From contig CAZSMG010000002.1 in NCBI GenBank assembly GCA_964608075.1, positions 5,154 through 69,153 of the forward strand: a stretch of DNA of 64,000 nt, in the 5' to 3' direction. Both the position numbers and the translations under genes were made by a program. Under the pieces are notes generated by a model, which was not told the DNA's origin, made no database searches, and was given only the letters and a program-made list of their open reading frames with translations. Positions 1 through 64,000 of this stretch are shown here, piece by piece. Numbering within the stretch: the first letter of the stretch is position 1; each line of letters opens with the position of its first letter. Source of the stretch: an uncultured Clostridium sp. (lineage in GTDB: Bacteria; Bacillota; Clostridia; TANB77; CAG-508).

Positions 1-8
1 TTAAAAAA

Positions 9-54
9 TTTTTAATAAAATTTTTAATAAAAAAATAATGACTATTTTTATATA
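9..54. repeat. About 46-bp AT-rich direct repeat, copy 1 (copy 2 at 841..886, 5 mismatches)
   Basis: The two copies align by eye: tttttaataaaatttttaataaaaaaataatgactatttttatata vs attctaataaaatttctaataaaaaaataatgacaatttttgtata. Confidence 0.6.
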
Positions 55-840
55 TTATAGTATTAGAATATGTGTATAAAAAGTATGACCTATTATTAAA
101 CTCAATAAATAAATTTAAAAATACATATATAAAATTTCAGCATAAAAAATCTTAGTTTAAATTCAAAAACTAATAAAAATTTTTATAATAAGATAATATA
201 GTAATTTTTTATCTATAACAAATTTTATATGTAGGCTAAAAAACGAAAAGATTTTTTAGAAGTCTTTTATAATAATTTTATTAAAAGAGAAAAAATAAAT
301 ATTAAGATAACTAAAATATTTTTAAAGATAATATTAATAAATTTAATATTATATAAAAAATAATTTAAATATAATTAATAATAATTTTAAATTAATAAAT
401 AAAAAATAATAATAAATAAAATACAAAGAATTAAAAAATAAATTATAAAATTAAATTTAAAAATTAAATATAATTAATATAAAATTATTATAAGAATATT
501 TTAAATATTAATTATAAATTGGAAAAATAATGTGAGACGATTTATAAAAATGATTAACATAAAACAATTAAATTGTAAGTTTATTATTTTAGTAAAACTA
601 AAAAAATTATACTTTTGTTTTTAAAAACAAAGAAAACTCGAGTTGTTAAAATATGATAAAAGAAGTTAAAAACTATTTTAGAAGATTATATAGAAAAGAG
701 TAAAAAATCTATAAAATATTTGTTGAAAATTGCCTAAAAAAATCAAATAAAAACACAAAAAATTTTTTAAAATTTTAATCTATGTAAATATAGAGTTATA
801 TATGGTTAGAGGCAAAAATTATTCTAAAAAATTCTAATAA

Positions 841-886
841 AATTTCTAATAAAAAAATAATGACAATTTTTGTATAACTTAGTATA
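841..886. repeat. About 46-bp AT-rich direct repeat, copy 2
   Basis: See copy 1. Both copies lie in a 1.5-kb ORF-free stretch with very high A+T. Confidence 0.6.
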
Positions 887-1555
887 AAAATATTTATAGA
901 AAAAGTATAGATTTTGATAAAATTATATAGCTAAATTTAAAAATGTATTTATAAGATTTAGGTATAAAAAATTTTGATTTAAAGTGAAGGATGAGTTTAA
1001 GGAAACTTTAAAGTAATATAGTAAAATTTTTTAAAAGGTTAGACAAAAAAAGGTATACATAATATTAAACAAAATAAAGATTTTTAATTAAAGATTAGAA
1101 AATAATTTTTATTTTAGATATAACTTTAAAATAAAAATATGTTATAAGGTCAAAAAAATTTTTAGGTAAAATAATTAATAATAAAATTGATAAATAAAAA
1201 ATTAGCAAAAATAATTTTCCTGAAATTTAATAAATGAAAATGTTAAGATATTAAAAAATAATTTTTAATTATAAAATTTTAATTAAGAAGATTTATAAAA
1301 AGAAATAAAAAAATTATAAGGTAAAACCAAAAACTAATTAAAAAGAATTTAAGAGAAAGTTTATAAGAAATTTGTGAAAGCACTCTGAAAAAAAGTAATA
1401 AAAAAAGTAAGAAAATTTTACAAAAAATCACAAATTTTTTACATAAATAAAACTACTATCATTAGTGGTTTTGCAGAAAAAATACTAATAAAAAATTTAG
1501 CAAAAAAAACAACAAAAATATTTTAAAATTTTATAAAATTATACGAGGAGGAATT

Positions 1556-2284
1556 ATGGAAATAGAAAATAATAATATAGAAAAAAATAATGATATAAAT
1601 ATTCAAAAAAGTTTATCAAATCAAAAGTCTCAAAATTCGTTTTTAAATTCAGCTTTATGGAAGACAATAAATACTGGAATTGATATAGGACTTAGAAGTT
1701 TATTACCAGATTTATTAGAAGATCAAGTGATAAATTTAAAAGATAATTTGTTAAATTATGGTTTTAAGGAGGGTATAAATAAATCAATAAAAGAAGCAAT
1801 AAACTTAGGAAAAAGCGCACTAGGAATAATTACTGGAGATTTTGAAAATATTTCTCAAATGCAAGCTGCAATACAAAATGGTGGTATTTTAGATTCAGTA
1901 GATAATTTATTAAATGTAGCAATAAATAAGACAAGAAATAGTGGAATTATAAGTATTAATACTGCTAATTTAATAAAAAATGGCAAAAATATTATTTTAG
2001 ATAATATAGAAAGAAATATAGAAAAGGAATTTACTAATCAGCTTCAAAGTTTAGAGAATGTAAATGGATATATTGATAATTGGAAAACTTATTATAATAG
2101 TAAGGATTTTTCTAATATGGAGAAAGAGTATAATAAAATAGAAAGAGAATTAAAAAATTTAGTACCAATGGAAAAAACTTTATTAGAAGCTAGAAAAGTA
2201 GAAAATATTCATAATTTAATTAAAAATAATGGTTTGAATTTTGATGTTTCAGAAGATGCAATAGCTTTGGCAGAAAAATTATAA
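1556..2284 (+). CDS. Hypothetical protein, 242 aa, N/K/E-rich, no recognisable motif
   Basis: Long ORF with an AGGAGG Shine-Dalgarno 7 nt upstream of the ATG (1543-1548). The codon usage is typical of this genome. Confidence 0.6.
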   Translation: MEIENNNIEKNNDINIQKSLSNQKSQNSFLNSALWKTINTGIDIGLRSLLPDLLEDQVINLKDNLLNYGFKEGINKSIKEAINLGKSALGIITGDFENISQMQAAIQNGGILDSVDNLLNVAINKTRNSGIISINTANLIKNGKNIILDNIERNIEKEFTNQLQSLENVNGYIDNWKTYYNSKDFSNMEKEYNKIERELKNLVPMEKTLLEARKVENIHNLIKNNGLNFDVSEDAIALAEKL

Positions 2285-2329
2285 AAAATAATATAAATAA
2301 AGTTTTGAGTAGTTTTTAACCGATTTTTC

Positions 2330-2358
2330 TTGCATATTTTTTTTAGGTTTAGTATAAT
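2330..2358 (+). promoter_or_regulatory. Sigma-A type promoter upstream of gyrA
   Basis: TTGCAT at 2330-2335, a 17-nt spacer, then TATAAT at 2353-2358. Confidence 0.5.
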
Positions 2359-2394
2359 ACGAGTGTAAATATTTAAGAAGAAAGAGGTAAAATA

Positions 2395-4842
2395 ATGGAA
2401 CCACAAGATGAAAGAATTATACAAAGAGACATTGAAATGGAAATGAGAACTTCTTACATAGATTATGCAATGAGTGTTATTGTTTCTAGAGCATTGCCAG
2501 ATGTAAGAGATGGACTAAAACCAGTTCATAGAAGAATTTTATATGCAATGCATGAAGATGGAATAACAGCAGATAAACCATATAGAAAATGTGCTAATAC
2601 TGTAGGATCAGTTTTAGGAAGATATCATCCTCATGGAGATAGTTCAGTATATGACGCTATGGTTAGAATGGCACAAGATTTTTCAATGAGATATATGCTA
2701 ATTGATGGTCATGGAAATTTTGGATCAATAGATGGTGATGGCGCTGCTGCTATGAGGTATACAGAAGCTAGAATGTCTAAGATTTCTGAATATATGCTTA
2801 CAGATATTGAGAAGAACACAGTTGATTTTATGCCAAACTATGACGATAGATTACAAGAGCCAACTGTTTTACCAGCAAAAATACCAGCATTATTAGTAAA
2901 TGGATCATCAGGTATTGCTGTAGGTATGGCAACTAATATTCCACCACATAATTTAACAGAAGTTATAAATGGAATTATAAAAATAATTGATGAAGATGAA
3001 GTAACTGATGAAGACTTAATGAGTGTTATAAAGGGACCAGATTTTCCTACAGAAGGAATAATATTAGGTGTTGAAGGAATAAAACAAGCTTATACTACGG
3101 GAAAAGGTAAAATAACTGTTAGAGCCGAAGCTGAAATTGAAGAAATGAGCGGGAACAAACAAAGAATTATTGTTTCTTCTTTACCATATCAAGTTAATAA
3201 AGCAAAATTAATAGAAAATATAGCAAGACTTGTTAGGGAAAAAAGAATTGAAGGAATTTCTGAAGTACGAGATGAATCAGACAGAATTGATAGAGTTAGA
3301 ATAGTTATCGAATTAAAAAGAGATACAAATGCTCAAGTCGTTTTAAATCAATTATACAAAAATACTCAAATGCAAGATACTTTTGGAATTATAATGTTAG
3401 CTTTAGTTAAAGGTGAACCTAAAATATTAACATTAAGACAATGTTTAGATTGTTATATAGACCACAGAAAAGATGTTATATTACGTAGAACAAAATTTGA
3501 ATTAGATAAAGCTTTAGCAAGAGCTCATATTTTAGAAGGATTAAAAATAGCTTTAGATAATATTGATGAAGTAATTAGCATTATTAGATCATCATATGAT
3601 GATCCTAAAGAAAAATTAATTGAAAGATTTAAATTAACAGATATACAAGCACAGGCCATATTAGATATGAGACTAAAAACTTTATCTGGATTGCAAAGAG
3701 AAAAAATTGAAGAAGAATACAATGAATTAATGAAATTAATTGCTTATTTAAAAGAAGTTTTAAGTAGTGAAACATTAGTATTTAATATTATAAAAGAAGA
3801 ACTTATTCAAATAAGAGATAAATTCGGAGACGAAAGAAAGACAAAAATTGTTGCTGCCGAAGGGGAAATTAATATTGAAGACTTAATAGAAGATGAACAA
3901 AATGTAATAACTTTAACCCACTTTGGATATATTAAAAGAATGCCAATAGATACATATAGAAGCCAAAAAAGAGGTGGAAAAGGTATTACAGGAATAGCAA
4001 CAAGAGAAGAAGATTTTGTAAAACAAATATTTACAGCTTCTACACATGATACTGTATTATTTTTTACAAATAAAGGAAAATTATATAGATTAAGAGGATA
4101 TGAGATACCAGAAGCTGGTAGAACAGCTAAAGGAACAGCAATTGTAAATTTATTAAGCCTAGATCCTGGTGAAAAAGTTTCAGCAGTTATACCAATACAG
4201 AATTTTGCTGAAGGAAAATATCTTCTTATGGCTACAAAAAATGGATTAATTAAGAAAACATCACTTGTTGAATATAATTCTGCAAGAAAGACTGGATTAC
4301 AAGGAATTACATTAAAAGATGATGATGAACTTATTTCTGTAAGATTAACAGATGGACAAGATAATGTTGTATTAGTTACAAATAATGGAATGAGTATAAC
4401 ATTTGATGAAAAAGATGTAAGACCTATGGGAAGAGTTTCACAAGGAGTTATAGGAATAAGATTAGATGACGATGATGCAGTAATAGGGATGGAATCAATA
4501 ATAGCTGGTGGAAGAGCAACATTACTTGCAATAACAGAAAATGGATTTGGAAAGAGAACTGAATTAGATGAATATAGAGTGCAAAATAGAGGTGGAAAAG
4601 GAGTAGTAACATATAAAATAACTCCAAAGACAGGGAAACTAGTAGGTATAAGGATAGCAACTGAAGAAGAAGATGTAATGCTTATTACAGATACAGGAAT
4701 TATTATTAGAATTAGTGTTAAAGATGTAAGTGTCTTAGGTAGATCAACTCAAGGAGTTACATTAATGAGAACAAATGATGGAGGAAAAGTAGTAAGTATA
4801 GAAACATTAAGACCAGATATTGAAGATTCAATAGATGAATAA
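2395..4842 (+). CDS. gyrA: DNA gyrase subunit A
   Basis: 815 aa. It has the N-terminal [28 protein letters not shown] motif, the catalytic Tyr in the AAMRYTEAR region, and C-terminal beta-pinwheel repeats. Confidence 0.97.
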
Positions 4843-4848
4843 AAAAAT

Positions 4849-4885
4849 AAAGATTTCATTTGAAATCTTTATTTTTTGTTTTTAA
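4849..4885. terminator. Bidirectional rho-independent terminator between gyrA and the convergent DnaC-like gene
   Basis: Hairpin aaagatttca-tttg-aaatcttt flanked by T-runs. Confidence 0.5.
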
Positions 4886-5873
4886 ATCTAATATCGTCAC
4901 CAAAAAAATAATAAATATCATAAAAGCCTGCAATTCTTGAACCTATTCTTTCCTCATAATTAGAAAATATATTATTCATACTTAAATTAGTTGAAATTAT
5001 TGTTTTTGTAACTTTAGAATTTAAATTTAATAGTCTTGTATTTAAGATCGTAAATAATTCACTTAATTTCATACTATTTAAACATTCGGTTCCTAAATCA
5101 TCAATAATTAATAAATCAACTTCTAATACATCTTTATAAAAGTCATCTAAAGTATTCTTTGATTTATTCAATTTATTATCAATAATGGTTTCTAATAATA
5201 CTGGCGCTGTTTGATAAAGAACAGTTTTTCCTTTTTTTAGTAACTCATTTGCTATACAATTAGACATAAATGTTTTTCCAAGACCAGTATTTCCTGTAAA
5301 TAATAAATTATTTTGTTCTGGATTATCAAAATTACTTACAAATTTTATACATTTATCTTTTATATTAATCATATTAGTTCTAGGAGATATATTTAATTTA
5401 TATTTTGATATATCAACTTCATTTGAAAATAGATTTTCATTAAAATTATCAAAATTTTCTTTATTTAGATTTGATATATTTGATTTATTATAAGAAATAT
5501 TGAGTAATTTTTGTTTTAAACAACTACAAAGTTCAGTTCTATTATTATTTAATACATACCCAGTATCTTTGCAAATAGAGCATTCATAAATTGGTTTTAG
5601 ATAATTAGAAGATAAAGTGTTTTCTTTTAATATTTTATCTCGTTCCACTTTTAACAATTCTACTTTTTTATATAAATCATTTAAAGAAGAAGCATTATTT
5701 ACAAGTAAATTTTTTGCAGTATTAATTGCAAAATTATTTAATTCATCTTCGATTTCTTTAAGTCTAGGTATAGAAGAATATAATGAGATTTTTCTATCTT
5801 CTAAATCTAGCTCTGCTTTTATTCTTTTTTGATCATATTCTTTTAATAAATTATTTAAAATTTCATTAGACAT
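4869..5873 (-). CDS. DnaC/DnaI/IstB-like AAA+ helicase-loader ATPase with an N-terminal Cys4 zinc-finger-like segment
   Basis: Walker A GNTGLGKT, Walker B LLIIDDLG, and CSICKDTGYV...CSC upstream. It overlaps the upstream DnaD-like gene by 8 nt. Confidence 0.8.
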   Translation of the reverse strand: MSNEILNNLLKEYDQKRIKAELDLEDRKISLYSSIPRLKEIEDELNNFAINTAKNLLVNNASSLNDLYKKVELLKVERDKILKENTLSSNYLKPIYECSICKDTGYVLNNNRTELCSCLKQKLLNISYNKSNISNLNKENFDNFNENLFSNEVDISKYKLNISPRTNMINIKDKCIKFVSNFDNPEQNNLLFTGNTGLGKTFMSNCIANELLKKGKTVLYQTAPVLLETIIDNKLNKSKNTLDDFYKDVLEVDLLIIDDLGTECLNSMKLSELFTILNTRLLNLNSKVTKTIISTNLSMNNIFSNYEERIGSRIAGFYDIYYFFGDDIRFKNKK

Positions 5874-6852
5874 TGGAGTCTCCTTCTAGTTTTTTATTTG
5901 CATATAAAAAGTCTAAATTATCATATTGCCTTTGTTCAAAAGATTCTTTTGATACTTTTTTTGTTAAAGATTTAATATCTTTTGATTGTTTCTTTCTTTC
6001 TTCTAAAAACTTAAGTATATCATTTGGATTTTTTAATTTTCTATCATGCCAATCAGTTATAACATTGTTTAAATATTCAAAGTTTGCATTTGATTTATAA
6101 GTAGTTCTCTTTAGTGCGATTTCAATAACATCAAATTCATATCCAAAATCAAATACCCATTTTTCTATATAAGCTTCTTCGTATTGAGTTAGACCATCAT
6201 ATTTACCAAGTTTTTTACAGATTATTTTTTTAATTTTATTTATCTTTTCTTGTTTTTGGTAATATAAATCTAAATCATTCCATGTTTGAATTTTATTTAA
6301 TCCCCAAGCTTCTGCAACTGTTTGAACGTAATTTTTATGAAGAGCAGATCTATTAAAACAATATTCAAATAATGCAATCATTACTTGCTCATCAAAGTTA
6401 TATTTTCTAAACCATAAATCAATATCATTATACCAAGATGGTCCCATAATTCCTTGGAAATATTTATTATTTATATGTTCAATTGCTTTTGCTCTTGATT
6501 GATTTTTTGAATTCTCTTTAATTTTTTCTGCAGACATAGTTAAATTAGGTTTATATAATTTATGAAGAATTTCTTCTTGTAAATCAACGATAACATAGCC
6601 AGTTGTTTTCTTAATTATAAAATTGTTTTCTTCTAAAAATTTTAACCCATCATTAATCGTTTTTAATGGAAGCGAAAGCTTTTTAGATAAATCATTTAAT
6701 TTAACATCTTTGTTATATTTTGATAAAAATACAATATATAAATATATTTTTATATAATCACCTGGCAATTGTGATAAGTGTTCAGCAAAAAAAACATCAG
6801 GTAAAGACGTATTTGAAAATAATAATGGTTTTTCTGATTGTTCTAACTTCAT
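5866..6852 (-). CDS. DnaD/DnaB_2-domain replication initiation / membrane-attachment-like protein
   Basis: The C-terminal DnaD-type domain (YEEAYIEKWVFDFGY...VITDWHDRKL) is recognisable. The start was moved to the second ATG (MKLEQ), which has an AGGAGA RBS 6 nt upstream. The track ORF begins at 6891. Confidence 0.7.
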   Translation of the reverse strand: MKLEQSEKPLLFSNTSLPDVFFAEHLSQLPGDYIKIYLYIVFLSKYNKDVKLNDLSKKLSLPLKTINDGLKFLEENNFIIKKTTGYVIVDLQEEILHKLYKPNLTMSAEKIKENSKNQSRAKAIEHINNKYFQGIMGPSWYNDIDLWFRKYNFDEQVMIALFEYCFNRSALHKNYVQTVAEAWGLNKIQTWNDLDLYYQKQEKINKIKKIICKKLGKYDGLTQYEEAYIEKWVFDFGYEFDVIEIALKRTTYKSNANFEYLNNVITDWHDRKLKNPNDILKFLEERKKQSKDIKSLTKKVSKESFEQRQYDNLDFLYANKKLEGDSNV

Positions 6853-6998
6853 AAACATTCTCCTAAAACAAAATAAGTAAGATAAAATCAAACTTTGTAA
6901 AATTATATCATGTTATATATATAAAATCAAATTAAAAATAGATAAGTTTTAAAGAGAAAAGAATATAAAAACAATAGGAAAATTAATGTTTTTAAAAT

Positions 6999-7283
6999 TT
7001 AATCTTTTCTAAAAAAATAAATTTTCTGTTTAAAAATATATTTAAAAACGTATATAAAAAAATATGTTATATTTTCACCATTAAAGCCTAATATACTAAA
7101 TAGTAATAATGGAAGAGAAAGAGATATAAAAATAAAAATTTTTAAACTTAAATCCTTAAAAAATATATGTAATATTGTCAATATCAGCCCTGACCATATA
7201 ACATTTAATATAGCTGTTGAATAGTCAATAAAGCCTAATATTTTACTACTGAAATTGTAATTTTGTGGAAATATAAATTTCAA
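6999..7283 (-). CDS. Small polytopic membrane protein (94 aa)
   Basis: Hydrophobic segments throughout. Co-directional with the coupling-protein cluster. Confidence 0.45.
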   Translation of the reverse strand: MKFIFPQNYNFSSKILGFIDYSTAILNVIWSGLILTILHIFFKDLSLKIFIFISLSLPLLLFSILGFNGENITYFFIYVFKYIFKQKIYFFRKD

Positions 7284-7300
7284 GATATCCTCCTTTTAAA

Positions 7301-8179
7301 TTATTTTTTAAAGAAGCTATTCACATTTAGCGAAAAATCTGTGGATGGACCTCCTATAAAATCTCTTACAAAAGAATTTACTTTTATTAATGCATAAATT
7401 GCGCCTAAAAATATAAATTTTAATACAAGCTTAGCGGATGAAAAATCCATTGAAAATAGAATTAATAAAATAATAGATACTAATATTTGAATAAAAAATA
7501 ATGAAAAAAAGTTTCTAAGCCAAGCTTTAAAAAACCATGAAGTATTTTCTAAGCATAATGAAAGAAAAGCAAAGGGCGTTAGTAATATAAATATTTTAAC
7601 CATTATGTATCTAAGTGCATAAGAAAAAACTAAATTAAGTAAAGAAATTGTAAGAGCTCCTTTAATTAAGCCATCAATAGAAAATATATTTATAGTGTTA
7701 GAATTAATTGTTATTGAATTATTTATTTTATTTATTAAATTAGAAAAACATATTTCTGTATTAAAAAGATTTTCACCTAACTCTCTAATTGCTAAAGAAA
7801 TATTAGAGAGTAAAAATATTGAGCGTTCAACAATAATTCCTGATAAATTCATGCATAAACCAAAAATTATTAATTTAAAAATAAATTGTTTGGGAGATTC
7901 TATAGGAGAATATGTTAAACTAGAAAATAGAAACTTTGCAGCAAAATATAAGATAAAACCAACTAATAGAGAATTTGCAATTAATAATAAACCATTTGAA
8001 GAAGAACTTCCAAATATTTTATCAAAATATGGATCATCAAGAATATTAGTATTTATAAAAGTTATATCATCTAAAATTGAATATAAACTATTATCTATTG
8101 ACGAAAATAGATTTTCAAAAATTGTATTTATTGTATTAATTATTGTATCAGTAATATTTGTATTTAACGTTTCTTCCAA
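7301..8179 (-). CDS. Polytopic membrane protein (292 aa), VirB6/TrbL-like topology (tentative)
   Basis: Five or more predicted TM segments. Its position downstream of the coupling protein suggests a conjugation channel component. No diagnostic motif seen. Confidence 0.4.
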   Translation of the reverse strand: MEETLNTNITDTIINTINTIFENLFSSIDNSLYSILDDITFINTNILDDPYFDKIFGSSSSNGLLLIANSLLVGFILYFAAKFLFSSLTYSPIESPKQFIFKLIIFGLCMNLSGIIVERSIFLLSNISLAIRELGENLFNTEICFSNLINKINNSITINSNTINIFSIDGLIKGALTISLLNLVFSYALRYIMVKIFILLTPFAFLSLCLENTSWFFKAWLRNFFSLFFIQILVSIILLILFSMDFSSAKLVLKFIFLGAIYALIKVNSFVRDFIGGPSTDFSLNVNSFFKK

Positions 8180-8190
8180 TAATGCACCAC

Positions 8191-8523
8191 CTATCCAATT
8201 AATGATTCAATTGCAGATAAAATTAAGTCAATTGCTAAAATAAAAGCATATGCAAAAAGAGAATTTTTGACAAGCTTTTTTCCTGTCCTAATTCTTTCTT
8301 CATCTCCAAAACTAAATTTTTGCATAAACATTCCAGTAGCAACTGCCACTGCAGCAGCAGGTGTTGCGATTTTTAGAAGCCAACTTTTAATTTCTTTGAA
8401 AGCTTTTGTTATTGTTTTTACAAGTGCAGGTTCTCTAGCATATGTATAAGTAGATAAAGATAAAAATAATATAATTGAAAATATTAAAATAAAAATAATA
8501 TAAAAAATTTTTTTGTTTTTCAT
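8191..8523 (-). CDS. Secreted/membrane small protein (110 aa), VirB2/TrbC-like topology (tentative)
   Basis: N-terminal signal peptide ending in YA-R, followed by two hydrophobic helices (IATPAAAVAVATG and LFAYAFILAIDLILSAI). Confidence 0.4.
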   Translation of the reverse strand: MKNKKIFYIIFILIFSIILFLSLSTYTYAREPALVKTITKAFKEIKSWLLKIATPAAAVAVATGMFMQKFSFGDEERIRTGKKLVKNSLFAYAFILAIDLILSAIESLIG

Positions 8524-8558
8524 AAGTACTTCCTTTCTTGATTATAATTATAAAATAA

Positions 8559-10266
8559 TTAAGTTTTATTTAAAAAATATGGATACATATTTATTTTTTT
8601 AGGTGGTAATATTTTATTTCCATCAGACAAAAAGCAAATAGAAGAAAATGTTTCTAAATCTTGTGTAAAGAATTTAGTATCATATTTAAAATCTGTTTGT
8701 AAATATGAATTTATACTTTCTGATATATTAGAATTTTTTGAATTTAAAGTATTTGTTATATAACTAAACTTAGTTTCTCTGGCATTTTCCGAAATTGTAT
8801 AAGAAGTTTTTTTCTTTTCTTCTTTACCTAATTGTTTTTGTGCCTCTTCTATTGTGAAGATATCATCTGTTCTAAACCAAATTTTATTTATTAAATTTTG
8901 GCATATAACTTTAACTGATGTTTCATCTTTCAAAGTATTTTTTAATGATGAATAACTTTGTGTACTAATAATATTTATACATTTTGCTTCTCTACTTAAT
9001 GAGAAAAATTCACAATCATTTTTAGTTACATATTCAGAATATTCATCACATATAAAAGCAGATGGTTTAACATTATCAATTGATAAGTTATACATTATTT
9101 CAGATTGAAAATCTAATTTTAAATATGCTGCTACAATTTTTGATAAGTTACGATATTCTGCAATGTTCATTTTTAGTACCACAATTTTTCCTTGACTTAT
9201 AATTTCTGAAAAACCTAATAAATTAATGTCATTTTTTTTAGGACAAAAAGTATTTAATACTTCATAATCAGAAATAAAAGTGTTTGTAATTCTTGTAATT
9301 TCAGATTTTAAAATAGCTAGAGTTCTAGAGTCTAATGAAAAGTATTCTTTTTCAAAAAAATCTAATGAACTATTTAATTCATAAATATCTTTTTGAGATA
9401 ATTTAGAAGAAGTAAATAATTCTCTTAACTTTTCAATTTTTTCTTTATAATAATTAGGATAAGTAATTAGTTTATGAATTTCTAAGAAAGTAACATATCC
9501 ATCGTTATAAAGTCTGCAAAGCTTTATGCATTCTGTAATTATTTGTTCAGCTTTATCTAGCCAATATGATTCAGAGTTATTTTCAGAAAAAAGTGTTAAG
9601 ATTGTTTTTAATCTATTACTTAAAATTGCAGGATTTAGATTTGGTTTATGAAGTGGATTATATTTTATATTTGAATTTAGCTCAATTGTAATTAAGTCAT
9701 TTTGCATATTATATTTTTCTAAATAATTGTAAACTTGATTATAATAATTACCTTTAACATCAAGAATTAACATACTAATTTTTTTATTTGGATTTAAAAA
9801 GTTATATTTTATTAATTGCTCTGTAAGTGGATACATTGCAGAACTTGTCTTCCCAGATCCTATAGTTCCTGTTATTAAAAAATTCTGATATAGACCTAAT
9901 TCAGAAACATAGATGTCTTTATTCTCATTATCATCATGACCAATTAATAGGCTTAAACCATCTTCATTATTTAAATTTTGCTGTTTTTCTTTATGATTTT
10001 TTTTAAAAGAATTTTCTTTTTTAAAAATTTTTGAGTATATAGAGTTCGAAATAATAATGTTTGAAAAAATAAAACATGGAATATATATGATCTTAAGATA
10101 TAACCACAGATCGGGATCTTTTTGACATATATCAAATGGTTTTATACCATATCTAATAATTATTGTATCTGAAATATATAATGGATAAAGGAAATAATAA
10201 AATATAATACTTAGAATACTTAAAAAAATGATGCAAAATATGAAACGTCTTAATAAAAATTTAATA
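8559..10266 (-). CDS. VirD4/TraG-family type IV coupling protein (T4CP); the N-terminal TM domain and Walker A lie in-frame upstream of the annotated ATG with no canonical start codon
   Basis: The track ORF is 8559..9836 (MYPLTEQ...). The same frame continues upstream with no stop as ...FIFCIIFLSILSIIFYYFLYPLYI...IIYIPCFIFSNIIIS...LITGTIGSGKTSSA-MYPL. These are two TM helices plus a GSGKT Walker A. Walker B-like FICDEYSEY and the T4CP motif IISTQSYSSL lie downstream. AGGAGG is at about 10275-10280. The only plausible initiator is ATT at about 10264-10266. A stop is at about 10303-10305. Confidence 0.6.
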
Positions 10267-10539
10267 AAAAAGACCTCCTTATATATTTTTGTTTTTAATT
10301 TTTAATTTTGAACCTTGAAGATTATGAAATATTTTAATATCAAAAAAAGTATAAATTGAATACAAAGTTATAAAAAGATTAATAATAAAAGAAATAAAAA
10401 ATAAATTGATTAAATTTGAAATAAACTCACCACCTTACAATTTTTTCCATAATACAATATTTTTTTTATTTTGTCTATACTTTTTATATAAAATATGGTA
10501 AAATATTTAAATAGAGTTTATTAAGAAAGGAGGAAAACC

Positions 10540-10725
10540 ATGAAGATAACTAAGGATACAAAGATTGGTGAAATTTTAGAAATAGCTCCAGAAAAAGCTG
10601 AAATATTATTAGAAATAGGAATGCATTGTCTAGGATGCCCAGCATCTCAAATGGAAACATTAGAAGAAGCATGTGAGGTACATGGAATAAATGTTGAAGA
10701 AGTTGTAGAAAAACTTAATAACTAA
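10540..10725 (+). CDS. DUF1858-type small redox protein (hybrid-cluster-protein-associated disulfide domain)
   Basis: 61 aa with a CLGCP motif. GGAGG RBS. Confidence 0.6.
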   Translation: MKITKDTKIGEILEIAPEKAEILLEIGMHCLGCPASQMETLEEACEVHGINVEEVVEKLNN

Positions 10726-10753
10726 TAAAAATGATAAATTTTTAACAAAGATA

Positions 10754-10782
10754 TTGACAATTGCGTAAAAATATTGTAATAT
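10754..10782 (+). promoter_or_regulatory. Sigma-A promoter for the tRNA Lys-Glu-Thr operon
   Basis: TTGACA, a 17-nt spacer, then TAATAT. Confidence 0.5.
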
Positions 10783-10814
10783 ATAAAAGTGTTGTGGATT
10801 TTCTGCAATAATTT

Positions 10815-10890
10815 GGGCTATTAGCTCAGGTGGTAGAGCACTTGACTTTTAATCAAGTTGTCCCGCGTTCGAGTCGCGGATAGCTCACCA
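10815..10890 (+). tRNA. tRNA-Lys (anticodon TTT)
   Basis: Cloverleaf read by eye. Acceptor gggctat/atagctc, anticodon loop cTTTTaa, encoded CCA. Confidence 0.85.
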
Positions 10891-10938
10891 AAAGAACTAA
10901 ATAATTGAAACACATTATTTAGTTCTTTAAAATTATAA

Positions 10939-11013
10939 GGCCCGTTGGTCAAGCGGTTAAGACATCGCCCTTTCACGGCGGAGACATGGGTTCGATTCCC
11001 GTACGGGTCACCA
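10939..11013 (+). tRNA. tRNA-Glu (anticodon TTC)
   Basis: Acceptor ggcccgt/acgggtc, anticodon loop cTTTCac, encoded CCA. Confidence 0.85.
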
Positions 11014-11016
11014 ATT

Positions 11017-11093
11017 GCCACTTTAGCTCAGTTGGCCAGAGCACCGCACTTGTAATGCGGGGGTCCTCAGTTCGAATCTGAGAAGTGGCTCCA
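11017..11093 (+). tRNA. tRNA-Thr (anticodon TGT)
   Basis: Acceptor gccactt/aagtggc, anticodon loop cTTGTaa, T-arm ctcag-ttcgaat-ctgag, encoded CCA. Confidence 0.8.
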
Positions 11094-11160
11094 TTAAAGG
11101 TTAGTAGTTTTGAGTATACTCTTAATTATTGACTTTTATTTTTTTATTAAGGAGTATTAT

Positions 11161-11892
11161 ATGGAAAAAGTTATTATAGTAACAGGAGCATCAAGAGGGA
11201 TAGGAAAAGACATAGCAATTACACTTGCAAAAAAAGGATATAAAGTTATTGCAAATTACAATAAATCTGAAAAAGAAGCTATATTATTAAAAGAAGAATT
11301 AGATAAACAAAATATAGATATAGACATATTTAAAGCAGATGTATCTTTAAGAGAAGAAGGACATAAATTAGTAGAATATTCTTTGAAAAGCTATGGAAGA
11401 ATTGATGTTTTAATTAATAATGCAGGAATTGCTGAATATAAAATGTTTCTAGATGAAACAGATGAAGACTGGAATAGAGTAATAAATACTAATTTGTATT
11501 CTGCATTTATGATGTGCCAAGAAGTTATACCTAGTATGATACATAATAAGTCCGGAAATATTATAAATATTTCATCAATTTGGGGTATGGTAGGGTCATC
11601 ACTAGAAGTAATATATTCAGTTTCTAAAGCTGGGATAGATGGATTAACTAAAGGTTTAGCAAAAGAACTTGGACCATCAAATATAAGAGTAAATTCAGTT
11701 GCGCCAGGAGCGATTGATACGGATATGAATAAGGATTTAACTAAAGAGGAATTAATAGAGTTAGAAAACCAGACACCTCTTGGAAGAATTGGAAAGCCCC
11801 AAGATATTACTAAATGTGTTTGTTGGCTAATTGAAGATGATTTTACAACCGGACAAGTAATTTCACCAAATGGTGGATGGGTAATTATATAA
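11161..11892 (+). CDS. Short-chain dehydrogenase/reductase, FabG-like 3-oxoacyl-ACP reductase
   Basis: TGASRGIG NAD(P)-binding motif, NNAG, and the catalytic YSVSK (YxxxK) motif. The start is set at MEKVII, which has an AAGGAG RBS. The track ORF starts at 11110. Confidence 0.85.
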   Translation: MEKVIIVTGASRGIGKDIAITLAKKGYKVIANYNKSEKEAILLKEELDKQNIDIDIFKADVSLREEGHKLVEYSLKSYGRIDVLINNAGIAEYKMFLDETDEDWNRVINTNLYSAFMMCQEVIPSMIHNKSGNIINISSIWGMVGSSLEVIYSVSKAGIDGLTKGLAKELGPSNIRVNSVAPGAIDTDMNKDLTKEELIELENQTPLGRIGKPQDITKCVCWLIEDDFTTGQVISPNGGWVII

Positions 11893-12131
11893 ATGTAAAA
11901 TCCTCCATAAAGAAGTGACAATATAGTTACTATAAACATCGCGTGAATTCCATCATCACACATATTTGTAAATGAAGGATGCAAAGAAGCAATTATCGGA
12001 TATATAAGATAGTATATGCAATTTCATAATCTAGTAGAAATAAATAAAAAAGCAAAAAAGTTGGACTTTAAGTAGATTACAATAATGTCGTATAAAAAAC
12101 AAGACCTATTCATTTTGAATAGGCTTTATTT

Positions 12132-12599
12132 TTATTGTTCTGTTATTTTTCTTTTATAATTTCCAGATATAATTTTTGGTAGATAAGTAATTAATTTATA
12201 AACTGCTAAACGAACTTTTTTACTCCATAAATATGAACGTCTTAATTTTTTTGCAACACCTAAAGAAGTTGGCTCATCATCTAATACAATTAATTCATTT
12301 TTAGTTTTTTCAATAGGAAAAACATAATTTTGACCTTCATTATTATCCCATTGTTCTAAATTATTTTTGAAACAAAAATTAAAAGAGTCTCCTTCTGGTA
12401 AGTCTATTTCTGTTTGAAAACCTAATTCTGTTTTTTCCATTTTTATATCATTTAAATTATCCCAATTTAATCCAAAGCCATAGTGAATAAAAACATCCTC
12501 AGAGTCATCTTGAAAAAACTTACCTGTGTAAGATATTTTTACTTTACTATTTTCAATTAATTTATCTGTGTTAAAAAATATATTTTTTGTAAGTTCCAT
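12132..12599 (-). CDS. Hypothetical protein (155 aa), possible carbohydrate-binding-like beta domain
   Basis: ORF with an RBS. It has aromatic-rich motifs (YGFGLNWDN, NEGQNYVF). No firm family assignment. Confidence 0.4.
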   Translation of the reverse strand: MELTKNIFFNTDKLIENSKVKISYTGKFFQDDSEDVFIHYGFGLNWDNLNDIKMEKTELGFQTEIDLPEGDSFNFCFKNNLEQWDNNEGQNYVFPIEKTKNELIVLDDEPTSLGVAKKLRRSYLWSKKVRLAVYKLITYLPKIISGNYKRKITEQ

Positions 12600-12838
12600 T
12601 TAAAATTCTCCTTTTTGTCTTTAGTTAGCAACATTATAATATTAAATTCTACATAGTTCAAGTATTTTTTCGAAAAAATATAAAAATTTTCCACAAAGTG
12701 AGTTTTTTAAAATAAGTAAATTGTGTAATAAAATAATAAAAAAATCATAAATATTTAATATATAAAATTATTTAAAATATTGTAAAAAAATATATATTAT
12801 GGTAATATTTTATCAAATGAATATTTAAATAAAGAGGT

Positions 12839-14578
12839 ATGTTTATGGAAGATAATTCTAAGGAAGAAAAAAACAAAAATATATATAGCAATTATGATGG
12901 AGTAGTAAAATTGAACAAAAAAAGAAAAAATAAAATTTTATTAATTATATTATTAGTAATTCTTTTTATTTCAATTGTAATATTTTCAGTAATATTTTCT
13001 TTTTTAAATATAAATAATGAAAATATTATAAGTGGAGTTTCTATTAATGGAATTGATGTATCTGGATTATCAATGCAAAATGCAAAAAAGAGACTTGAAA
13101 ATGTTTTTAGTGAAAAAATAAATAAGGAAATAAAGGTTATATATGGAGAATATGAATCAACTATAAATCCAACATTAATTGAGGCTAAATTTAATATTGA
13201 TAAATCTGTAGAAGAAGCATATAAAGTAGGAAGAAGTGGTAATATTATAACAAATAATTATAGTATATTATTTACTATAATTGGCAAGAAAGATATTAAA
13301 ACAGAGCTTACGATAAATGAAGAAGATGCTAAAGAGATAATAAAAGATATAAGTATAAGCTTACCAGGAGCTATAGTTGAAAATAGTTATTATATAGAAG
13401 ATGATAATTTGATAATTACAAAAGGTAAAGAGGGATTGACTATAAATGAAGACAAGTTAATGAAATTAATTTATGATGAATTAAATAATAATATAAGTGA
13501 AGGATATATAGAATTACCAGTTACTTCAAAGAAGCCTAATGATATAGATATACAAAAAATACATGATGAAATATACAAAGAAAAGAAAAATGCATACTAC
13601 ACAGAAAATCCATTTAAGATATATCCAGAAGTTGAAGGTATAGATTTTGATGTAAATGTTGCAAAGGAACAATTAAAAGAAGAAAAAGATGAATATATAA
13701 TTAAACTAACAATTACAAAGCCAGAAATAACAATAAATAAAATTGGAACAGAGGCTTTTCCAGATGTTTTATCTACATTTACAACTAAATATGATAGAAC
13801 AAATATAAATAGAACAACAAATTTACAATTAGCAATTAATAAAATAAATGGTATAGTAATACTTCCAGGAGATGAATTTTCATATAATAAAGTTGTTGGG
13901 GAAAGAACAATTGCAGCAGGATATAAAGAAGCAAAAGTATATTCAAATGGTGAAGTTGTAGATGGATTAGGAGGAGGAATTTGTCAAATTTCATCAACAT
14001 TATATAATACTGCATTATTAGCAAATTTAGAAATTACTTCAAGAAGAAATCACCAATTTGTAACTTCATATCTTCCAGCAGGAAGAGATGCAACAGTTGT
14101 TTACGGATCTCAAGATTTTAAATTTAAAAATAATAGAACATATCCTATAAAAATAGAAGCATCACTAAATAGTGGTATTGTAAGAATTTCTTTACATGGT
14201 TTAAAAGAAGAAAAAGAATATAGTGTTACATTTGAAACAAAAACAATTTCTGCAATTCCTTATAAAACTAAATATATTGATGATAGTTCACTAGAAGAAG
14301 GTACAGAAAAAGTAAAGCAGAAAGGAACTAATGGATTAGTTACAGAAACATATAAGATATTAAATTATAATGGAGCAGTTGTATCTAAAACATTACTATC
14401 TAAAGATACATACAATGCAATGCAAAAAGTTGTATTAAGAGGTACTAAAAAAGTAAAAAAACCAGAAGAAAATAAAGATAAAAACAAAGATGAAAAGGAA
14501 GAAAAAGACAATAATAAAGATACAGAAACTAGAGAAGATAAAGATAATGAAAAAGAAGAAACTAAAAAAGAAGAATAA
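12839..14578 (+). CDS. VanW-family protein with an N-terminal TM anchor, a C-terminal G5 domain and a K/E-rich tail
   Basis: VanW core (GGGICQISSTLYNTALLANLEITSRRNH). G5-like segment (EGTEKVKQKGTNGLVTETYKI). Low-complexity KDKNKDEKEEKD tail. Confidence 0.8.
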   Translation: MFMEDNSKEEKNKNIYSNYDGVVKLNKKRKNKILLIILLVILFISIVIFSVIFSFLNINNENIISGVSINGIDVSGLSMQNAKKRLENVFSEKINKEIKVIYGEYESTINPTLIEAKFNIDKSVEEAYKVGRSGNIITNNYSILFTIIGKKDIKTELTINEEDAKEIIKDISISLPGAIVENSYYIEDDNLIITKGKEGLTINEDKLMKLIYDELNNNISEGYIELPVTSKKPNDIDIQKIHDEIYKEKKNAYYTENPFKIYPEVEGIDFDVNVAKEQLKEEKDEYIIKLTITKPEITINKIGTEAFPDVLSTFTTKYDRTNINRTTNLQLAINKINGIVILPGDEFSYNKVVGERTIAAGYKEAKVYSNGEVVDGLGGGICQISSTLYNTALLANLEITSRRNHQFVTSYLPAGRDATVVYGSQDFKFKNNRTYPIKIEASLNSGIVRISLHGLKEEKEYSVTFETKTISAIPYKTKYIDDSSLEEGTEKVKQKGTNGLVTETYKILNYNGAVVSKTLLSKDTYNAMQKVVLRGTKKVKKPEENKDKNKDEKEEKDNNKDTETREDKDNEKEETKKEE

Positions 14579-14645
14579 TAAGAATCCCAAAAGGGGTTTT
14601 TATTATTTTATAAGTTATTTTAGAATTTAATTTTGAAATAAAAAC

Positions 14646-14673
14646 ATTGACAAAGTGAAAAAAAGTAGTATAA
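14646..14673 (+). promoter_or_regulatory. Sigma-A promoter for tRNA-Lys(CTT)
   Basis: TTGACA, a 16-nt spacer, then TATAAT. Confidence 0.55.
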
Positions 14674-14688
14674 TATAAAATACTTGCA

Positions 14689-14764
14689 TGGGTTATTAGC
14701 TCAGTTGGTAGAGCAGCAGACTCTTAATCTGAAGGTCCGGGGTTCGAGACCCCGATGACCCACC
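14689..14764 (+). tRNA. tRNA-Lys (anticodon CTT)
   Basis: Acceptor gggttat/atgaccc, anticodon loop cTCTTaa, T-arm ccggg-gttcgag-accccg, encoded CCA. Confidence 0.7.
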
Positions 14765-14768
14765 AATT

Positions 14769-14804
14769 TTACCTATCTAAAGTGAAATTTAGATAGGTAT
14801 TTTT
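14769..14804 (+). terminator. Rho-independent terminator after tRNA-Lys(CTT)
   Basis: Perfect hairpin acctatctaaa-gtgaaa-tttagataggt followed by TTTTTTT. Confidence 0.8.
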
Positions 14805-14984
14805 TTGATTATACAATTCTAATTGTTCTTCAGACAAATTATCCCAGGTTTCAGAGTTTTTCTCAGGATCTACTTTGATACATACTATATGTAAAAAAGC
14901 AAATGGTAGCAAATTAAACATTGTATGTATATTATGTTTAAAATAATATAAAAAGGATAAAATAATATATATAATTTTATTGGA

Positions 14985-16115
14985 GTGATATTTTTGAGAA
15001 AAAAGAAAAGAATATTAAAAAGAACAATTATTATATTTATTATTTTATCTATATTATGTAGTGTAGGATATTATATATACGATACATACCAAAATATCGA
15101 AATAGATTCAGATTATGAAGCCAAAAGAACAGAATATATAACAAATAGCGCACAAACTGTGGAAAGTATAGAAGAAAATAGTAAAAATATTGCAGATATT
15201 ATTGAAGATGTAACTAAAAGTGTAGTAGGAATATCTAAATTAAAAAATAATAGAGCTTCTATATTTTCTAAAAATACAGAAGAAGAACTTGGAATGGGAA
15301 CAGGGGTAATTGTGACGGACAATGGATATATATTAAGTAATAGTCATGTGACAGGAGAAAAATATAGCACATGCTATGTAACATTGGAAAATGGATATAC
15401 TTATGATGGAACTGTTATGTGGTCTGATACGGATTTAGATTTATCAATTACAAAAATAAATGCTAAAAATTTAAAATATGTAACCTTAGGTGATTCTGAA
15501 AATGTAAGAGTAGGAGAAGCTGTATATGCAATAGGAAATCCAATAGGATTTGAATTTAGAAGAACAGTAACATCTGGAATAATAAGTGCTAAAAACAGAA
15601 CCATAAAAATTGAAAATCAAGAAAATGCATCATATATGTCTGATTTAATTCAAACAGATGCTACTATAAATCCAGGAAATAGTGGAGGGCCATTGATACT
15701 TTCTAATGGTAAAGTTATAGGAATAAATACTGTAAAGATATCTTCTGCAGAAGGAATAGGATTTGCTGTTCCAATAGATATTGTAAAAACAATAATTAAT
15801 TCATTTAAAGAAAATGATAAATTCGAAGAAGCAAAAATCGGAATTTATGCATATGACAAAGAAGTAATTCCATATTTATCTTCAAATACTAATTTTGAAA
15901 AAGGAATATATGTCGCACAAATTACAAAAAATGGACCAGCAGAAAATAGTGATTTAAAGGAAAGAGATATAATTAATTCTATAGATGGAATAAAATTAAA
16001 CACAATGAATGAACTTAAAAAATATATTTATACAAAGAATATAGGTGATGATGTAACCTTAAATATATCAAGAGGAAAAGTAAATAAGGATATAATAATA
16101 AAGTTAGGTGAATAA
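14985..16115 (+). CDS. htrA: HtrA/DegP-family trypsin-like serine protease with a PDZ domain and an N-terminal TM anchor
   Basis: Catalytic triad context SNSHV, DLDL, GNSGGPL. C-terminal PDZ-like region. Confidence 0.9.
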   Translation: MIFLRKKKRILKRTIIIFIILSILCSVGYYIYDTYQNIEIDSDYEAKRTEYITNSAQTVESIEENSKNIADIIEDVTKSVVGISKLKNNRASIFSKNTEEELGMGTGVIVTDNGYILSNSHVTGEKYSTCYVTLENGYTYDGTVMWSDTDLDLSITKINAKNLKYVTLGDSENVRVGEAVYAIGNPIGFEFRRTVTSGIISAKNRTIKIENQENASYMSDLIQTDATINPGNSGGPLILSNGKVIGINTVKISSAEGIGFAVPIDIVKTIINSFKENDKFEEAKIGIYAYDKEVIPYLSSNTNFEKGIYVAQITKNGPAENSDLKERDIINSIDGIKLNTMNELKKYIYTKNIGDDVTLNISRGKVNKDIIIKLGE

Positions 16116-16199
16116 AGTATGATTTTAAATCATACTTTTTTGTTGAAATTAATAGAAAAAAATTATATAATAAAAATTATAATAAAAAGGAGATTTAAT

Positions 16200-18698
16200 A
16201 TGAAATTTATTAAGGAAATTTATTTAGATAAAGAAAAAGATATAATAATTAAATTATATGAAGAAGGAGAAGATAAAATAACATATGTTTTGGAAACTCC
16301 CAATCATAATACAGGTAATTTGATAACTAATCTAGCAAAGATTTGTAACTTAGAGACTATAAAAAATAAAGAAGATATGAAAATTATTACAGGAGAAATA
16401 CCAGCAAGTATTAATGGTGATAATGAAGAAGTATATATTTTAAGACTAGGTGGAATAAAAATTGCAAATATATATAAGGATGGAAAGATAGAATTAAAAG
16501 CAAAAATACCTTCAATAATGAAAACATTAATGTCACAGACAAAACAATATAAATTTAGAGTAGATAAAACAATAATAAAATCATATTTATTTAAGAAAAC
16601 AAAATTTAGAACCGATTTACATACTCATATGAATGCAAATTTATCTCCAGATATATTAATTGCATTAGGTATAAGTCATCAAATAAGGTATCCGTTATAT
16701 TATATAAAAAAATTAAATCTTAAATTAACAAAAAGTCAAGAAGAAAAAATATATAAACAAAGAGAACAAGTAGAAAAGGATTTTAAAGATTCGGAATTAA
16801 AAGGAACATATTTAGAAAGAAGAATTAATGATTATACATTTATAAATTTTGCAGATTTTATTTTAAATAATTTAGAAAATGCAAAAGAAAATATTGAAAA
16901 AATAAGAGCGAGTTTAGCGATTTTAAAAGATGGTCAAGCAGTTTTTACCAATTTGGAAAAAGTATATTTATATAGATATGTTTTTGCAAAAGGTGTACAA
17001 AGCAAAGAAAAAATAAAATTAGATAAAAGGAAAATAGATAAAATTTATCAGAAGGACATAAAAGATGCAGTATATAAGATGCTAGAAGATAAGAAAAAAG
17101 GTAGCCCATATGAAAAAAATAATTTAAGACAAGATAAATTACTATGGATTGCAAGAGATTATCAAAAACAAGGAATTAAATATGTAGAAATTACAGATAC
17201 CACATTAACAAAAAAAGGATTGCCAGCAGTAGAATTATTGGAGGATATTCATGAAGTAATGCCTAAAATTGAAAAAGAGACAGGAGTCGCAATTAGATTT
17301 TTAGTAGGAATAAGAAGAATTCCTCTTACAATTATTAAAGACCATGTAACAAGTAGTAATTATTTAAGGGAAAATTTGAATGTTTTAAAATCTGTAGCAA
17401 AAAGCCCATATGTAGTTGGAAGTGACTTTATTGGTGAAGAAATAAATGATATATCAGAGCTAAAACCAGTTATAAAAGAAATAACACAATATGCTGTAAA
17501 TGAAGATAAAGGATTTACAATAAGAATACATGCAGGAGAAAATGATAGCTTAAAAGATAATGTATATAAATCAATTGAATGTGTAAAAAGTTCTTTAAAT
17601 ACTGGAGAAGATATTCCAAAAATAAGAATAGGTCATGGTTTATATACACCAAATTTAGATTCGCCAGAAGGCAAAAAATTAATTAGGTTAATTAAAAAAT
17701 CAAAAGCTATTATGGAATTCCAATTAACTTCAAATGTTAGATTAAACAATTTAAGTAAAATAGATAAGCATCCAATAAAAAAATATTTATTAAATGATGT
17801 TAAATGTATTCAGGGAACTGATGGATGTGGACTTTATGGTACAGACACTATTGATGAACAACTAGCATTACACAATTTAATAGGTTTAACAGAAGAAGAC
17901 TTTGAAAAGATGAAAAAGGTTGAAGATGATATAATAGAAGATAGCAAAAAATATTTTGCCATAAAGTCTAAAAAGTTTAATAAATTTCTAAATGGAAGGA
18001 CAATAAGATGTGCTATTTTAGAAGAGGAAGAAAAAATATTTAAAGCCAATGAAAAAAGAAATATTAGATTGAGGATAAATAACAATTACAATGCAGAAGA
18101 TGTTTTAAAAGATATAATAAGAGAACTTCCTCTTGATAAAGTCCCAATTGTAGTTGCAGGAGGAAGCTTCAATGGTAAGAATATAGAAACACAAGTAGAC
18201 AAAAGAGGAATAAAAATATTAGAAGATTTAGTAAAAAATTTAGATAATAAAAAAGTGTTTTTTGTTGTAGGACATAAATTACAAGGATATGAGAAAATAG
18301 TATTAGATTTATGTAATAAATCAAGAAAAAAATTTAAAGTATATTCTATTGTGCCTAAACTAATATCAAAAGAAAATAAAGAAAGATTATTAAGTTCTAA
18401 GATTTCAGGTGTACGTATATCTACAGAAAGTGAAGAATTTGGTATATATAAAAGCTTTAATTATGAAATTTTTGAAAGGAGATTTTCAATAGTTATTGCA
18501 TTTGATGGAAACTCTCCTGTATCAAATTTAGTGCAAGAAGCTAAAAATGGAAAAGCTAAGTCTAAAATATATGTAAATGCAGAACATGAAAATTTAAAAT
18601 ATAAGGCAAGGACATTAGGAGGATACATAGAAACATTTGGATTAGATGATGTCCTTTATAAAACAATACTTGAAGAAAATAAGGAGATATTAAATTAA
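16200..18698 (+). CDS. Large adenosine/AMP-deaminase-family metallohydrolase fused to an N-terminal unknown domain and a C-terminal Rossmann-like (LOG/SLOG-like, tentative) domain
   Basis: ADA-family motifs in order: DLHTHMNANL (HxH), RIHAGEN (HAGE), RIGHGLY, GTDGCG. C-terminal VVAGGSFNG...FFVVGH...IAFDGNSPVSNLVQEA. The start is set at MKFIKE, which has an AAAGGAGA RBS. The track ORF starts at 16119, immediately after the htrA stop and without an RBS. Confidence 0.75.
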   Translation: MKFIKEIYLDKEKDIIIKLYEEGEDKITYVLETPNHNTGNLITNLAKICNLETIKNKEDMKIITGEIPASINGDNEEVYILRLGGIKIANIYKDGKIELKAKIPSIMKTLMSQTKQYKFRVDKTIIKSYLFKKTKFRTDLHTHMNANLSPDILIALGISHQIRYPLYYIKKLNLKLTKSQEEKIYKQREQVEKDFKDSELKGTYLERRINDYTFINFADFILNNLENAKENIEKIRASLAILKDGQAVFTNLEKVYLYRYVFAKGVQSKEKIKLDKRKIDKIYQKDIKDAVYKMLEDKKKGSPYEKNNLRQDKLLWIARDYQKQGIKYVEITDTTLTKKGLPAVELLEDIHEVMPKIEKETGVAIRFLVGIRRIPLTIIKDHVTSSNYLRENLNVLKSVAKSPYVVGSDFIGEEINDISELKPVIKEITQYAVNEDKGFTIRIHAGENDSLKDNVYKSIECVKSSLNTGEDIPKIRIGHGLYTPNLDSPEGKKLIRLIKKSKAIMEFQLTSNVRLNNLSKIDKHPIKKYLLNDVKCIQGTDGCGLYGTDTIDEQLALHNLIGLTEEDFEKMKKVEDDIIEDSKKYFAIKSKKFNKFLNGRTIRCAILEEEEKIFKANEKRNIRLRINNNYNAEDVLKDIIRELPLDKVPIVVAGGSFNGKNIETQVDKRGIKILEDLVKNLDNKKVFFVVGHKLQGYEKIVLDLCNKSRKKFKVYSIVPKLISKENKERLLSSKISGVRISTESEEFGIYKSFNYEIFERRFSIVIAFDGNSPVSNLVQEAKNGKAKSKIYVNAEHENLKYKARTLGGYIETFGLDDVLYKTILEENKEILN

Positions 18699-18701
18699 GA
18701 A

Positions 18702-18735
18702 AAAACCTTTACTTTTTGTAAAGGTTTTTAAATAT
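18702..18735 (+). terminator. Rho-independent terminator
   Basis: Hairpin aaaacctttac-tttttg-taaaggtttt plus an AT-run. Confidence 0.65.
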
Positions 18736-18843
18736 TTGTATATAATATTAACATATCATAAAAGTAATAATAATTAAAAATATTACCAAAAAGACTTGAA
18801 AATTATATTATTATATGATATTATTATTATTGTTATTTTAAGA

Positions 18844-18920
18844 CCGAGGTGTAGCGCAGTTGGTAGCGCGCGTGGTTTGGGACCATGAGGTCGCAGGTTC
18901 GATCCCTGTCACCTCGACCA
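18844..18920 (+). tRNA. tRNA-Pro (anticodon TGG)
   Basis: Acceptor cgaggtg/cacctcg, anticodon loop tTTGGga, encoded CCA. Confidence 0.75.
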
Positions 18921-18958
18921 GAAAATACCATTGAAAAGATGGTATTTTTTTTATAAGT

Positions 18959-19035
18959 GTACCCGTAGTTTAGTTGGATAGAATGCAAGGCTACGAACCT
19001 TGAGATCGGGGGTTCGAATCCCTCCGGGTACACCA
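18959..19035 (+). tRNA. tRNA-Arg (anticodon ACG)
   Basis: Acceptor gtacccg/cgggtac, anticodon arm caagg-ctACGaa-ccttg, T-arm ggggg-ttcgaat-ccctc, encoded CCA. Confidence 0.8.
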
Positions 19036-19131
19036 AGCATATAAATAAATTTGAGGTATAATAAAAATAAATAATCCGTAGCAGAAGCTTGAAATAGTCA
19101 ATAAAAAGTAGATACAAAAAATATTTATTTA

Positions 19132-19172
19132 AACCCAAATTGAATTTTATATTCAATTTGGGTTATTAATTT
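19132..19172 (+). terminator. Rho-independent terminator after the Pro-Arg tRNA pair
   Basis: Hairpin aacccaaattgaat-tttata-ttcaatttgggtt followed by an AT/T-run. Confidence 0.7.
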
Positions 19173-19285
19173 TGTAGCTAATGTTTAAAATACAGCATAT
19201 TGCTTAATTATATAGTATAATTATAAAAAATAGAACCTTGTACACAAGGTTCTAAATATCTTATTAAAGATACGGATGAAAAGTA

Positions 19286-19468
19286 CTAAGACGCATAGTA
19301 AAAAGCAGCCATTATAGAAAAAGACCCATTGAAAAATAGAATTCCTTCTAAGCTGTCTTTTTCTTGGGTAGTTACTTTATTAGAAGAATAATATTTTAGA
19401 AAGTTATCAAATCCTCCTAACATCTCTATAAGAGTCTTTACTTTTTCTTTTTCTTGAGATGTAACCAT
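19286..19468 (-). CDS. Small hypothetical protein (about 60 aa)
   Basis: AGGAGG RBS with a 7-nt spacer to the second in-frame ATG. A hairpin terminator (agaaccttgt-gta-caaggttct) lies downstream at about 19225-19250. Confidence 0.4.
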   Translation of the reverse strand: MVTSQEKEKVKTLIEMLGGFDNFLKYYSSNKVTTQEKDSLEGILFFNGSFSIMAAFYYAS

Positions 19469-19726
19469 TTTCATTCCTCCTACATAAATGATTATGGATA
19501 ATATCATATATAGAATAAAGCTATACGAACTTTGCGTAAATAATGGTTTTTTATATATAAAAGTTAATTATATAAATTGACAAAAAAATAAAGAACTAGA
19601 TAACTGATTAAGAAGCAATCTAGTTCAATAAACAAAAAATAAAGCATATAAATATATGATTTATATTGGTATTGTAGCAAAAACTCGAATATAAGTCAAT
19701 AAAAAATTTAAAAAAATAATCGAATT

Positions 19727-21229
19727 TTAAATATTTATATCAAAAATATCCAGATTTTTAAATGCAGGATCATAAATATTTTTGCCAGTATAATCAAATC
19801 TAGAACCATGACAAGGGCAATCCCAAGTTTTATCAGCATCATTCCAAGCTAGTAAGCACCCTAAATGGGTACATATTGGTTTAACTGCAAATATTTTTCC
19901 GTTTTGGTCTTTATAAATACCAATTTTAATTCCATCTATTTCTATAATAGCACCACTATCGTTTTTTATATTTTCAAAATGATTTTTACTTTCCTTTAAT
20001 TTATTTAATAATAATGAATAAGAACTTTCTTTTATAATATTTTTCATTTCCCATCTATTTTTAATAGGACTCATTCTTGTTGAAGAAAATACATCAGCAT
20101 ATTTATTTAATCTACCTTCTATTAAATCCACTATAATATTTGCAGCAACATTTGAAGAAGTCATTCCCCATTTATTAAATCCAGTACCAACGTACATATT
20201 AGGCATAAGATTAGAAAACTTACCAATATAAGGAACCTTATCTAAAGTAATGCAATCTCTTGTATTCCATCTATAAAGTATCTCACTATCAGGATAAATT
20301 TTTTTAATTTCTTTTTCTAGAATTCCATAGCTAGAATTAAAATCTGATCCCTGTCCAGTTTTATGGCCTGCACCACCAAATAATAATATTTTATCATCAT
20401 TATATTTGGCAGTTCTAAAAGAAAAAGTAGGGTGTTCAGCATTTATATACATACCATCAAAAAGTTTAGAATTTGTTTTTACACCTAATACATAAGATGT
20501 ATCTTGATACATTTTAGTAAAATAAAATCCAGGAATGTTAATAAAAGGATAATGACAAGCAAGTACAACGTATTTTGATATAATTTTATTAGTATTTGTG
20601 TAAGTTATATAATTATCACTTTCTTTTTCTACATTTGTAACAAGAGTATCAGTAAATATTTTTCCATTATTTTTTAATATACTATTTGCTAATCCTAACA
20701 TATATCGTCTTGGATGAAATTGTGCTTGATTTTCGAATTCAATACCTCCTAGATTTTTAATAGGTAAATTAACATTTTTAACAAGTTTTGCTCTAAACCC
20801 TAATGAATTAACTGAGTCTACTTCTTCTTCAATTTTTTTTAGTTCATCAGGGCTATTTGTATAAACAAAATTACTTTGTTTTTCAAAATCACAATTGATA
20901 TTTTCCTTATTAATAATATTTTCTATATTAGTAATAGCTTCTTGATTTGCTTCTAAATATTTTTTAGCAAAATCAAATCCAAATGAATTTATTAGATAAG
21001 TATAAATAAGTCCATGCTGACTAGTTATTTTAGCAGTGGTATAACCACTTGTCTTTTTTCCTATATTATCTTTATCTACAACTATTACATTAAATCCCTT
21101 TTTTGATAGGTAATATGCTGTAGTAAGTCCAAAAATTCCACTACCAATAATACAGACATCAGTAGCTAAATCTTCATTTAAAGAATCAAGATTTAAATCT
21201 TTTGTTTGATCTATCCATAAAGATTTCAA
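19727..21229 (-). CDS. FAD-dependent oxidoreductase with a C-terminal Rieske [2Fe-2S] domain
   Basis: N-terminal dinucleotide-binding fold (VCIIGSGIFGLTTAY...VVDK). C-terminal CTHLGC...CPCHGSRFD Rieske motif. Confidence 0.8.
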   Translation of the reverse strand: MKSLWIDQTKDLNLDSLNEDLATDVCIIGSGIFGLTTAYYLSKKGFNVIVVDKDNIGKKTSGYTTAKITSQHGLIYTYLINSFGFDFAKKYLEANQEAITNIENIINKENINCDFEKQSNFVYTNSPDELKKIEEEVDSVNSLGFRAKLVKNVNLPIKNLGGIEFENQAQFHPRRYMLGLANSILKNNGKIFTDTLVTNVEKESDNYITYTNTNKIISKYVVLACHYPFINIPGFYFTKMYQDTSYVLGVKTNSKLFDGMYINAEHPTFSFRTAKYNDDKILLFGGAGHKTGQGSDFNSSYGILEKEIKKIYPDSEILYRWNTRDCITLDKVPYIGKFSNLMPNMYVGTGFNKWGMTSSNVAANIIVDLIEGRLNKYADVFSSTRMSPIKNRWEMKNIIKESSYSLLLNKLKESKNHFENIKNDSGAIIEIDGIKIGIYKDQNGKIFAVKPICTHLGCLLAWNDADKTWDCPCHGSRFDYTGKNIYDPAFKNLDIFDINI

Positions 21230-21341
21230 ATTTAAAACCTCCTTTTTAGATTAGTATTTCCTAAAGTTTGGAATAAATTCTTAAAAGTATGGAAAAATAA
21301 TAATCAAAGTGATATACTATAAAAAAATTAGGAGGTAAATT

Positions 21342-22739
21342 ATGGAAGAAAAATTGTCAGATAAGCTTTTTAACAAAAAAGAAATAGGTTGGGATAAACT
21401 AAATGAAGAAGAAAAAGGAAATATATTTTCTTTTTGTGATGGATATATTGACTTCTTAAATAATGCGAAAACAGAAAGAGAAGCAATAGCTGTTGCAAAA
21501 AAAATAGCAGAAACAAATGGTTATAGGGATATTAATACTTTTGAAAGATTAGTTCCAGGTGATAAAGTATATTTTATAAATAGAGAAAAAAGTATGTATT
21601 TAGCAATTATAGGATCAGAAAAAATAGAAAGTGGATTGCATATAATTGGATCACATGTTGATTCGCCAAGATTAGATTTAAAACCAAATCCATTATATGA
21701 AGATGGAGGATTTGCATATTTTAAAACTCATTATTATGGCGGAATTAAAAAATACCAATGGACAACAATACCAATTAGTATACATGGTGTAATTGTGAAG
21801 CCAAATGGGGAAAGAATAACAATAAATATTGGAGAAGATGAAGAAGATCCAATATTTACGATAACAGATTTATTGCCACATTTAGCACAAGAACAAATGC
21901 AAAAGAAATTAAGTAATGCTATTGATGGAGAAGATTTGAATTTATTAATTGGAAGTATTCCATATGATAATAAAGATGAAAAAGAAAAGGTAAAACTAAA
22001 TATTCTAAAAATTTTAAATGAAAAATATGGAATAGTAGAAGCAGATCTTTTAAGCAGTGAAATAGAATTAGTCCCTGCTTTTAGAGCAAGAAGTTTAGGA
22101 TTTGATAAATCAATGGTTGCATCATATGGACAAGATGATAGAGTATGTGCATATACATCTTTAGCTGCTATGATGAGTTTACAAAGTGTAAAAAATACAG
22201 CTGTATGTATTTTGGCTGATAAAGAAGAAATAGGAAGTATGGGAAATACTGGTATGGAATCTCATATGTTTGATTATTTTGTATCAGAATTATTAAACAA
22301 AGCTGGAGAAAATAGACCTAATTTATTAGATAAAGTATTTTGCTATTCAAAAATGTTATCATCAGATGTTGATGCAGGATTTGATCCAATATATGCATCA
22401 GTTTCAGATAAAAACAATGCAGGATTTTTAGGAAGAGGTTTAGGACTTTGTAAATATACAGGAGCAAGAGGAAAGTCAGGAGCTTCTGATGCAAATGCTG
22501 AATATGTTGCATGGGTTAGAAATGTATTAGAAAAAAATGATATTAGATACCAAATATCAGAACTTGGAAAAGTTGATATTGGTGGCGGTGGTACAATCGC
22601 ATATATACTAGCTAATAAAGGTGTAGATGTAATAGATTGTGGAGTACCCGTACTTTCAATGCATGCACCATATGAGGTAACAAGCAAATATGATATATAT
22701 TCTGCATATAGAGCATATAAAGCTTTTTGGCAAGAATAG
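21342..22739 (+). CDS. M18-family aminopeptidase
   Basis: GSHVDSPRL motif and conserved acidic/His metal-ligand regions. 465 aa. Confidence 0.75.
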   Translation: MEEKLSDKLFNKKEIGWDKLNEEEKGNIFSFCDGYIDFLNNAKTEREAIAVAKKIAETNGYRDINTFERLVPGDKVYFINREKSMYLAIIGSEKIESGLHIIGSHVDSPRLDLKPNPLYEDGGFAYFKTHYYGGIKKYQWTTIPISIHGVIVKPNGERITINIGEDEEDPIFTITDLLPHLAQEQMQKKLSNAIDGEDLNLLIGSIPYDNKDEKEKVKLNILKILNEKYGIVEADLLSSEIELVPAFRARSLGFDKSMVASYGQDDRVCAYTSLAAMMSLQSVKNTAVCILADKEEIGSMGNTGMESHMFDYFVSELLNKAGENRPNLLDKVFCYSKMLSSDVDAGFDPIYASVSDKNNAGFLGRGLGLCKYTGARGKSGASDANAEYVAWVRNVLEKNDIRYQISELGKVDIGGGGTIAYILANKGVDVIDCGVPVLSMHAPYEVTSKYDIYSAYRAYKAFWQE

Positions 22740-23019
22740 AATAATAGATTTCTTAAGTGTTGTTAAAATGTTAAAAGATATAACATTTTGATGGCACTTT
22801 ATTAGTAATTTAATTATTTTCTTCTTTTAAATTTTCTAGAGCAGCTTTTACAGCTTCTACTACAAAAGCAGTAAGAGTACAAAAATTTGTCCAAATTGCG
22901 GAAAATAAAAAAGAAACTTTTCTAATAGCAATATATATTATTAATGTTCAAATTTCAATGAAAACATAGAAATATTATAGATTTTATGATATGATATAAA
23001 AAATTAAGGAGGAATATAA

Positions 23020-24162
23020 ATGGAAGAAGTTTTTGATATATATAATCGCGAGGGAGAATATTTAGGACGAAAAGAAAAATCAATATGTCATAGTCAAAAT
23101 CCTGGATTTTATCATAAGCCAGTTTGGATTTGGATTATTAATAGTAACAATGAAATTTTAGTTCAAAAAAGGTCAAAAAGTAAAAAAAATTTTCCGGATC
23201 TTTGGGATATGCCTAGTGCAGGTCATGTTGTTGCAGGAGAAACTTCTATTGAAGGAGCTATAAGAGAAACATATGAAGAACTTGGAATTAAAACTAAAAA
23301 AGAAGATTATATTTTTGTAAAAGAATATATATATGACCAATTCTTTGAAATTGCACAGGTATATTTACTAAAATTAGATATAAAGATTTCAGATTTTAAG
23401 CTACAATCTGAAGAAGTTGAACAAGTAAAGTGGTTAACATTAGATGAATTTCAAAAATTGTTTTATTCTAAAGAATTTGTTCCTTTTAATAATGATTATA
23501 GATTAATGGTTATTAATCTTTTTAGAAAAGAATTTAAAAAATATAATATGATTTTAACCTCAAGTGGCTATAATGATGTTAATAATTACGTATCTGAAGA
23601 TATGATAAAGTTGTTTAAGAGTATTTCAAGAAATAAAAAAATAATGATAATTTCAAATGCTGCTCCTGAAGGTACAGGAAATTATATTGCAAGAGAAAAT
23701 GTTAAAAGTAATTTTTTGAATATTGGTGCAAGTAAAGTTGATATAGTAGATATTAATGAAGCAAATATACATTCTATACTTGACTATGACATTATTTATT
23801 GTTTGGGGGGTAATCCAACATATCTTATTGAACTGAATGATAAATTACCTTTAAAGAAATATCTAATTGAATTTTTGAAACAAGGTATTTATATCGGTGA
23901 ATCAGCAGGAAGCATAATTTTATGTGATGATTTAAAATGGGTTTATAAAATAAAAAAAGGGACTAAACCAAAGTATGATATTGAACTTGATACATATGAA
24001 GGATTAAACTTAACTAATAATAAAGTTTTACCTCACTATAATAAACTTACAGAAATAGTTAAACAAAAATTAATTACTTATGAAAATGAAAATAACACTA
24101 AAATTACAAGGCTAGAAGATGGAGAATATATTTTAGAATATTATGAAAAAATGCCCCTATAA
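23020..24162 (+). CDS. NUDIX hydrolase fused to a peptidase S51 (dipeptidase E-like) domain
   Basis: N-terminal Nudix box GHVVAGETSIEGAIRETYEELGI. C-terminal S51-like region (ILTSSGYN...GGNPTYL...GESAGSII). Confidence 0.65.
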   Translation: MEEVFDIYNREGEYLGRKEKSICHSQNPGFYHKPVWIWIINSNNEILVQKRSKSKKNFPDLWDMPSAGHVVAGETSIEGAIRETYEELGIKTKKEDYIFVKEYIYDQFFEIAQVYLLKLDIKISDFKLQSEEVEQVKWLTLDEFQKLFYSKEFVPFNNDYRLMVINLFRKEFKKYNMILTSSGYNDVNNYVSEDMIKLFKSISRNKKIMIISNAAPEGTGNYIARENVKSNFLNIGASKVDIVDINEANIHSILDYDIIYCLGGNPTYLIELNDKLPLKKYLIEFLKQGIYIGESAGSIILCDDLKWVYKIKKGTKPKYDIELDTYEGLNLTNNKVLPHYNKLTEIVKQKLITYENENNTKITRLEDGEYILEYYEKMPL

Positions 24163-24286
24163 AAGGAGCATTTTTTGTAACAGGAACTTTCATTCAGGGA
24201 AATCATCATCAAGACCTTCTGCCCAATATTCAAATTCCATTCGATCATTAAAGTTTTTCATCCGATGATATGTAACTAAACCATAA

Positions 24287-24469
24287 ATGATAGCTACTAT
24301 TCCAACTAAACTTGGAATTAAAAGCGGTATGCAACCAAAGGCATTGCAAAAAATATTAGGGCATAAAAAGATACAAACAACACTTGGTACATATACATCA
24401 GTTTTTGAAGAATTTAGTCAAAATGAACTTGAAAAGGTAACACAATATTTTGAAGCACAAGGATTATAA
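24287..24469 (+). pseudogene. Tyrosine recombinase (integrase) C-terminal remnant
   Basis: The 60-aa ORF carries the recombinase box II (ILGHKKIQTTLGTYTSV, catalytic Tyr context). It begins directly after a stop codon. No intact N-terminal catalytic region was found in any frame upstream. Confidence 0.65.
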
Positions 24470-24547
24470 AGAAGTCTGTTGCAGTAAAAAACACAAAATA
24501 AAAGTCTACTATCTAGCATTTAAGCTACTTGTAGACTTCTTATTGTA

Positions 24548-24624
<77 letters not shown>

Positions 24625-24729
24625 AAGTTCCTAACACAACAAATATAATAACATAAAAATAAGTCAAAGTCAATAATTGCCAAAAAAAATTTTTTGTAGT
24701 AAAATCATATAATAACATAGGAGGATAAA

Positions 24730-25428
24730 ATGGAAGAAAGAAATGAACTAAAGATATACAATCTAATATGGTATTTTATAATATTTAGCATATTAGGAAT
24801 GATAGTAGAGACGCTTTATTGTTATATTACAACAGGTGTTATAGAAAGTAGACAAGGTTTAATATGGGGACCATTTTGCCCGGTATATGGAGTAGGAGCA
24901 ATTATATTAGTTGCTGGATTAGACAAATTTAATGAAAACTGGATAACACTTTTTATAGCAGGGTTTGTTCTAGGAAGTGTAGCAGAATATTTATTAAGTT
25001 TTGGTTTAGAAGCGGTATATGGAATTAGATTTTGGGATTATTCATATATTGCAGAAAATATAAATGGAAGAATATGCTTGCCATATTCGATATTTTGGGG
25101 AGTTCTTTCAATATTTTTAATGAGACTTGGAAAACCTTTAATAGATAAATTAATAAATATAATACCAAGAAAAATTGGTAAAAATATTCAAATATTAATA
25201 ATAACATTTTTAGTTGTTGATTGTTTTGCTACAATATGGGCAATTGAGAAATGTAAAACTGATGTATTAAAACCAGTAGATAGAATCATGCAAGAAAAGA
25301 ATTATTTTGAGCAAACAAAAACAAATGTAGAAGAAATGTTATTTCCTACAGAAAGAGTATTAAAAATATTTCCAAATTTAAGAATAATACAAGATGGAAG
25401 AGAAGTATTTATAAGAGATATAATATAA
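24730..25428 (+). CDS. Polytopic membrane protein, CmpB/DUF1113-like (tentative)
   Basis: Conserved WGPFCPVYGVGA segment and multiple TM helices. GGAGG RBS. Confidence 0.5.
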   Translation: MEERNELKIYNLIWYFIIFSILGMIVETLYCYITTGVIESRQGLIWGPFCPVYGVGAIILVAGLDKFNENWITLFIAGFVLGSVAEYLLSFGLEAVYGIRFWDYSYIAENINGRICLPYSIFWGVLSIFLMRLGKPLIDKLINIIPRKIGKNIQILIITFLVVDCFATIWAIEKCKTDVLKPVDRIMQEKNYFEQTKTNVEEMLFPTERVLKIFPNLRIIQDGREVFIRDII

Positions 25429-26088
25429 AAGAGTATAGATTTTTCTATACTCTTTTAAAATATTAAATTTGCATTTGATAAAAATAACATTATTAATCCG
25501 AATAAATCCAAAACAAATAAAAATACAATTAGATATAAATTCAATTAATCCTGTAGGAAGCTTATTTCCGAGCAATTTACCAAAAAATATTGCAATTGCA
25601 TCACTTATAACCATACCTAAAATTGCACCTAAAATTAGTGAAATCTTATAATTTGGATATTGAAGTCCAAGTCCTAAGGATGCTAAAAAAGTTTTATCTC
25701 CTATTTCTCCGACCATTATAGTAAATGCAACAATAAAGACATAATTTAAAGAAATAAGTTTAATTTTATCAAGAAATTTAGATTTTTTATTATTATCTGA
25801 TATAGAATCTTTTTTTGGTAAAAACCCAATTATACCAAATAATAAAAATGTTATATATGTAATTACTTTAAAAATAAAATGCAAAGAATTGTTTTCTAAA
25901 CTTCCAAGCTTACTACCAAATAAAATTGCAATTCCATGGCTAAAAAATGTACCTAAAGCAATTCCTAATAATATATTTTTTGTTTTGCTTTTTGAAGAAA
26001 AAGAAATTACGAGTAATTGAGTTTTATCTCCAAGCTCTGAAAAAAATATAAAAGCAAATGCTATAAAAAATGGATAAATATATTCCAT
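25378..26088 (-). CDS. UPF0016 (Gdt1/TMEM165/MneA-like) cation transporter
   Basis: Two E-x-G-D-K-T/S motifs (ELGDKTQ and EIGDKTF), one in each half-repeat. The start is set at MEYIYPFF, which has a GGAGG RBS. The track ORF starts at 26151. Confidence 0.8.
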   Translation of the reverse strand: MEYIYPFFIAFAFIFFSELGDKTQLLVISFSSKSKTKNILLGIALGTFFSHGIAILFGSKLGSLENNSLHFIFKVITYITFLLFGIIGFLPKKDSISDNNKKSKFLDKIKLISLNYVFIVAFTIMVGEIGDKTFLASLGLGLQYPNYKISLILGAILGMVISDAIAIFFGKLLGNKLPTGLIEFISNCIFICFGFIRINNVIFIKCKFNILKEYRKIYTLLYYISYKYFSSILYYS

Positions 26089-26267
26089 ATATCCTCCTTG
26101 TATAAATTTAAACTTAATAAATAGATATTCAAAACAAGAAATAATATACATACTACGGAAATCAAAGTTTAAAAATGAATTTGTGTGAAAAGTTTGTGAA
26201 AGTTATTTACAACCAAATACATAAATGATAATATCTACAAAGAAAATTTATTAAGGAGGAAACTTTT

Positions 26268-27209
26268 GTGATTAAAGTAAAAAACATTACGAAAAAATAT
26301 GGAAGTTTTACAGCTGTAGATAACATTAATTTTGAAATTAAAGAAGGAGAGATTGTTGGCTTGCTTGGAGCAAATGGTGCTGGAAAAACTACGACAATGA
26401 ATATGATAACAGGTTTTATTGAACAAACAGATGGAAATATATTAATAGACGATATAGATACATTAAAAAAACCTAAAAAGGCAAAAGGTAAAATTGGGTA
26501 TATGCCAGAGGGTGTACCACTTTATACAGATTTAACAGTTAAAGAATTTGTTTCATATATGGCAGAAATAAAAAAGGTAAATAAAAAAATAAGAAAAGAT
26601 AAAGTGTCTGAAGTTTTAAAAGAAACTGGGTTAATGGATGTTCAAAATAAATTAATAAAAAACTTATCAAGAGGGTATAAACAAAGAGTAAGCTTAGCAG
26701 GAACATTAGTTAGTGATCCAGAAGTACTAATTTTAGATGAGCCAACTGTTGGATTAGACCCAAAACAAATAACAGAAATAAGAAGTTTAATAAAAAGGTT
26801 AGGAAAAAATCATACAGTAATTTTAAGCTCACATATATTATCTGAAGTTAGCCAAATATGTGACAAAGTAATAATTATAAATAAAGGAAAGATTGTCGCT
26901 ATAGATACACCAAAGAACCTAGAAGAAAAGGTTTCTAATGATAATATAGTATATGTAACAATCGAAGATACAGAAAATAAGATAGAATCAATTAAAGAAA
27001 AGATAGAATCAATTAAAGATATAAAATTTGTAGAGGAAAATGATGATAAAACTAAAAAATATATGATAACAGGTAAAAAAGGTTTAGACCTAAGGAAAAA
27101 TATATTTGAAGTATTTGCAAAAGAAAATATAACAATACTAGAAATGAAAAAGGTAGATACGACATTAGAAGATGCATTTATGAAATTAATTGAAGGAGGA
27201 GAAGAATAA
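26268..27209 (+). CDS. ABC transporter ATP-binding protein
   Basis: Walker A GANGAGKTT, signature LSRGYKQR, Walker B ILDEPTVGLD. GTG start with an AAGGAGG RBS. Confidence 0.9.
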   Translation: MIKVKNITKKYGSFTAVDNINFEIKEGEIVGLLGANGAGKTTTMNMITGFIEQTDGNILIDDIDTLKKPKKAKGKIGYMPEGVPLYTDLTVKEFVSYMAEIKKVNKKIRKDKVSEVLKETGLMDVQNKLIKNLSRGYKQRVSLAGTLVSDPEVLILDEPTVGLDPKQITEIRSLIKRLGKNHTVILSSHILSEVSQICDKVIIINKGKIVAIDTPKNLEEKVSNDNIVYVTIEDTENKIESIKEKIESIKDIKFVEENDDKTKKYMITGKKGLDLRKNIFEVFAKENITILEMKKVDTTLEDAFMKLIEGGEE

Positions 27210-27886
27210 TGTTAGCAGTTATAAAAAAAGAATTAAAAGGTTATTTCTTATCACCAATTGGATATATATTTATAGGTCTTTTCCTAATAATGATGAGTTT
27301 AATATTTGCATCAGAAATATTAAATTATTATCAATTATTTGAGTATATATTTTTCTCTGGAGCTACAATTTTAACATTTGTAATTCCAGTAATAACAATG
27401 AGAACATTTTCAGAAGAGAGAAAAAATGGAACAGAACAATTATTAATTACATCACCACTTAGTATAAGTAAAATTGTAATAGCAAAATTTATAGCAGCAA
27501 CAATAGTTGTAATAATAACTTTAATATGTACTTTATTGTATTTTGCAGTACTTGCATATTATGCAATGCCAAATATTCCTATTGCATTATGCACTTTAGG
27601 AGGATTTTTGTTGCTTGCAATGTCATATATATCATTTGGTATATTTGCATCTAGTATAACAGAAAATCAAATTGTGGCATTTGTAATTACAGTAGGATTT
27701 TTTATAGCATCATGGTTTTTACCACAAGTTAGTTCAATATTTGATAATTTTTCTTTGATTAATATATTTTCAGGATTTCCTTATGGACAAATAAATATAG
27801 CTGACACTATTACACTAGTTTCATTTATAGTTTTATGTTTGATATTAACCATAATAGTGTTACAAAGAAGAAAAAGTGTACAATAA
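27209..27886 (+). CDS. ABC-2 type transporter permease
   Basis: Six hydrophobic TM segments. Translationally coupled to the ATPase gene. Confidence 0.8.
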   Translation: MLAVIKKELKGYFLSPIGYIFIGLFLIMMSLIFASEILNYYQLFEYIFFSGATILTFVIPVITMRTFSEERKNGTEQLLITSPLSISKIVIAKFIAATIVVIITLICTLLYFAVLAYYAMPNIPIALCTLGGFLLLAMSYISFGIFASSITENQIVAFVITVGFFIASWFLPQVSSIFDNFSLINIFSGFPYGQINIADTITLVSFIVLCLILTIIVLQRRKSVQ

Positions 27887-27903
27887 TTTGAAAGGAGAAA
27901 ATT

Positions 27904-29394
27904 ATGAAAAATATATTTAAAAAGATTTCAAATGGATTTAAAAAAGTGATATCAGTAATAAAGAAAAAGTGGCTTGCAAAAATGACAACAACAATTATAT
28001 TAATGGCGATATTTATAGCATTATTTATTTTATTAAACTCAGTAATGCATTCACTAAACTTAAATCCTATAGATATAACGTCAGAAGGAATAAATTCTAT
28101 TACTGATGAAACAAAAACAAAATTATCAAATATAGATAAACCTATAAATATTTTAATGATGAATTTTTCGGAAGATAGCAAAATATATAAAATTGTAAAA
28201 CAATACGAAAATGTAAATAAAAATATAAAAACTGAATTAGTAGATTTATCAGCAAGAACTGATTTAGCTCAAAACTATAGTGTAGGCACTCAAGATGGAC
28301 CAACAATAGTAATTATATGTGGTGATAAAAACAAAAAAATATCAAGCTATGAATTAGCCACATATGATTATACAACTGGAGAAGAAATTGATTTGACGGA
28401 AGAAAGAGTTACTGCAACAATTTTAGGACTAATTGCAGAAAAACTTTCTAATGTGTATGTTATAGATAATTATGCAGATGAATATTTTAGATTAGATACA
28501 TATATGAATTTGCTAAATAGTTATATAACTAAAGAAGCTATGAATGTAAATAAACTTGACATATTAGTTTCAGGAAAAGTTCCAGATGATTGTGATTTAC
28601 TATTAATAGTATCTCCACTAAAGGATTTTGAAGCACAAACAACAGATGAAATAATAAAATATATAAACAAAGGAGGAAACATTTTATGGCTACAAGGTGC
28701 ATATGGTAAAGATTTAAGTATGCCAAATGTACAAAAAGTGTTAGATTTATATGGAATTAATGCATTTACAACAGGATGTGTATTAGAAACAAATGCAAAT
28801 AATAGGTTATCTGAAGATCCTAGGGCGCTAGTAATAAACGTTTCACCAAATGATATAATAGGAACAGAAAATTTAAAAGTAGCATTTTTTGTATCGACAA
28901 GAATTAGTACAAAAAATGATGAGGATTTACAAAATTTAAAAGTAACAAAGACAAATCTTGTAACTACAGAATCAACAGCATTATTTAGAAAAGATTTTAC
29001 ATCTACATCTATAAGTAAAATAGATTCAGATGAAGAAGGTCCACTTACATTAGGAGCTATGTTTGAAAAAGAGATTAGTGGCAAAGAAGAAAATAAAATA
29101 AATTCAAAATTAGTAATGTATTCAAATGAATGTTTTGCATCAAGCATACCATATTCACAAAACTATCAAGATGGGTGGATTGATTTAGGTAATAATAAAG
29201 ATTTGGTTTTAAATACATCTTTATATTTAACAAATAGTGAAATAGATATAAATATAAGAAAAAATACCAATATTAAACATTTTACAATGACAGATACACA
29301 ATACAGAGTAATACTTGCAATAATATTTATTGTACCAGTTTTAATTATTATACTTGGAATTGTTATATGGCAAATAAGAAGAAGAAAAAAATAG
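27904..29394 (+). CDS. GldG-like ABC transporter auxiliary component
   Basis: N- and C-terminal TM anchors flank a large extracytoplasmic domain. Third gene of the ABC operon. Confidence 0.6.
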   Translation: MKNIFKKISNGFKKVISVIKKKWLAKMTTTIILMAIFIALFILLNSVMHSLNLNPIDITSEGINSITDETKTKLSNIDKPINILMMNFSEDSKIYKIVKQYENVNKNIKTELVDLSARTDLAQNYSVGTQDGPTIVIICGDKNKKISSYELATYDYTTGEEIDLTEERVTATILGLIAEKLSNVYVIDNYADEYFRLDTYMNLLNSYITKEAMNVNKLDILVSGKVPDDCDLLLIVSPLKDFEAQTTDEIIKYINKGGNILWLQGAYGKDLSMPNVQKVLDLYGINAFTTGCVLETNANNRLSEDPRALVINVSPNDIIGTENLKVAFFVSTRISTKNDEDLQNLKVTKTNLVTTESTALFRKDFTSTSISKIDSDEEGPLTLGAMFEKEISGKEENKINSKLVMYSNECFASSIPYSQNYQDGWIDLGNNKDLVLNTSLYLTNSEIDINIRKNTNIKHFTMTDTQYRVILAIIFIVPVLIIILGIVIWQIRRRKK

Positions 29395-29442
29395 AATAAA
29401 TTTTAAAAGTCTCTCATAAAATATTATGGGAGATTTTTTAAT

Positions 29443-30480
29443 ATGAATAATGTAATAAAAGTTGTTTTTGTAATAATAGGAACAATTATAGGAGCAGGAT
29501 TTGCTTCAGGACAAGAATTATATACATTTTTTTATTCATATGGATTAAATGGAATATTAGGATTATTTTTATGTAACATACTAATTAGCATAATAATATA
29601 TAAAGTTTTAATAATAATATATAAAAATCAAAAAATAGAAAATTATAAAGAATTTTTAGATGAGATAACAGGACTCTACCCTACAAGAAAATATTTAAAT
29701 ATTAATTTTATAATAAATTCAATAATTAATATATTTTTAATTATTAGTTTTTATATAATGATTGCAGGATTTGGAGCATACTTTTTTCAAGAGTTAGGAA
29801 TAAGTAGCTTAATTGGATGTGCCATTATAAGTATCATATCATTTATTGTATTTATGACAAATGAAAAAGGAGTAGTTAAAGTAAATGAAATATTAACACC
29901 AATTCTCATAGTATTTATAATATTTATAGGAATATTAAATTTTATCAAATTAGATTTAGCAAATATTACTAGAAATATTACAATAACTAATGAAGGTAGC
30001 TGGATATTAAGTAGTATTTTGTATTGTAGTTATAATTCAATACTACTTATTCCAGTTTTAATAACATTAAAAAAGTACATATTAAACAAAAAAAATATTG
30101 TATTAATCTCAAGTATATCAGGAATTATAATTTTTTTAATTGCTTTATCAATATTTTTTATACTATCTAAGATAGATAATAATGTATTAGAATTAGAAAT
30201 GCCAGCAGTATATGTAATAGGAAAGTTTTTTGGAGGTTTTAAAAAAATATATGGAATTATAATATTATTTTCTATATTTACAACTACTATATCAATAGGA
30301 ATAAGCTTTCTAAATAATGTAGCAAAAACAAAAAAAAGTTATATACATATTGCAATTTATATGTGCATAAGTAGTTTGCTAATTTCAAAAATGGGATTTT
30401 CTAAATTGGTTACATTGCTTTACCCCATATTTGGTTATTTGGGATTAATTCAGATTTTTAAAATATTAATAAAAAAGTAA
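29443..30480 (+). CDS. Polytopic membrane protein, YkvI/spore-germination-permease-like (tentative)
   Basis: IIGAGFASGQE N-terminal motif. About 10 TM segments. Confidence 0.45.
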   Translation: MNNVIKVVFVIIGTIIGAGFASGQELYTFFYSYGLNGILGLFLCNILISIIIYKVLIIIYKNQKIENYKEFLDEITGLYPTRKYLNINFIINSIINIFLIISFYIMIAGFGAYFFQELGISSLIGCAIISIISFIVFMTNEKGVVKVNEILTPILIVFIIFIGILNFIKLDLANITRNITITNEGSWILSSILYCSYNSILLIPVLITLKKYILNKKNIVLISSISGIIIFLIALSIFFILSKIDNNVLELEMPAVYVIGKFFGGFKKIYGIIILFSIFTTTISIGISFLNNVAKTKKSYIHIAIYMCISSLLISKMGFSKLVTLLYPIFGYLGLIQIFKILIKK

Positions 30481-30547
30481 TACTATATATTGAAAAAAAA
30501 CAAGAAAACTGATATAAGTATAATAATCATAAAATTAGGAGAAATAT

Positions 30548-31738
30548 ATGAAGGATTATTGGAAGGAAACTATAAAACCTGTAAGAAAACTTAATAAAAA
30601 GAAGATATCAGTTATTATTTATGCGTTTTTGATAATTATTTCTTTAATTATATTAATTTCTTTATATGTATCAAGCCAGGGATTTAGAAATTGGATTGAC
30701 AAAAATATTTTAAGAAAAGAAATAACGCAAAATAATGTTACAATAATAGACTTGGATGCAAAAGATAATTATGACATATATGCATATGATAAATATATTA
30801 CTATACTAAATAGAAATATACTAAGTATATATAATGAAAGTGGAAAAGAAGAGAAAAAATTAGATATTGATATAAATAATGCTATATTTGAAGCAAATAA
30901 TAAATTTTTAGCCATAGCAGAAGAAAAGGGAAAGAAAATATATCTACTATCAGGTACAAGTGTTTTATGGACAAGTCAAGTAGAAGGAGATATTTCACAA
31001 ATATATATTAATAAAAATGGATATATGGCAGTAGTAATTACAAATACTAGTTATAAAGCAGTAATAAATATATATGCTCCAAATGGAGATGGAAAACCAT
31101 TATTTAGTACATTTGTATCAAGTACTAGAGTAGGGGATGTAAGTATTTCTAATGACAATAAGTATTTAGCAATAGCAGAAATAGATAGTTCAGGAACATA
31201 TATACAATCAAATGTAAAAATTTTCTCTATAGAAAAGGCAATAAAAAATGAAAAGGATTATATTTTATATATACATAAGGCAGATGCAAATCAACTATTA
31301 GTTAAATTACAATATCAAGATAAAAATAATTTAGTATGTATGTATAATGATAAAATAGAAATTATAAATGGAGAAGATAGAAAAACATTATTAGATATGC
31401 AAAACAAAAAGATAACATTTATGTCTGTAAAATTATCAAATAATATTGTAGCAGTAGAAGAAAAATCATCTGGACTATTTTCAGCAGACTCAATTGTAAA
31501 CATTATTAGCACATCAAATAAAAGTGAGAGCATTTACAAATCATCTGAGGTTGCAAAAGAAATCATTACACATGGTAAGATAATTGCTCTAAACTTTGGA
31601 ACTCAAATACATTTTATTAATACAAATGGATGGTTAGTTAAGAAATATATTGGAGGCCAAGAAATTACAAATGTTGTATTATCTAATAATATAGCTGGAA
31701 TAATTTATAGAGATAAAATAGAAATAATTAATTTATAG
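30548..31738 (+). CDS. Hypothetical membrane-anchored protein (396 aa), beta-rich repeat architecture
   Basis: Single N-terminal TM helix. AGGAGA RBS. Confidence 0.5.
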   Translation: MKDYWKETIKPVRKLNKKKISVIIYAFLIIISLIILISLYVSSQGFRNWIDKNILRKEITQNNVTIIDLDAKDNYDIYAYDKYITILNRNILSIYNESGKEEKKLDIDINNAIFEANNKFLAIAEEKGKKIYLLSGTSVLWTSQVEGDISQIYINKNGYMAVVITNTSYKAVINIYAPNGDGKPLFSTFVSSTRVGDVSISNDNKYLAIAEIDSSGTYIQSNVKIFSIEKAIKNEKDYILYIHKADANQLLVKLQYQDKNNLVCMYNDKIEIINGEDRKTLLDMQNKKITFMSVKLSNNIVAVEEKSSGLFSADSIVNIISTSNKSESIYKSSEVAKEIITHGKIIALNFGTQIHFINTNGWLVKKYIGGQEITNVVLSNNIAGIIYRDKIEIINL

Positions 31739-31747
31739 GAGGAAAAA

Positions 31748-32371
31748 ATGGGAATAATTATAGATATAGTAGTTTTAGCAATACTTGTACTTACAATATT
31801 TTTAGGATATAAAAGAGGATTAGTAAAAGTAGTATTTAAAATGTTTGCTTTTTTAGTTGCATTAATTGTAACATTAGTTTTATATAAACCAGTAACAAAC
31901 TTAGTTATAAATAATACTACGTTAGATGAAACAATATCAAATATAATAATTGAAAATGGAACAATAGAAAAGACTAAAGATGAAAAATCTAATACAGTTG
32001 ATAAATATATAGAGAATGCAAAAAACGATATTCAAAATAGTGTTGTAACTTCAGTTGCTGATACTGTTGCAGTAAATCTTGTTAGTATAATTGTTATTAT
32101 AGCTTTATTTATAGTTACTAGATTATTATTAATACTTGTAAGTTTTTTTGCAGATTCTTTAGCAGAATTGCCAATAATAAAACAATTTAATAAAGCTGGT
32201 GGAATTATTTATGGTGTTTTACAGGGTATTGTAATTATACTTGCAATACTTACAATTATATATTTTATATCAACTACTGTAAAAGACTTTGCTGTAGCTA
32301 AGTTAATAAATGAGTCTATAATAACAAAGATAGTTTATTATAATAATCCAATTTTAAATATTATTTTTTAA
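31748..32371 (+). CDS. CvpA-family membrane protein
   Basis: N-terminus MGIIIDIVVLAILVL...GYKRGL is typical of CvpA. Four TM helices. Confidence 0.6.
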   Translation: MGIIIDIVVLAILVLTIFLGYKRGLVKVVFKMFAFLVALIVTLVLYKPVTNLVINNTTLDETISNIIIENGTIEKTKDEKSNTVDKYIENAKNDIQNSVVTSVADTVAVNLVSIIVIIALFIVTRLLLILVSFFADSLAELPIIKQFNKAGGIIYGVLQGIVIILAILTIIYFISTTVKDFAVAKLINESIITKIVYYNNPILNIIF

Positions 32372-32400
32372 TAATTTAAATTAAATAGAGGTGGAATAAT

Positions 32401-33732
32401 TTGAGAAAGATTCAAAATTCAATGTATTCAGATTTTCCCCAAAATAGAAAGAACAAAAAGATTAAGAAATCAAAAATATTTTTAATAGTAGTTTTATTTA
32501 TATGTATAATTATAGCAAGCTTTGTAGCATATAGTACTTTCAAAAATGGATGGGGATTAAGAGGAATGCTTGCAACTGCGGTGGGACATAATGCACAAAC
32601 GAAAGATAATTTAGAAGAATTTAAAGTATTATTACTTGGAGTAAGTCAAGACATATCATCAAATCTTTCAGATACAATAATAGTTGCTTCATATAACCCT
32701 AAAATGCAAAGAGGAACGCTGCTTTCAATACCAAGGGATACTTATATTGGAAACAATGAAAAAACGGCAGATTCATATGATAAAATAAACGCAGTATATA
32801 AAAAAGGACCAGATGAGATACTAGATAAAGTAAATAATATAACAGGATTAGATATAAAATATTATGTTGTAATAGAAACAGAAGCTTTAGCTAAACTTGT
32901 AGATACAATTGGAGGAGTTGAATTTGATGTCCCAATTGAAATGGACTATGATGATCCAACACAGGATTTGCATATACATTTAGATAAAGGATCTCAAATA
33001 TTAAATGGAAAACAAGCAGAACAAGTGGTAAGATTTAGACATAATAATAATGGGACAACTTATTCATCAGAATATGGAGATAATGACATAGGAAGGATGA
33101 AGACACAAAGAGCATTTCTAACCCAAGTTTTAAAACAGACAATAAATATAAAAAATATATTTAGAATAAATGAACTATTAGATATAGCATATGAAAATGT
33201 TCAAACAAATATTGATTTAGAGTCTGTAAAAGACTATATTCCATATGTTATAGAATTTGATATCAATAATTTACAAACAGGAGTACTTCCTGGAGAGCCT
33301 AAGAGAATTAATAATTTATGGTTTTTTAAGTATAATAAGAGTAAAACAAAAGAGCTTATAGAAAAAATGTATGATTATAAAGATATACAAGACGATGTTG
33401 AAAATGATTTTGATGTAACTAAAGAAAATACAACATTAAATACATTAGGTGTAAAAAGTAAAGAAGATGTTAAAATAGAAGTGTTAAACGGAAGCGGAAA
33501 AAGTGTCAATTTGACTAAAGTAGTAAATATTTTAAAAGACGAAGGATATAATGTATACAAAACAGGAACGACTGCTACAACAAGTAATACTGAGATAAAA
33601 AATAGGACAAATTGTAGCTTAAGTATTTCTTCGAACATAAGAGATACCTTAGGAGTAGGATCTATAAAATCTAGTTATAATGCAAATAGTACTATAGATT
33701 ATACAATTATAATTGGAAAAGATTATAAATAA
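32401..33732 (+). CDS. LytR-CpsA-Psr (LCP) family cell-wall polymer ligase
   Basis: Single TM anchor, LCP core (LLLGVSQD...IIVASYNP...LLSIPRDTY) and a C-terminal LytR_C-like domain. TTG start with a GAGGTGG RBS. Confidence 0.8.
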   Translation: MRKIQNSMYSDFPQNRKNKKIKKSKIFLIVVLFICIIIASFVAYSTFKNGWGLRGMLATAVGHNAQTKDNLEEFKVLLLGVSQDISSNLSDTIIVASYNPKMQRGTLLSIPRDTYIGNNEKTADSYDKINAVYKKGPDEILDKVNNITGLDIKYYVVIETEALAKLVDTIGGVEFDVPIEMDYDDPTQDLHIHLDKGSQILNGKQAEQVVRFRHNNNGTTYSSEYGDNDIGRMKTQRAFLTQVLKQTINIKNIFRINELLDIAYENVQTNIDLESVKDYIPYVIEFDINNLQTGVLPGEPKRINNLWFFKYNKSKTKELIEKMYDYKDIQDDVENDFDVTKENTTLNTLGVKSKEDVKIEVLNGSGKSVNLTKVVNILKDEGYNVYKTGTTATTSNTEIKNRTNCSLSISSNIRDTLGVGSIKSSYNANSTIDYTIIIGKDYK

Positions 33733-33746
33733 AAGGAGGAGAGTAA

Positions 33747-34076
33747 ATGGAAGATATATTACTTAAAAAAATAGAAAAAATATTAGACAATAAAAAAGCA
33801 CAAAACATTACAATTATTAATACAAAAGAAAAGAGTTCACTTGCAGATTATTTTGTTATAGTTACAGGTACTTCCAGTACACATATAAAATCCTTGTCTG
33901 ACAATGTTGAGCAAGATTTAAAAAAAGAAAATATATATCCAAGAAAAATAGAAGGATATAATACTGGAACATGGATACTTATGGACTACAATGAAGTTAT
34001 TGTAAATATATTTACAGAAGAGGAAAGACAAAAATATAACTTAGAAGAGCTTTTAGAGAAAGCTCCACATATATAA
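33747..34076 (+). CDS. rsfS: Ribosomal silencing factor RsfS (Iojap)
   Basis: DYFVIVTGTS...WILMDYNEVIVNIF, about 110 aa. Confidence 0.85.
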   Translation: MEDILLKKIEKILDNKKAQNITIINTKEKSSLADYFVIVTGTSSTHIKSLSDNVEQDLKKENIYPRKIEGYNTGTWILMDYNEVIVNIFTEEERQKYNLEELLEKAPHI

Positions 34077-34087
34077 AATAAAACATA

Positions 34088-34116
34088 GAATAGAAAATTT
34101 TTCTATTCTATGTATA
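34088..34116. terminator. Bidirectional terminator hairpin
   Basis: catagaatagaaaa-ttt-ttctattctatg lies between convergent genes. Confidence 0.7.
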
Positions 34117-34153
34117 TATTAATTTACTTATATTCAAAATATATTTTAAAATC

Positions 34154-35422
34154 TTAATATAATATTTTTATCCTTTTTGATTTCCTTTTTGTTTTATTAC
34201 TCGAAGTAATCATTTTATATAAAAGAAATAGTACTATTGCTAACAAAATGATTTGGAATAATCTTACACCAAATTTTGATTTTTCTACATCATTTGCTGC
34301 TAATAAATCAGCAGAATATTCTATTCCATCAATTTTATATTTAATATTTCCGATAATTGCACCTTTTGAAATTGGAGCAGATATATTTTCATTTATTGTT
34401 ATTGTAGGTAAAATATCATTACTATTTTCAGATTTTGAAACTAATGCAGTTATATCTGAAGACATACATAAATTTAAACTTTTTGTGTCTCTTGTAGCTT
34501 TTGGAATGTCTATTTGAGTTACAATATCATCTTTTGATTTTATTTTTCTTATTGTGTAATTTTCATATCCATATTCAAACATATTCCTTGAATCAATATA
34601 TCTAGCACTTAAACCTTCTTGAGTTTGAGTAGCCCCTAAAACAACACTTATTAATTCAAATCCGTCTTTATTGCTAGCTGAAACTAAGCAGTTTTTGGCT
34701 TGACTTGTGTATCCTGTTTTTATTCCAATAGCATATTTATAATAATAGTTATCTTTTCTAGTAGTATTATTAAGTTTTAATAAATCATTTGTTGTATTAA
34801 ACATTCTCTCTTCATATTTATTAGTTGCAGGTATTGTACAAGATTTTTTACATACTATATTTCTAAATGTAGTATTTTGCATACAATATTTAGCAATTAA
34901 AGCTAAATCATAGGCAGTAGTATAATGGTTTTCATCATGTATTCCACTTGGGTTTGTAAAATGAGTATCACTACATCCTATTTCCAAAGCCTTAGTGTTC
35001 ATCATTGTAGCAAAACTTTCTACAGATCCTCCAACGTGTTCTGCTAAAACATAACCTGCTTCATTTGCAGAATGAACAAGAAAAACTTCTAATAATTGTT
35101 TTATTGTTAATTCTTCTCCAACTTGAATTGCTGCATTTGAATATCCTGAAGGTATAGCCATAACAGCATCATAACTTGCAGTTACTTTATCATCTAAGTT
35201 ACAATTTTCTATAGCTATTATTGCAGTTAGTATTTTTGTAGTACTTGCTGGATATCTTTTTTCTTTAGAATTTTTTTCGAAAAGTATTTTCCCAGTTGAA
35301 GAATCCATTAAAATTGCTGCTTCTGAATTAATTGTTAATTCTGTATCTGCAGCAAAACTATAATTACTAAATAAAAGTATTATTACGAAAAATAATGTAA
35401 AAATTAATCTTTTGAATTTCAT
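34154..35422 (-). CDS. D-alanyl-D-alanine carboxypeptidase (PBP5/DacB-like, peptidase S11)
   Basis: SxxK (ASTTK), SxN (HSANEA) and KTG (KTGYT) motifs. Signal peptide. The start is set at MKFKRL, which has a GGAG RBS. The track ORF starts at 35542. Confidence 0.85.
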   Translation of the reverse strand: MKFKRLIFTLFFVIILLFSNYSFAADTELTINSEAAILMDSSTGKILFEKNSKEKRYPASTTKILTAIIAIENCNLDDKVTASYDAVMAIPSGYSNAAIQVGEELTIKQLLEVFLVHSANEAGYVLAEHVGGSVESFATMMNTKALEIGCSDTHFTNPSGIHDENHYTTAYDLALIAKYCMQNTTFRNIVCKKSCTIPATNKYEERMFNTTNDLLKLNNTTRKDNYYYKYAIGIKTGYTSQAKNCLVSASNKDGFELISVVLGATQTQEGLSARYIDSRNMFEYGYENYTIRKIKSKDDIVTQIDIPKATRDTKSLNLCMSSDITALVSKSENSNDILPTITINENISAPISKGAIIGNIKYKIDGIEYSADLLAANDVEKSKFGVRLFQIILLAIVLFLLYKMITSSNKTKRKSKRIKILY

Positions 35423-35522
35423 ATTAAAATCTCCTAAAAATAATATAGAACTAATATATATTATTTTTAGACAAAATTCAATCTTTTTTATTAAAAATAT
35501 ACAAATTATAAGGAGGAAAAAA

Positions 35523-36170
35523 ATGAATAACTTAAATAACAAAAAAATTACAATTGTAGTGGTGATAATTATTATAGGGGTAATAGGATATTTTTTATAT
35601 AATTATTTTGGATATGGAGGAATGCAAGAAAATATATTAGAAGAAAATAATATTTTACTTTCATATAATGAAGAAAATATTAGTGAGAAAACAAATAGTA
35701 GTAAGCAAGAAAATACAATATTTGTACATATTGTAGGAGAAGTAGCAAACCCTGGAATTATTGAACTTAAAGAGGGAGATAGAGTATTTAATGCTATTTC
35801 TAAAGCAGGAGGAACTACAAAAAATGCAGATACATCTAAAATAAATTTAGCAGAATTAGTAGAAGATGGAATGAAAATAAAAGTTCCTAATGTTAATGAT
35901 AAAGATGAGAATAATGAAAATATATCAGAAAAAGAAATATCTATTAATAAGACTCAAAAAACTGAAAAAGAAATAAAAGTTATAAATATAAATACAGCAA
36001 CTAAAGTAGAACTTGAAACACTTCCAGGAATAGGAGAAGCTACTGCTTTAAAAATTATATCTTATAGAAAGGAAAAAGGGAAATTTTCTAAAATAGAAGA
36101 TATTAAGAATGTAAGTGGAATAGGAGATTCAAAGTTTGAGAAAATTAAAAAATATATAAGTGTAAAATAA
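35523..36170 (+). CDS. comEA: ComEA-like DNA-binding protein (SLBB plus tandem helix-hairpin-helix)
   Basis: TM anchor, SLBB-like segment (VHIVGEVANPG...), and a C-terminal HhH pair (LETLPGIGEATALKII...IKNVSGIGDSKFEKIK). The start is set at MNNLNN, which has a GGAGG RBS. Confidence 0.8.
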   Translation: MNNLNNKKITIVVVIIIIGVIGYFLYNYFGYGGMQENILEENNILLSYNEENISEKTNSSKQENTIFVHIVGEVANPGIIELKEGDRVFNAISKAGGTTKNADTSKINLAELVEDGMKIKVPNVNDKDENNENISEKEISINKTQKTEKEIKVININTATKVELETLPGIGEATALKIISYRKEKGKFSKIEDIKNVSGIGDSKFEKIKKYISVK

Positions 36171-36172
36171 AA

Positions 36173-36203
36173 GACAAGTCTACAAGATAAAAAGCAGACT
36201 TGT
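36173..36203. terminator. Bidirectional terminator between comEA and maf
   Basis: Hairpin acaagtct-acaagataaaaag-cagacttgt. Confidence 0.6.
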
Positions 36204-36210
36204 TCTAGTA

Positions 36211-36768
36211 TTAGTTTATATATTCCTTAATAAAATCGTATAGTTTATGCATAGGAAGTCCAATAACAGTTGTGTAATTTCCTTCAATCTTATCTACATA
36301 TATACAAAATTCACTTTGGATAGCATAAGCACCAGCTTTGTCAAAAGGATTGCCAGTTTTTATCCATTTTTCTATTTCTTCATCTGACATATCTTTTAAG
36401 TATACATTTGCAATATCTACATCTGTTTTTTGAGTATAATTTTGGCCATCTTGAATAAGAACTGGTAAACTTGTAATTACTTGATGTTTAGCATTCTTCA
36501 GGGTATTTAACATTTTAATTGCATCTTCTTTATCTTTTGGTTTTCCATATATTTTATTATCTTTAATAACCATCGTATCAGAGCCTATTACTATTTTATC
36601 AAAGATTGCTTTTGCTTTTATGTATGCTAATCTTTTTGATTGCTCTTTTATAGATAATCCATCTTCAAATGTTTCATCTACATTGCTTACCTTAATTTCA
36701 TAATTTATTTTTAATAAGTCCATAAGGTCTTTTCTTCTTGGGGATTGTGATGCTAATATAATTTTCAT
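36211..36768 (-). CDS. maf: Maf nucleoside-triphosphate pyrophosphatase / septum-formation protein
   Basis: N-terminus MKIILASQSPRRKDLM and a conserved Maf core. 185 aa. Confidence 0.9.
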   Translation of the reverse strand: MKIILASQSPRRKDLMDLLKINYEIKVSNVDETFEDGLSIKEQSKRLAYIKAKAIFDKIVIGSDTMVIKDNKIYGKPKDKEDAIKMLNTLKNAKHQVITSLPVLIQDGQNYTQKTDVDIANVYLKDMSDEEIEKWIKTGNPFDKAGAYAIQSEFCIYVDKIEGNYTTVIGLPMHKLYDFIKEYIN

Positions 36769-36787
36769 TTTAAAATCTCCTTATATA

Positions 36788-36822
36788 AAAAAAAGAAGAG
36801 ATAGATACACCGTATCTATCTC
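36788..36822 (-). terminator. Rho-independent terminator of the SCIFF gene
   Basis: Hairpin gagatagatac-acc-gtatctatctc followed (on the minus strand) by a U-run. Confidence 0.75.
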
Positions 36823-36846
36823 CTCGAACATGGTTGCCTCTATAAA

Positions 36847-37002
36847 TTACCTAGAGGTATTTTCGCAAGTCTGATTTCCTACGGTACAAGAAGTTTTGCA
36901 TGCACTCTGACAAGAAGTTTGGCACTCGCCACATCCGCCTTTATGCAAGGTATTATTCATTGTACTTGTAGTCAATGTTTTAATATGCTTTATTTCTTTC
37001 AT
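36847..37002 (-). CDS. scfA: SCIFF (six-Cys-in-forty-five) ribosomal peptide precursor, not present in the ORF track
   Basis: Minus-strand translation gives MKEIKHIKTLTTSTMNNTLHKGGCGECQTSCQSACKTSCTVGNQTCENTSR. It has an AAAGGAG RBS, a terminator immediately downstream, and the six-Cys C-x2-C-x3-C-x3-C-x3-C-x6-C pattern characteristic of SCIFF. Confidence 0.8.
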   Translation of the reverse strand: MKEIKHIKTLTTSTMNNTLHKGGCGECQTSCQSACKTSCTVGNQTCENTSR

Positions 37003-37100
37003 GTTCTGTGCTCCTTTCATATACAAAAGGGTCTACAAGCTACTACATAATGGTAACATTATGACTACAATATGATATAACTTTTAAATTGAATTGTCAA

Positions 37101-38624
37101 CTAGATTTCATTTATACTATTATATTTTGGTGTATATTTGTTATTGTTATACTTTTTTTTGATATATTGTAAATCAAGCTGTTGTAATTTTTTTGAAGCA
37201 TTATTTATTGATATATTATATGATTGCCAAGAATCATGTTTTTTAATATTTTTTTTGCTATTAAATAAATAATTGTTTACTTTTCTATTTAAGTCTTCAT
37301 CATCTTTTATATTATTCAATAATCTAGTAACTTCTAAAATTACATCGGTAGTATCTAAATCTTCTATATAATCAAAGTCTATTTTGCCAGTTTGGAAATA
37401 TAAATCTATATTTCTTTTTGCTATTAATTTATCAATGTTTATAAAATTAAGTAATACATACATTGTAAGTGCTATTGCTAAATAGCTTTGAAATAGTTTT
37501 ATTTTTTTCTCTAATATATATAATATTGTAGGAATTATTAGTAAACATTCAGTTACAAGTGCAGTATATACAAATAGTCTTAATCTTGTATATCCATATT
37601 TTGCCTCATACATGTTCATTTTTCCAAATGATACAATGATTAAAATAACTGTAAATACAACCATTAATATATTCATAAGTTTTTTATAATTTTTTGAACT
37701 ATTGCTTTCTTCAAATTTATTTATTTTTGACACTATTACTAATACTAAATTTATAAAAGATAATAACATAAGTTGGAAAAAGCCTTGTCTTGCACTTTGA
37801 GAATATACCTGTGTACCAGTTTTATCAAATAAATTTAATAATTGTACAATACTAAAGATAAAATATATTACATTTAGTATTGTTAGCACAGTATTTATTG
37901 TAAATATATCTATTTTTATTTCTTTTGGTCTTGATATATTATCCATTACATTTAAAGAGCTATGCTCATTAACTAAATTATATATGAAACTTACAAAATA
38001 TATAAATAATACAAAGATTATAAATAATCTTAATAATAAATATAAAAATTCCATGCTTGTAAATAATTCTATAATATAATCTGAAACCCAACTAAACATT
38101 CTAGCAAAGCTATCATCTGCAGATATTAATAAAAATAATACTATTAATACAATAGGTATTGATATTAATATTGCTTTTATTATTTTTTTAGTAAGTACGG
38201 TTTTAGGATTATCTTTTTCTTTATTAGTTACTATAGCTTTTTTCATTAGTTTAAAAGCTTCATTTATAAATTCGAGAGATCCAAATATTATACTAAATAT
38301 TTTAGAAAGTAATAATGAAATTTTAATATTATCATGTAACATCCATAGTACCATTGTTGCAAACGTTCCAAGTATTACAAATAAATTGGCTATGTTAAAT
38401 AGCGGATTATTAAAAATAAAATATGTAGCACTTAAAAGTATTATTGGAATTGATAATATTAGTGCTTTTTTGTTTTTGATTTTTTTAAGTTTGTCTAATA
38501 CGATGTATAATCCTATAATTACTGAGATAGAAAACAATACTGCAGATATTCCTACACTTTGTCTGTAAAATAGTACAGAATGGATTATACTTAAAATTAA
38601 ACTTACAATTAATGCTAGTTGCAT
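37101..38624 (-). CDS. Large polytopic membrane protein (507 aa), DUF4173-like (tentative)
   Basis: More than 10 TM segments. No radical-SAM CxxxCxxC motif. Confidence 0.5.
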   Translation of the reverse strand: MQLALIVSLILSIIHSVLFYRQSVGISAVLFSISVIIGLYIVLDKLKKIKNKKALILSIPIILLSATYFIFNNPLFNIANLFVILGTFATMVLWMLHDNIKISLLLSKIFSIIFGSLEFINEAFKLMKKAIVTNKEKDNPKTVLTKKIIKAILISIPIVLIVLFLLISADDSFARMFSWVSDYIIELFTSMEFLYLLLRLFIIFVLFIYFVSFIYNLVNEHSSLNVMDNISRPKEIKIDIFTINTVLTILNVIYFIFSIVQLLNLFDKTGTQVYSQSARQGFFQLMLLSFINLVLVIVSKINKFEESNSSKNYKKLMNILMVVFTVILIIVSFGKMNMYEAKYGYTRLRLFVYTALVTECLLIIPTILYILEKKIKLFQSYLAIALTMYVLLNFINIDKLIAKRNIDLYFQTGKIDFDYIEDLDTTDVILEVTRLLNNIKDDEDLNRKVNNYLFNSKKNIKKHDSWQSYNISINNASKKLQQLDLQYIKKKYNNNKYTPKYNSINEI

Positions 38625-38637
38625 GATTTTATTCCTC

Positions 38638-39258
38638 CTATATTAAAATATTTACTTTCTTATTTTTTATTAATTCTTTAAAATTAATAGCATCTTCTTT
38701 ACTTCCTATTAGTTCCCCATAATGAGTAGGAATTACTATTTTTGCATGGATTTTATTTGCAAGGTCTGCAGCTTCTTCATAGTTCATAGTAAATTTTCCA
38801 CCAACTGGGATTAATGCTATATCACATTTTATGTTTTGAATTTCTTTTATATTATCAGTATCTCCTGCTATATAATATTTAGTAGAGTCTATATTTATTA
38901 GATAGCCAACCCAGTTATTTTCTTTTGGGTGAAATGGCTTATTTTCATTATATGCATATGTTGTTTCAAATTCTAAGTCATCTATTTTATAAGAATATCC
39001 AGGTTCTACTAAAAGTAAATTTTTCTCTTGTACTAATTTTAATGCTTCTTCTTTAGAAGATTTTACTATTATTATTTTGGTTTCGTTGTTTATAATTTTT
39101 TGTATGTCTTCACTTGAAAAATGATCATAGTGTGAGTGTGTACAAAATATATAATCTGCATCATGTGCTGCATTTTTTATTCTAAACGGATCTATGTATA
39201 TAGTCTTTGACGCATTTATTTTTATACTACTATGACATAAAAGATCTAAGTTTTCCAT
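38638..39258 (-). CDS. MBL-fold metallo-hydrolase
   Basis: HxHxDH motif (THSHYDHFS). 206 aa. Confidence 0.75.
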   Translation of the reverse strand: MENLDLLCHSSIKINASKTIYIDPFRIKNAAHDADYIFCTHSHYDHFSSEDIQKIINNETKIIIVKSSKEEALKLVQEKNLLLVEPGYSYKIDDLEFETTYAYNENKPFHPKENNWVGYLINIDSTKYYIAGDTDNIKEIQNIKCDIALIPVGGKFTMNYEEAADLANKIHAKIVIPTHYGELIGSKEDAINFKELIKNKKVNILI

Positions 39259-39319
39259 ATGACCTCCTTTTAATTTAGTATATTATATCAATTTAATATT
39301 TATATGTCTAGTTTTATAA

Positions 39320-39350
39320 AAAATAAAAAAGCAAGAAAACTTGCTTTTTA
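39320..39350 (-). terminator. Rho-independent terminator after rubredoxin
   Basis: Hairpin aaaaagcaag-aaaa-cttgcttttt. Confidence 0.7.
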
Positions 39351-39355
39351 AAAAA

Positions 39356-39496
39356 TTATTCCTCTATTTTTTTAAACATATCTTTTCCAACTCCACATAA
39401 TGGACATACCCAATCATCTGGTAGGTCTTCAAATCTTACACTTTCTGCTTCATCATCATAAATATAACCACAAGCAATACATTCATATTTTGCCAT
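39356..39496 (-). CDS. Rubredoxin (46 aa), not present in the ORF track
   Basis: Minus-strand translation gives [46 protein letters not shown]. It has the CxxCG...CPxCG motifs and an AAGGAGG RBS. It lies immediately downstream of the flavodiiron gene. Confidence 0.85.
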
Positions 39497-39512
39497 AATA
39501 TCACCTCCTTAT

Positions 39513-40685
39513 TTATTTTTGTAATATTTCGTCTGCTAATATTTCAAGTTCTTTAGTAGTGTCTTTTTTCATTCTTGATTTTATTGTAACCATTTTATCA
39601 CAAATTGTTATATCTTTCATATTATTTAAGATTTCAAGAATACATTTTCCTGCAGTAGGTGCCCAAGTTCCATTTTCAATTATTCCAACTCTACGATTTT
39701 GATAGTTTTTACTTTTTAAATGGTTTAAAAATTGTTCCATAGGTGGAAAAACTTCAGCATTATAACTTGATGCTGCTAATATTAATTTATCATATCTAAA
39801 GGCATCTTCTATAGATTCTGCCATATCGTTTCTTGATAAATCTGCTATAGATACTTTTCTTACACCTTTTTGTTTTAAAATTTTAGCAAATTCTTTAGCA
39901 GCTTCTGCAGTATTTCCATGTATAGATGCGTATGCTATAAATACCCCATCATCTTCCGGTTTATAGCTACTCCAAATATCATATTTATTAATATAATGAT
40001 TTAGGTTTTCTTTAAGTATTGGCCCATGAAGCGGACATATAATTTTAATATCTAAATTTGATGCTTTTTTTAAAACATTTTGTACTTGAATGCCATATTT
40101 TCCGACTATATTAAAATAATACCTACGAGCTTCACAATCCCAGTCTTCATCAGTATCTAGACAGCCAAATTTACCAAATGCATCAGCTGAAAATAGTACT
40201 TTTTCACTTTCTTCGTATGTGAACATTACCTCAGGCCAATGTACCATTGGTGCCATAATAAATGTAAGAGTATGTTTACCAATGTTTAGAGTATCTCCTT
40301 CATTTACAACTACTTTTCTGTCTTCTAAATTTGTGATATCAAAAAATTGAGGCATATATGTAAATGTTTTTGAATTTCCTACAATTTTCATGTTTGGATA
40401 TTTATTTGCAATTAATTCTATGTTATAAGCATGGTCTGGTTCCATATGTGATACTACTAAATAATCTGGCTTCTCGCCTGCAAGTTCCCTTTCTAAATTT
40501 TCTAACCATTCTTTAGTTGCTCTTTTATCAATAGTATCCATTATAACATTTTTTTCATCTTTTATCAGATATGAGTTATATGATATCCCATTTGGTACAA
40601 TATATTGACTTTCAAAAAGGTCAATTGTTTTGTCATCAGCTCCTATATATTTTATTGAATCAGAAATGATTATATTACTTTTCAT
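39513..40685 (-). CDS. Flavodiiron protein (FprA-type O2/NO reductase)
   Basis: N-terminal MBL-like di-iron domain (HMEPDHAYN). C-terminal flavodoxin-like domain (FIAYASIHGNTAEAAKEF). Confidence 0.85.
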   Translation of the reverse strand: MKSNIIISDSIKYIGADDKTIDLFESQYIVPNGISYNSYLIKDEKNVIMDTIDKRATKEWLENLERELAGEKPDYLVVSHMEPDHAYNIELIANKYPNMKIVGNSKTFTYMPQFFDITNLEDRKVVVNEGDTLNIGKHTLTFIMAPMVHWPEVMFTYEESEKVLFSADAFGKFGCLDTDEDWDCEARRYYFNIVGKYGIQVQNVLKKASNLDIKIICPLHGPILKENLNHYINKYDIWSSYKPEDDGVFIAYASIHGNTAEAAKEFAKILKQKGVRKVSIADLSRNDMAESIEDAFRYDKLILAASSYNAEVFPPMEQFLNHLKSKNYQNRRVGIIENGTWAPTAGKCILEILNNMKDITICDKMVTIKSRMKKDTTKELEILADEILQK

Positions 40686-40809
40686 ATATTTTCTCCTTTT
40701 TACTTAGAATTTATTTGCTTAAAAAGTAAAAATTCTATTAGAGTTTTCCACAATTTGTAACTCTTTTGTGAATTATTACTTTTATTTTTTAGTGTTTTTG
40801 AAACTTAAA

Positions 40810-40941
40810 TTAGTCTTTTTTAGGGTCTTTTTTTTCTTTATTAGTTTCTATTTCAAATCCATAGCCATCTAATAATTTATTTACTGATTTCATAATGTCA
40901 TCTATATTTTCATCATAATCATCTTTTACTAAATTAAACAT
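40810..40941 (-). CDS. Small acidic hypothetical protein (43 aa), not in the ORF track
   Basis: MFNLVKDDYDENIDDIMKSVNKLLDGYGFEIETNKEKKDPKKD, with a GGAGG RBS 6 nt upstream. Confidence 0.35.
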   Translation of the reverse strand: MFNLVKDDYDENIDDIMKSVNKLLDGYGFEIETNKEKKDPKKD

Positions 40942-40984
40942 ACATAACCTCCATTTATAGTAAAAGAGAAACTTTTTGTTTCCC

Positions 40985-41539
40985 TTATTTATTTTCTTCT
41001 TTATTAAATTTATTCAAAATTGTTCCAACTACATGTACAATTGCAGTTGAATTTTTATTTGCTATTTCTTTTCCAGCGGCTTTGCCACTTATTGTAATTG
41101 AAGCAACTAATGCGCTTGCAAATATTTGAACATTTGAATCTAATCCAAAGCTTTCAGATATTTTTATAGCTATCATGGCACTTAATGCACCACTTAATAC
41201 TCCACATATATCCCCAATTACATCTGCACATATATTAGCAACTTTAGCTGAGTTTTTAATAAGCTTTAATGATTTTTTAGATCCTTCAACTTTTTTTGTT
41301 GCCTTTGCATGGAATTCATCTTCATTTGCAACTGTTACTGCTACACCTATTATATCAAATATGATACCTAATACAATTACTAGAAGTAAAATTAGTATTG
41401 CTCCTATTATTGATAATTTAGATACTACATTTGAAGATATAAATGAAAAAAATAAAGATAGTGTAAAAGCAATAAAAAATACTTGTATACACCATTTTTT
41501 ATTAGAATCTTTATTTTTCGAGTCTGCATTATCTTTCAT
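40985..41539 (-). CDS. Small four-TM membrane protein (184 aa), possibly OapA-like
   Basis: Four hydrophobic helices, about 20 kDa. Directly downstream of, and co-directional with, the about 700-nt ORF-free structured region. Confidence 0.5.
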   Translation of the reverse strand: MKDNADSKNKDSNKKWCIQVFFIAFTLSLFFSFISSNVVSKLSIIGAILILLLVIVLGIIFDIIGVAVTVANEDEFHAKATKKVEGSKKSLKLIKNSAKVANICADVIGDICGVLSGALSAMIAIKISESFGLDSNVQIFASALVASITISGKAAGKEIANKNSTAIVHVVGTILNKFNKEENK

Positions 41540-41569
41540 GTGTTTATTTATTCTCCTTAAAATTATATA

Positions 41570-42290
41570 ATGTTTTAGATGGTAAAGTCTAAGTAAATTT
41601 TACGGTTTAGGTCTAGTCGAATTTCTCTATTTTCCACTTGGCATTACTGCCATAGCCGTTTCCGTTTAAAGAAAATATCTACTATGTATAAAAGCAGACA
41701 CCAGATCGCCACTCAAATCCGTACCTTAATCCTTAGACTTTTATGCTTCTATCGAAGCAAACACTCTAGAAGTTTTCCTTGATATACTTTTAATTATTAT
41801 TAGTTTCTTTTGCAAATGTAATTTCATACCTGAAAACAAATAATAATTGGCCTAATTAATATTTGTTCAGTTGGAGGTAATCCCAGTACATTCACTCAAA
41901 ACAGGCTACACTATGCTTTGTGTCTTGGCACTTAGCATAGGTTATACTTAAAAAAATATTTAAGCCTCCGCGAAATCAGGGGGTTATATGTATGCCATTA
42001 CATACTACCCTAATTTCTTTACTCCCTGAAAGCACGCAAAACTGGCATCTCGCGCACAAACAAGAAACTTCAACGATGTGCCCTTTAGTGGATTTTTAGC
42101 CCCACCCTCATAATAATTAGTATAACTAGAATAATGCACCATCGATATTATTATACCAAATTTTGTTAAATTTTCAAATATTTAATCAAACATGATTAGG
42201 TTGTTTTTACTTATATTATTTTGAAATTCAAACATTTTTCTGATTTTATAATAATATCTAATTTATTCTTTATTTTTCTTCCATTTTCTT
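41570..42290 (-). ncRNA. Candidate large structured non-coding RNA (OLE-like?), strand inferred from the downstream gene
   Basis: About 720 nt contain no ORF of 60 aa or more in any frame. G+C is visibly higher than in the flanks. Many local inversely complementary segments are present (e.g. atgtatgccattacat, gcctccgcgaaatcagggggttat). The region lies between two co-directional minus-strand genes. Confidence 0.3.
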
Positions 42291-42294
42291 CTAT

Positions 42295-42870
42295 TTAGAA
42301 ACCGATAAAATTTCTTAAGGCATCTTTTGTTTTTTCTATATCTCCATCGTTTGCAATTTCCAGTACATTTATATTTGGATATTTTTCTTGTATTTCTTTA
42401 GACATTTCTAAATATACTCTTTGTTGTTTTATACTATTTTCTGCCTTAAATTTGGCATATTCAGGAACAGCCTTTCCTTCTCTTTGTAGCCTTTTGTTAT
42501 ATAAATCTTCATCTTTTAGATATAAAGTTATGTAATATATGTCAAAGTCTAATTTACTAAAACTATCTAATAATTTTTCATAGACTTTAGTAAATGAATA
42601 TTCTTTTAATCCTAATCTGCAGTAATTTTCTTCTGTAAAAAATGTTCTATCAAATAATAGGTTTATACTTGTATTTTCGAGCTTTTGTAAATAGTCTAAT
42701 AAATCTATATACATTTTTTCAGCCTTTTTTAAACCTTCTGGAGAACTATCTGAGGTTCCACTTAATCTATATAAGTTTGTGTATTTTAAACTATGTCTTA
42801 AGAAATCTGTTATTGTTGTTTTTCCTGCTCCTTGTGCTCCTTCTACTACTATTAATCTTGAATTTGCCAT
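42295..42870 (-). CDS. P-loop nucleoside/nucleotide kinase-like protein (dNK/Tmk-like fold)
   Basis: Walker A VVEGAQGAGKTT and a LID-like basic region. 191 aa. Confidence 0.6.
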   Translation of the reverse strand: MANSRLIVVEGAQGAGKTTITDFLRHSLKYTNLYRLSGTSDSSPEGLKKAEKMYIDLLDYLQKLENTSINLLFDRTFFTEENYCRLGLKEYSFTKVYEKLLDSFSKLDFDIYYITLYLKDEDLYNKRLQREGKAVPEYAKFKAENSIKQQRVYLEMSKEIQEKYPNINVLEIANDGDIEKTKDALRNFIGF

Positions 42871-42968
42871 AATTAATCCCCCTATCTTTAAACGTATTAT
42901 ATATTTTTTAATAGCTTCTGTAAAGATATTTTTTTAGTTATATTTTTACAGATTTTCCATATAATATA

Positions 42969-42997
42969 GATAAGGTATTGACATTACAAAAAAAAAG
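42969..42997 (+). promoter_or_regulatory. Sigma-A promoter of the initiator tRNA gene
   Basis: TTGACA, a 17-nt spacer, then TATAAT. Confidence 0.6.
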
Positions 42998-43023
42998 AGT
43001 TATAATGACCAAGTACTAAATAT

Positions 43024-43099
43024 CGCGGGGTGGAGCAGTTGGCAGCTCGTCGGGCTCATAACCCGAAGGTCGATAGTTCGAGTCTATCCCCCGCAACCA
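43024..43099 (+). tRNA. Initiator tRNA-fMet (anticodon CAT)
   Basis: C1 is opposite A72 (cgcgggg...ccccgcA). Three consecutive G-C pairs in the anticodon stem (tcggg-ctCATaa-cccga). Encoded CCA. Confidence 0.85.
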
Positions 43100-43110
43100 A
43101 GAATTTTATT

Positions 43111-43145
43111 AGAGTCGCAAGAGATTGTGGACTCTTATTTTTTTG
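43111..43145 (+). terminator. Rho-independent terminator after tRNA-fMet
   Basis: Hairpin agagtc-gcaagagattgtg-gactct followed by TTATTTTTTT. Confidence 0.7.
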
Positions 43146-43171
43146 ACCTTAAGCGTAATTTTGGCGTAAGT

Positions 43172-43189
43172 GGGGACAATTTGGGGACA
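43172..43189 (+). repeat. Arm-type repeat GGGGACAATTTGGGGACA, left copy
   Basis: Matches 59696-59713 (GGGGACAAATTGGGGACA) in the same orientation. Confidence 0.6.
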
Positions 43190-43293
43190 GTCCCTACATT
43201 TTTATGCATTAAATAGCATATTTTAGCCTAACTAATTTATATTAAACTTTGAAAATCAAAAAAGTAATTTTCGAGAAATTTTGAAAAGAGTTT

Positions 43294-44481
43294 TTATACG
43301 AGCATCTCCTCTAAAACATTACCAGCTTCTTTATTATGAGCTTCAACTGGATGTACATAGAAGTTTAAGGTAGTAGTTATTTGAGCATGCCCTAATCTTG
43401 ATGCTACAACAGCTACATCTACATTTTTAGATATAAGCAAAGTAGCATTTGTGTGTCGCAAACCATGAAAAGTAATTTTTGGTAAGTTGTTCTTTTCAAT
43501 AAAAGAACGAAACCAATCTGTAACTGTATCAGGATGCATTGGATTACCATTCCAAGTAACAAATAGCCTGTTTGAGTCATTCCATAAATCGCCAAATCTT
43601 TCTTTTTCAGCATCATACCAAGTTTTGTACTTATTAAGCATATTTATAACAATATCCGGAATTCCGACTTTTCTTATTGAACTATGTGTTTTTGGATCTT
43701 TTACGAAAATGCCTTTTTCAGATGTGTATTGACTTGCCTTAGTAATATTAACAAAACCTTCTTTAAAATCAATATCTGACCATTCTAAGCCTAATACTTC
43801 GCCTCTACGCATACCAGTAAACAATGTTAATATAACAATAGTTTGAAATTTGATTTCTTCATTTTCTAATGCTTCTAATAATTGTTTACATTGAATATCA
43901 TCGTAGTATTTAATTTGAGGTCTTTGGTGTTTAGGTGGCTTAACTCTGTCAGCTGGATTAAAGGGAAGTATTTGCCAATATACTGCGTTTTGTAGCATTG
44001 CATGTAGTAAACGATGATGCTCTAGTATTGTTTTAGAAGATAGACTCTTCATTACAGTCTTTCCATTATGATTTTTACATCTTTTTAATTGATGATCTTT
44101 TGAAAGATCATCGTAAAAATTCATAATGTGCGGTGGCTTGATATCGCATAACTTATAATGCCCAAAGTATGGAAGAATTCGAGATTCTAGCATTCCTTTA
44201 TATCTTTCATAAGTTTTTGGCGATAATTCCTTTTTGCCATAATTTTTAGCCCATAAATCTGTAAATTCTTTAAATGTCATTGAAGAGTTTTGCAAAACGA
44301 TACCATTTTCAACTTCATAAACAAAGTTCACAAGTTCTTTATCTGCTTCACGCCTACTATTTGCTTTGATGCTCTTAGTATATTTGATTCTGTTACCATA
44401 GCTGTCAAAACCATGTGATACAATTAATCTCCATGAGCGTTTGCCTCTCTTTTCAAGATACCCTGCCATTACTTTTTTCAC
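43294..44481 (-). CDS. int: Tyrosine-type site-specific integrase
   Basis: C-terminal catalytic region GLRHTNATLLI...LGHAQITTTLNFYVH (R, H-x-x-R, Y). N-terminal SAM-like domain. Adjacent to the tRNA. Confidence 0.9.
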   Translation of the reverse strand: MKKVMAGYLEKRGKRSWRLIVSHGFDSYGNRIKYTKSIKANSRREADKELVNFVYEVENGIVLQNSSMTFKEFTDLWAKNYGKKELSPKTYERYKGMLESRILPYFGHYKLCDIKPPHIMNFYDDLSKDHQLKRCKNHNGKTVMKSLSSKTILEHHRLLHAMLQNAVYWQILPFNPADRVKPPKHQRPQIKYYDDIQCKQLLEALENEEIKFQTIVILTLFTGMRRGEVLGLEWSDIDFKEGFVNITKASQYTSEKGIFVKDPKTHSSIRKVGIPDIVINMLNKYKTWYDAEKERFGDLWNDSNRLFVTWNGNPMHPDTVTDWFRSFIEKNNLPKITFHGLRHTNATLLISKNVDVAVVASRLGHAQITTTLNFYVHPVEAHNKEAGNVLEEMLV

Positions 44482-44525
44482 CTCCTTTCAGCATACCTAT
44501 GGCAAGGATTTTAAGTAATATTAAA

Positions 44526-44936
44526 TTAATATAAAATCATTCCAGAACCTAAAGCTTCATTAGGTCTTGAAATAAATCCAAATTTTTCATAAAAAGATTC
44601 TTTTCCTTTTGATGCACCTAAATAAGTTCTAATATTAGGATTAATCTTTTTATATTCTTTTATTTGAGTTAATAAGTTTTCCATTATTCCAGTGCCAATA
44701 TGTTTATTTTGATACTCAGGAATTACCATTATATCTTGAATATATAAAAATATAGTTTTATCCCCAATGATTCTTCCATATCCAATTAATTTATTATCAT
44801 CATAAACACATAATGAATATAAGGTATTCTCTAAAGCTGTTTCGACTATTGAATTTTCTCTAATTCCCCAACCTACAGAATCTGTTAAATAATTAAATTC
44901 TTCTGCAGAAGGAGTATGCATTATATATTTAATCAT
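44526..44936 (-). CDS. GNAT-family N-acetyltransferase
   Basis: Acetyl-CoA binding motif (QNKHIGTGIMENLL). 136 aa. Confidence 0.75.
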   Translation of the reverse strand: MIKYIMHTPSAEEFNYLTDSVGWGIRENSIVETALENTLYSLCVYDDNKLIGYGRIIGDKTIFLYIQDIMVIPEYQNKHIGTGIMENLLTQIKEYKKINPNIRTYLGASKGKESFYEKFGFISRPNEALGSGMILY

Positions 44937-44952
44937 ATTCTATACCTCTTTC

Positions 44953-46164
44953 TTAATAATTCTTTCTAGTTTCTTCTATCCATTTTTTAAATTCTTCTTC
45001 TGTTTTCAATCCGTTTTTAATATCTTTCTTAAATTCATTAGCTTCATTTTTCCATTGCTCATATTTTTCTAAATACATTGGAATATCAGGATTTCTATTC
45101 GCTAACATTTTTTTTGCTGATAAGGTTTTCCTATATAAAGAATTTATTTCATCTTTTTTTAACTTTTCATTATAAGTAATCATTGCTCCAATTTCTTGGC
45201 ACGTTTTGCTATGTTCATATATGTTGTTACAATATAAAGTATTCTTTTTTGAAGAAGGTATAAAGTAATTACCACAATGTTTACAAATGTATATTGGTGT
45301 ATTATTTTTTATTAATTCTAAAATACTTATAAAACAAGCAGTTTCAATTACATGACAGTTAAAACAAAGAGATGTAAAAAAATCATCATCATATTCTGTA
45401 GGATAATTTCTTATATATTCTGAAATTGCCTTGGCATTTTCTTCAAAATTGCCTGTATTAGGACATGAACCTATATTTAGAAATTTCATTGGTTCAACAT
45501 CATATGTAAGAGTTATATATGAACTTAATATTATGGACATGTCTGAATAATTAGTAAAATCAGCTTGCTTGTATATAAAAAATCTTTCTGCAATGGAAAA
45601 GTTTTCTAAATACTCTAAATTTGATAAGTTATTTATAAAATTGATGATTGTTTTAAACTGAAATTGATAGTCTATTAAAATTTTCTTTCGTTTTTCATAA
45701 TTGTTTTTACAAACCAAAATGAAGTCTTTTTCAGTTAAAAAAATATTTTCTTTATCGTTAGTAATATTTAATTTTGTATATTCATTAAAGGGGTTACCAA
45801 TATCTTCATCATCACTATTAAAGACTAAAGCTGGTAATCCATAATTATATATAAATTCTAAAAAAGAATTAAAATCTGTAAAATCATAGTTTAAAAATTT
45901 TAATAAAGTTGTTCCTAGTTTATTTTTTTCATCAGTAAAATCAGATTTATATAATTTGCAAATACTATCAGAATAGGTTGAAAGATACTTGGTATATTCT
46001 TTTTTTGTTTTAAATTCATCTCTTTCTTTAAGTAATGTATATGTGTCGTCTGCTTTATTATATATTGCATTTACTGTAGAAAAAGCGTCTCTTGTAAAAA
46101 GTTCCATATCATTTATGGTTGACATTTTCATATAATAGATTCTGGATACAACATCAAATTTCAT
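44953..46164 (-). CDS. Hypothetical protein (403 aa) with a C-terminal Cys-rich zinc-finger-like region
   Basis: CFNCH...CKHCGNYF...C pattern. No family assigned. Divergent from the xis-like gene. Confidence 0.5.
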   Translation of the reverse strand: MKFDVVSRIYYMKMSTINDMELFTRDAFSTVNAIYNKADDTYTLLKERDEFKTKKEYTKYLSTYSDSICKLYKSDFTDEKNKLGTTLLKFLNYDFTDFNSFLEFIYNYGLPALVFNSDDEDIGNPFNEYTKLNITNDKENIFLTEKDFILVCKNNYEKRKKILIDYQFQFKTIINFINNLSNLEYLENFSIAERFFIYKQADFTNYSDMSIILSSYITLTYDVEPMKFLNIGSCPNTGNFEENAKAISEYIRNYPTEYDDDFFTSLCFNCHVIETACFISILELIKNNTPIYICKHCGNYFIPSSKKNTLYCNNIYEHSKTCQEIGAMITYNEKLKKDEINSLYRKTLSAKKMLANRNPDIPMYLEKYEQWKNEANEFKKDIKNGLKTEEEFKKWIEETRKNY

Positions 46165-46195
46165 ATAATCCTCCCTGTTAGCAATTTAATTTTTG

Positions 46196-46300
46196 CAAAA
46201 TATGTTGTTAACTGATATCGAAAATCAACAAAGATTATTGACTAATCAAAAATTAACAATTAAAATACAAATTATAAAATTGTTAACAACATTATACACA
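46196..46300. promoter_or_regulatory. Divergent promoter/operator region with three TTGTTAAC-type palindromic motifs
   Basis: ttgttaac at 46205-46212, ttaacaa at 46253-46259, and the perfect 10-bp palindrome ttgttaacaa at 46280-46289. They lie between the divergently transcribed 403-aa ORF and the xis-like gene. Confidence 0.45.
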
Positions 46301-46356
46301 GCTAATTTTAAATTGTCAATACAAAATTTAAAATTTAGCGATTTAAAAGATGGGAG

Positions 46357-46572
46357 GTGATTAATATGGCAATAGAGAGAATGCAAAGGACAACTTTAAC
46401 AGCTAAAGAAGCAGCAGAATATTTAGGAATATCTTATTGGTTAATTACACAATTAGTTAAAAGAAAACAAATTCCGTGTTCTAGAGTTGGAAAAAGAATT
46501 TTATTTAGAAAAGAAGCATTAGATATTTATCTAAGCAAAAAAGAAAATGATTCTGTAGAAGAATCTTGTTAG
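46357..46572 (+). CDS. xis: Excisionase/Xis-like helix-turn-helix DNA-binding protein
   Basis: HTH_17-type motif LTAKEAAEYLGISYWLITQLVKRKQIPCSRVGKRILF. 71 aa. Confidence 0.7.
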   Translation: MINMAIERMQRTTLTAKEAAEYLGISYWLITQLVKRKQIPCSRVGKRILFRKEALDIYLSKKENDSVEESC

Positions 46573-46586
46573 AAAGAAGGGAGGAA

Positions 46587-47054
46587 ATGGGACAAGTTGG
46601 ATGGATAAAAGTAAATACAAATATATTTTCAAATAGAAAAATTAAAATCCTGCTAAAAGAAAGGGAAGGGGACACTTATTTTAGAATATGGATTCAAATT
46701 TTAACTATTGCTGGAGAATGTAACAGAGATGGTGGTTTATATATTAGTGATAATACACCATTTAAAATCAGAGATTTTACAAATATTATTGGAAAATCTT
46801 CGAAAACATTTACGAAAATCTTACAAAAATTTATTGATTTAGGAATGCTAATTTATAAAAATGATACATACTTCGTAAAGAACTGGAGCAAGTATCAAAG
46901 TGCCGATAAACTTAAGAAAATTGGAAAATCAAATAAAGTGATTGAAGAAAATTTAATTGAAAAAAGTTTTAATAATACAGAAGAAAAGATAAGAAAAGAA
47001 GAAAATAGAAAGGAGACCAGAGTAGATGAATCAAATTTTGAAACCCTCGATTAA
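46587..47054 (+). CDS. Phage replisome-organiser / DnaD-like N-terminal domain protein
   Basis: The winged-helix-like N-terminal region resembles phage replisome organisers. The start is set at the internal ATG (MGQVGW), which has an AGAAGGGAGG RBS. The track ORF uses a TTG at 46566 that overlaps the xis stop. Confidence 0.55.
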   Translation: MGQVGWIKVNTNIFSNRKIKILLKEREGDTYFRIWIQILTIAGECNRDGGLYISDNTPFKIRDFTNIIGKSSKTFTKILQKFIDLGMLIYKNDTYFVKNWSKYQSADKLKKIGKSNKVIEENLIEKSFNNTEEKIRKEENRKETRVDESNFETLD

Positions 47055-47895
47055 TAAAGATGATTTTATTGAGTGTGAATACTGCCAAAATAAATTATAT
47101 AGAAAAACAATTGAGTGGGAATTATATGGGACAAAAAGAACAATAGAATTAGATTATGAAAGATGTAATTGTAATGATGCACAAGCATACTGGAATGAAT
47201 ATGATTTAAATAAAATAAGGACGCTAGAGGAAGAAAAAAAACTAGAATTAATGCAAGAATTTTCAAAAAGAGTTGAGAGAATTATAAAAAATAGCAAGAT
47301 GAGTAAAAGAAATTTAAGTTATAAATTTAATAATTTTGAGCCAAATAATAGTAATAGAAAAATATTTAATAATTTGAAAAACTATAGTGAAAAATTAGTA
47401 AATGGTATAGAGAAAAAGGGATTAATTTTGGTAGGAAATAATGGAATTGGTAAGACACATTTAGCTTGTAGTATTGCAAATAAATTAATTGAAAATGGAA
47501 CACCAGTAATATATGGTACATTAATTAATTTATTAGCAGAATTAAGAAATTCATATGATACAGATAATAATATTTCAGAGATGGAAATTATCAAATTGTA
47601 TGAAAATGTTGACTTATTAATCATAGATGATTTAGGAAAAGAAAAACCAAGTGAATGGGGATTAGAAAAGTTATTTACTATTGTAAATAGTAGATATGAA
47701 AATAATTTACCAGTAATTATAACAACAAATTATAATCAAAATTCTTTAATGGAGAGACTAAGTTTAAATGGAGAAATTGAGACAGCAAAGTCAATTATTT
47801 CAAGATTATATGAGATGTGTTATCTTGTAAAAATAGATGATATAGATCATAGAATTCAAAAGAAAAAAGTTAGTAATTGCGACAACAATGACTAA
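47026..47895 (+). CDS. DnaC/IstB-like AAA+ helicase-loader ATPase with an N-terminal Cys-rich zinc-finger-like segment
   Basis: Walker A GNNGIGKTH, Walker B LLIIDDLGKE, and CEYCQN...CNCND upstream. It overlaps the preceding gene. Confidence 0.8.
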   Translation: MNQILKPSINKDDFIECEYCQNKLYRKTIEWELYGTKRTIELDYERCNCNDAQAYWNEYDLNKIRTLEEEKKLELMQEFSKRVERIIKNSKMSKRNLSYKFNNFEPNNSNRKIFNNLKNYSEKLVNGIEKKGLILVGNNGIGKTHLACSIANKLIENGTPVIYGTLINLLAELRNSYDTDNNISEMEIIKLYENVDLLIIDDLGKEKPSEWGLEKLFTIVNSRYENNLPVIITTNYNQNSLMERLSLNGEIETAKSIISRLYEMCYLVKIDDIDHRIQKKKVSNCDNND

Positions 47896-47979
47896 CTAAA
47901 AAGATTACTTTTTTAAATGTTTTCTATAAAAATTATAAATTATTTTTTCAAAAAAGTAAATAAAAATTGATAAAAAATT

Positions 47980-48220
47980 AGGACAAGCAAGTAGCAAAAT
48001 ATTTACACACTTGTCCTAATTTTTAAAAGAAAATGAATAAAAGATGAACAAAAAAGATCCCTCGGAGAGCCAAAAGGGTATTAGGGCATTTTGCCCTAAA
48101 CAGCAAAAAGGGTGTCAAGACACCATGCTGGCGAATAAAGGGCACTTAAAAATCCACTTTATTCGGAGCAAATAAATTTGCTCAAATTTTCTGAAATTCG
48201 CTTTCGCTATTTCAGAAAAT
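47980..48220. promoter_or_regulatory. Cluster of five consecutive inverted repeats (candidate oriT / single-strand origin / operator array)
   Basis: aggacaag...cttgtcct (47980-48017), tagggcattttgcccta (48082-48098), ggtgtcaagacacc (48111-48124), gagcaaataaatttgctc (48166-48183), ttctgaaattcgctttcgctatttcagaa (48189-48217). Local G+C is elevated. Confidence 0.45.
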
Positions 48221-48245
48221 ATAAGATCAGAAATGGAGAAAAAAT

Positions 48246-48866
48246 ATGAGAGTAATTATGGATGAATTTGATCATGTCTTTTTACCTTATTGGAAAATAC
48301 TAGACAAATTAAAAATATTAAATATAAAAACTAAAAATGGAAAAGAGATAAGTCATAAAGATTTGCGAAAGGCAATATCTGTTATGATAAAAAAACATCC
48401 TACATGTAGATGGAGAAGTGAAAAAATTAGAAGTAAAAGATATTACATTTTGTTTGAAGGATATCTATGGTTAATATACGTATATTTTCAATCAGAAAAG
48501 AAACAAATAGATGCTGATGTAGATTTTTTCAAACTGAGAATAGGAGTATATGAAGAATTTTTAAAAGTAAATCCTGAATCATTATGGAATGAAGATATAA
48601 GTTTTTCGGATTTAGAAAATTATTTTCACAGAAAGAAAGATACAATACATAGAGCAATGGTGAAAATGGCTAAAGAAAATTTTGGAAATACTTTTACTTA
48701 TTATGATAATGATAAATTACTTGTTTCAAAAGAAGGCATTGAATGGCTATGTAAAAATTGTTTCAAGCAAAAGTATTTGGAATTATTAGAAGAATACAAA
48801 ATGGAATTAACAGAAAAATACATTGAAGCAGGATATGTTTATGATGAATTTTTTGGAATGAATTAA
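48246..48866 (+). CDS. Hypothetical protein (206 aa)
   Basis: ORF immediately downstream of the hairpin cluster. No recognisable motif. Confidence 0.5.
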   Translation: MRVIMDEFDHVFLPYWKILDKLKILNIKTKNGKEISHKDLRKAISVMIKKHPTCRWRSEKIRSKRYYILFEGYLWLIYVYFQSEKKQIDADVDFFKLRIGVYEEFLKVNPESLWNEDISFSDLENYFHRKKDTIHRAMVKMAKENFGNTFTYYDNDKLLVSKEGIEWLCKNCFKQKYLELLEEYKMELTEKYIEAGYVYDEFFGMN

Positions 48867-48880
48867 AGGAGGTATCGATT

Positions 48881-49282
48881 ATGAAACATTATTTAAATCC
48901 AGATCAAAGAAGAAAAAGTATAAAAGTATGGGTTTCTGATGAAGAAAGAGCTTTAGTTGAAGCTAAAGCATACAATTATGGCTATAGAAGGATTGCACCA
49001 TATATTAGAGATGCAGCAATTTATGAAAGAGTAACTAATGTAGAAGTAAAAGGAGAAAAAGAAATTCTTAATGCATATGCTGAGAATACTAGAGAAGTTA
49101 AAAGTATCGTTAAAGATATAAGACATATTTGTAAATTTGCTACACAAATTTCTGAAAGAGATAGACAGGAACTTTTACATCTAATGAAAGCCATATATAA
49201 AAAGCAAAATAAAATGCTAGATCTTATTGATAAAAAACTTGATTTAGAGGTATGGCAAGAAGTTAATCGTAATAAAAATTAA
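48881..49282 (+). CDS. MobC-like ribbon-helix-helix mobilisation/relaxosome accessory protein (tentative)
   Basis: N-terminal RKSIKVWVSDEERALVEAKAYNYGYRRIAPYIRDAAI pattern typical of MobC/RHH proteins. AGGAGG RBS. Confidence 0.5.
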   Translation: MKHYLNPDQRRKSIKVWVSDEERALVEAKAYNYGYRRIAPYIRDAAIYERVTNVEVKGEKEILNAYAENTREVKSIVKDIRHICKFATQISERDRQELLHLMKAIYKKQNKMLDLIDKKLDLEVWQEVNRNKN

Positions 49283-49354
49283 AAATAAATAATGTGTAAT
49301 TTATTGAGAAAAAAAGATTATTATGATAGAATAACAAAAGTTAAGAGGTGAAAT

Positions 49355-50356
49355 ATGATAGAATTAGGAGAGATATATAATCAAAAGTTGAAAAATAAAA
49401 AATTTATAGATTTATTTTGTGGACTTGGTGGATTTAGATTGGCCTTAGAATCTTATGGCGCAAAATGTGTATTTAGTTCAGACATAGACAAACATGTAAG
49501 TAAGACATATGAAAATAATTTCGGAGATTATCCATTAAGTGACATAACAAAAGTTGATGAGAAAGATATTCCTAAACATGATATTTTATGTGCGGGTTTT
49601 CCATGTCAAGCATTTAGTATATCTGGAAAGCAAAAAGGATTCGAAGATACCAGAGGGACTCTATTTAGAGAAGTTGTGAGAATTGCTAGTTATCATCAAC
49701 CAGAATTATTATTATTAGAAAATGTAAAGAATTTAGAAAAACATGATAGTGGAAGAACTTTTAAAGTAATAAAGGAAAATATAGAAAACATCGGATATAA
49801 TATGTATTCAAAGGTTATAAATGCTTCTAGATATGGTATTCCTCAATCAAGAGAAAGAATTTACATGGTATGCATTAGAAAAGACTTAGATAATAATAAT
49901 TATAAGTTCCCTCTGCCTGTAAATAAAGAAAGATGTGTTAATGACATACTACTTAATAACGGGGAAGAAAAACAATATATCATTAACAAACCATATAAAT
50001 TAAAAGAGAGAAATCAGCAAATAAAAATGTTTAAAGTTTATGACAAGCCAGTAAGAATTGGAACTGTAAATAAAGGTGGACAAGGCGATAGAATATATGA
50101 TCCAATGGGACAAGCAATAACATTGTCGGCAGAAGGTGGAGGAACTGGTTCTAAAACGGGATTATATTACATAAATAACGAGGTTAGAAAACTACATCCT
50201 AGGGAATGTGCAAGATTGATGGGATATCCAGAAAATTATATTATTGATGAATCAGTTAATCAAGCACAAAAACAATTCGGCAACAGTGTAGTTGTAGATG
50301 TTTTGCAATATGTAATAAAAAGTATCATAGATGAGGGGAGTATAAAAAATGGATAG
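49355..50356 (+). CDS. DNA (cytosine-5)-methyltransferase, M.HhaI-like
   Basis: Motif I FCGLGGF, motif IV GFPCQAFS, motif VI LLENV, and the C-terminal RKLHPRECARLMGYP...QFGNSVV. Extensive collinearity with M.HhaI as recalled from memory, including the TRD segment GKGGQG-RIY...ITLSA-GGG. Confidence 0.9.
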   Translation: MIELGEIYNQKLKNKKFIDLFCGLGGFRLALESYGAKCVFSSDIDKHVSKTYENNFGDYPLSDITKVDEKDIPKHDILCAGFPCQAFSISGKQKGFEDTRGTLFREVVRIASYHQPELLLLENVKNLEKHDSGRTFKVIKENIENIGYNMYSKVINASRYGIPQSRERIYMVCIRKDLDNNNYKFPLPVNKERCVNDILLNNGEEKQYIINKPYKLKERNQQIKMFKVYDKPVRIGTVNKGGQGDRIYDPMGQAITLSAEGGGTGSKTGLYYINNEVRKLHPRECARLMGYPENYIIDESVNQAQKQFGNSVVVDVLQYVIKSIIDEGSIKNG

Positions 50357-51092
50357 TTCAGGGGGTTCAAAAATAGCAAAAGATGGATTTGAAAATGAAA
50401 AGGATATTGCTAATAAATTTATTAATTGGAAAGATGATATAGAAGCACAACAATGGTTAAAAACCATGGGATATAATCTAAATGATATTGAATATGTTTA
50501 TGCAGAAGTTTTACATGGATATAAAACGGATGTACAAGTTCAAGTAACAATAAAACTCAAAAATATTATTGATGCACAAAATTTACAAGTAAAGTTAGTA
50601 AGTAATGCAAAAGGATTCAATCAAATAGATAAAAGATGGATAAAAAATTATGCTGAAATGTGGGAAATGCCTGATAATATAGTTAGATTGCTAAAATATT
50701 ATACGGGAGAGTTTGAACCATATAAGAAAGATACAAGAGATAAAAGAAGAATGTTTATGGATGAATTTTCAGAACAAGAACAAAATGAAATATTAGAATA
50801 CTTTGAACAAAATAAAATGCTTATTATCTTAGACATTGTAAAAGGAAGGGGAAAATTTGCAGCCGAATGGATTTTAGTTGCACAAAAGTATGAAGATATA
50901 TTTAGATGGATATTGAAGCCTATAAATGTTGCTATTAATCATTATAGTGAAGGAAAAGTAGAAATAACTAATAGAGGAAACTTGAAAATTGGAAGAATTG
51001 GAATGCAGAGGAAGGGTGGAGATGCGGGAAGAGAAACCGCAAATATGTTACAGTTTAAAGTAGATCCAATTGAATTGTTTAATTTAAATTAA
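50349..51092 (+). CDS. Putative cognate Type II restriction endonuclease (247 aa)
   Basis: Its start overlaps the methyltransferase stop by 8 nt (translational coupling). The size is typical of small Type IIP enzymes. A terminator hairpin follows at 51108-51145. Confidence 0.5.
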   Translation: MDSSGGSKIAKDGFENEKDIANKFINWKDDIEAQQWLKTMGYNLNDIEYVYAEVLHGYKTDVQVQVTIKLKNIIDAQNLQVKLVSNAKGFNQIDKRWIKNYAEMWEMPDNIVRLLKYYTGEFEPYKKDTRDKRRMFMDEFSEQEQNEILEYFEQNKMLIILDIVKGRGKFAAEWILVAQKYEDIFRWILKPINVAINHYSEGKVEITNRGNLKIGRIGMQRKGGDAGRETANMLQFKVDPIELFNLN

Positions 51093-51164
51093 TATAATTT
51101 TAGTACAAAAGAAAAGTAGAATGAGAAGAAATCATTCTACTTTTCTGGTCTAAAGGGGAGAAAA

Positions 51165-54100
51165 ATGGAAGAGAACACAAATTATGAAGTATTAATTCCT
51201 AATAATATGATTGAAAATAAGGCAGAAGACGCATTAGAATTTGCATTAAAAAATGAGAAGATAAGAAATGTTGCGATAACTGGGCAATATTCTTCAGGAA
51301 AATCAAGTATGATACAATCATATTTTGGTAAATATTGTAAAGAAAAGGAATATTTAAATATATCATTAGCGACATTTGAGAAAAAAGAAAATGCAAATGA
51401 ACCTATTGAAGAATCTAATTCATTGGAAAGAGTTATAATAGAAAAGTTATATTATTCTTTTTTAAAAAAATATGATAAACAAGAAAATATAAAAGAATCT
51501 ATACTAACAGGTATTCTTGTTGCATTTATTAATATAGGAATATACTTATTTAATATTGAAGCAATAAGAAATAGTTTAAATGATAACTTTTGGACAACTC
51601 TAATATTTATTTTCTTAGAAATAATATGTTTAACAAGCATAATAGGATGTTCTATATCATTTGTAATGAATTTTCAGAAGATTAAATTGAAACTAGGAGA
51701 TGTTGAAGTAGAAGTAAATCATAATAGTAAAGAAACTAGCCGTAATTTATTAAATGAGGAAATAGATTTTATTGTAAAAATTATGAGTATTGCTAAATAT
51801 AAGTATATTGTATTTGAAGATTTAGATAGATTTCAAAATCCAAAGATATTTGAAAGATTGAGGGATTTAAATATTACATTAAATTCGACATTAAAGAATA
51901 AAGTGAAATTTATATATGCGATAAAAGATGAAATGTTTATTGCAGACAATAGAACTAAATTTTTTGATTTTATTATACCTGTTGTGCCATATGTGTCTTA
52001 TGAAAATTCAGGAGAAGAATTGTTAAAAATAATAAGAAAGCATGGATTGGAGAATGAACTGTCCGAAGATTTTATTTTAGATATTGCACTATATATACCT
52101 GATATGAGAATATTAAAAAACACAATAAACGAATACATTATTTATAAGAAAACTCTTGATAAGAAGCCACCAAATTATGAGAAATTATTTTCTATTTTAT
52201 TATATAAAAATACTTGTTCACAGGATTTTGCCAAACTACAAAATAAAGACGGTGAAGTATATAAATGTTTTTCTAAAAAAAGCGAAGTAATCGAGAAATA
52301 TATTGAAGAAAAACAAGAAGAAATTGAAGACAAAAAGAAAGAACATAAAGAACTAGAAAAGAATTTAATATCCAAAAACAGTATTAAAGAACTTGCAGTA
52401 TATTATATGAAAAGTATATCTAAAGATTATCAAGTGACATTAAAAAGCATAGAGGGAAAAGAAGTAAGAATACAATTAGGTATGAATGTAGAGAATATTT
52501 CAGATAACATTTTATTTTCAGACAATACAACAATAGAATATGTATATAATGGAAGTTGGAAAACAGAAAATTTATCTAATTTTTTCAAAGAAAAGTGCCC
52601 AGGATTTTTTGAACAATATGAGATTTTTAGAGAAGGTGTAGATGATATAAAAGAAAAAATTAGCATGGAAATAGGAAAGATAAACGAAGAGATTGATAAG
52701 ATAAGAGAATGTACATTAAGTGAACTATTGCAAGAGAATGGAAAAATTGTAACAGTAAGTTTAGGGAAATATAGTGATTTAATTAAATATTTGCTAAATA
52801 ATGGCTATATTGATGAAAATTATAGTACATATATTAATAAATTTCACGAAGGAAGTATTACAGAGAATGATTATAATTTTATAATGAATGTAAGAAATGG
52901 AAAACAAAATAATTATAAAGATAAATTAGACAATACTATAAAAATAATAAAAAGACTAAAAAATGCAGAATTCAAAAAAGAAGAAATATTGAATATAGAT
53001 ATATTAGATGTTCTGATTGAAAATGATCTATATGTTGAGAAAAAGAATATATTTTTTTCAACACTAATAAAATCAAATAGATATGTAGAATTTATTAAAT
53101 ATTGTATATGTGAATCAGAAACATTTAAAAACAAAAATAAAATGATTACAAATTTATGCAAATTAGATAAGGACATATTGAACAAAGTGCAAGATTCTAA
53201 AATTGAAAATAGATATAAAAATTTCATTCTGGAAGATATTATAATAAAAATAGAAATAGATAATTTAAAAGAACTAAATAATATAGATGAGATACTTAAA
53301 TATAGTGAAGAAAACAACCTACTAAAAAAGGCAAAAATAGTTGATATAAAAGATAAAATTGACCAATTTGATATAAAGTATAATAATATTTCTGAATTTA
53401 AAGATAATATTGATTTATATAAATACATTGTAGAGAATAATAAATATAAGATTAATTATGAAAATATATTAGAAATACTTATGAACGAAAGTAAGAGTAA
53501 TAAAGATGAAATAGAAGAAGAGAACTACTATAGTATATCTAAAAATAAACAGTTAAAAAAATATATAGATGAAGATATAGAATTTTATATTGGTAATGTA
53601 TATAGTAAATTACCTAAAAAACAAAAGAATCCTATAGGGATAGTAGTAGATCTACTAAATAATTCTAATATGAATGCTGAAAGTAAACGAAAAATTATAA
53701 TAAAAGAAATTAACAAAATTGAAGACATATCAGAAATACAAGACAGTGGCTTATGGAAAGTTATATTTGACAATAATTTAGTAAAATTAGGATGGAAAAA
53801 TATAAACAATTATTATGAGAAATTAGGATTAGATGAAACATTAATAAATATATTTAATGACAAAGAAAAAAGAAAGTTATTATTACAAGATAATATAAAA
53901 ATTGAAGATAATAGTAATTCAGAATTTATAAGAGATTTATTGTTATCTAATAATTTAAATGAAGAGGCACATAGTTTAATATTAAAAAATAGTGAATACA
54001 AATTAAGTAATGTTGAAATAAGCGAATTAAAAGAAGAGAAACTTCTGAAATTAGTAAATAATAAAAGAATTGAATTTAGCAATGAGATGATAGAAAAGGT

Positions 54101-54635
54101 GAGGGCTTATTCAGTAAAAATGCTAATAGCATTTATAAAGAATAATTATAATAATTTTTATAAAGAAATTGATAATGATAGTATTGTATTTAATTTGGAA
54201 GAAATAAATGGAATTCTTGAATCAGATGTTACACCAAATATGAAAAATAAGTGTATTAATATGATTCGAAATGATGAAATAGAAAGTCTACCAATAGTTT
54301 TATTAGAGAATATTTCATTAGTATCTATAAATAATAACTTAAAAGATAATATAAGTGAAGAAATTCTATTAAAGATTATTATGAATATACAAAATATAGA
54401 ATCAAAGATAAAATTGATAAACTTAAATTTTAGTAAAGTAAGTAGAGATAATATAGATATATTACTAAAAAGTTTAGGTGAGGATTATTATAAAATAATT
54501 GTTAACAGAACAAGGCCAAGTTTAAAACATAATGAATCTAATATATTACTATTAGAAAATATCAAAAGTTTAGGATATAAAATTAAACATGAAACTAATG
54601 GGCAAACTATAAAATTAAAAAATACAATTAGATAA
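51165..54635 (+). CDS. KAP-family P-loop NTPase (1156 aa) with TM helices inserted in the NTPase domain and a long K/E/N-rich helical C-terminal region
   Basis: Walker A ITGQYSSGKSS, Walker B KYIVFEDLDRF. Two to four hydrophobic helices (ILTGILVAFINIGIYLF, TTLIFIFLEIICLTSIIGCSISFV) lie between them. This is the KAP hallmark. Confidence 0.8.
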   Translation: MEENTNYEVLIPNNMIENKAEDALEFALKNEKIRNVAITGQYSSGKSSMIQSYFGKYCKEKEYLNISLATFEKKENANEPIEESNSLERVIIEKLYYSFLKKYDKQENIKESILTGILVAFINIGIYLFNIEAIRNSLNDNFWTTLIFIFLEIICLTSIIGCSISFVMNFQKIKLKLGDVEVEVNHNSKETSRNLLNEEIDFIVKIMSIAKYKYIVFEDLDRFQNPKIFERLRDLNITLNSTLKNKVKFIYAIKDEMFIADNRTKFFDFIIPVVPYVSYENSGEELLKIIRKHGLENELSEDFILDIALYIPDMRILKNTINEYIIYKKTLDKKPPNYEKLFSILLYKNTCSQDFAKLQNKDGEVYKCFSKKSEVIEKYIEEKQEEIEDKKKEHKELEKNLISKNSIKELAVYYMKSISKDYQVTLKSIEGKEVRIQLGMNVENISDNILFSDNTTIEYVYNGSWKTENLSNFFKEKCPGFFEQYEIFREGVDDIKEKISMEIGKINEEIDKIRECTLSELLQENGKIVTVSLGKYSDLIKYLLNNGYIDENYSTYINKFHEGSITENDYNFIMNVRNGKQNNYKDKLDNTIKIIKRLKNAEFKKEEILNIDILDVLIENDLYVEKKNIFFSTLIKSNRYVEFIKYCICESETFKNKNKMITNLCKLDKDILNKVQDSKIENRYKNFILEDIIIKIEIDNLKELNNIDEILKYSEENNLLKKAKIVDIKDKIDQFDIKYNNISEFKDNIDLYKYIVENNKYKINYENILEILMNESKSNKDEIEEENYYSISKNKQLKKYIDEDIEFYIGNVYSKLPKKQKNPIGIVVDLLNNSNMNAESKRKIIIKEINKIEDISEIQDSGLWKVIFDNNLVKLGWKNINNYYEKLGLDETLINIFNDKEKRKLLLQDNIKIEDNSNSEFIRDLLLSNNLNEEAHSLILKNSEYKLSNVEISELKEEKLLKLVNNKRIEFSNEMIEKVRAYSVKMLIAFIKNNYNNFYKEIDNDSIVFNLEEINGILESDVTPNMKNKCINMIRNDEIESLPIVLLENISLVSINNNLKDNISEEILLKIIMNIQNIESKIKLINLNFSKVSRDNIDILLKSLGEDYYKIIVNRTRPSLKHNESNILLLENIKSLGYKIKHETNGQTIKLKNTIR

Positions 54636-54750
54636 TAATTATTGTATAAAATTTCAATATATAAGATATTAACTTAAATTCATTTCGTTGTCAAAAGGTG
54701 TTATTTATGATAGAATGCTATCAAATAATTATATTTTTAGGAGACCAATT

Positions 54751-54936
54751 ATGAAAATTAAGTGTTTAATTTGTGGAAACATAATAGAATCAAAAAGTGT
54801 ACATGATTTAGCATCTTGCAAATGTGAATCGTGTTATATTGATGGTGGAAGTTATTATGCACATATAGGTGCAAGAGACTTTAATAAAATTGTTAAAATT
54901 TTGGATGATGGAATAGAAGTTAAATGTTGCAATTAA
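54751..54936 (+). CDS. Small zinc-ribbon protein (about 61 aa)
   Basis: CLICGN...CKCESC...CC pattern. AGGAG RBS 7 nt upstream of the MKIKCLICG start. The track ORF starts at 54688. A terminator-like hairpin (gcaaaata...tattttgc plus T-run) follows. Confidence 0.5.
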   Translation: MKIKCLICGNIIESKSVHDLASCKCESCYIDGGSYYAHIGARDFNKIVKILDDGIEVKCCN

Positions 54937-55091
54937 TATATGAATAACAAAAGAAAGGCAAAATAGTAATGTGATTAATTTTACAAGATTATTTTGCTTT
55001 TTTTGATAATTAATTACAAGTTTCGACAAATTATTTAATTAAAAAGTAATATAATATTAAAGTAATAATATATGTAAAAGGAGTCAAGTAA

Positions 55092-57440
55092 ATGAATATT
55101 GTAGAAAATGGAGTAAAAGTAGATTTTCACATACATTCTATTGCATCTAAACATAAAGAAGAGTCAGGAAAAGTTGAAAATTCGACAATTGATAAATTGG
55201 ATATATTAATAAAAAATCTAAATGATAGACAAATCAATATGTGTTCAATTTCTGATCATGATAATTTTGATATAAATATTTATAAAGCTTTAAAGAAACA
55301 AGAAAACAAAGGATCTATAAAGAAAGTTTTACCAGCAGTAGAATTTTCAGTAAAGTATGATTCAAAAGTAATACATATTATTACAATTTTTGAAGATAAT
55401 GATGACAATAAATTGGAGAATATTAACAAACTTATATTTGATAATAAGAAAAATATTCCATTATATGACCAAGAAATGTCATTTTCAGAAGAAAAATTTT
55501 TAGAGATATTAAAGAAAATAGATTTAAATGTTGTTATGATTGCACATCAAAAAGAAAGTTTAACAAGTAATAAAATAAGAAACAATGATGTTATGTCTTT
55601 AGGAAAAGAAAAATTTAATGAATTAGTATTTATAGATTATTTTGAATCTTTTGAATTCAAAAACAAAAGAAATGAAATATTTAATAAATATTATATAGAA
55701 AATAATCAAGAAAATTTAAATAGTGAAGATTTAAGATTTATTACTGGAAGTGATTGTCATAAATGGAGTGAGTATCCATTAGAAGATGAAAAATTCTCTT
55801 TTACTTATTTAAAATGTTTGCCAACATTTAGAGGATTGGCAATGGCAATTACAAATACTAAAAGAATAAAATTAGTAAATAGCTTTTTTTCAAATAGTGA
55901 TAATAAAGTTGATAGTATAAAGATTTCGATTAATGGTAAGGAAAAAAATATTCCTTTATCAAGAGGAATAAATGCGATCATAGGAGATAATTCAATAGGA
56001 AAATCATTATTACTTCATAAAATAACTAATTATGAATACTTAAAAGATTCAAAAATAGAAAAGAAGTATGAAGAGTATTTAAACAAAAATAATATTCAAC
56101 TTGAAACATCTATTTCACAAGATAAAATATATAGAGTTGATAAACAGGGTGCAGTAAGGGAAATGTTTGAAAAAAAGACTTTTAATGTAAATGGATTTTT
56201 AAATGAATATTTTCCTCCTGTACCAAATGTTGAAAAATATAAAACTAAGGTAAAGGATGAAATACATAGATATATACAAGATATAAAGGATAATTATGAT
56301 TATAGAGAAAATAAAAAGAAAATATCTAGTTTTTATATAAAATATTTTGAAGAAAATGCAAAATCATTAAATCTTCAAAAAACTAGAAAGAATTTTAAAG
56401 CTAAAATCCAAAAACTAAATAATATTATAGCTGAGTTTGAAGATATTAATTTGAAGCTAGATAAACTAATTAAAAATAAAGATGTTTTTGAAGATGATGT
56501 TAAATTATTGGAAGAACAGAAGAATATTTATTATAAATTGATAGATAAATATAATCAAGAAATTGAAAGGTGGAAATTTGAAAATAGTAAGATTAAGATT
56601 GTAAATGATTGCTTAGGAAAATTGGCACAGAAGTTACAGAAATCTAAAACTGATAATACAAAGGCAATAGAAAATTACGAAAACACATTAGAGACATTCG
56701 AAGATAATATCGTAAATTTATATTTGCAATCAAAAAAAGAAAGAATCTATTCTGCGAATATAAAGAAGGAAATAATTCCTATAGAATATAATAATGTTGG
56801 TACATATAGATTTATTAATAAATGTGATGTTGAAGAAGTATCAAATGAGTATATTATAAAAAGTATTCAAAAGGTATTAGGCAAAAAAATTAAAGATATA
56901 AATACTTTAACAGAAGATAATATTTCAGAGAAGCTAGAAGGAGAAGACTTTTACGAAAAATTAGATAATTTAGAGAAAGAAATATACAAAAAGATTGAAT
57001 CAGACTTTAAATACAAGCCAATAATAAATAACTTAGAGGATAAAGATATTACTAAAGAATTGTCAGCTGGATTTAATTCAAAGATATATTTTGATATATT
57101 ATCCGAACAAAGTCAAAAAGATGGTATATATATAATAGATCAACCAGAAGATGATGTATCACAAAAGTCAATTAAAGAGTATTTGTTAGAAGATTTTTAT
57201 AATATGAGTCAAAATAGACAAATTATCTTAGTAACGCATAACCCTCAATTTATTGTAAATTTAGATGTTGATAATGTCATTTATCTAGGAAAGAATGAGG
57301 ATAATGAAATTATAGTACAAAGTGGAGCATTGGAGTATTTTAATGAAGAATATGATATGTTAAAAATTGTGGCAGATAATATAGATGGAGGAATTAGTTC
57401 TATTAATGAAAGGTGGAAAAGATATGAAAAAAATATATAA
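55092..57440 (+). CDS. PHP-domain phosphoesterase fused to an ABC-type (OLD/Rad50-like) ATPase with a coiled-coil insert
   Basis: N-terminal PHP motifs DFHIHSIAS and SISDHDN. Walker A GDNSIGKS. A long coiled-coil segment of about 300 aa. Signature-like LSAGFN, Walker B IYIIDQPEDD, H-loop ILVTHNPQF. Confidence 0.8.
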   Translation: MNIVENGVKVDFHIHSIASKHKEESGKVENSTIDKLDILIKNLNDRQINMCSISDHDNFDINIYKALKKQENKGSIKKVLPAVEFSVKYDSKVIHIITIFEDNDDNKLENINKLIFDNKKNIPLYDQEMSFSEEKFLEILKKIDLNVVMIAHQKESLTSNKIRNNDVMSLGKEKFNELVFIDYFESFEFKNKRNEIFNKYYIENNQENLNSEDLRFITGSDCHKWSEYPLEDEKFSFTYLKCLPTFRGLAMAITNTKRIKLVNSFFSNSDNKVDSIKISINGKEKNIPLSRGINAIIGDNSIGKSLLLHKITNYEYLKDSKIEKKYEEYLNKNNIQLETSISQDKIYRVDKQGAVREMFEKKTFNVNGFLNEYFPPVPNVEKYKTKVKDEIHRYIQDIKDNYDYRENKKKISSFYIKYFEENAKSLNLQKTRKNFKAKIQKLNNIIAEFEDINLKLDKLIKNKDVFEDDVKLLEEQKNIYYKLIDKYNQEIERWKFENSKIKIVNDCLGKLAQKLQKSKTDNTKAIENYENTLETFEDNIVNLYLQSKKERIYSANIKKEIIPIEYNNVGTYRFINKCDVEEVSNEYIIKSIQKVLGKKIKDINTLTEDNISEKLEGEDFYEKLDNLEKEIYKKIESDFKYKPIINNLEDKDITKELSAGFNSKIYFDILSEQSQKDGIYIIDQPEDDVSQKSIKEYLLEDFYNMSQNRQIILVTHNPQFIVNLDVDNVIYLGKNEDNEIIVQSGALEYFNEEYDMLKIVADNIDGGISSINERWKRYEKNI

Positions 57441-57699
57441 TTTTGAAGAAAATGAGGAAGCATATGCAATTTTTTTTGAAGAAACAGAAGTATATACAAT
57501 TAATAAGGATAATTTAAAGGTAGATGGAACTAGATTTTATGAAACTTTTTTTAGCGAATACTCTATTGGCGATACCATAGAATTAAATAAAGGCAATAGT
57601 GTTGATAATAGCAATAAACTATCAATTGCTATTTATGATACTATAAACAAATTGATAAATGAGATAATTAAAAAAATAGATGAAGAAAAAGAGGAGTAA
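57424..57699 (+). CDS. Small acidic protein (91 aa) translationally coupled to the PHP-ATPase gene
   Basis: ATG at 57424 overlaps the last 17 nt of the upstream gene in another frame. A terminator follows directly. Confidence 0.5.
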   Translation: MKKIYNFEENEEAYAIFFEETEVYTINKDNLKVDGTRFYETFFSEYSIGDTIELNKGNSVDNSNKLSIAIYDTINKLINEIIKKIDEEKEE

Positions 57700-57727
57700 G
57701 AAGGCGAAACAATCGCCTTCTTTGAGA
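57700..57727 (+). terminator. Rho-independent terminator
   Basis: Hairpin gaaggcg-aaacaa-tcgccttc followed by TTTG. Confidence 0.7.
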
Positions 57728-57732
57728 GTATA

Positions 57733-59197
57733 GAAAAAGTTGTGTAAATAAATCCTTCCGTGATAAAATATAAAATATCAAGGAGGGATTTTTTCTATGG
57801 GTAAAAAAGTAGAAAAAGAAAAAAATGAATTAGTAGAGGAGTTTTTTAGAAGAAATGATCCAAAAAATATTAAATCTATGAATGATATGTATGCAGCATG
57901 GAAAGATTTCTTTGCTCCTGCTTTCCAACAATTGCTAGATGCAGAAATGGAGGCTAAAATTGGTTATTCTAAAAATGAAAGAACAGATAATAACAATTAT
58001 CGAAATGGATATTATCCAGAAAGAACTGTAGCAACAGAAATGGGAGATATTCCAGTAAAAGTACCTAGAGATAGAAATGGAGAAATTGACTCTAATTTAG
58101 TTCCTAAATATTCACGAACAGCAAATGGATTTGATGAAAAGGTAATATCTATGTATGCTTTAGGAATGTCTGATAAAGATATTCAAGAACAAATAAAGGA
58201 AATATTTGGTTGTAATCTTTCACCAGACATGATAAGTGATATAACAGATAAGATTATACCAGAAATACAAGAATGGCAAAAAAGGAAACTAGAAAGTGTT
58301 TATCCAATAGTATTCATAGATGCAACACATTTCCATGTCCGCGATAACGGACAAATAGTAAAGAAAGCTGCATATGTAGTGTTAGGAATTGATAAAGATG
58401 GAATGAAGAAAGTATTAACAATAACAATAGGAGAAAATGAAAGTGCAAAATATTGGATGACAGTATTAAATGAACTCAAAAATCGAGGAGTACAAGATAT
58501 TCTAGTATTATGTGCAGATGGACTAACAGGACTAAAAGATGCAATATCAGCTATTTATCCTAAAACAGAATATCAAAGATGTATAGTACATCAAATAAGA
58601 AACTCATTAAAGTATGTTCCATACACAGATAGAAAAGAATTAGCTAATGACTTAAAAACAGTTTACAAGGCAAGTACAGAAGAAATCGGCTATACAAATT
58701 TATTAGAATTAGAAGAAAAATGGAAAAATAAATATCCTGGTGCAATTCAAAGTTGGATAGATAATTGGGATGTACTTTCCGTATTTTTCAAATTCTCAGC
58801 AGAAATACGAAAAATAATGTATACAACAAATGCAATAGAAAGCTTAAATAGTACATATAAAAGGATTAACAGAAATAGAAATGTATTTCCAACAGATATG
58901 TCTTTACTAAAAGTTCTTTATCTTTCAACATTGAAAGCAGAGAAAAAATGGTCAAGAATGGTTGATAAATGGGACTTATGTTTGTCCCAATTTAGAATTA
59001 TGTATGAAGGTAGAATATAGTTAAAAGCCTAAAATAATAGGCTTAAGAAGAAATTTTCTTAAGTCCTATTAATTTTACACAACTTTTTCTAAAAAATTGA
59101 TTTTTTAGAAAAATATTATTAAAATAAACATAGTTATAAAAATATTAATTTTTTCAAGTTATCAATCGGAAGGAAATCCGATTTACACAACTTTTAC
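57733..59197 (+). mobile_element. IS256-family insertion sequence, with a second nested copy of the right inverted repeat
   Basis: Left IR gaaaaagttgtgtaaataaatccttcc (57733-57759). Right IR-like ...tcctattaattttacacaactttttc (about 59063-59090). A second IR copy ggaaggaaatccgatttacacaacttttac (59168-59197). A mutator-type transposase gene lies between them. Confidence 0.8.
57797..59020 (+). CDS. IS256-family (mutator-type) transposase
   Basis: 407 aa. Conserved DDE region (VFIDATHFHVRDNG...LVLCADGLTGL...YQRCIVHQIRN). Confidence 0.9.
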   Translation: MGKKVEKEKNELVEEFFRRNDPKNIKSMNDMYAAWKDFFAPAFQQLLDAEMEAKIGYSKNERTDNNNYRNGYYPERTVATEMGDIPVKVPRDRNGEIDSNLVPKYSRTANGFDEKVISMYALGMSDKDIQEQIKEIFGCNLSPDMISDITDKIIPEIQEWQKRKLESVYPIVFIDATHFHVRDNGQIVKKAAYVVLGIDKDGMKKVLTITIGENESAKYWMTVLNELKNRGVQDILVLCADGLTGLKDAISAIYPKTEYQRCIVHQIRNSLKYVPYTDRKELANDLKTVYKASTEEIGYTNLLELEEKWKNKYPGAIQSWIDNWDVLSVFFKFSAEIRKIMYTTNAIESLNSTYKRINRNRNVFPTDMSLLKVLYLSTLKAEKKWSRMVDKWDLCLSQFRIMYEGRI

Positions 59198-59271
59198 GAT
59201 ATTCTCCTTCCTTTCTCCTTTTTGACATTTTAAAGTGCAATTTTATATTTTTAAAGTGCAAATTTTGCACT

Positions 59272-59577
59272 TTAAAATGAAACATTATTATTACAACATC
59301 CCATAATCAACTGCACCCCATCTACAAAACCATTCCTATAATACTTCTCATTCCAATAATCAATATAATTCATAAAATTCTCATCAAGAAAACCAAGCTG
59401 TTTTTGAACATATTTCCTATCTTTTTTAGGAACACGTTTTAAAATCCTTTCAGAAATCTCATCAAAATAAATATGATGTTTTCTATCCTCATCACAAGTC
59501 AAAGAACATAAATCCTCCTCTCTAAAATTTAACCAATCTTTTAAAATATCATTATTAACCTCTCTAAAATTATTCAT
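59272..59577 (-). CDS. Hypothetical protein (about 101 aa)
   Basis: GGAGG RBS with an 8-nt spacer to the MNNFREV start. The track ORF begins at 59607. Confidence 0.45.
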   Translation of the reverse strand: MNNFREVNNDILKDWLNFREEDLCSLTCDEDRKHHIYFDEISERILKRVPKKDRKYVQKQLGFLDENFMNYIDYWNEKYYRNGFVDGVQLIMGCCNNNVSF

Positions 59578-59695
59578 TGTTAAAACCTCCATTTTTATAA
59601 ATTTCAAAATTTAACACATCAAAACACAATAAAACTTGCAAATACAAATTCAAAAATCCATTGAAATTTCATGTATTTGATGCCTCAAAAAACTG

Positions 59696-59713
59696 GGGAC
59701 AAATTGGGGACAA
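59696..59713 (+). repeat. Arm-type repeat GGGGACAAATTGGGGACA, right copy
   Basis: Matches 43172-43189. Confidence 0.6.
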
Positions 59714-59830
59714 TGCTAGCAAAAATAGACCTATTTTAACCTAATTCATAATCACACCAATTTGCTATAACCCTATTAAAACCAATAAAAACTCAAGTTA
59801 ACAAAATTTCTCAAAAACACTTATTAAATT

Positions 59831-59845
59831 CTCATAACCCGAAGG
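59831..59845 (+). other. Putative attR core: 15-nt exact copy of the tRNA-fMet anticodon stem-loop segment
   Basis: ctcataacccgaagg is identical to 43055-43069. The following sequence only weakly resembles the tRNA 3-prime half. Confidence 0.5.
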
Positions 59846-60101
59846 CTACAAGTTTGATTTTTATTCTGCAAACACTAAAAATAAAAAATAGGAGTGACTA
59901 CTTATGTTTTTTTGCCGATTTATAGAAAATTTTAAAAATTTGTGATATAAGATATAATAGAATTAGAAAATAATGAAATTTGTTAAAGATAGAGATTGAT
60001 AAAAATCTAATATAACAAAAAAATCTACCTAACTCAATAAAAACTGTTGAATTATTAGAAGCTTTCCAATGGAATAATAAGTAATAAAGGATGAAGAATA
60101 T

Positions 60102-63032
60102 ATGAACGAAAAGGAATTAATATACGAAGGAATTGAAACTGCGTTTATTAACTATAATAATCAATCGAATGTAGCATATAAACCACAATTTATATCAAAT
60201 GATTATAAAGAAGGAAGAAAGGTAATATCAACTCTAGAAGACGAACTATTAAAATGTGATAAATTTGATATTAGTGTAGCATTTATAACAGATGGAGGAA
60301 TTGCACCATTATTACAAACATTAAAATTACTAGAAAGCAAAAATATTAAAGGAAGAATTCTAACAACTGATTATTTAGGTTTTAATGATCCTAAAGCATT
60401 AAAAAAATTAACTCAATTCAAAAATATAGAATTAAAAATGTATATGACAGAAAGTTCTGGAGAAGGATTCCATACGAAAGGATATATGTTTAAAAACAAA
60501 GATATATACAGAATAATTATTGGAAGCTCTAATATGACTCAAAAAGCATTATCTGTTAATAGAGAATGGAATACTAAAATTGTATCAACAGAACAAGGAG
60601 AGTATGCGAAAGAAATTCTTAGTGAATTTGAAGGATTATGGGAATCAAAGTATACCTTAGCGTATGAAGATTTTATTGAAAAATATGAATTAAAATATAA
60701 AATAATAAAAGAACAAAGAAGAATTGCGAGCTCTAAGGCAATACCAACTATTAAAGAATATAAATTACAGCCTAATGCTATGCAAGTAAGTTTTATAAAT
60801 AATTTAAATAAAATAGTGGAAATGGGAGAAAATAAAGCTTTATTAATTTCAGCTACTGGTACTGGAAAAACATATGCTTCAGCTTTTGCGTTAAGAGATG
60901 CAAAACCAAGAAGAGCACTATTTTTAGTACATAGAGAGCAAATTGCAAAACAAGCGATTGAAAGTTACAAGAAAATATTTGGAAAAACAAAAACTTTTGG
61001 ATTGCTTTCTGGAAATTCTAAAGATTTTAAAACAGATTATTTATTTTCTACAATGCAAATGATGAGTAAAGAGGAGATATATACTAAATTTAAAAAGGAT
61101 GAATTTGATATAATTGTTATAGATGAAGCACATCGAGTAGGCGCTAGTAGTTATCAAAAACTTATACAATATTTTAAGCCAAAGTTATTATTAGGAATGA
61201 CTGCATCACCTGAAAGGACGGATGGATATGATGTGTATAAAGAATTTAACTATAATATAGCATATGAAATTAGATTGGAACAAGCATTAGAAGAAAATTT
61301 TCTATGCCCTTTTCATTACTTTGGAATAACTGACCTAGAATTTGAAGGGGAAACGATAAATGAAGAAACAAAATTAAGGGACTTCGCAAAATTAACAAGT
61401 GATGAAAGAGTTAAATATATAATAGAGCAAATAGAATTTTATGGACATTCTGGTACAAACATAAATGGACTCGTTTTCTGTAGCTCTAAAAAAGAAGCTC
61501 AGATACTAAGTAATAAATTTAATGAAAAAGGATATTTCACAGTAGCACTTACTGGAGAAGATTCACAAGAAAAGAGAGAAGAAGCAATTAATAGATTAAC
61601 TTCTAAAAATATTGAAGAAAAGATAGATTATATTTTTACAGTAGATATTTTTAACGAGGGTGTTGATATACCAGAAATTAATCAAATAATAATGTTAAGG
61701 CCAACAGAATCTCCAATTGTATTTGTACAACAATTAGGAAGAGGGTTAAGAAAAGCATCAGACAAAGAATATGTAGTTATACTTGATTTTATAGGAAATT
61801 ATAAAAATAACTTTATGATTCCAATAGCATTATCAGGAGACCGCAGTTATAATAAAGATAATATACGTAGGTATGTGTTAGAAGGAGATAGAGTTATTCC
61901 AGGATCTTCAACGATTCATTTTGATGAAATATCTAAAAAAAGAATATTTGAAGCGATTGATAGCGCTGATTTTACTGATATAAAATTAATTAAAGAAAAT
62001 TATACTAATTTAAAAAATAAATTAGGGCATATTCCGTCATTGTTAGATTTTGATAAATATGGTGAAATGGATGTATTAAAAATTTTTGATAATAAGAGTT
62101 TAGGCTCGTATTATAAGTTTTTAACAAAATATGAAAAAGATTATAAAGTTAGATTATTAGAGAATGAAGAAAAAGTTATTGAATTTATATCTAAAAAGTT
62201 AGCAAGTGGAAAAAGAATACATGAATTAGAATTATTAAAAATTATGATTACAGAAGATGTTCAATTATTTACAAAACTTAGGGATAAACTTTCAAAGATA
62301 TATAATATAAATATTACAGAACAAGAAGAAAGAAGCGTTATAAATATATTGACTAATAATTTTGCTTCGGGTTCAAGTAAAAATACATATAAAGAATGTG
62401 TTTTTATTGAAGAAAAAAATAATAATGATTATAGTAAAACAGAATCATTTAAAAATATGTTAAATAATCAAGAATTTAAGAAGATCTTTGAAGAACTAAT
62501 TGAATTTGGAATTAGTAGATATAATCAAAATTATAGTAAAAAATATCAAGATACTCAGTTAGTAATATATCAAAAATATACATATGAAGATGTATGTAGA
62601 CTATTAAATTGGAGAAATAACGAAGTTCCACTTAATATAGGTGGATATAAATTTGATAAAGATACAAAAACATTTCCTGTTTTTATTAACTATGATAAAA
62701 ATGATGAAATTAATGATAGTATAAAATACGAAGATCACTTTGAAAGTAGTAATAAATTAATAGCTATCTCCAAAAGTGGAAGAAATATAAATTCAGAAGA
62801 TGTACAAAATCTTATTAATGCAAAAGATAGGGGAATAAAAGTTGAATTATTTGTTAGGAAAAATAAAGATGATAAAATCTCAAAAGAATTTTACTATTTA
62901 GGTAGAATGAATGCTACAGGAAAAGTTAGAGAATTTATTATGCCTAATACAAATAAAACAGCAGTAGAGATAGAGTGGATATTAGAAGCGCCTGTAAGAG
63001 AAGATATATATGAATATATAATAGATTGTTAA
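60102..63032 (+). CDS. SauUSI-like Type IV (modification-dependent) restriction enzyme: PLD-family nuclease, SF2 helicase/ATPase and a C-terminal specificity domain
   Basis: N-terminal HKD motif (HTKGYMFKNKD...GSSNMT). Helicase motifs I (ISATGTGKT), II (VIDEAHRV) and III (TASPER). A C-terminal domain of about 250 aa. 976 aa. Confidence 0.75.
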   Translation: MNEKELIYEGIETAFINYNNQSNVAYKPQFISNDYKEGRKVISTLEDELLKCDKFDISVAFITDGGIAPLLQTLKLLESKNIKGRILTTDYLGFNDPKALKKLTQFKNIELKMYMTESSGEGFHTKGYMFKNKDIYRIIIGSSNMTQKALSVNREWNTKIVSTEQGEYAKEILSEFEGLWESKYTLAYEDFIEKYELKYKIIKEQRRIASSKAIPTIKEYKLQPNAMQVSFINNLNKIVEMGENKALLISATGTGKTYASAFALRDAKPRRALFLVHREQIAKQAIESYKKIFGKTKTFGLLSGNSKDFKTDYLFSTMQMMSKEEIYTKFKKDEFDIIVIDEAHRVGASSYQKLIQYFKPKLLLGMTASPERTDGYDVYKEFNYNIAYEIRLEQALEENFLCPFHYFGITDLEFEGETINEETKLRDFAKLTSDERVKYIIEQIEFYGHSGTNINGLVFCSSKKEAQILSNKFNEKGYFTVALTGEDSQEKREEAINRLTSKNIEEKIDYIFTVDIFNEGVDIPEINQIIMLRPTESPIVFVQQLGRGLRKASDKEYVVILDFIGNYKNNFMIPIALSGDRSYNKDNIRRYVLEGDRVIPGSSTIHFDEISKKRIFEAIDSADFTDIKLIKENYTNLKNKLGHIPSLLDFDKYGEMDVLKIFDNKSLGSYYKFLTKYEKDYKVRLLENEEKVIEFISKKLASGKRIHELELLKIMITEDVQLFTKLRDKLSKIYNINITEQEERSVINILTNNFASGSSKNTYKECVFIEEKNNNDYSKTESFKNMLNNQEFKKIFEELIEFGISRYNQNYSKKYQDTQLVIYQKYTYEDVCRLLNWRNNEVPLNIGGYKFDKDTKTFPVFINYDKNDEINDSIKYEDHFESSNKLIAISKSGRNINSEDVQNLINAKDRGIKVELFVRKNKDDKISKEFYYLGRMNATGKVREFIMPNTNKTAVEIEWILEAPVREDIYEYIIDC

Positions 63033-63044
63033 TGGAGGAGTAAA

Positions 63045-63431
63045 ATGAAGGATATAAAAGTTGTTGCAGCAATTATTATTGATAAGAATAAAATATTTGC
63101 TACTCAAAGAGGATATGGAGAATTTAAAGATGGCTGGGAATTTCCAGGAGGAAAAATAGAAGAAGGAGAAACGGCAGAAGAGGCACTACTTAGAGAAATA
63201 CAAGAAGAGTTAGATACTAAAATAAGTATTAAAGGTAAAATTGATACAGTAGAATATGATTATCCAAAATTCCATCTTTCAATGGATTGTTTTGTATGTA
63301 ATATAATAGAGGGAGATTTAATATTGAAGGAACATGAAGCGGCAAAATGGCTTTCAAAAGATGAATTATACAGTGTTGATTGGTTACCAGCTGATAAAGG
63401 ATTAATCGAAAAAATCAAAAGTTATATATAA
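63045..63431 (+). CDS. NUDIX hydrolase (MutT/NudG-like (d)NTP pyrophosphohydrolase)
   Basis: Nudix box GGKIEEGETAEEALLREIQEELD. 128 aa. 12 nt downstream of the Type IV enzyme gene. Confidence 0.8.
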   Translation: MKDIKVVAAIIIDKNKIFATQRGYGEFKDGWEFPGGKIEEGETAEEALLREIQEELDTKISIKGKIDTVEYDYPKFHLSMDCFVCNIIEGDLILKEHEAAKWLSKDELYSVDWLPADKGLIEKIKSYI

Positions 63432-63493
63432 AATGAATATAATGGTAAATAAAGATAGCATAGATAAGTAAAAAATAGAAAGGAAATTTAAAA

Positions 63494-64000
63494 TGCTAAC
63501 CCAAACACAAAAATTAAAATCAATATTTAATGAACAACAGATAAATGCAATTAATGATATAATTGAAGAAATAGAAAAAGATGGACAAGAATATAAAACA
63601 ATAAACTTATGGAAATTTGATCAAACTATTGGAGGAATAGGAGGATATAGTCAAGGGTGCGATCCTGCACGCTCAAATCCGCTTCAAGGAACAGAATTTA
63701 GAAATGCATATAGATGTTTACAGTATATTAGAAGTTATATTGATATATTAAATATCAACTATACAGCAAGAGATATAATAGAAAATTGTGGACATCATTT
63801 TGAAGAATCAATAAAAATATATTTAAAAAGAACCAAGAAGGTTAAGTGGATAAAAGTTAGTAGATATCCATTAGGGAAACTATTAATTTATATAGCTGAT
63901 AAAAATATATTTGAAGAAGAAATTACAGAAGCATTAAAGCTATTTGTCGATCTATATAATATATCAAAGCATGAAATATTATCAAATGATGAATTAGATA
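63494..64000 (+). CDS. Hypothetical protein, 3-prime-truncated by the window end
   Basis: ORF with an AGGAAA RBS. It runs off the window. No motif recognised. Confidence 0.4.

Follow-up and report, generated by a model that had tools for sequence, protein, structure and literature searches.

A gene for a membrane-anchored ATPase of the VirD4/TrwB coupling-protein family, listed as a 425-aa ORF in the window (the 64,000-nt stretch of DNA from an uncultured Clostridium sp. that was analyzed), is most likely intact and translated from AUU in place of AUG. From comparative sequence evidence, we put at roughly 0.8 the probability that its product is a 568-aa ATPase initiated at this AUU, that an AUH start codon (AUU, AUA or AUC) is ancestral, and that the gene is the second of two cistrons, following one for a small peptide with an AUU start of its own, with termination-reinitiation likely at the junction. 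New relative to the initial annotation are the family-wide AUH state, the conserved 47-codon membrane ORF predicted directly upstream of the ATPase gene, and the end of that ORF in the SD of the ATPase gene. The features of the locus are collected in Table 1.

Table 1. Features of the ATPase locus, in window coordinates.
Feature	Position	Strand	Remarks
94-aa ORF, TTG start	6999..7283	-	No family; downstream in 69 loci
Polytopic membrane protein, 292 aa, TTG start	7301..8179	-	Present in 78 loci
Pilin-like gene, 110 aa, ATG start	8191..8523	-	PF18895 T4SS_pilin, 25.3 bits, just under the cut-off of 26.6
Full coupling-protein-like CDS	8559..10265	-	568 codons + TAA; Pfam matches, AF2 model, structural matches
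Walker B-like AFICDE, residues 403-408	9042..9059	-	From sequence
Internal ATG, Met144, start per gene callers	9834..9836	-	Invariant residue of SSAMYP motif, not start
Walker A GTIGSGKT, residues 133-140	9846..9869	-	Upstream of annotated ATG
TM segment 2, residues 53-77	10035..10109	-	Hydrophobicity; modelled helix 51-98
TM segment 1, residues 1-32	10170..10265	-	Kyte-Doolittle window peak 2.67; modelled helix 2-31
Proposed AUU start codon, coupling-protein-like gene	10263..10265	-	8 nt past AGGAGG; then AAA
SD AAGGAGGT of coupling-protein-like gene	10273..10280	-	Contains AGGAGG 10279-10274
Unannotated small ORF, 47 codons + TAA	10279..10422	-	(I/fM)SNLINLFFISFIINLFITLYSIYTFFDIKIFHNLQGSKLKIKNKNI; ATT 10422-10420, TAA 10281-10279
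Extended SD-like AAGGTGGTGA of small ORF	10427..10436	-	One central mismatch to AAGGAGGTGA
Promoter-like TAGACA-17 nt-TATTAT	10449..10477	-	About 13 nt upstream of small-ORF SD; top consensus-scan match

An Open Frame Behind a Strong SD

The ORF listing opens each ORF at the first ATG, GTG or TTG after a stop and gives the ATPase gene as an ATG ORF at 8559-9836 (minus strand), so there can be no canonical in-frame start upstream of Met144. Translation confirms what the initial annotation had described: the frame stays open for 155 codons upstream of Met144, to a TAA at 10304-10302, without any ATG, GTG or TTG; the two predicted TM helices of this stretch correspond to its hydrophobic segments; and the AGGAGG of a Shine-Dalgarno (SD) sequence is followed, after an 8-nt spacer (TCTTTTTT), by an in-frame ATT at 10265-10263. 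Two details had to be adjusted. The 155 codons reach back to the stop, and counted from the ATT the N-terminal extension over the 425-aa ORF is 143 codons; Met144 does directly follow GTIGSGKTSSA, but it lies three residues past the Walker A octamer, not one. The reading frame from the ATT runs for 568 codons, uninterrupted by frameshift or stop. Met144 itself is preceded by no SD and is invariant across 28 homologues.

The ATT is exceptional within the window. Among 18 GGAGG sites that head a long ORF (with at most 15 open codons upstream), 17 have ATG, GTG or TTG 2-14 nt downstream, and ATT is found only at the ATPase gene. The initiator tRNA (43024-43099), as read from its sequence, is canonical: its anticodon is CAU, the anticodon stem holds three G:C pairs, and C1·A72 is mismatched. 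Aligning the N-termini of homologues, a check that the initial annotation had proposed, places the ATG of one of them (P0005) at the ATT of the window (MKIKVKRFIFC vs (I)KFLLRRFIFC).

AUH Codons at the Orthologous Position in Relatives

The comparison took in 82 loci: the window, a relative from a metagenome, and 80 species-level genomes, which make up the closest quarter of the 320 species in which a relative occurs. All derive from uncultured MAGs or metagenomes, and starts were assigned by a rule of our own, the best SD and spacing. By this rule the SD-proximal in-frame codon is ATT in 42 loci, ATA in 31, ATC in two and CTG in one, with no call for two loci (L010 and L058); AUH therefore stands at the orthologous position in 75 of the 82. 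The ATG that the initial annotation suggested looking for in related strains occurs there in only four. The assignment is ambiguous at L013 (TTG at 10 nt or ATT at 4 nt) and L016 (ATG at 3 nt or ATT at 9 nt). The family consensus at the start reads A-rich-GGAGG-(6-10 nt)-ATH-AAA. Ahead of TM1, that is, at least 20 codons upstream of the invariant P28, a canonical codon is absent from 61 of the 82 loci; only seven have one upstream with a usable SD, and in 19 an in-frame stop lies one or two codons ahead of the AUH.

On a neighbor-joining tree the start codon has changed at least 14 times, with ATA/ATT at the root and ATG confined to a single clade. As a control from the same locus, the pilin-like gene has a canonical start in 76 of 79 loci (ATG 60, TTG 15, GTG 1; the other three have ATA), a marked difference from the ATPase gene (Fisher p = 8e-37). 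Judged from these distributions, the AUH start is ancestral and family-wide, and is maintained across this low-GC gut Clostridia lineage rather than being a peculiarity of one strain.

The codons upstream of Met144 also behave as coding sequence. Between the window and two relatives (L003 and L004), dN/dS for codons 2-143 is 0.22-0.25 at a dS of about 0.95, compared with 0.10 for the C-terminal part of the ATPase; by this measure, purifying selection acts on the first 143 codons. The initial annotation had allowed that a truncated form might prove to be the conserved one; instead, in the best 120 of over 5,600 relatives the usual product is full-length, at 546-571 aa. The gene thus shows SD spacing, orthologue conservation and a coding-like N-terminus, with no alternative canonical start, as would be expected of a conserved AUU/AUA start, and its rare-start reading is strongly supported by this comparison. 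Searches of the open-access literature turned up no coupling-protein gene described as having a non-canonical start.

A Small ORF Upstream and the Junction Between the Cistrons

The 47-codon ORF upstream of the ATPase gene is present in the window, and 78 of the 79 other loci scored have it too. Entropy by codon position (0.58/0.26/0.92) and a pN/pS of 0.33 over a 40-codon core give it a coding signature, and the predicted product, which has one hydrophobic segment, would be a conserved membrane peptide. Its predicted start is likewise mostly ATT or ATA (ATT 45, ATA 23, ATC 1 and ATG 10, the last including eight counted and two, L032 and L042, added by eye). Nearly all loci carry GGTGGTGA or GGNGGTGA 4-5 nt ahead of this start, an SD-like motif whose central base was never labelled A in a motif search. 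The peptide matches no Pfam, NCBIfam or PHROG family and is almost never called: a collection of 5.8 billion proteins holds only 50 clusters of it, whereas the ATPase has over 5,600.

Further upstream, a consensus scan for promoters returned 58 matches in this AT-rich region where 55 were expected, no more than chance. However, GTATAGACAAA and a -10-like hexamer recur at this position in the majority of the 75 loci aligned, and it is this cross-species conservation that backs a putative promoter function for the top match.

The small ORF and the ATPase gene, on the same strand, nearly touch. In the window, the TAA of the former overlaps the first A of the AGGAGG of the latter, leaving a gap of 13 nt to the ATT. 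Of 79 loci, 72 have the small-ORF stop at -20 to +2 nt relative to the start of the ATPase gene, and stop and start overlap as AUAA in 14 loci and as AUUAA in seven. Such short distances and overlaps are those of coupled cistron pairs, and the two genes, each with a weak start codon, are best read as a tandem pair of cistrons that is probably coupled in translation. Since a strong SD of its own precedes the ATPase gene, translation of the latter may also begin independently of the small ORF. On the tree, each of the two cistrons has one clade that tolerates ATG; no locus has ATG at both. The presumed leader and junction RNA (213 nt) folded into less structure than its shuffled versions did (z = +1.23), so an SD-sequestering hairpin is not supported, and an Rfam scan of 9800-11200 at E <= 1 returned three tRNAs only, with neither a leader nor a riboswitch.

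The ATPase and Its Neighborhood

The assignment of the product to the type IV coupling proteins holds at the level of family and fold. Like VirD4, TrwB, TraD, Cagβ and DotL, it is predicted to have a two-helix N-terminal anchor and an FtsK/HerA-type nucleotide-binding domain with Walker A and B motifs, and it matches the Pfam profiles TrwB_AAD_bind (PF10412; 28.7 bits, cut-off 20.5) and TraG-D_C (PF12696; 28.6 bits, cut-off 22). With the NCBIfam model TIGR03743 (SXT_TraD) the score falls far short (37 bits; cut-off 366), placing the ATPase outside that subfamily. Across 28 homologues, invariant residues include G133, T134, I135, G136, G138, K139 and T140 of Walker A, F404, I405, C406, D407 and E408 of the Walker B-like motif, and P28, W54, G109 and Y119 in the N-terminal region. 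An AF2 model of moderate quality (pLDDT 72) was compared with the PDB using Foldseek, which returned Cagβ (8dol; E = 1e-9, TM 0.50-0.55), DotL (6sz9, T4CC) and TrwB (1e9s; E = 1e-8, TMt 0.63). The likeness to these three is visible only by fold search: a sequence search of the PDB with the family profile found no solved coupling protein, and only DptH/DndH at E = 1e-3.

The ATPase gene occupies a chromosomal locus, syntenic across at least 67 species, and is at most 27% identical to annotated plasmid homologues; a tblastn search of plasmids recovered relatives mostly on plasmids typed as non-mobilizable and no informative annotated neighbor. The locus adjoins genes for a DnaB_2-domain protein, a DnaI-like (IstB/DnaA-type) ATPase and gyrA, with DUF1858, tRNA and housekeeping genes also within about 10 kb. 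The host lineage of gut Clostridia seems to have a reduced genome, one complete chromosome measuring 1.55 Mb. Downstream, the 292-aa membrane protein resembles TrbL/VirB6 only faintly (E 0.24) and the uncharacterized phrog_3750 weakly (E 0.0023), and the 94-aa protein gave nothing significant in Pfam, NCBIfam or PHROGs. The company expected of a type IV coupling protein did not accompany it: among the ORFs scanned in the roughly 10 kb to each side, no VirB4 or relaxase domain turned up, and so no sign of linkage to a T4SS channel or a relaxase/oriT, leaving a conjugative role unproven. We also sought infC in the window for comparison of its start codon; it is absent among the ORFs scanned. Because the ATPase gene is chromosomal and syntenic in many species, with neither VirB4 nor relaxase nearby, the data suggest a domesticated or minimal membrane translocation module, with low expression apparently built in.

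Alternative Readings of the Start

The initial annotation had offered, as the other possibility, a gene in mid-decay whose lost start leaves a 425-aa soluble ATPase fragment, or nothing, to be made. A window without a canonical start ahead of Met144 fits such a pseudogene, as does a database copy (P0002) called as 425 aa, and three relatives do carry lesions (L015 and L039 share a 1-nt insertion, and L056 has a nonsense codon). Yet neither a disrupted frame nor relaxed constraint was found in the window, the canonical start is likewise missing from the 61 loci described above, with ATH kept at the SD, and Met144 is an invariant internal residue. The fragment would lack the invariant Walker A and could therefore not be an ATPase. 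Given this, the purifying selection on the N-terminus and the full-length relatives, we reject decay as highly improbable. Sequencing or assembly error, the refutation foreseen by the initial annotation, has a certain appeal in that ATT is one base from ATG, but we give it next to no credence: two independent Logan assemblies of other runs (L001, SRR27999959; L002, SRR27999951), with about four differences from the window in some 680 nt, retain the ATT, excluding a read or assembly error, and some 75 other species have ATT, ATA or ATC at the same place. Nor does the protein seem to start elsewhere, either at a GTG or TTG within TM1 or as a fusion to the small ORF by frameshifting or readthrough. 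Gene callers do assume such starts for many homologues, with database N-termini like MLLMCTT.., MCTIVF.. and MACFCAW.. beginning inside TM1, and the small ORF shares its frame with the ATPase gene, parted from it by a stop only, in 22 loci. In the window, however, the frame has no such codon to offer, a K/R-R-F-I-F segment is conserved upstream of the called starts, and the relation between the two frames covers all three phases among the loci, which rules out a conserved fusion; we consider an alternative start very unlikely, and reject a fusion or frameshift link.

A more serious contender, to which we allow a substantial though minority chance, accepts the AUH start as real and denies that it is adaptive. 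In a genome of 25% GC, AT-biased mutation would erode ATG to ATH and the third base would then drift, its identity made irrelevant by the strong SD, the AAA second codon and ribosomes handed on from the small ORF. At this base the start codons of the different species (A31 C2 G4 T42) are indeed indistinguishable in composition from the four-fold sites of the same genes (A 0.42, C 0.087, G 0.041, T 0.45; chi-square p = 0.18, in a test that ignores phylogenetic non-independence), so that the weak codon may be tolerated rather than selected for, and both the repeated start-codon changes on the tree and the tolerance of ATG in a clade of each cistron agree with drift. Against this, other genes in these genomes hold canonical starts under the same mutation bias, and selection on the ATPase gene must therefore differ; moreover, the two cistrons never carry ATG together.

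Comparison with Known AUU/AUA Starts and a Possible Mechanism

In Staphylococcus aureus, Ribo-Ret has mapped conserved AUU/AUA starts with extended SDs at cvfC1, ccpN, infC and citZ, and reporters for cvfC1, ccpN and citZ gave about 10% (up to 30%) of the output of AUG (PMC13009471). The ATPase gene resembles ccpN of S. aureus and Bacillus subtilis (AUA) and S. aureus cvfC1 (AUU) and infC (AUA) in the conservation among orthologues of AUU/AUA behind a strong or extended SD (PMC13009471), and a reduced, condition-sensitive initiation by fMet-tRNA would be expected here as well. It differs from them in that the gene is predicted to encode a membrane ATPase of the coupling-protein family, in that two AUH cistrons follow one another with the stop of the first abutting or overlapping the second, and in that the third base varies freely (A, U, C, rarely G) over some 80 species. 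Coupled overlapping pairs of the ATGA and TAATG types also place a stop near or over the next start and embed the SD in the upstream coding end (PMC10666635, PMC2268962); here, however, the overlaps are AUAA and AUUAA, so re-initiation would use a near-cognate codon, and in the window the stop lies inside the SD. IF3 discriminates against non-canonical starts and affects re-initiation too (PMC2268962).

Near-cognate AUU also limits expression, in an IF3-dependent manner, in Escherichia coli infC (IF3 autoregulation) and pcnB (translational limitation). The present locus belongs to another lineage and gene class, and no feedback logic is evident in it. To our knowledge, conserved AUU or AUA starts have been described for few genes in bacteria.

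The sequences themselves show the lack of canonical starts, the conserved SD with its AUH, the purifying selection on the N-terminus, and the small ORF with its geometry; initiation at AUH, coupling, attenuation and IF3 sensitivity we infer. The strong SD would select the AUU, which has AAA as its second codon and on which fMet-tRNA would initiate with low efficiency, and ribosomes finishing the small ORF would be handed straight to the ATPase start by termination-reinitiation. The membrane ATPase would thus be kept scarce and matched to its small partner, and both cistrons would be made sensitive to IF3-dependent start-codon proofreading.

Implications

With AUU or AUA starts at both the ATPase gene and the small ORF, gene finders truncate or miss both. 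Those limited to ATG, GTG and TTG mis-call the ATPase family as 425-aa stubs or with starts that lie within TM1 or overlap the SD, and gut-metagenome surveys of secretion systems therefore inherit truncated or missing proteins. The locus also comes in some 80 natural versions, in which two neighboring AUH starts are combined with different overlaps, and thus provides a ready comparative set for how the SD, the second codon and termination-reinitiation offset a near-cognate start in Firmicutes.

More speculatively, and in our view rather doubtfully, the locus could represent a tandem "AUN-start" module, in which a variable third base after AU, a strong or extended SD and coupling by overlap (AUAA, AUUAA) together form a translational gate on an orphan T4SS-like machine. 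If so, the double weak start would multiply IF3-dependent discrimination, and the gate could answer to initiation fidelity, growth state or stress. The gated machine would then be an orphan, vertically inherited one, lying in a single string of genes with the DnaB_2-domain and DnaI-like genes.

Start site of the ATPase gene

In the window, whose GC content is about 25%, an ORF listing that opened each ORF at the first ATG, GTG or TTG past a stop returned a minus-strand ORF of 425 aa; because the listing opens at the first such codon, there is no in-frame canonical start 5' of this ORF. Translation of the same frame adds 155 open codons, ending at a TAA, and the sequence around the proposed start (..TATATAAGGAGGTCTTTTTTATTAAATTT...) contains a Shine-Dalgarno (SD) AGGAGG followed by an in-frame ATT, from which a product of 568 aa is read (see table). 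Apart from small counting details, all that the initial annotation had stated about the ORF, the open frame, the AGGAGG and the ATT holds. It had offered either a rare AUU start or a gene in decay; as judged from sequence comparison, the observation is real and the AUU alternative is most likely right, with ATT, ATA or ATC predicted behind the SD across related species and the N-terminal codons under constraint.

Features of the ATPase locus and of other parts of the window
Feature	Position	Strand	Remarks
ATPase gene, proposed CDS	8559..10265	-	coupling-protein-like
425-aa ORF	8559..9836	-	ATG start (Met144)
TAA closing the upstream open frame	10304-10302	-
SD AGGAGG of ATPase gene	10279-10274	-	read from sequence
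Proposed start ATT	10265-10263	-	in frame, 8-nt spacer after AGGAGG, then AAA
Small ORF, 47 codons	ATT 10422-10420 to TAA 10281-10279	-	unannotated, conserved
Promoter-like TAGACA-17-TATTAT	10477-10449	-	about 13 nt upstream of small ORF SD
ATPase hydrophobic segments	residues 1-32 and 53-77
ATPase Walker A, GTIGSGKT	residues 133-140
ATPase Walker B-like, AFICDE	residues 403-408
Module string	4869-10422	-	behind the promoter-like site, in order: small ORF, ATPase, 110-aa pilin-like gene, 292-aa polytopic membrane protein, 94-aa ORF, DnaB_2-domain protein, DnaI-like AAA+ protein; then gyrA
gyrA, neighbour	2395-4842	+
DUF1858, tRNA-Lys/Glu/Thr		+	upstream of promoter-like site, opposite strand
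Non-coding stretch, ~1.5 kb	1-1550		upstream of gene at 1556 and gyrA
Direct repeat, ~70 nt	~1-70 and ~824-895		..AATTTTTAATAAAATTTTTAATAAAAAAATAATGAC..
Initiator tRNA-fMet gene	43024-43099	+
Phage-type integrase gene	43294-44481	-

A protein search at E <= 1e-5 returned 5,674 relatives, and the best 120 of these describe one conserved protein of ~560-570 aa. Their public calls span 425 to 579 aa; all are 534-579 aa long (mostly 546-571 aa) except this strain's own 425-aa call, and full length is the rule. The called N-termini differ, many opening in the middle of the first transmembrane segment (TM1; MLLMCTT.., MCTIVF.., MACFCAW..) and others reading MKIKVKRFIFC.. or MIIIKRFIF.., a scatter that gene callers yield when the true site has no canonical start. 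Alignment with homologues, proposed earlier as a way of placing the N-terminus, sets the Met of one relative, P0005 (MKIKVKRFIFC), exactly on the window ATT ((I)KFLLRRFIFC). Some of the public calls use a GTG that overlaps the SD, and some an upstream TTG without an SD.

Start codons across species

L001 and L002, two further assemblies of an almost identical strain, retain the ATT; in L003, a relative with 82% identity, the equivalent site reads AAGGAGG, 7 nt and ATA. We took 80 loci from 80 GTDB species genomes, of 320 species with a relative (gut MAGs of human, rabbit, goat and mouse, all "uncultured Clostridia/Clostridium"), and, together with L003 and the window, scored all 82 for frame, in-frame upstream stop, best SD and the in-frame codon following that SD. 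Predicted starts are 42 ATT, 31 ATA, 2 ATC, 1 CTG and 4 ATG, and 2 loci were left without assignment; an ATG at this position is thus predicted in 4 of the 82 and AUH (AUU, AUA or AUC) in 75. Upstream of the invariant Pro28, at a distance of 20 codons or more, lies the stretch that must encode TM1; it lacks ATG, GTG and TTG in 61/82 loci, and a canonical codon with a usable SD occurs in only 7 of 82. In 19/82 an in-frame stop lies 1-2 codons ahead of the AUH, so that no alternative start is possible there. The consensus is A-rich, GGAGG, ~7 nt, ATH and AAA, the last being the second codon in 46/80 loci. On a neighbor-joining protein tree there are at least 14 start-codon changes, with ATA/ATT as the root state, and the ATG species form a single clade (L018/L021/L022/L025).

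The third base of the ATPase start (A31 C2 G4 T42) does not differ from the composition of four-fold sites in the same genes (p = 0.18, treating species as independent, with no phylogenetic correction), which suggests that AUG gives no advantage at this start; its weakness may be either selected for or tolerated. Under equal mutational bias, the other genes examined keep canonical starts.

Decay and sequencing error as alternatives

The alternatives to initiation at AUH are that the gene is decaying and expresses only a soluble fragment, or that the ATT is a sequencing error. Codons 2-143, the stretch that no canonical start could express, have a dN/dS of 0.22-0.25 against the related loci L003 and L004 (dS ~0.95), and codons 145-568 a value of 0.10; P28, W54, G109, Y119 and the entire Walker A are invariant in 28 homologues. 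The P-loop is missing from the 425-aa fragment. Within the window, ATG, GTG or TTG stands behind 17 of the 18 GGAGG sites heading long ORFs, the sole exception being the ATPase gene, and the pilin-like gene directly downstream in the same loci starts with ATG (60), TTG (15), GTG (1) or ATA (3), a distribution different from that of the ATPase gene (Fisher p = 8e-37). The initiator tRNA encoded in the window is canonical (C1·A72 mismatch, three anticodon-stem G:C pairs, anticodon CAU) and carries no sign of an unusual initiation apparatus. From these comparative data and controls we reject both alternatives: decay is ruled out by the dN/dS, the invariant N-terminal residues and the AUH kept across species, and error by the ATT in L001 and L002 and the AUH in other species.

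In three loci (L010, L017 and L060) the pilin-like gene apparently opens at ATA, 7 nt past an AGGAGG; AUH therefore occasionally spreads to the third operon gene. In two species-level MAGs from Nepal and Hadza samples (L015, ~1440-1800, and L039, ~1455-1800), the ATPase gene carries the same 1-nt insertion, a C at its conserved LLIG motif (..ATT C GGT TAT AAT..); the zero frame ends 3 codons on, and good conservation continues in the +1 frame. The cause is either programmed +1 frameshifting at AUU-CGG, CGG presumably being a rare codon in such AT-rich genomes, or a split gene or pseudogene shared by the two. In L056 (~318-640), on a contig of only 2.1 kb, the weakly conserved linker joining TM2 to the nucleotide-binding domain (NBD) has a nonsense TAA where its relative L070 has TCA; this copy may be pseudogenized or misassembled.

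A small ORF upstream

All-frame translation of the 300 nt 5' of the ATPase gene revealed a small ORF, present in the window and in 78/79 other loci scored, whose product, (I/fM)SNLINLFFISFIINLFITLYSIYTFFDIKIFHNLQGSKLKIKNKNI, comprises one hydrophobic helix and a basic tail. Its 40-codon core has the pattern of coding sequence, with an entropy of 0.58/0.26/0.92 for codon positions 1, 2 and 3 and a pN/pS of 0.33. It is preceded by an SD-like AAGGTGGTGA, with one central mismatch to the full anti-SD complement AAGGAGGTGA; in a motif search this central base (GG-N-GGTGA) was T or C and never labelled A, the base needed for a perfect SD. Past the motif, at 4-5 nt, the codon reads ATT (45 loci), ATA (23), ATC (1) or ATG (10; 8 by scoring, with L032 and L042 added by eye). 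On the tree these 10 ATG species form one group, and no locus has ATG at both cistrons. The small ORF matches no family in Pfam or PHROG. Only 50 clusters of a 5.8-billion-protein collection represent it, against >5,600 for the ATPase, which is consistent with a start invisible to gene finders.

The small ORF stop lies -20 to +2 nt from the ATPase start in 72/79 loci, with the overlap motif AUAA in 14 and AUUAA in 7; in the window, the last A of its TAA doubles as the first A of AGGAGG. All three relative frames of the two cistrons occur across loci, and a conserved fusion is therefore excluded. The GTATAGACAAA element of the promoter-like site is kept in most loci. Folding of the leader and junction RNA gave no significant structure, and a search of the same RNA gave no Rfam match.

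Protein family and locus context

The ATPase matches TrwB_AAD_bind and TraG-D_C in Pfam, each over the gathering score, and in NCBIfam only TraD, far below threshold. An AlphaFold2 model (pLDDT 72, from an input alignment of 28 homologues) places a helical hairpin at the N-terminus, ahead of an α/β NBD carrying a helical insertion; in the PDB it best matches H. pylori Cagβ, L. pneumophila DotL and R388 TrwB, with DndH-C, VirB4 and HerA next. By domains and modelled fold, therefore, the protein is a member of the coupling-protein branch of FtsK/HerA ATPases. Annotated plasmid homologues are at most 27% identical, and in a PDB sequence search every solved coupling protein was remote. "Coupling protein" names the family here and does not imply a conjugative role.

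DUF1858 is divergent upstream in all 67 loci having enough sequence, and the downstream pilin-like, 292-aa and 94-aa genes are present in 79, 78 and 69 loci, respectively; from this constancy the module is predicted to be chromosomal and vertically inherited. The DnaB_2-domain and DnaI-like AAA+ genes are possibly helicase-loader genes. The ORFs scanned within 10 kb yielded neither a VirB4 nor a relaxase domain, and the module looks domesticated and vertically inherited rather than like a mobile element. Elsewhere in the window, the canonical initiator tRNA gene is directly followed by the integrase gene, past which lie ORFs matching no family and one for a DUF6076 protein; an element has probably integrated at this tRNA gene. 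The non-coding stretch with the direct repeat lies where the window is richest in AT (positions 1-2000, GC 15%).

A working model for tandem AUH initiation

Non-AUG initiation as such is already known. What appears to be new is the family-wide conservation of AUH in a coupling-protein-like ATPase, two predicted tandem AUH-initiated cistrons with abutting stop and start, a third start base seemingly free to vary, and a putative hidden small protein; we found no report of any of these in the searchable literature.

fMet-tRNA can initiate on AUU or AUA, less efficiently, and such starts, among them those of E. coli infC and pcnB, are discriminated against by IF3. For S. aureus, Ribo-Ret located conserved AUU/AUA starts with extended SDs in cvfC1, ccpN, infC and citZ, and reporters for cvfC1, ccpN and citZ gave ~10% (up to 30%) of AUG output (PMC13009471). 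IF3 also influences re-initiation (PMC2268962). In the loci described here, both cistrons lack a canonical start in most species, have a strong or extended SD correctly spaced from AUH, evolve as coding sequence, and abut or overlap each other. The functional steps beyond this conservation are ones we infer: most likely, the small ORF would be initiated weakly de novo, and ribosomes ending it would be passed to the adjacent ATPase AUH, aided by the ATPase gene's own SD. The small peptide and the ATPase, both in the membrane, would then be made at low, stoichiometrically linked levels.

Follow-up and report, generated by a model that had tools for sequence, protein, structure and literature searches.

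The ole–oapA locus

On the minus strand of the 64-kb stretch of DNA analysed here (the window), a gene for a 191-aa kinase-like protein is separated by a gap of 755 nt (41540-42294) from a gene for a 184-aa membrane protein, which is followed by a gene for a small acidic protein (Table 1). The gap contains no ORF of at least 60 aa in any frame of the ORF list, and there are stops in every frame. Just two ORFs touch it: one of 45 aa on the minus strand (42142..42005) and, by its final 31 nt, an antisense one of 131 aa. Base composition also sets the gap apart. G+C content is 30.6% over the whole gap and 34.4% over the 596 nt that match Rfam, compared with a mean of 24.9% for the window, and only 0.8% of 596-nt segments reach at least 34.2%, the remaining ones lying over tRNA genes. 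The preliminary description of this DNA, made from the letters alone, had noted about 720 nt free of ORFs of 60 aa or more, G+C above the local background and many complementary segments, and had suggested an OLE-like noncoding RNA. The first two observations are borne out by these values, and the other two by the folding and Rfam results that follow. The interval that it covered (40810-42290) also spans the 43-aa acidic protein gene, which it did not mention.

OLE is a membrane-associated bacterial noncoding RNA of roughly 570 nt. In a scan of the whole window with 4,227 Rfam families, each applied at its gathering score, OLE (RF01071; gathering score 50 bits) was the sole non-tRNA family matched, with a score of 366.6 bits (E 4.1e-104) over model positions 1-616 and no truncation. 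The window copy has the top score among 13 copies scored with Rfam, and 135 of its 146 modelled pairs (92%) are canonical or G-U. The predicted 567-nt transcript has a minimum free energy of -160.3 kcal/mol, versus -128.0 +/- 6.0 for shuffled sequences (z = -5.4; none of 100 shuffles equals it), and this fold recovers P1 and the same helices as the covariation model. We assign the ORF-free, G+C-richer stretch, from its sequence, to OLE RNA, a class that has already been described.

A different identity for the stretch, such as a degraded group II intron, a pseudogene or another large noncoding RNA class, could appeal to the absence of ORFs and to nothing further. The Rfam scan returns only OLE and tRNAs, and substitutions among relatives preserve pairs and are not codon-like. 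Models for the group II intron, GOLLD, ROOL, HEARO and others were rejected, none reaching its gathering score anywhere in the window. The other large noncoding RNA and the decayed intron that had been offered as alternatives at the outset therefore find no support, since neither has an Rfam match and the covariation is that of a structured RNA. We consider the chance that the stretch is something other than OLE to be negligible.

Table 1. Positions of the predicted features of the ole–oapA locus in window coordinates
Feature	Position	Strand	Details or basis
Kinase-like gene, 191 aa	42295..42870	-	P-loop nucleotide/nucleoside kinase-like; weak dTMP-kinase and dNK matches only
Predicted ole promoter	42150..42177	-	-35 TTGAAA 42177-42172; 16-nt spacer; extended -10 TGgTATAAT 42158-42150
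ole gene	41563..42158	-	RF01071 match
OLE conserved RNA core	~42143 to ~41577	-	5' GAUGGUGCA to ACCAUCU 3', ~567 nt; alignment with relatives
P1, long-range closing helix	41578..42143	-	GAUGGU 42143-42138 with ACCAUC 41583-41578
P2	41763..42132	-	AUUCUAG 42132-42126 with CUAGAGU 41769-41763; holds CUAG palindrome
P3.1 and P3, 14-bp bridge between domains 1 and 2	41783..42124	-	covarying pairs; 5' strand UAUAC 42124-42120 and AAUUAUUAU 42118-42110; 3' strand AUAAUAAUU 41800-41792 and GUAUA 41787-41783
P4 hairpin	42087..42106	-	A-rich loop CUAAAAAU; dimerisation centre 1
P5/P5.1 hairpin	42022..42067	-	Rfam alignment; loop UGCCA ~42046-42042, complementary to P6.1 loop
P6/P6.1 hairpin	41972..42017	-	loop AAUGGC(A) 41998-41993; carries UGGCA, kissing partner of P5.1
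P7 stub, 5-6 bp	41947..41964	-	CUUAA...UUAAG; model positions ~206-236 deleted
P8 hairpin, 30 nt	41911..41940	-	about consensus length; Rfam alignment
P9 three-part arm, 100 nt	41803..41902	-	full length; palindromic GGCC loop 41852-41849, dimerisation centre 4
P12-P15 region, domain 2	41584..41741	-	Rfam alignment
P13	41698-41678	-	AUAC loop 41689-41686 in place of GNRA; bulged U kept
P14/P14.1	41677-41628	-	invariant GUAA loop 41647-41644
Antisense ORF, 131 aa	41175..41570	+	last 31 nt overlap the 755-nt gap
oapA, 184 aa	40985..41539	-	ORF; RBS AAGGAG 41558-41553
Weak terminator-like hairpin	40964..40986	-	AAGGGAAAC-AAAAA-GUUUCUCUU, then UUACU; just past the oapA stop
Acidic small protein gene, 43 aa	40810..40941	-	MFNLVKDDYDENIDDIMKSVNKLL...; RBS GGAGG 40952-40948

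Architecture and covariation of the OLE RNA

We aligned the RNA with 58 relatives (MAFFT) and projected onto the alignment the paired structure taken from the window's own Rfam alignment. Across the 146 modelled pairs, pairing holds in 90.2% of the cells, and compensatory change is seen at 79 pairs, compared with 47.8 +/- 2.8 in shuffles and 19-43 in slid controls. These clade-wide compensatory changes therefore argue for ongoing selection on OLE structure. The long-range helices P1, P2 and P3/P3.1, which are absent from the Rfam model, are also backed by covariation or pairing in the 58 relatives. P1 and P2 are jointly 99.9% paired: P1 is paired in every sequence (100%), with compensatory changes at three of its six pairs, and P2 is 99-100% paired and nearly invariant. 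OapA binding has been mapped to palindromic sites that lie within P2 and P4a or close to them (PMC12265935). In P3/P3.1, all 14 pairs are compensatory and 90.7% of the cells are paired, versus 26-44% in the slid controls; P3 has been proposed to span the membrane (PMC12265935). The predicted architecture is a full one: domain 2 is closed by P1 and P2 and completed by P10-P15, and P3/P3.1 joins it to domain 1 (P4-P9).

Within domain 1, the four published dimerisation elements (the A-rich P4 loop, the P5.1 and P6.1 loops and the GGCC loop of P9) are all present in the sequence. A 14-nt stretch of P4, GGGGCUAAAAAUCC, is identical in 58 of 58 sequences and the P4 loop is likewise invariant; the role of this loop in the dimer comes from cryo-EM work summarised in PMC12265935. 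The P5/P5.1 helix comprises 20 pairs, 8 of them compensatory, and the P6/P6.1 helices are 95-99.7% paired. In the window the P5.1 and P6.1 loop motifs are perfectly complementary, and the common loop variants of the clade keep GCCA in the former and GGCA in the latter. The flanks of P5/P5.1 hold nucleotides that form a k-turn in other species. GGCC occurs in the P9 loop of all 48 aligned sequences that have the distal arm, the other 10 of the 58 being without distal P9. The outer helix of P8 is 99.3% paired, and its inner helix has four positions that are unpaired in most sequences. In domain 2, the P13 and P14 helices covary strongly and the P15 element, GAGAAAUUC, is invariant.

The OLE RNAs of C. 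acetobutylicum and C. botulinum are homodimers by cryo-EM (Kretsch et al. 2025, PMC12286853; Wang et al. 2025). Their four dimerisation elements and 14-bp P3/P3.1 are also present in the sequence of the window copy, whereas P7 is largely missing from it. Neither P7 nor P8 is a contact in the OLE dimer (PMC12265935).

OapA and the probable ole–oapA transcript

The gene downstream of ole begins with an ATG located 38 nt past the last conserved OLE nucleotide, with its RBS beginning ~20 nt past the same point. As the preliminary description had anticipated, its product is a co-directional, 184-aa, four-TM protein that resembles OapA, a small membrane protein of about 20 kDa for which four TM helices are predicted. 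The AF2 monomer, a low-confidence model (pLDDT 63, pTM 0.48) built from 18 aligned sequences, the homologs available being close ones (64% identity or more), contains four long helices (residues 12-41, 44-82, 88-130 and 135-162). A Kyte-Doolittle profile gives three strong hydrophobic segments, and a weaker fourth (residues ~137-156), computed by hand, reaches ~1.4 relative to a cut-off of 1.6. The protein has an ADVIGD sequence whose D106 and D110, unchanged across 18 homologs, form the DxxxD motif that is distinctive of OapA (PMC11332333). It also has a K-rich loop (residues 73-100) with 8 Lys, in which H77, K79, K82 and K83 are invariant; a cluster of positive charge in a loop has been described for OapA (PMC12265935). 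The H. halodurans OapA has both the DxxxD motif and the basic loop in common with the window protein.

OapA has been modelled as a CNNM-like dimer, and a sub-threshold resemblance to CNNM domains has been reported for it (PMC11332333). Consistent with this, the TM region of the window protein matches the domain of the MpfA/CorB/CNNM family (PF01595) with 20.4 bits (E 4e-4), under the cut-off of 28.4 bits, and 16 of the 18 OapA family members match at E <= 0.01 (best E 2e-5). OapA nevertheless differs from MpfA, CorB and CNNM proteins in having no CBS or CorC domains, in having four TM helices rather than three, and in its DxxxD motif, which is missing from CNNM domains. Single-sequence and profile searches of the PDB with the window protein gave chance-level TM matches only (ErbB2 TM, LolE), and a Foldseek search of the PDB with the low-confidence AF2 model gave no match with E <= 0.001. 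Of the 3,529 homologs in the protein database, not one has a curated name, and the closest relative is 79% identical in OapA. In 78 of the 78 related loci where this could be tested, an OLE lies directly upstream of the OapA homolog and has its orientation, and Rfam scoring of 12 sampled loci confirmed OLE in all 12. Together, the signatures in the sequence support the assignment of the 184-aa protein as OapA.

The predicted promoter upstream of ole is of the sigma-70 type with an extended -10 and is conserved in the clade. It matches the consensus at 11 of 12 positions, with TG before the -10, and its TATAAT is invariant or nearly so, at a fixed distance from the 5' end of the conserved core, in 58 of 58 aligned relatives. 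Transcription is predicted to start at about 42143. A terminator scan of 40500-43200 called no terminator-like sites, so there are none between ole and oapA, and the two genes are therefore most likely co-transcribed. The hairpin just past the oapA stop, also uncalled by the scan, folds with -8.8 kcal/mol (z = -1.7), and 11 of 200 shuffles fold equally well, weak evidence for a terminator. A candidate internal promoter for oapA (TAGACT-18-TATAAT, 41591..41562) was rejected, as its columns are not conserved across the clade.

This arrangement would also suit a structured region that serves solely as a long leader of the oapA mRNA and regulates it in cis, like a riboswitch or attenuator, instead of being the stable RNA of an RNP. 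There is no terminator or clear processing signal between ole and oapA, the oapA RBS follows the last conserved nucleotide closely, and no conserved promoter other than the one ahead of OLE was seen for oapA. However, ole and oapA are also co-transcribed in H. halodurans (PMC12265935), and elsewhere OLE RNAs are stable and abundant, form dimers seen by cryo-EM and have OapA, OapB and OapC as binding partners (PMC12265935). Moreover, an RNA of ~570 nt with ~25 helices and invariant loops for RNA-RNA dimerisation goes far beyond what a leader needs. We therefore regard a purely cis-acting leader as very improbable and favour an OLE RNA that is probably co-transcribed with oapA. The window locus resembles that of H. 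halodurans in its RNA family and two-domain architecture, in having oapA directly after the RNA, and probably in co-transcription.

A reduced OLE form and its gene neighbourhood

The window RNA differs from the OLE of H. halodurans, the model system with OapA, OapB and OapC, in the stub that replaces P7 and in the OapB site. The Rfam consensus P7 has ~17 bp, of which the window copy keeps a short remnant (Table 1); short P7 is the commonest state in the clade, a minority having longer inserts. Binding of OapB requires a GNRA tetraloop closing P13, together with a single-nucleotide bulge (PMC7936274). The P13 loop of the window copy is AUAC; in the clade as a whole its sequence varies, is rich in A and U and in most members does not fit GNRA. 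With P7 reduced to a stub and a P13 loop of this kind, the window RNA lacks the primary OapB docking site; of the features expected of a full-length OLE, it is the GNRA P13 loop and the consensus-length P7 that are missing. No KOW-type or L7Ae-type small ORFs are evident by eye in the ORF list of the 64-kb window.

These features fit variant 1 OLE, which has been described from TANB77, a group whose genomes for the most part have neither OapB nor OapC (Fernando & Breaker 2024, PMC11332333). Variant 1 RNAs score 310-390 bits with the authors' model, have shorter P7, P8 and P9, and often lack the P13 OapB site (PMC11332333). The window copy shares the uncultured low-G+C gut Clostridia host, the short P7, the loss of the P13 site and the retention of highly conserved nucleotides, and its score lies within the same range, although it was obtained with the Rfam model, a different covariance model. 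On the other hand, P8 and P9 in the window are of consensus length, unlike those described for variant 1, so the assignment suggested by the sequence is an imperfect one. The 80 related loci all come from Clostridia or Bacillota gut MAGs, and they include Ca. Merdicola faecigallinarum, which has been placed in TANB77 / CAG-508 (PMC13106387). The window itself encodes a flavodiiron protein, a rubredoxin and a SCIFF peptide, as fits an anaerobic or extremophilic Bacillota host; compared with the alkaliphile H. halodurans, this host would be a gut anaerobe with a reduced genome. We are highly confident that this is an ole–oapA locus and that it comes from an uncultured, low-G+C gut bacterium within the Clostridia, whose lineage is probably TANB77 / CAG-508. 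The RNA class, the variant and the clade association are all already known, and the window offers a clean, high-scoring example of the reduced TANB77 form rather than a new kind of element.

Could the losses instead be the early erosion of an OLE that no longer functions in a reduced genome? Such decay would agree with the stub in place of P7 and with a P13 loop that is not GNRA, and also with the reduced TANB77 genomes without OapB and OapC. Some relatives go further: several lack distal P9, one (L038) has the 3' domain only, and oapA is possibly frameshifted in three (L094, L097 and L098). Against this, the window copy has the best Rfam score of those compared and forms nearly all of its modelled pairs, the compensatory changes in the clade indicate continuing selection for structure, and the locus has kept its promoter, its dimerisation loops and an oapA that is intact, invariant motifs included. 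The reduced form is also common to many species, and it therefore represents a stable state and not random decay. A relic is thus highly improbable, and we read the window OLE as a natural minimal version of the RNA, in which P7 and the OapB docking loop are dispensable. The parts under clear selection are P1-P3, the four dimerisation loops, the invariant GNRA loop of P14.1 and the invariant P15 element. Their retention is consistent with the published view that OapA and the RNA dimer constitute the indispensable core.

OLE is among the largest and best-conserved bacterial noncoding RNAs. Recent cryo-EM work suggests that OLE may be a membrane-crossing RNA (PMC12265935). We infer the function of the window copy from work in other, distant species (PMC12265935, PMC7936274, PMC9723947). 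By analogy with Halalkalibacterium halodurans and two Clostridium species, the RNA would homodimerise and be bound by dimers of the four-helix, CNNM-like OapA. The resulting RNP would sit at the cell membrane, possibly crossing it through P3, and would help the cell to withstand stresses, among them cold, excess Mg2+, short-chain alcohols and poor carbon sources, perhaps through control of the divalent-cation transport that OapA would mediate.

The canonical OLE neighbourhood is reportedly, from the 2006 discovery paper, a cluster of isoprenoid, DNA-repair and NAD-kinase genes. This H. halodurans-type cluster is absent from the window, where ole–oapA is preceded by the kinase-like gene and followed by the peptide, flavodiiron protein and rubredoxin genes. 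A position of ole on an integrase island was rejected: a tRNA gene (43024-43096, plus strand) stands between ole and the integrase and the genes beyond it. The 191-aa kinase-like protein occurs directly upstream of OLE in 20 loci (67-85% identity), and in other loci a Tmk (PF02223) or Gmk-like (PF00625) gene occupies this position. We treat the kinase-like gene as a neighbour of ole, any membership in the RNP being hypothetical. In the literature covered, which does not include the survey of Breaker et al. 2023 (doi 10.1111/mmi.15129), we found no pairing of OLE RNA with thymidylate kinase, guanylate kinase or dGTPase.

The acidic peptide has no Pfam match. A single-sequence search with it gave only 2 matches because of the word prefilter, and a profile of 22 sequences places 839 protein-database clusters in the family. 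HMM matches to the peptide were found in 36 of the 80 loci and in the window, always on the OLE strand. The gene has a codon-position entropy of 0.46 / 0.18 / 0.91, and an SD-like motif is present in 40 of 40 copies. It is kept in the cluster with any of three kinase types (Tmk, the dNK-like 191-aa protein or Gmk-like), and among loci fetched through the peptide itself OLE is present in 17 of 18 that were testable. This conserved family of ~40-aa acidic peptides, which travels with kinase–ole–oapA across the clade, is possibly unreported.

One explanation for the linkage is that the peptide and the kinase are functional partners of the OLE–OapA particle in a clade reportedly without OapB and OapC; the peptide might, for example, anchor a (d)NMP kinase to the membrane RNP or regulate it there. 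We consider such a partnership unlikely. The plainer reading is that the peptide is an accessory or N-terminal module of the kinase and that synteny conserved in a single lineage accounts for its linkage to ole. The linked peptide and kinase genes nonetheless provide a cheap lead in the search for further OLE partners. The peptide is fused to Tmk in 4 loci, and in two loci (the window and L001) its gene has left its place upstream of the kinase for one downstream of oapA and is still in the cluster.

Identity and structure of the RNA

The preliminary description had noted an ORF-free stretch of raised G+C ahead of a co-directional gene for a small membrane protein with four helices, and had guessed at an OLE RNA with its partner OapA. 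The stretch is a 755-nt gap between two minus-strand genes (see table) and no ORF within it reaches 60 aa. Its core of 596 nt has a G+C content of 34.4%, against 24.9% for the whole window, a level reached by just 0.8% of equal-sized windows, the remaining ones of which cover tRNA genes. The predicted transcript folds 5.4 SD better than dinucleotide-preserving shuffles. A search of the whole window with the complete set of 4,227 Rfam families, each at its curated threshold, gave OLE (RF01071) as the sole non-tRNA match, untruncated over model positions 1-616; it scores 366.6 bits (E 4.1e-104), where the gathering score is 50. Canonical or G-U pairing is seen in 135 of the 146 modelled pairs for which both partners are present.

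We tested the structure on an alignment of 58 OLE RNAs drawn from 80 loci, which were fetched from reference genomes with the downstream protein (OapA) as query. With the Rfam-derived structure 90.2% of cells are paired and both sides have changed in 79 pairs, compared with 47.8 +/- 2.8 in shuffles and 19-43 when the structure is slid by 1-3 columns. The long-range helices described in the literature are absent from the Rfam model and were therefore located by hand. In the P3.1/P3 bridge, all 14 pairs show compensatory change and 90.7% pairing is found, versus 26-44% when slid. P1 is 100% paired with three covarying pairs, P2 is paired and essentially invariant, and the same helices are recovered in the minimum-free-energy fold of the window sequence alone. 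The Rfam scan and the pattern of pair-preserving substitutions exclude an intron, a pseudogene or another ncRNA as the content of the gap.

Stems are named after the H. halodurans numbering of PMC9723947 and PMC7936274 and the review PMC12265935. All four dimer-contact elements identified by cryo-EM (PMC12265935) are present as sequence in domain 1 (P4-P9). The P4 loop, CUAAAAAU, is invariant in the clade, the P5.1 loop UGCCA is complementary to the P6.1 loop UGGCA, and P9 has its full length and a palindromic GGCC loop. The P14.1 loop GUAA and the P15 element GAGAAAUUC are likewise invariant or nearly so. A decaying OLE relic is contradicted by the scores, the covariation and these invariant loops. 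The OLE RNA encoded here is intact in structure, and its helices, bridge and dimer loops are under purifying selection.

Features of the OLE locus and the adjoining probable island (window coordinates unless a related locus, L001 etc., is named)
Feature	Position	Strand	Remarks
191-aa gene	42870..42295	-	kinase-like, upstream of gap
ole promoter	42177..42150	-	TTGAAA, 16 nt, TGgTATAAT
OLE Rfam match	42158..41563	-
P1	42143-42138 with 41583-41578
P2	42132-42126 with 41769-41763
P3.1/P3	42124-42120 + 42118-42110 with 41800-41792 + 41787-41783		14 bp
oapA RBS	41558-41553	-	AAGGAG; ATG at 41539
184-aa gene (oapA)	41539..40985	-	downstream of gap
43-aa ORF	40941..40810	-
Further peptide copies	L001 6606-6734; L003 4630-4746; L027 331-1104; others
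tRNA gene	43024-43096	+	upstream of ole
Tyrosine integrase	44481..43294		after tRNA
Excisionase-like small ORF			island; judged by eye
Dcm cytosine methyltransferase	49355-50356		island
1,156-aa protein			island; without family match
TrlF-family AAA-like ATPase	55092-57440		island
Transposase-like ORF			island; judged by eye
976-aa helicase/restriction-like protein	60102-63032		island

Variant class

P7 is cut down from the consensus to a stub of 5-6 bp, the commonest state in the clade, and the P13 loop is AUAC, with the bulged U retained, rather than the GNRA tetraloop that OapB requires on P13 (PMC7936274). In the clade as a whole the loop varies in sequence, is rich in A and U and for the most part departs from GNRA. 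The P7 stub and the non-GNRA P13 correspond to features that Fernando & Breaker attribute to 'variant 1' OLE RNAs, commonest in the TANB77 clade, whose genomes largely lack OapB and OapC (PMC11332333). The 366.6 bits fall within their variant 1 bin of 310-390, albeit with a different model from theirs. The window RNA keeps P8 and P9 at consensus length, whereas variant 1 is described with P7, P8 and P9 all shortened, and so would stand at the less reduced end of the class; the distal P9 is lost in 10 of the 58 relatives. The P7 stub and the missing OapB site suggest a minimal particle that would work without OapB. The related loci are all from uncultured Clostridia of the gut; one belongs to Ca. 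Merdicola faecigallinarum, assigned to TANB77/CAG-508 by a phylogenomic study of 2026 (PMC13106387). The element belongs to a well-described RNA class, and its clade and the variant that it probably represents have been reported previously.

Two loci that the OapA query retrieved together with the variant 1-like copies, L064 (5297-5821, Clostridium sp. CAG:793) and L072 (5337-5880, an uncultured Clostridia MAG), have an OLE of only 248-258 bits with a P7/P8 region that fails to align, and resemble the published 'variant 2'. In L038 (5697-5853) only the OLE 3' domain is detectable (model positions 436-595, 100 bits), with unrelated sequence in place of the 5' two-thirds and an intact-looking oapA; the cause may be truncation of OLE or faulty assembly.

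OapA and transcription of the locus

Searches with the window RNA (nhmmer) placed OLE directly upstream of oapA on the same strand in 78 of the 80 loci; the contigs of the remaining two break off within 22 nt of oapA. Rfam confirmed OLE in 12 of 12 sampled loci. Of the 3,529 homologs that the database holds for the 184-aa product, not one bears a curated name, and sequence searches found no solved relative. It has four long helices and the DxxxD motif that defines OapA (PMC11332333), both Asp being invariant, and its family conserves a lysine-rich loop, the basic loop described for OapA (PMC12265935). A sub-threshold CNNM domain match occurs in 16 of 18 family members; the model used to check for a CNNM-like fold was of low confidence, and a fold search with it returned nothing at E <= 0.001. 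Judged by its sequence, the protein is an intact OapA carrying the features that define it in the literature, and the preliminary description was correct in both observation and interpretation. In three related loci, L094 (5839-6178), L097 and L098 (5882-6230), oapA aligns as two pieces that differ in reading frame, and gene calling yields only short products of 118-132 aa. These signs indicate frameshifts, which may be sequencing errors or mark genuine pseudogenes.

A near-consensus promoter lies at the start of the Rfam model. All 58 relatives have this -10 box, with little or no variation and always equally far from GAUGGUGCA, and its position would put the 5' end near 42143. Sequence conservation ends past ACCAUCU, about 41577, and no terminator-like site was found between there and oapA. 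Because the oapA RBS and ATG come next with no terminator between, ole and oapA are likely co-transcribed, as in H. halodurans (PMC12265935). Past the stop codon of oapA there is a weak hairpin. Another promoter-like site, TAGACT-18-TATAAT (41562-41591, minus strand), within the ole 3' end just upstream of oapA, has -10 columns that are unconserved in the clade and is therefore probably a chance match in AT-rich sequence.

The RNA is unlikely to be a purely cis-acting leader of oapA, since the known nature of the OLE class speaks against this. By analogy with other species, the OLE RNA would dimerise, bound by OapA dimers, and would be held at the membrane, possibly passing through it via P3/P3.1. 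The particle may help the cell adapt to cold, to alcohols, to excess Mg2+ and to poor carbon sources; a possible route is that it modulates the transport of cations by the CNNM-like OapA (PMC11332333, PMC12265935).

Gene neighbourhood, small peptide and probable island

In the clade the genes usually run from a divergent, minus-strand HD-domain dGTPase-like gene through a small peptide gene, a nucleotide kinase gene, ole and oapA to, commonly, genes for an SDR and a Y-family DNA polymerase, which amounts to a nucleotide-metabolism and DNA-repair setting. We take dltE to encode an SDR like that of the clade. This gene is among the ole-associated genes listed in PMC12265935. Directly upstream of ole, in the window (42295-42870, minus strand) and in L001-L100, there is nearly always a kinase of one of three families: Tmk (PF02223), the 191-aa dNK/Tmk-like type of the window, or Gmk-like (PF00625). 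The window retains kinase, ole and oapA, followed instead by the small peptide, a flavodiiron protein, rubredoxin, an MBL-fold hydrolase and a DUF4153 protein. The flavodiiron protein (390 aa; ODP/metallo-beta-lactamase and flavodoxin domains) and rubredoxin (46 aa), at 39356-40685 (minus strand) just downstream of the ole-oapA-peptide unit, are found at this position in none of the 80 related loci; we take the two together for a system that detoxifies O2/NO, such as anaerobes carry. A SCIFF six-cysteine ranthipeptide precursor lies at 36847-37026 (minus strand; NCBIfam TIGR03973, 83.4 bits versus a cut-off of 50).

The 43-aa ORF, inside the region delimited in the preliminary description, is by its family's coding signature (entropy 0.46, 0.18 and 0.91 at codon positions 1, 2 and 3) a real gene, and all 40 of 40 copies have an SD-like motif ahead of them. 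The family of acidic peptides of ~40 aa comprises at least 839 protein-database clusters, unnamed and nearly all of 37-49 aa, with the consensus MFNLVKDD[FY]DEN..DDI..S[IV]NK[ML]L and a K/E-rich tail; it has no Pfam match. The peptide occurs in 36 of the 80 oapA-seeded loci, on the OLE strand every time, and in 34 of these directly upstream of a kinase gene of whichever family; the window and L001, its closest relative, are alone in having it downstream of oapA. Four loci carry it as an N-terminal fusion with Tmk, which points to a functional tie with the kinase. Among peptide-seeded loci a kinase adjoins the peptide in 20 of 20 places and OLE follows the kinase in 17 of 18 testable ones. The exception, metagenomic contig L093 (4001-7709), has the peptide and Tmk and then an 893-aa WD40/RCC1-repeat protein in place of ole-oapA, while its sister contig L094, with an identical peptide, has the usual OLE; L093 could reflect strain-level replacement or chimeric assembly. 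In the literature covered, which did not extend to the main gene-association survey, no paper linked the peptide or kinase with OLE, and we regard the peptide-kinase linkage as a minor lead.

Beyond the tRNA gene, the mobile-element and defence-like genes of 43024-63032 are probably an integrated island bounded by the integrase. The ole-oapA unit is outside it, with ole on the chromosomal side of the tRNA.

What the first reader, a model, noticed from the sequence alone, without database searches (positions are those of the whole stretch)
43024..59845. About 16.8-kb integrative island in the initiator tRNA-fMet gene, with an anticodon-loop att core and arm-type repeats
A 15-nt segment of the tRNA-fMet anticodon stem-loop (ctcataacccgaagg, 43055-43069) recurs exactly at 59831-59845. 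A chance 15-mer match in 64 kb is improbable. A near-identical 18-nt motif GGGGACAAWTTGGGGACA sits about 120-135 bp inside each core, at 43172 and 59696, which fits integrase arm sites. Between the cores lie int, a GNAT gene, xis, a DnaD/DnaC-like replication module, a MobC-like gene with a hairpin cluster, an R-M system, a KAP NTPase, a PHP-ATPase and an IS256-family element. No capsid or T4SS genes are present. The content resembles a satellite/PICI-like or mobilisable island that uses its cargo space for defence genes. Integration into the anticodon loop of the essential initiator tRNA also stands out.
Basis: partly seen in the sequence, partly recalled or inferred. Interest (0 to 1): 0.8.

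Follow-up and report, generated by a model that had tools for sequence, protein, structure and literature searches.

The report
Defence-carrying integrative island in tRNA-fMet
A 16.8-kb mobile island carrying anti-phage genes sits inside the initiator tRNA gene of an uncultured gut bacterium and rebuilds that gene with its own copy of the 3' part; this is an ordinary kind of element, from a very common family that has not been described.

Summary
CTCATAACCCGAAGG occurs only at 43055 and 59831, and GGGGACAAWTTGGGGACA occurs only at 43172 and 59695.

Comparison with more than 60 related loci fixes both ends to the base. Homology to other copies starts at 43055 and stops at 59845.

The element is a tyrosine-integrase island inserted at the anticodon loop of a genuine initiator tRNA. 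The island supplies tRNA positions 39-76 and a terminator. The displaced original 3' part still lies right of the second core, but it has decayed to 18 of 30 matches, with 10 of the 12 differences replacing G or C by A or T.

- **Backbone (about 6.2 kb, conserved):** int, DUF6076, xis, replisome organiser, DnaC-like loader, hairpin cluster, orf206, NikA-like protein.
- **Cargo (about 10 kb, variable):** HinP1I-type R-M, Tmn, a PHP-ATPase and an IS256-family element.

No relaxase, T4SS, terminase or capsid gene is present, so the transfer route is open: satellite-like or mobilisable.

The type IV restriction enzyme and NUDIX pair just right of the island is cargo in a sister island, so the locus is probably a tandem array.

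Anticodon-loop integration is the commonest tRNA sublocation. It is a new member of a known kind, of moderate interest.

The parts
43024..43099 (+). Initiator tRNA-Met(CAT) gene. Positions 1-31 are host-derived. Positions 32-46 are the shared core. Positions 47-76 are island-derived.
   Evidence: ARAGORN and Rfam at 62.4 bits. C1xA72, A11:U24 and three G-C pairs are read. A consensus promoter lies at 42978-43006.
43055..43069 (+). attL core CTCATAACCCGAAGG: anticodon loop, 3' strand of the anticodon stem, and start of the variable loop.
   Evidence: Homology with island copies that have other left flanks starts here.
43070..43144 (+). Island-borne tRNA 3' part (43070-43099) and terminator hairpin AGAGTC..GACTCT plus T run (43111-43144).
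   Evidence: The same tRNA half and hairpin follow the core in the 21 'class A' loci, 16 of which lack a tRNA 5' half to their left.
43172..43189 (+). P' arm-type repeat GGGGACAATTTGGGGACA: two 7-mers 11 nt apart.
   Evidence: It lies about 117 nt from the core in all 43 scored related loci.
43294..44481 (-). Tyrosine integrase. The start is probably the ATG at 44469, giving 391 aa.
   Evidence: Phage_integrase 3.9e-26 and Phage_int_SAM_3 6.9e-19. phrog_1 6.9e-81. The 391-aa form is on record, in a 90%-identity cluster of 1759 members.
44526..44936 (-). GNAT acetyltransferase, a variable accessory gene between int and DUF6076.
   Evidence: Pfam. Absent from most related loci.
44953..46164 (-). 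DUF6076 protein, a conserved backbone gene. It sits where a master regulator would sit; its function is unknown.
   Evidence: Pfam 4.8e-08. Present in most related loci and in L170. No paper mentions DUF6076.
46183..46334 (.). Divergent promoter region between the leftward DUF6076-GNAT-int genes and the rightward xis-replication genes.
   Evidence: A 12/12 consensus promoter on the - strand at 46319-46291, and 10/12 matches on the + strand at 46238-46280. These are pattern matches only.
46357..46572 (+). Excisionase-type HTH protein (xis, AlpA-like).
   Evidence: HTH_17 1.3e-11 and Tn916-Xis. TIGR01764 excisionase family 5.2e-13.
46566..47054 (+). Replisome organiser, N-terminal domain type (DnaD-like).
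   Evidence: Phage_rep_org_N 3.5e-23, phrog_4880 and phrog_186, TIGR01714.
47026..47895 (+). DnaC/IstB-like helicase loader ATPase.
   Evidence: IstB_IS21 8.8e-23. phrog_50 2.5e-57.
48060..48225 (+). Cluster of five hairpins, a candidate origin (ori or oriT). Its function is not shown.
   Evidence: Folds at -38.6 kcal/mol against -17.9 for shuffles, z = -6.5. Conserved in 32 related loci, but mostly through invariant sequence with little covariation. No Rfam family matches.
48246..48866 (+). orf206, a conserved backbone protein and a likely DNA-binding protein with winged-helix-like domains.
48881..49282 (+). NikA/MobC-like ribbon-helix-helix protein. It marks the end of the conserved backbone.
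   Evidence: NikA-like 27.6 bits against a cut-off of 27. The L170 counterpart carries NikA-like and MobC hits. Backbone homology ends near 49290.
49355..51092 (+). Type II restriction-modification system: C5 cytosine methylase (49355-50356) and HinP1I-like endonuclease (50349-51092).
   Evidence: Pfam 1.7e-94 and 2.1e-89. PADLOC MTase_II and REase_II.
51165..54635 (+).
   Evidence: YobI-ATPase 3.2e-86. PADLOC Tmn 1e-55.
54688..54936 (+). Small DUF7695 protein.
   Evidence: Pfam 4.4e-15.
55092..57440 (+). PHP-like domain plus AAA-like ATPase (TrlF/Ppl-like), a probable defence gene.
   Evidence: NCBIfam TrlF family 1.2e-45, which is below the family cut-off. The C-terminus resembles anti-phage Ppl and the N-terminus resembles PHP phosphoesterases. 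Weak PADLOC PDC-M49A hit.
57724..59206 (+). IS256-family insertion sequence, transposase at 57797-59020. The right end is uncertain because the right inverted repeat occurs twice (59074-59091 and 59181-59206).
   Evidence: Transposase_mut 1.9e-110. Inverted repeats.
59272..59577 (-). orf101, the conserved distal-end gene of the family. Function unknown.
   Evidence: 1681 homologues, typically 97-102 aa. The 101-aa form is on record. It lies next to the P arm in L156-L167, L170 and L010.
59695..59712 (+). P arm-type repeat GGGGACAAATTGGGGACA.
   Evidence: It sits at the same place in L156 and L158. Sister islands carry other phased motifs there.
59831..59845 (+). attR core CTCATAACCCGAAGG.
   Evidence: Homology with L156, L157 and L158 ends at 59845.
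59846..59875 (+). Degenerate displaced tRNA 3' part (positions 47-76), outside the island.
   Evidence: 18 of 30 positions match. 10 of the 12 differences replace G or C by A or T; the other two are a T-to-C change and a one-base deletion (my reading). The ARAGORN test gives 17 of 3000 controls. A less decayed counterpart is present in L168.
60102..63431 (+). Right neighbour: a SauUSI-like type IV restriction enzyme (60102-63032) and a NUDIX protein (63045-63431). Probably cargo left by another island of the family.
   Evidence: PADLOC mREase_IV 8e-232 and PDC-S07 5.2e-51. 82% identical over 3.3 kb to cargo inside the sister island L170.

Best explanation
Bases 43055-59830 (16,776 nt plus one core copy) are a site-specific integrative island. 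It belongs to a large, undescribed family found in uncultured, very AT-rich gut Clostridia/Bacilli.

**Shown**
- The island lies in a genuine initiator tRNA gene.
- Its two ends are the two copies of the 15-nt core.
- It encodes an intact tyrosine integrase next to the tRNA and an excisionase-type protein.
- A pair of 11-nt-phased GGGGACA repeats sits at a fixed distance inside each end.
- The part of the tRNA to the right of the core, and its terminator, travel with the island.
- The backbone (int to NikA-like gene) is conserved and the rest is variable defence cargo.

**Inferred**
- The integrase binds the phased repeats as arm sites. It exchanges strands within or next to the 7-nt anticodon loop CTCATAA, between a circular island (attP) and the tRNA gene (attB).
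- The gene is split but rebuilt from the host 5' part plus the island 3' part. The original 3' part is pushed to the far end, where it has since decayed under AT-biased mutation.
- Xis and Int reverse the reaction. The replisome organiser and DnaC-like loader then replicate the circle from the hairpin-rich region.
- The circle is moved to new cells by a helper: a phage (satellite-like) or a conjugative element (mobilisable).
- The host gains restriction-modification, Tmn and a PHP-ATPase.

The present island is young relative to its site. The displaced half is old, so islands have probably replaced one another here by integrating side by side and resolving. The type IV enzyme and NUDIX pair on the right looks like a leftover of such a neighbour.
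For: **Repeats**
- The repeats are exact and unique in the window.

**Left boundary**
- 17 related loci with different left flanks become homologous to the window at 43055, or at 43054 in two of them.

**Right boundary**
- Homology with L156, L157 and L158 stops at 59845, and the right flanks then differ.

**Family**
- 56 metagenome loci have integrases mostly 90-96% identical to the window's. Their backbones are 79-96% identical in DNA, and their content differs beyond about 49.3 kb.
- The integrase cluster at 90% identity has 1759 members.

**tRNA restoration**
- In 21 loci the core is followed by a well-formed tRNA 3' half, with compensating T-stem variants and the same terminator.
- Five of these adjoin a tRNA 5' half, as the window does.

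**Crossover**
- In L088 and L119 a tRNA-fMet is broken directly after CTCATAA.

**Displaced half**
- ARAGORN test, 17 of 3000 controls. L168 provides an intermediate at 23 of 30 matches.

**Complete sister island**
- L170 has both cores, int, DUF6076, xis, replisome organiser, a NikA/MobC-like gene, defence cargo including CBASS-like genes, and the orf101 homologue.

**Tandem arrays**
- Six int-proximal junctions abut P arms carrying different phased motifs. L102 has another island's GNAT gene about 9 kb to the left.

**Cargo and promoters**
- Divergent promoters lie between DUF6076 and xis.

**General model**
- The split-and-restore model and the frequency of anticodon-centred sites are in PMC4383910.
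Against: - No empty site and no circular junction of this particular island was found. Same-species contigs (98% identical) all end inside the tRNA.
- No composition contrast.
- The displaced half is only weakly recognisable: P about 0.02 by alignment and about 0.006 by the ARAGORN test. The flanks of L010, L156, L158 and L170 are not recognisable at all.
- Similarity of the right flank to a full island P' arm is not significant.
- 32 of 43 related int-proximal junctions are neither tRNA nor a recognisable P arm. The simple model does not explain this.
- No gene for transfer (relaxase, coupling protein, terminase, capsid) was detected. orf206 gave no informative fold match.
- Precise excision would join the tRNA 5' part to the decayed half, so excision may be counter-selected unless another tRNA-fMet gene exists. 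That cannot be seen in 64 kb.
Confidence: 0.85

Rival explanations
1. The island is a phage satellite (PICI-like). A helper phage induces it; it excises, replicates with its own organiser and loader, and is packaged in helper capsids.
For: - int, an AlpA/Xis-type HTH protein and a phage-type replication module are arranged around a divergent promoter region. The size is 10-21 kb, there are no structural genes, and the cargo is defence genes.
- int plus AlpA plus a primase/replicase is the 'Type C PICI' level of SatelliteFinder (PMC10085698). This island has a replisome organiser and a loader in place of a primase/replicase.
- Satellites of 7-20 kb with integrase, regulation and replication genes but no structural genes are described in Streptococcus thermophilus (PMC13376191, abstract).
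Against: - No small terminase, capsid-remodelling or packaging-interference gene was detected.
- No relative of the integrase in IMG/VR and no match of the backbone in the phage collection.
- Type C elements are explicitly said to include other kinds of mobile element.
Confidence: 0.35
2. The island is an integrative mobilisable element. After excision, a relaxase supplied by a co-resident conjugative element nicks an oriT in the hairpin cluster, with the NikA/MobC-like protein as accessory factor.
For: - A NikA-like ribbon-helix-helix protein lies at the end of the backbone. Its L170 counterpart also hits MobC.
- A conserved five-hairpin region lies just upstream of orf206 and the NikA-like gene.
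- Accretion in tandem and elements without their own integrase are described for IMEs and CIMEs (PMC5704250, listed).
Against: - No relaxase of any Pfam or NCBIfam family and no coupling protein.
- The NikA-like score is at the threshold, 27.6 against 27.
- The hairpins show almost no covariation, so they prove only conservation.
Confidence: 0.3
3. The 16.8-kb unit is only the first member of a larger composite. The core at 59831 is an internal junction of a tandem array whose true end, with the host's own displaced tRNA part, lies beyond 64000.
For: - The type IV enzyme and NUDIX pair starts 257 nt right of the core. It is 82% identical to cargo inside the sister island L170, and it also lies downstream of an attR-type end in L168.
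- Heterologous tandem junctions are seen in six related loci. Tandem arrays at tRNA genes are known.
- This is compatible with the main explanation.
Against: - No second integrase, P' arm motif or further core lies between 59846 and 64000.
- Similarity of 59846-60101 to a P' arm is not significant.
- Defence modules also move between contexts on their own.
Confidence: 0.5
4. The element is a fixed, no longer mobile remnant. The 15-mer persists by chance or by descent.
For: - The displaced half is decayed.
- An IS256-family element has landed in the cargo.
- Precise excision would give a damaged tRNA.
Against: - int, xis and the replication genes are full length.
- Both cores are identical and both arm repeats are intact.
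- The backbone is 93-96% identical, and the distal module 91-97% identical, to copies in other hosts. The surrounding host genes of those loci are only 65-73% identical. This points to recent horizontal movement.
Confidence: 0.12

Closest known systems
tRNA/tmRNA-gene genomic islands with anticodon-centred attP (Islander class A; PMC4383910)
   Same: - A tyrosine integrase lies next to an intact tRNA gene.
- The island restores the split gene.
- A displaced 3' fragment in direct orientation marks the far end.
- The crossover is at the anticodon loop.
- Tandem arrays occur.
   Different: - The identity block is reduced to 15 nt because the displaced fragment has decayed.
- The target is the initiator tRNA of an uncultured gut lineage with 25% G+C.
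- Many family members sit at cores that lack the tRNA 5' half.
Phage-inducible chromosomal islands and other phage satellites (SaPI/PICI; SatelliteFinder 'Type C'; S. thermophilus satellites, PMC13376191)
   Same: - Size.
- int, an AlpA/Xis-type HTH protein and a phage-type replication module around a divergent control region.
- No structural genes.
- Defence cargo.
   Different: - No terS, ppi, cpm or capsid genes.
- A replisome organiser plus DnaC-like loader replaces Pri-Rep.
- No helper phage is known.
- No relative of the integrase in the viral contig collection and no match of the backbone in the phage collection.
Integrative mobilisable elements and cis-mobilisable elements formed by accretion (PMC5704250)
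   Same: - An integrase and excisionase module.
- A MobC/NikA-like accessory protein.
- Side-by-side integration of different elements at one att site.
- Integrase-less remnants.
   Different: No relaxase gene and no demonstrated oriT.
Tandem genomic islands at the tmRNA gene of Dehalococcoides (PMC3146451; abstract only)
   Same: Islands with variable cargo that integrated site-specifically at a single-copy small-RNA gene (ssrA).
   Different: - A different target gene and phylum.
- The cargo is catabolic rather than defensive.
Defence-system carriers among integrated elements (P4-like and PICI hotspots, pipolins; PMC10121019, PMC11551731, PMC10201445)
   Same: A conserved integration and replication platform with an exchangeable set of defence systems.
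   Different: A different backbone, with no PolB and no P4 genes, and different hosts.

Membership tests
tDNA-integrated genomic island (Islander definition) | Tyrosine integrase gene inside the candidate, next to the tRNA gene | tested here: met
   int lies at 43294-44481, 195 nt from the tRNA 3' end.
tDNA-integrated genomic island (Islander definition) | Intact tRNA gene at one end and a fragment of the same gene, in the same orientation, at the other end | tested here: met
   A 15-nt exact repeat plus a degenerate 30-nt continuation.
tDNA-integrated genomic island (Islander definition) | Island DNA restores the split gene | tested here: met
   The tRNA 3' half and terminator travel with island copies that have no tRNA 5' half on their left.
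tDNA-integrated genomic island (Islander definition) | Empty site in relatives, or a detectable circular form | tested here: inconclusive
   Relatives at 82-86% identity have unoccupied tRNA-fMet genes, but in a different arrangement. Same-species contigs end inside the tRNA.
PICI / phage satellite | Integrase plus AlpA/Stl-type regulator plus a replication module | tested here: met
   int, an HTH_17 excisionase-type protein, Phage_rep_org_N and a DnaC-like loader. The replication genes are not of the Pri-Rep type.
PICI / phage satellite | Packaging or hijacking module (terS, ppi, capsid morphogenesis, or own capsid genes) | tested here: not met
   No such hit in Pfam, PHROGs or NCBIfam. The orf206 fold is not terminase-like.
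PICI / phage satellite | Induction and packaging by a helper phage | not testable with these tools
   No relative of the integrase in IMG/VR and no match of the backbone in the phage collection. This is only weak negative evidence.
Integrative mobilisable element | Relaxase gene or a recognised oriT | tested here: not met
   No relaxase family hit. There is only a borderline NikA-like accessory protein and an uncharacterised hairpin cluster.
Integrative conjugative element | Type IV secretion and coupling protein genes | tested here: not met
   None among the ORFs of 43-60 kb that were scanned.
Prophage | Capsid, tail, terminase and lysis genes | tested here: not met
   None found. The family is consistently 10-21 kb.
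Bacterial initiator tRNA | C1xA72 mismatch, three consecutive G-C pairs at the bottom of the anticodon stem, A11:U24, CAU anticodon | tested here: met
   Read from the sequence and the ARAGORN drawing. The criteria come from my own knowledge.

The most novel reading that the evidence does not exclude
The 15-nt anticodon-loop core may work as a landing pad on its own, without the tRNA 5' half. Every displaced or orphaned core near a tRNA-fMet locus would then stay usable.

A whole guild of related islands shares that core but has different arm-site specificities (GGGGACA, GGGGAAA, GGGTAAA, GGCGAAA). It includes a class that has lost the tRNA-restoring segment. These islands would stack, replace one another and invert segments there. 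The tRNA-fMet neighbourhood would become an integron-like exchange platform for defence cassettes in these gut bacteria.
Probability: 0.25. Interest if true: 0.6.

Novelty: new member of a known kind. Interest (0 to 1): 0.35.

Why it matters
- **A precise map.** It gives a base-precise map of a mobile defence carrier that is extremely common in human and animal gut metagenomes. The integrase cluster at 90% identity has 1759 members, and the orf101 and orf206 families have about 1700 and 2000 cluster representatives. It lives in bacteria that have not been cultured. Several of its core genes (DUF6076, orf206, orf101) have no known function.
- **Use for annotation.** The core and arm signature can delimit these islands and their cargo in metagenomes. 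That is a practical way to harvest new defence systems from this lineage.
- **An evolutionary point.** An island can outlive the tRNA fragment it displaced, so the host comes to rely on island DNA for that copy of its initiator tRNA.
- **Limits.** None of this changes the established picture of tRNA-targeting islands.

Tried and rejected
**Searches that found nothing useful**
- Exact-protein look-ups of the left-flank kinase, the integrase (both starts) and the right-flank enzyme found no contig.
- No relative of the integrase in the viral contig collection, and no match of the backbone in the phage collection.
- Same-species contigs were found through the kinase's 90% cluster, but all stop inside the tRNA. 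The empty-site test failed for lack of sequence, not because of a contrary result.
- No flank of any related island was found in an unoccupied state among the loci held.
- G+C gives no signal.

**Tests that were not significant**
- I tested whether 59846-60101 is a decayed island P' arm (tRNA half, terminator, arm repeats). The local alignment score of 40 is within the null distribution.
- I tested whether the flanks after the distal cores of L010, L156, L158 and L170 are decayed tRNA halves. They are not recognisable as such.
- The hairpin cluster matches no Rfam family and shows little covariation.

**Ideas considered and rejected or weakened**
- *Secondary-site integration as the reason for non-tRNA left flanks.* Disfavoured, because every independent distal end keeps the full core.
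- *The island holds the only initiator tRNA hostage.* Weakened. Relatives carry further tRNA-fMet copies near the islands, and L006 has lost this copy altogether.
- *The C28:G42 pair of occupied tRNAs arose by compensation after integration.* This pair is seen in 6 of 6 occupied tRNAs, against T28:A42 in 10 of 10 unoccupied ones. The simpler reading is that position 42 lies inside the attP/attB identity block, so only tRNAs that already have G42, and hence C28, are used.

Full report
**1. The observation**

ARAGORN finds one tRNA-Met(CAT) at 43024-43099, and Rfam's tRNA model scores 62.4 bits there. The sequence has C1 opposite A72, A11:U24, and G29-C41, G30-C40 and G31-C39. By my own knowledge of tRNA identity elements these are the marks of a bacterial initiator.

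The 15-mer CTCATAACCCGAAGG covers tRNA positions 32-46. Even with one mismatch allowed it occurs only at 43055 and 59831. No shuffle of the window gives a match.

GGGGACAAWTTGGGGACA occurs only at 43172 and 59695. Both copies are on the + strand and both lie inside the interval.

**2. Gene content**

*Left part*
- A tyrosine integrase, a GNAT gene and a DUF6076 protein on the - strand.
- An excisionase-type HTH protein, a Phage_rep_org_N replisome organiser and a DnaC/IstB-like loader on the + strand.
- A 350-nt gap, then orf206 and a NikA-like protein.

*Cargo*
- A C5 methylase with a HinP1I-like endonuclease.
- A YobI-type NTPase that PADLOC calls Tmn.
- DUF7695.
- A 782-aa protein with a PHP-like N-terminus and a TrlF/Ppl-like ATPase.
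- An IS256-family element with inverted repeats at 57724 and 59181.
- A small - strand gene, orf101.

No capsid, terminase, relaxase or secretion gene was detected. A 12/12 consensus promoter points leftwards from 46319. Good matches point rightwards from 46238 and 46253, so the element has a divergent control region between DUF6076 and xis. The gap upstream of orf206 folds into five hairpins much better than shuffled sequence, z = -6.5.

**3. Host**

Homologues of the left-flank kinase-like gene come from uncultured gut 'Clostridia/Bacilli' assemblies of human, rabbit, sheep, goat and chicken, such as Clostridium sp. CAG:433 and CAG:575. The best is 86% identical. G+C is about 25% throughout. 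The island (25.2%) does not differ from its flanks.

**4. The left boundary**

A scan of metagenome contigs with the integrase gave 56 loci, most with integrases 90-96% identical to the window's. Their DNA is 79-96% identical to the window from the core to about 49290, and unrelated beyond that.

In 15 loci whose left flank is not a tRNA, homology starts at window base 43055, the first base of the 15-mer. In two more it starts at 43054. In five loci (L083, L090, L095, L103, L106) the left flank is the tRNA 5' half with its promoter, as in the window. The phased GGGGACA pair lies about 117 nt right of the core in every locus that could be scored.

**5. The right boundary**

The small distal gene has 1681 homologues. 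Contigs carrying close ones (L156-L167) show the same layout: gene, phased GGGGACA pair, 118 nt...AAATT, then CTCATAACCC(G/C)AAGGTC. After that the sequences diverge from one another and from the window. BLAST homology of L156, L157 and L158 with the window ends at 59845.

L170 holds a complete sister island of 21 kb. It is flanked by CTCATAACCCGAAGG and CTCATAACTCGAAGG and has the same backbone order and a different defence cargo.

**6. How the tRNA is handled**

In 21 related loci ('class A') the core is followed by a well-formed tRNA 3' half and the same terminator hairpin as in the window. This holds whether or not a 5' half lies to the left. The T-stem variants compensate each other: GATAG/CTATC, GTAAG/CTTAC, GTAGG/CCTAC, GCAAG/CTTGC. 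So the island carries positions 39-76 and keeps them tRNA-like.

In L088 and L119 a tRNA-fMet is broken directly after CTCATAA. That places at least one exchange inside or at the edge of the anticodon loop.

This is the standard split-and-restore scheme. Anticodon-centred sites are its commonest form, 2083 of 3919 islands in Islander (PMC4383910).

**7. The displaced half**

The standard scheme predicts the old 3' half to the right of the second core. In the window that sequence is CTACAAGTTTGATTTTTATTCTGCAAACAC. It matches the tRNA at 18 of 30 positions when one gap is allowed. Of the 12 differences, 10 replace G or C by A or T; the other two are a T-to-C change and a one-base deletion (my reading).

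An alignment test against random pieces of the window gives P about 0.02. A sharper test was to join the tRNA 5' part and core to this flank. ARAGORN then still draws a cloverleaf, with a weakened acceptor stem, a weakened T stem and a damaged T loop. Only 17 of 3000 random flanks from the window do that.

L168 shows an intermediate stage, TCAAAAATTCGACTCTTACTCCACAACCA, with 23 of 30 matches and P about 1e-4. The flanks of L010, L156, L158 and L170 are no longer recognisable.

So the 15-mer is the surviving part of a longer repeat. The site is much older than the present island, whose backbone and distal module are 91-97% identical to copies in hosts whose own genes are only 65-73% identical.

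**8. The neighbour on the right**

The gene starting 257 nt after the core is a PLD-helicase-DUF3427 protein, which PADLOC calls a type IV methyl-directed restriction enzyme (8e-232). It is followed by a NUDIX protein, PDC-S07.

This 3.3-kb pair is 82% identical to cargo inside the sister island L170. It also lies 6 kb downstream of an attR-type end in L168.

Six related int-proximal junctions abut the distal arm of a different island. These can be recognised by a phased repeat of another sequence at the same distance from the core: GGGGAAA, GGGTAAA or GGCGAAA. L102 has another island's GNAT gene 9 kb to the left.

Side-by-side integration of different family members is thus common. The window's right neighbour is probably what remains of one. 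This is not proven: no second integrase or arm motif lies before 64000, and the flank does not align significantly with a P' arm.

**9. What remains unexplained**

- Of 43 int-proximal junctions, 5 are tRNA, 6 are foreign P arms and 32 are neither.
- The same non-tRNA left flank recurs with different islands.
- A 'class B' of 22 loci has only CTCATAACCCG in common with the tRNA. It is never next to a tRNA 5' half: 0 of 22, against 5 of 21 for class A.
- Nine loci have a tRNA-fMet, complete or partial, in inverted orientation 4.6-9 kb to the left.
- Integration into unrelated secondary sites is unlikely, because every independent distal end keeps the full core.
- Orphan cores may be reused as landing pads, and integrase-mediated inversions may occur. 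I could not test either idea.

**10. The 28:42 base pair**

All 6 occupied tRNAs have C28:G42, and all 10 unoccupied ones have T28:A42. Position 42 lies inside the shared core. The simplest reading is that the islands only use tRNAs that already match the core. Compensation after integration is not needed.

**11. Transfer route**

The backbone reaches the 'Type C PICI' level: integrase, an AlpA-type protein and a replication module. The authors of SatelliteFinder say that level also includes other kinds of element (PMC10085698). The NikA/MobC-like protein and the hairpins would also fit mobilisation by conjugation.

**12. Verdict**

The element is a well-delimited, probably still mobile, defence-carrying island of a known kind. 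It belongs to an undescribed but very abundant family.

The anticodon-loop target is normal. The initiator tRNA as target is less usual but has precedent: by my recollection, which I did not check here, an island sits at metV in uropathogenic E. coli.

Interest is moderate. It lies mainly in the family-level behaviour around tRNA-fMet and in the uncharacterised backbone genes.

Noticed in passing
window 60102-63431: A SauUSI-like type IV restriction enzyme plus a NUDIX (PDC-S07) pair forms a 3.3-kb module. It recurs at 82-83% identity as cargo inside sister island L170 and downstream of another attR-type end in L168.
   Followed up: yes
L137-L155 (IMG/VR contigs): The exact 18-mer GGGGACAAATTGGGGACA occurs in 19 viral contigs with G+C from 0.30 to 0.59 that show no other link to this island. 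A broad group of integrases may share this arm-site motif.
   Followed up: partly
L084, L085, L087, L100, L104, L124, L010, L170 (about 120-160 nt left of the core): Sister islands carry other 11-nt-phased repeats (GGGGAAA, GGGTAAA, GGCGAAA, GGGGAGA) at about the same distance from the same core. This suggests subfamilies with different arm specificity but a common crossover site.
   Followed up: partly
L091-L094, L099-L102, L104, L105, L108, L110-L121, L124, L127, L129: 'Class B' islands share only CTCATAACCCG with the tRNA and lack the tRNA 3' half and terminator. None of the 22 adjoins a tRNA 5' half.
   Followed up: partly
L088 (reverse-complement coordinates 3186-3216 and 9760) and L119 (5096 and 9716): A tRNA-fMet in inverted orientation is broken right after CTCATAA. 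Flipping the 4.6-6.5 kb between the two CTCATAA copies would rebuild an intact tRNA next to the integrase. This may be an integrase-mediated inversion.
   Followed up: partly
L121, reverse-complement coordinates about 1410-1470: An inverted tRNA-fMet is interrupted in its T loop (tcgtaagttc|cttaccccc|aaaatg...). This may be the site of a different element.
   Followed up: no
tRNA-fMet genes in the window and in L001-L003, L083, L086, L090, L091, L095, L098, L103, L106, L121, L122, L133, L174: Base pair 28:42 is C:G in all 6 island-occupied genes and T:A in all 10 unoccupied ones.
   Followed up: partly
window 48060-48225: Five consecutive hairpins (z = -6.5) lie between the helicase-loader gene and orf206. 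They are conserved across the family, and no Rfam family matches.
   Followed up: partly
window 57724-59206: The right inverted repeat of the IS256-family element is present twice (59074-59091 and 59181-59206), so the right end of the element is ambiguous.
   Followed up: no
L088, reverse-complement coordinates 6198-9581: A tandem duplication of a NUDIX, ASCH and TehB-like methyltransferase module lies directly left of the island.
   Followed up: no
window 35364-43024, compared with L001, L083, L091, L095: The position and orientation of the ComEA-like gene relative to tRNA-fMet differ between relatives. They are adjacent in L083 and L095 and 6.8 kb apart in the window. In L001 the ComEA-like gene is downstream and inverted. 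The neighbourhood of this tRNA is rearrangement-prone.
   Followed up: no
L006, reverse-complement coordinates 11848-13347: A related island (integrase 56% identical) sits beside the orthologous kinase gene. There is no tRNA 5' half, the core has one mismatch and the tRNA 3' half is decayed. This copy of the tRNA gene has been lost in that genome.
   Followed up: partly
L125, reverse-complement coordinates 1-2614: A truncated integrase of this family abuts DNA homologous to window 12945-14766, near tRNA-Lys(CTT). This may be a remnant at another locus.
   Followed up: no
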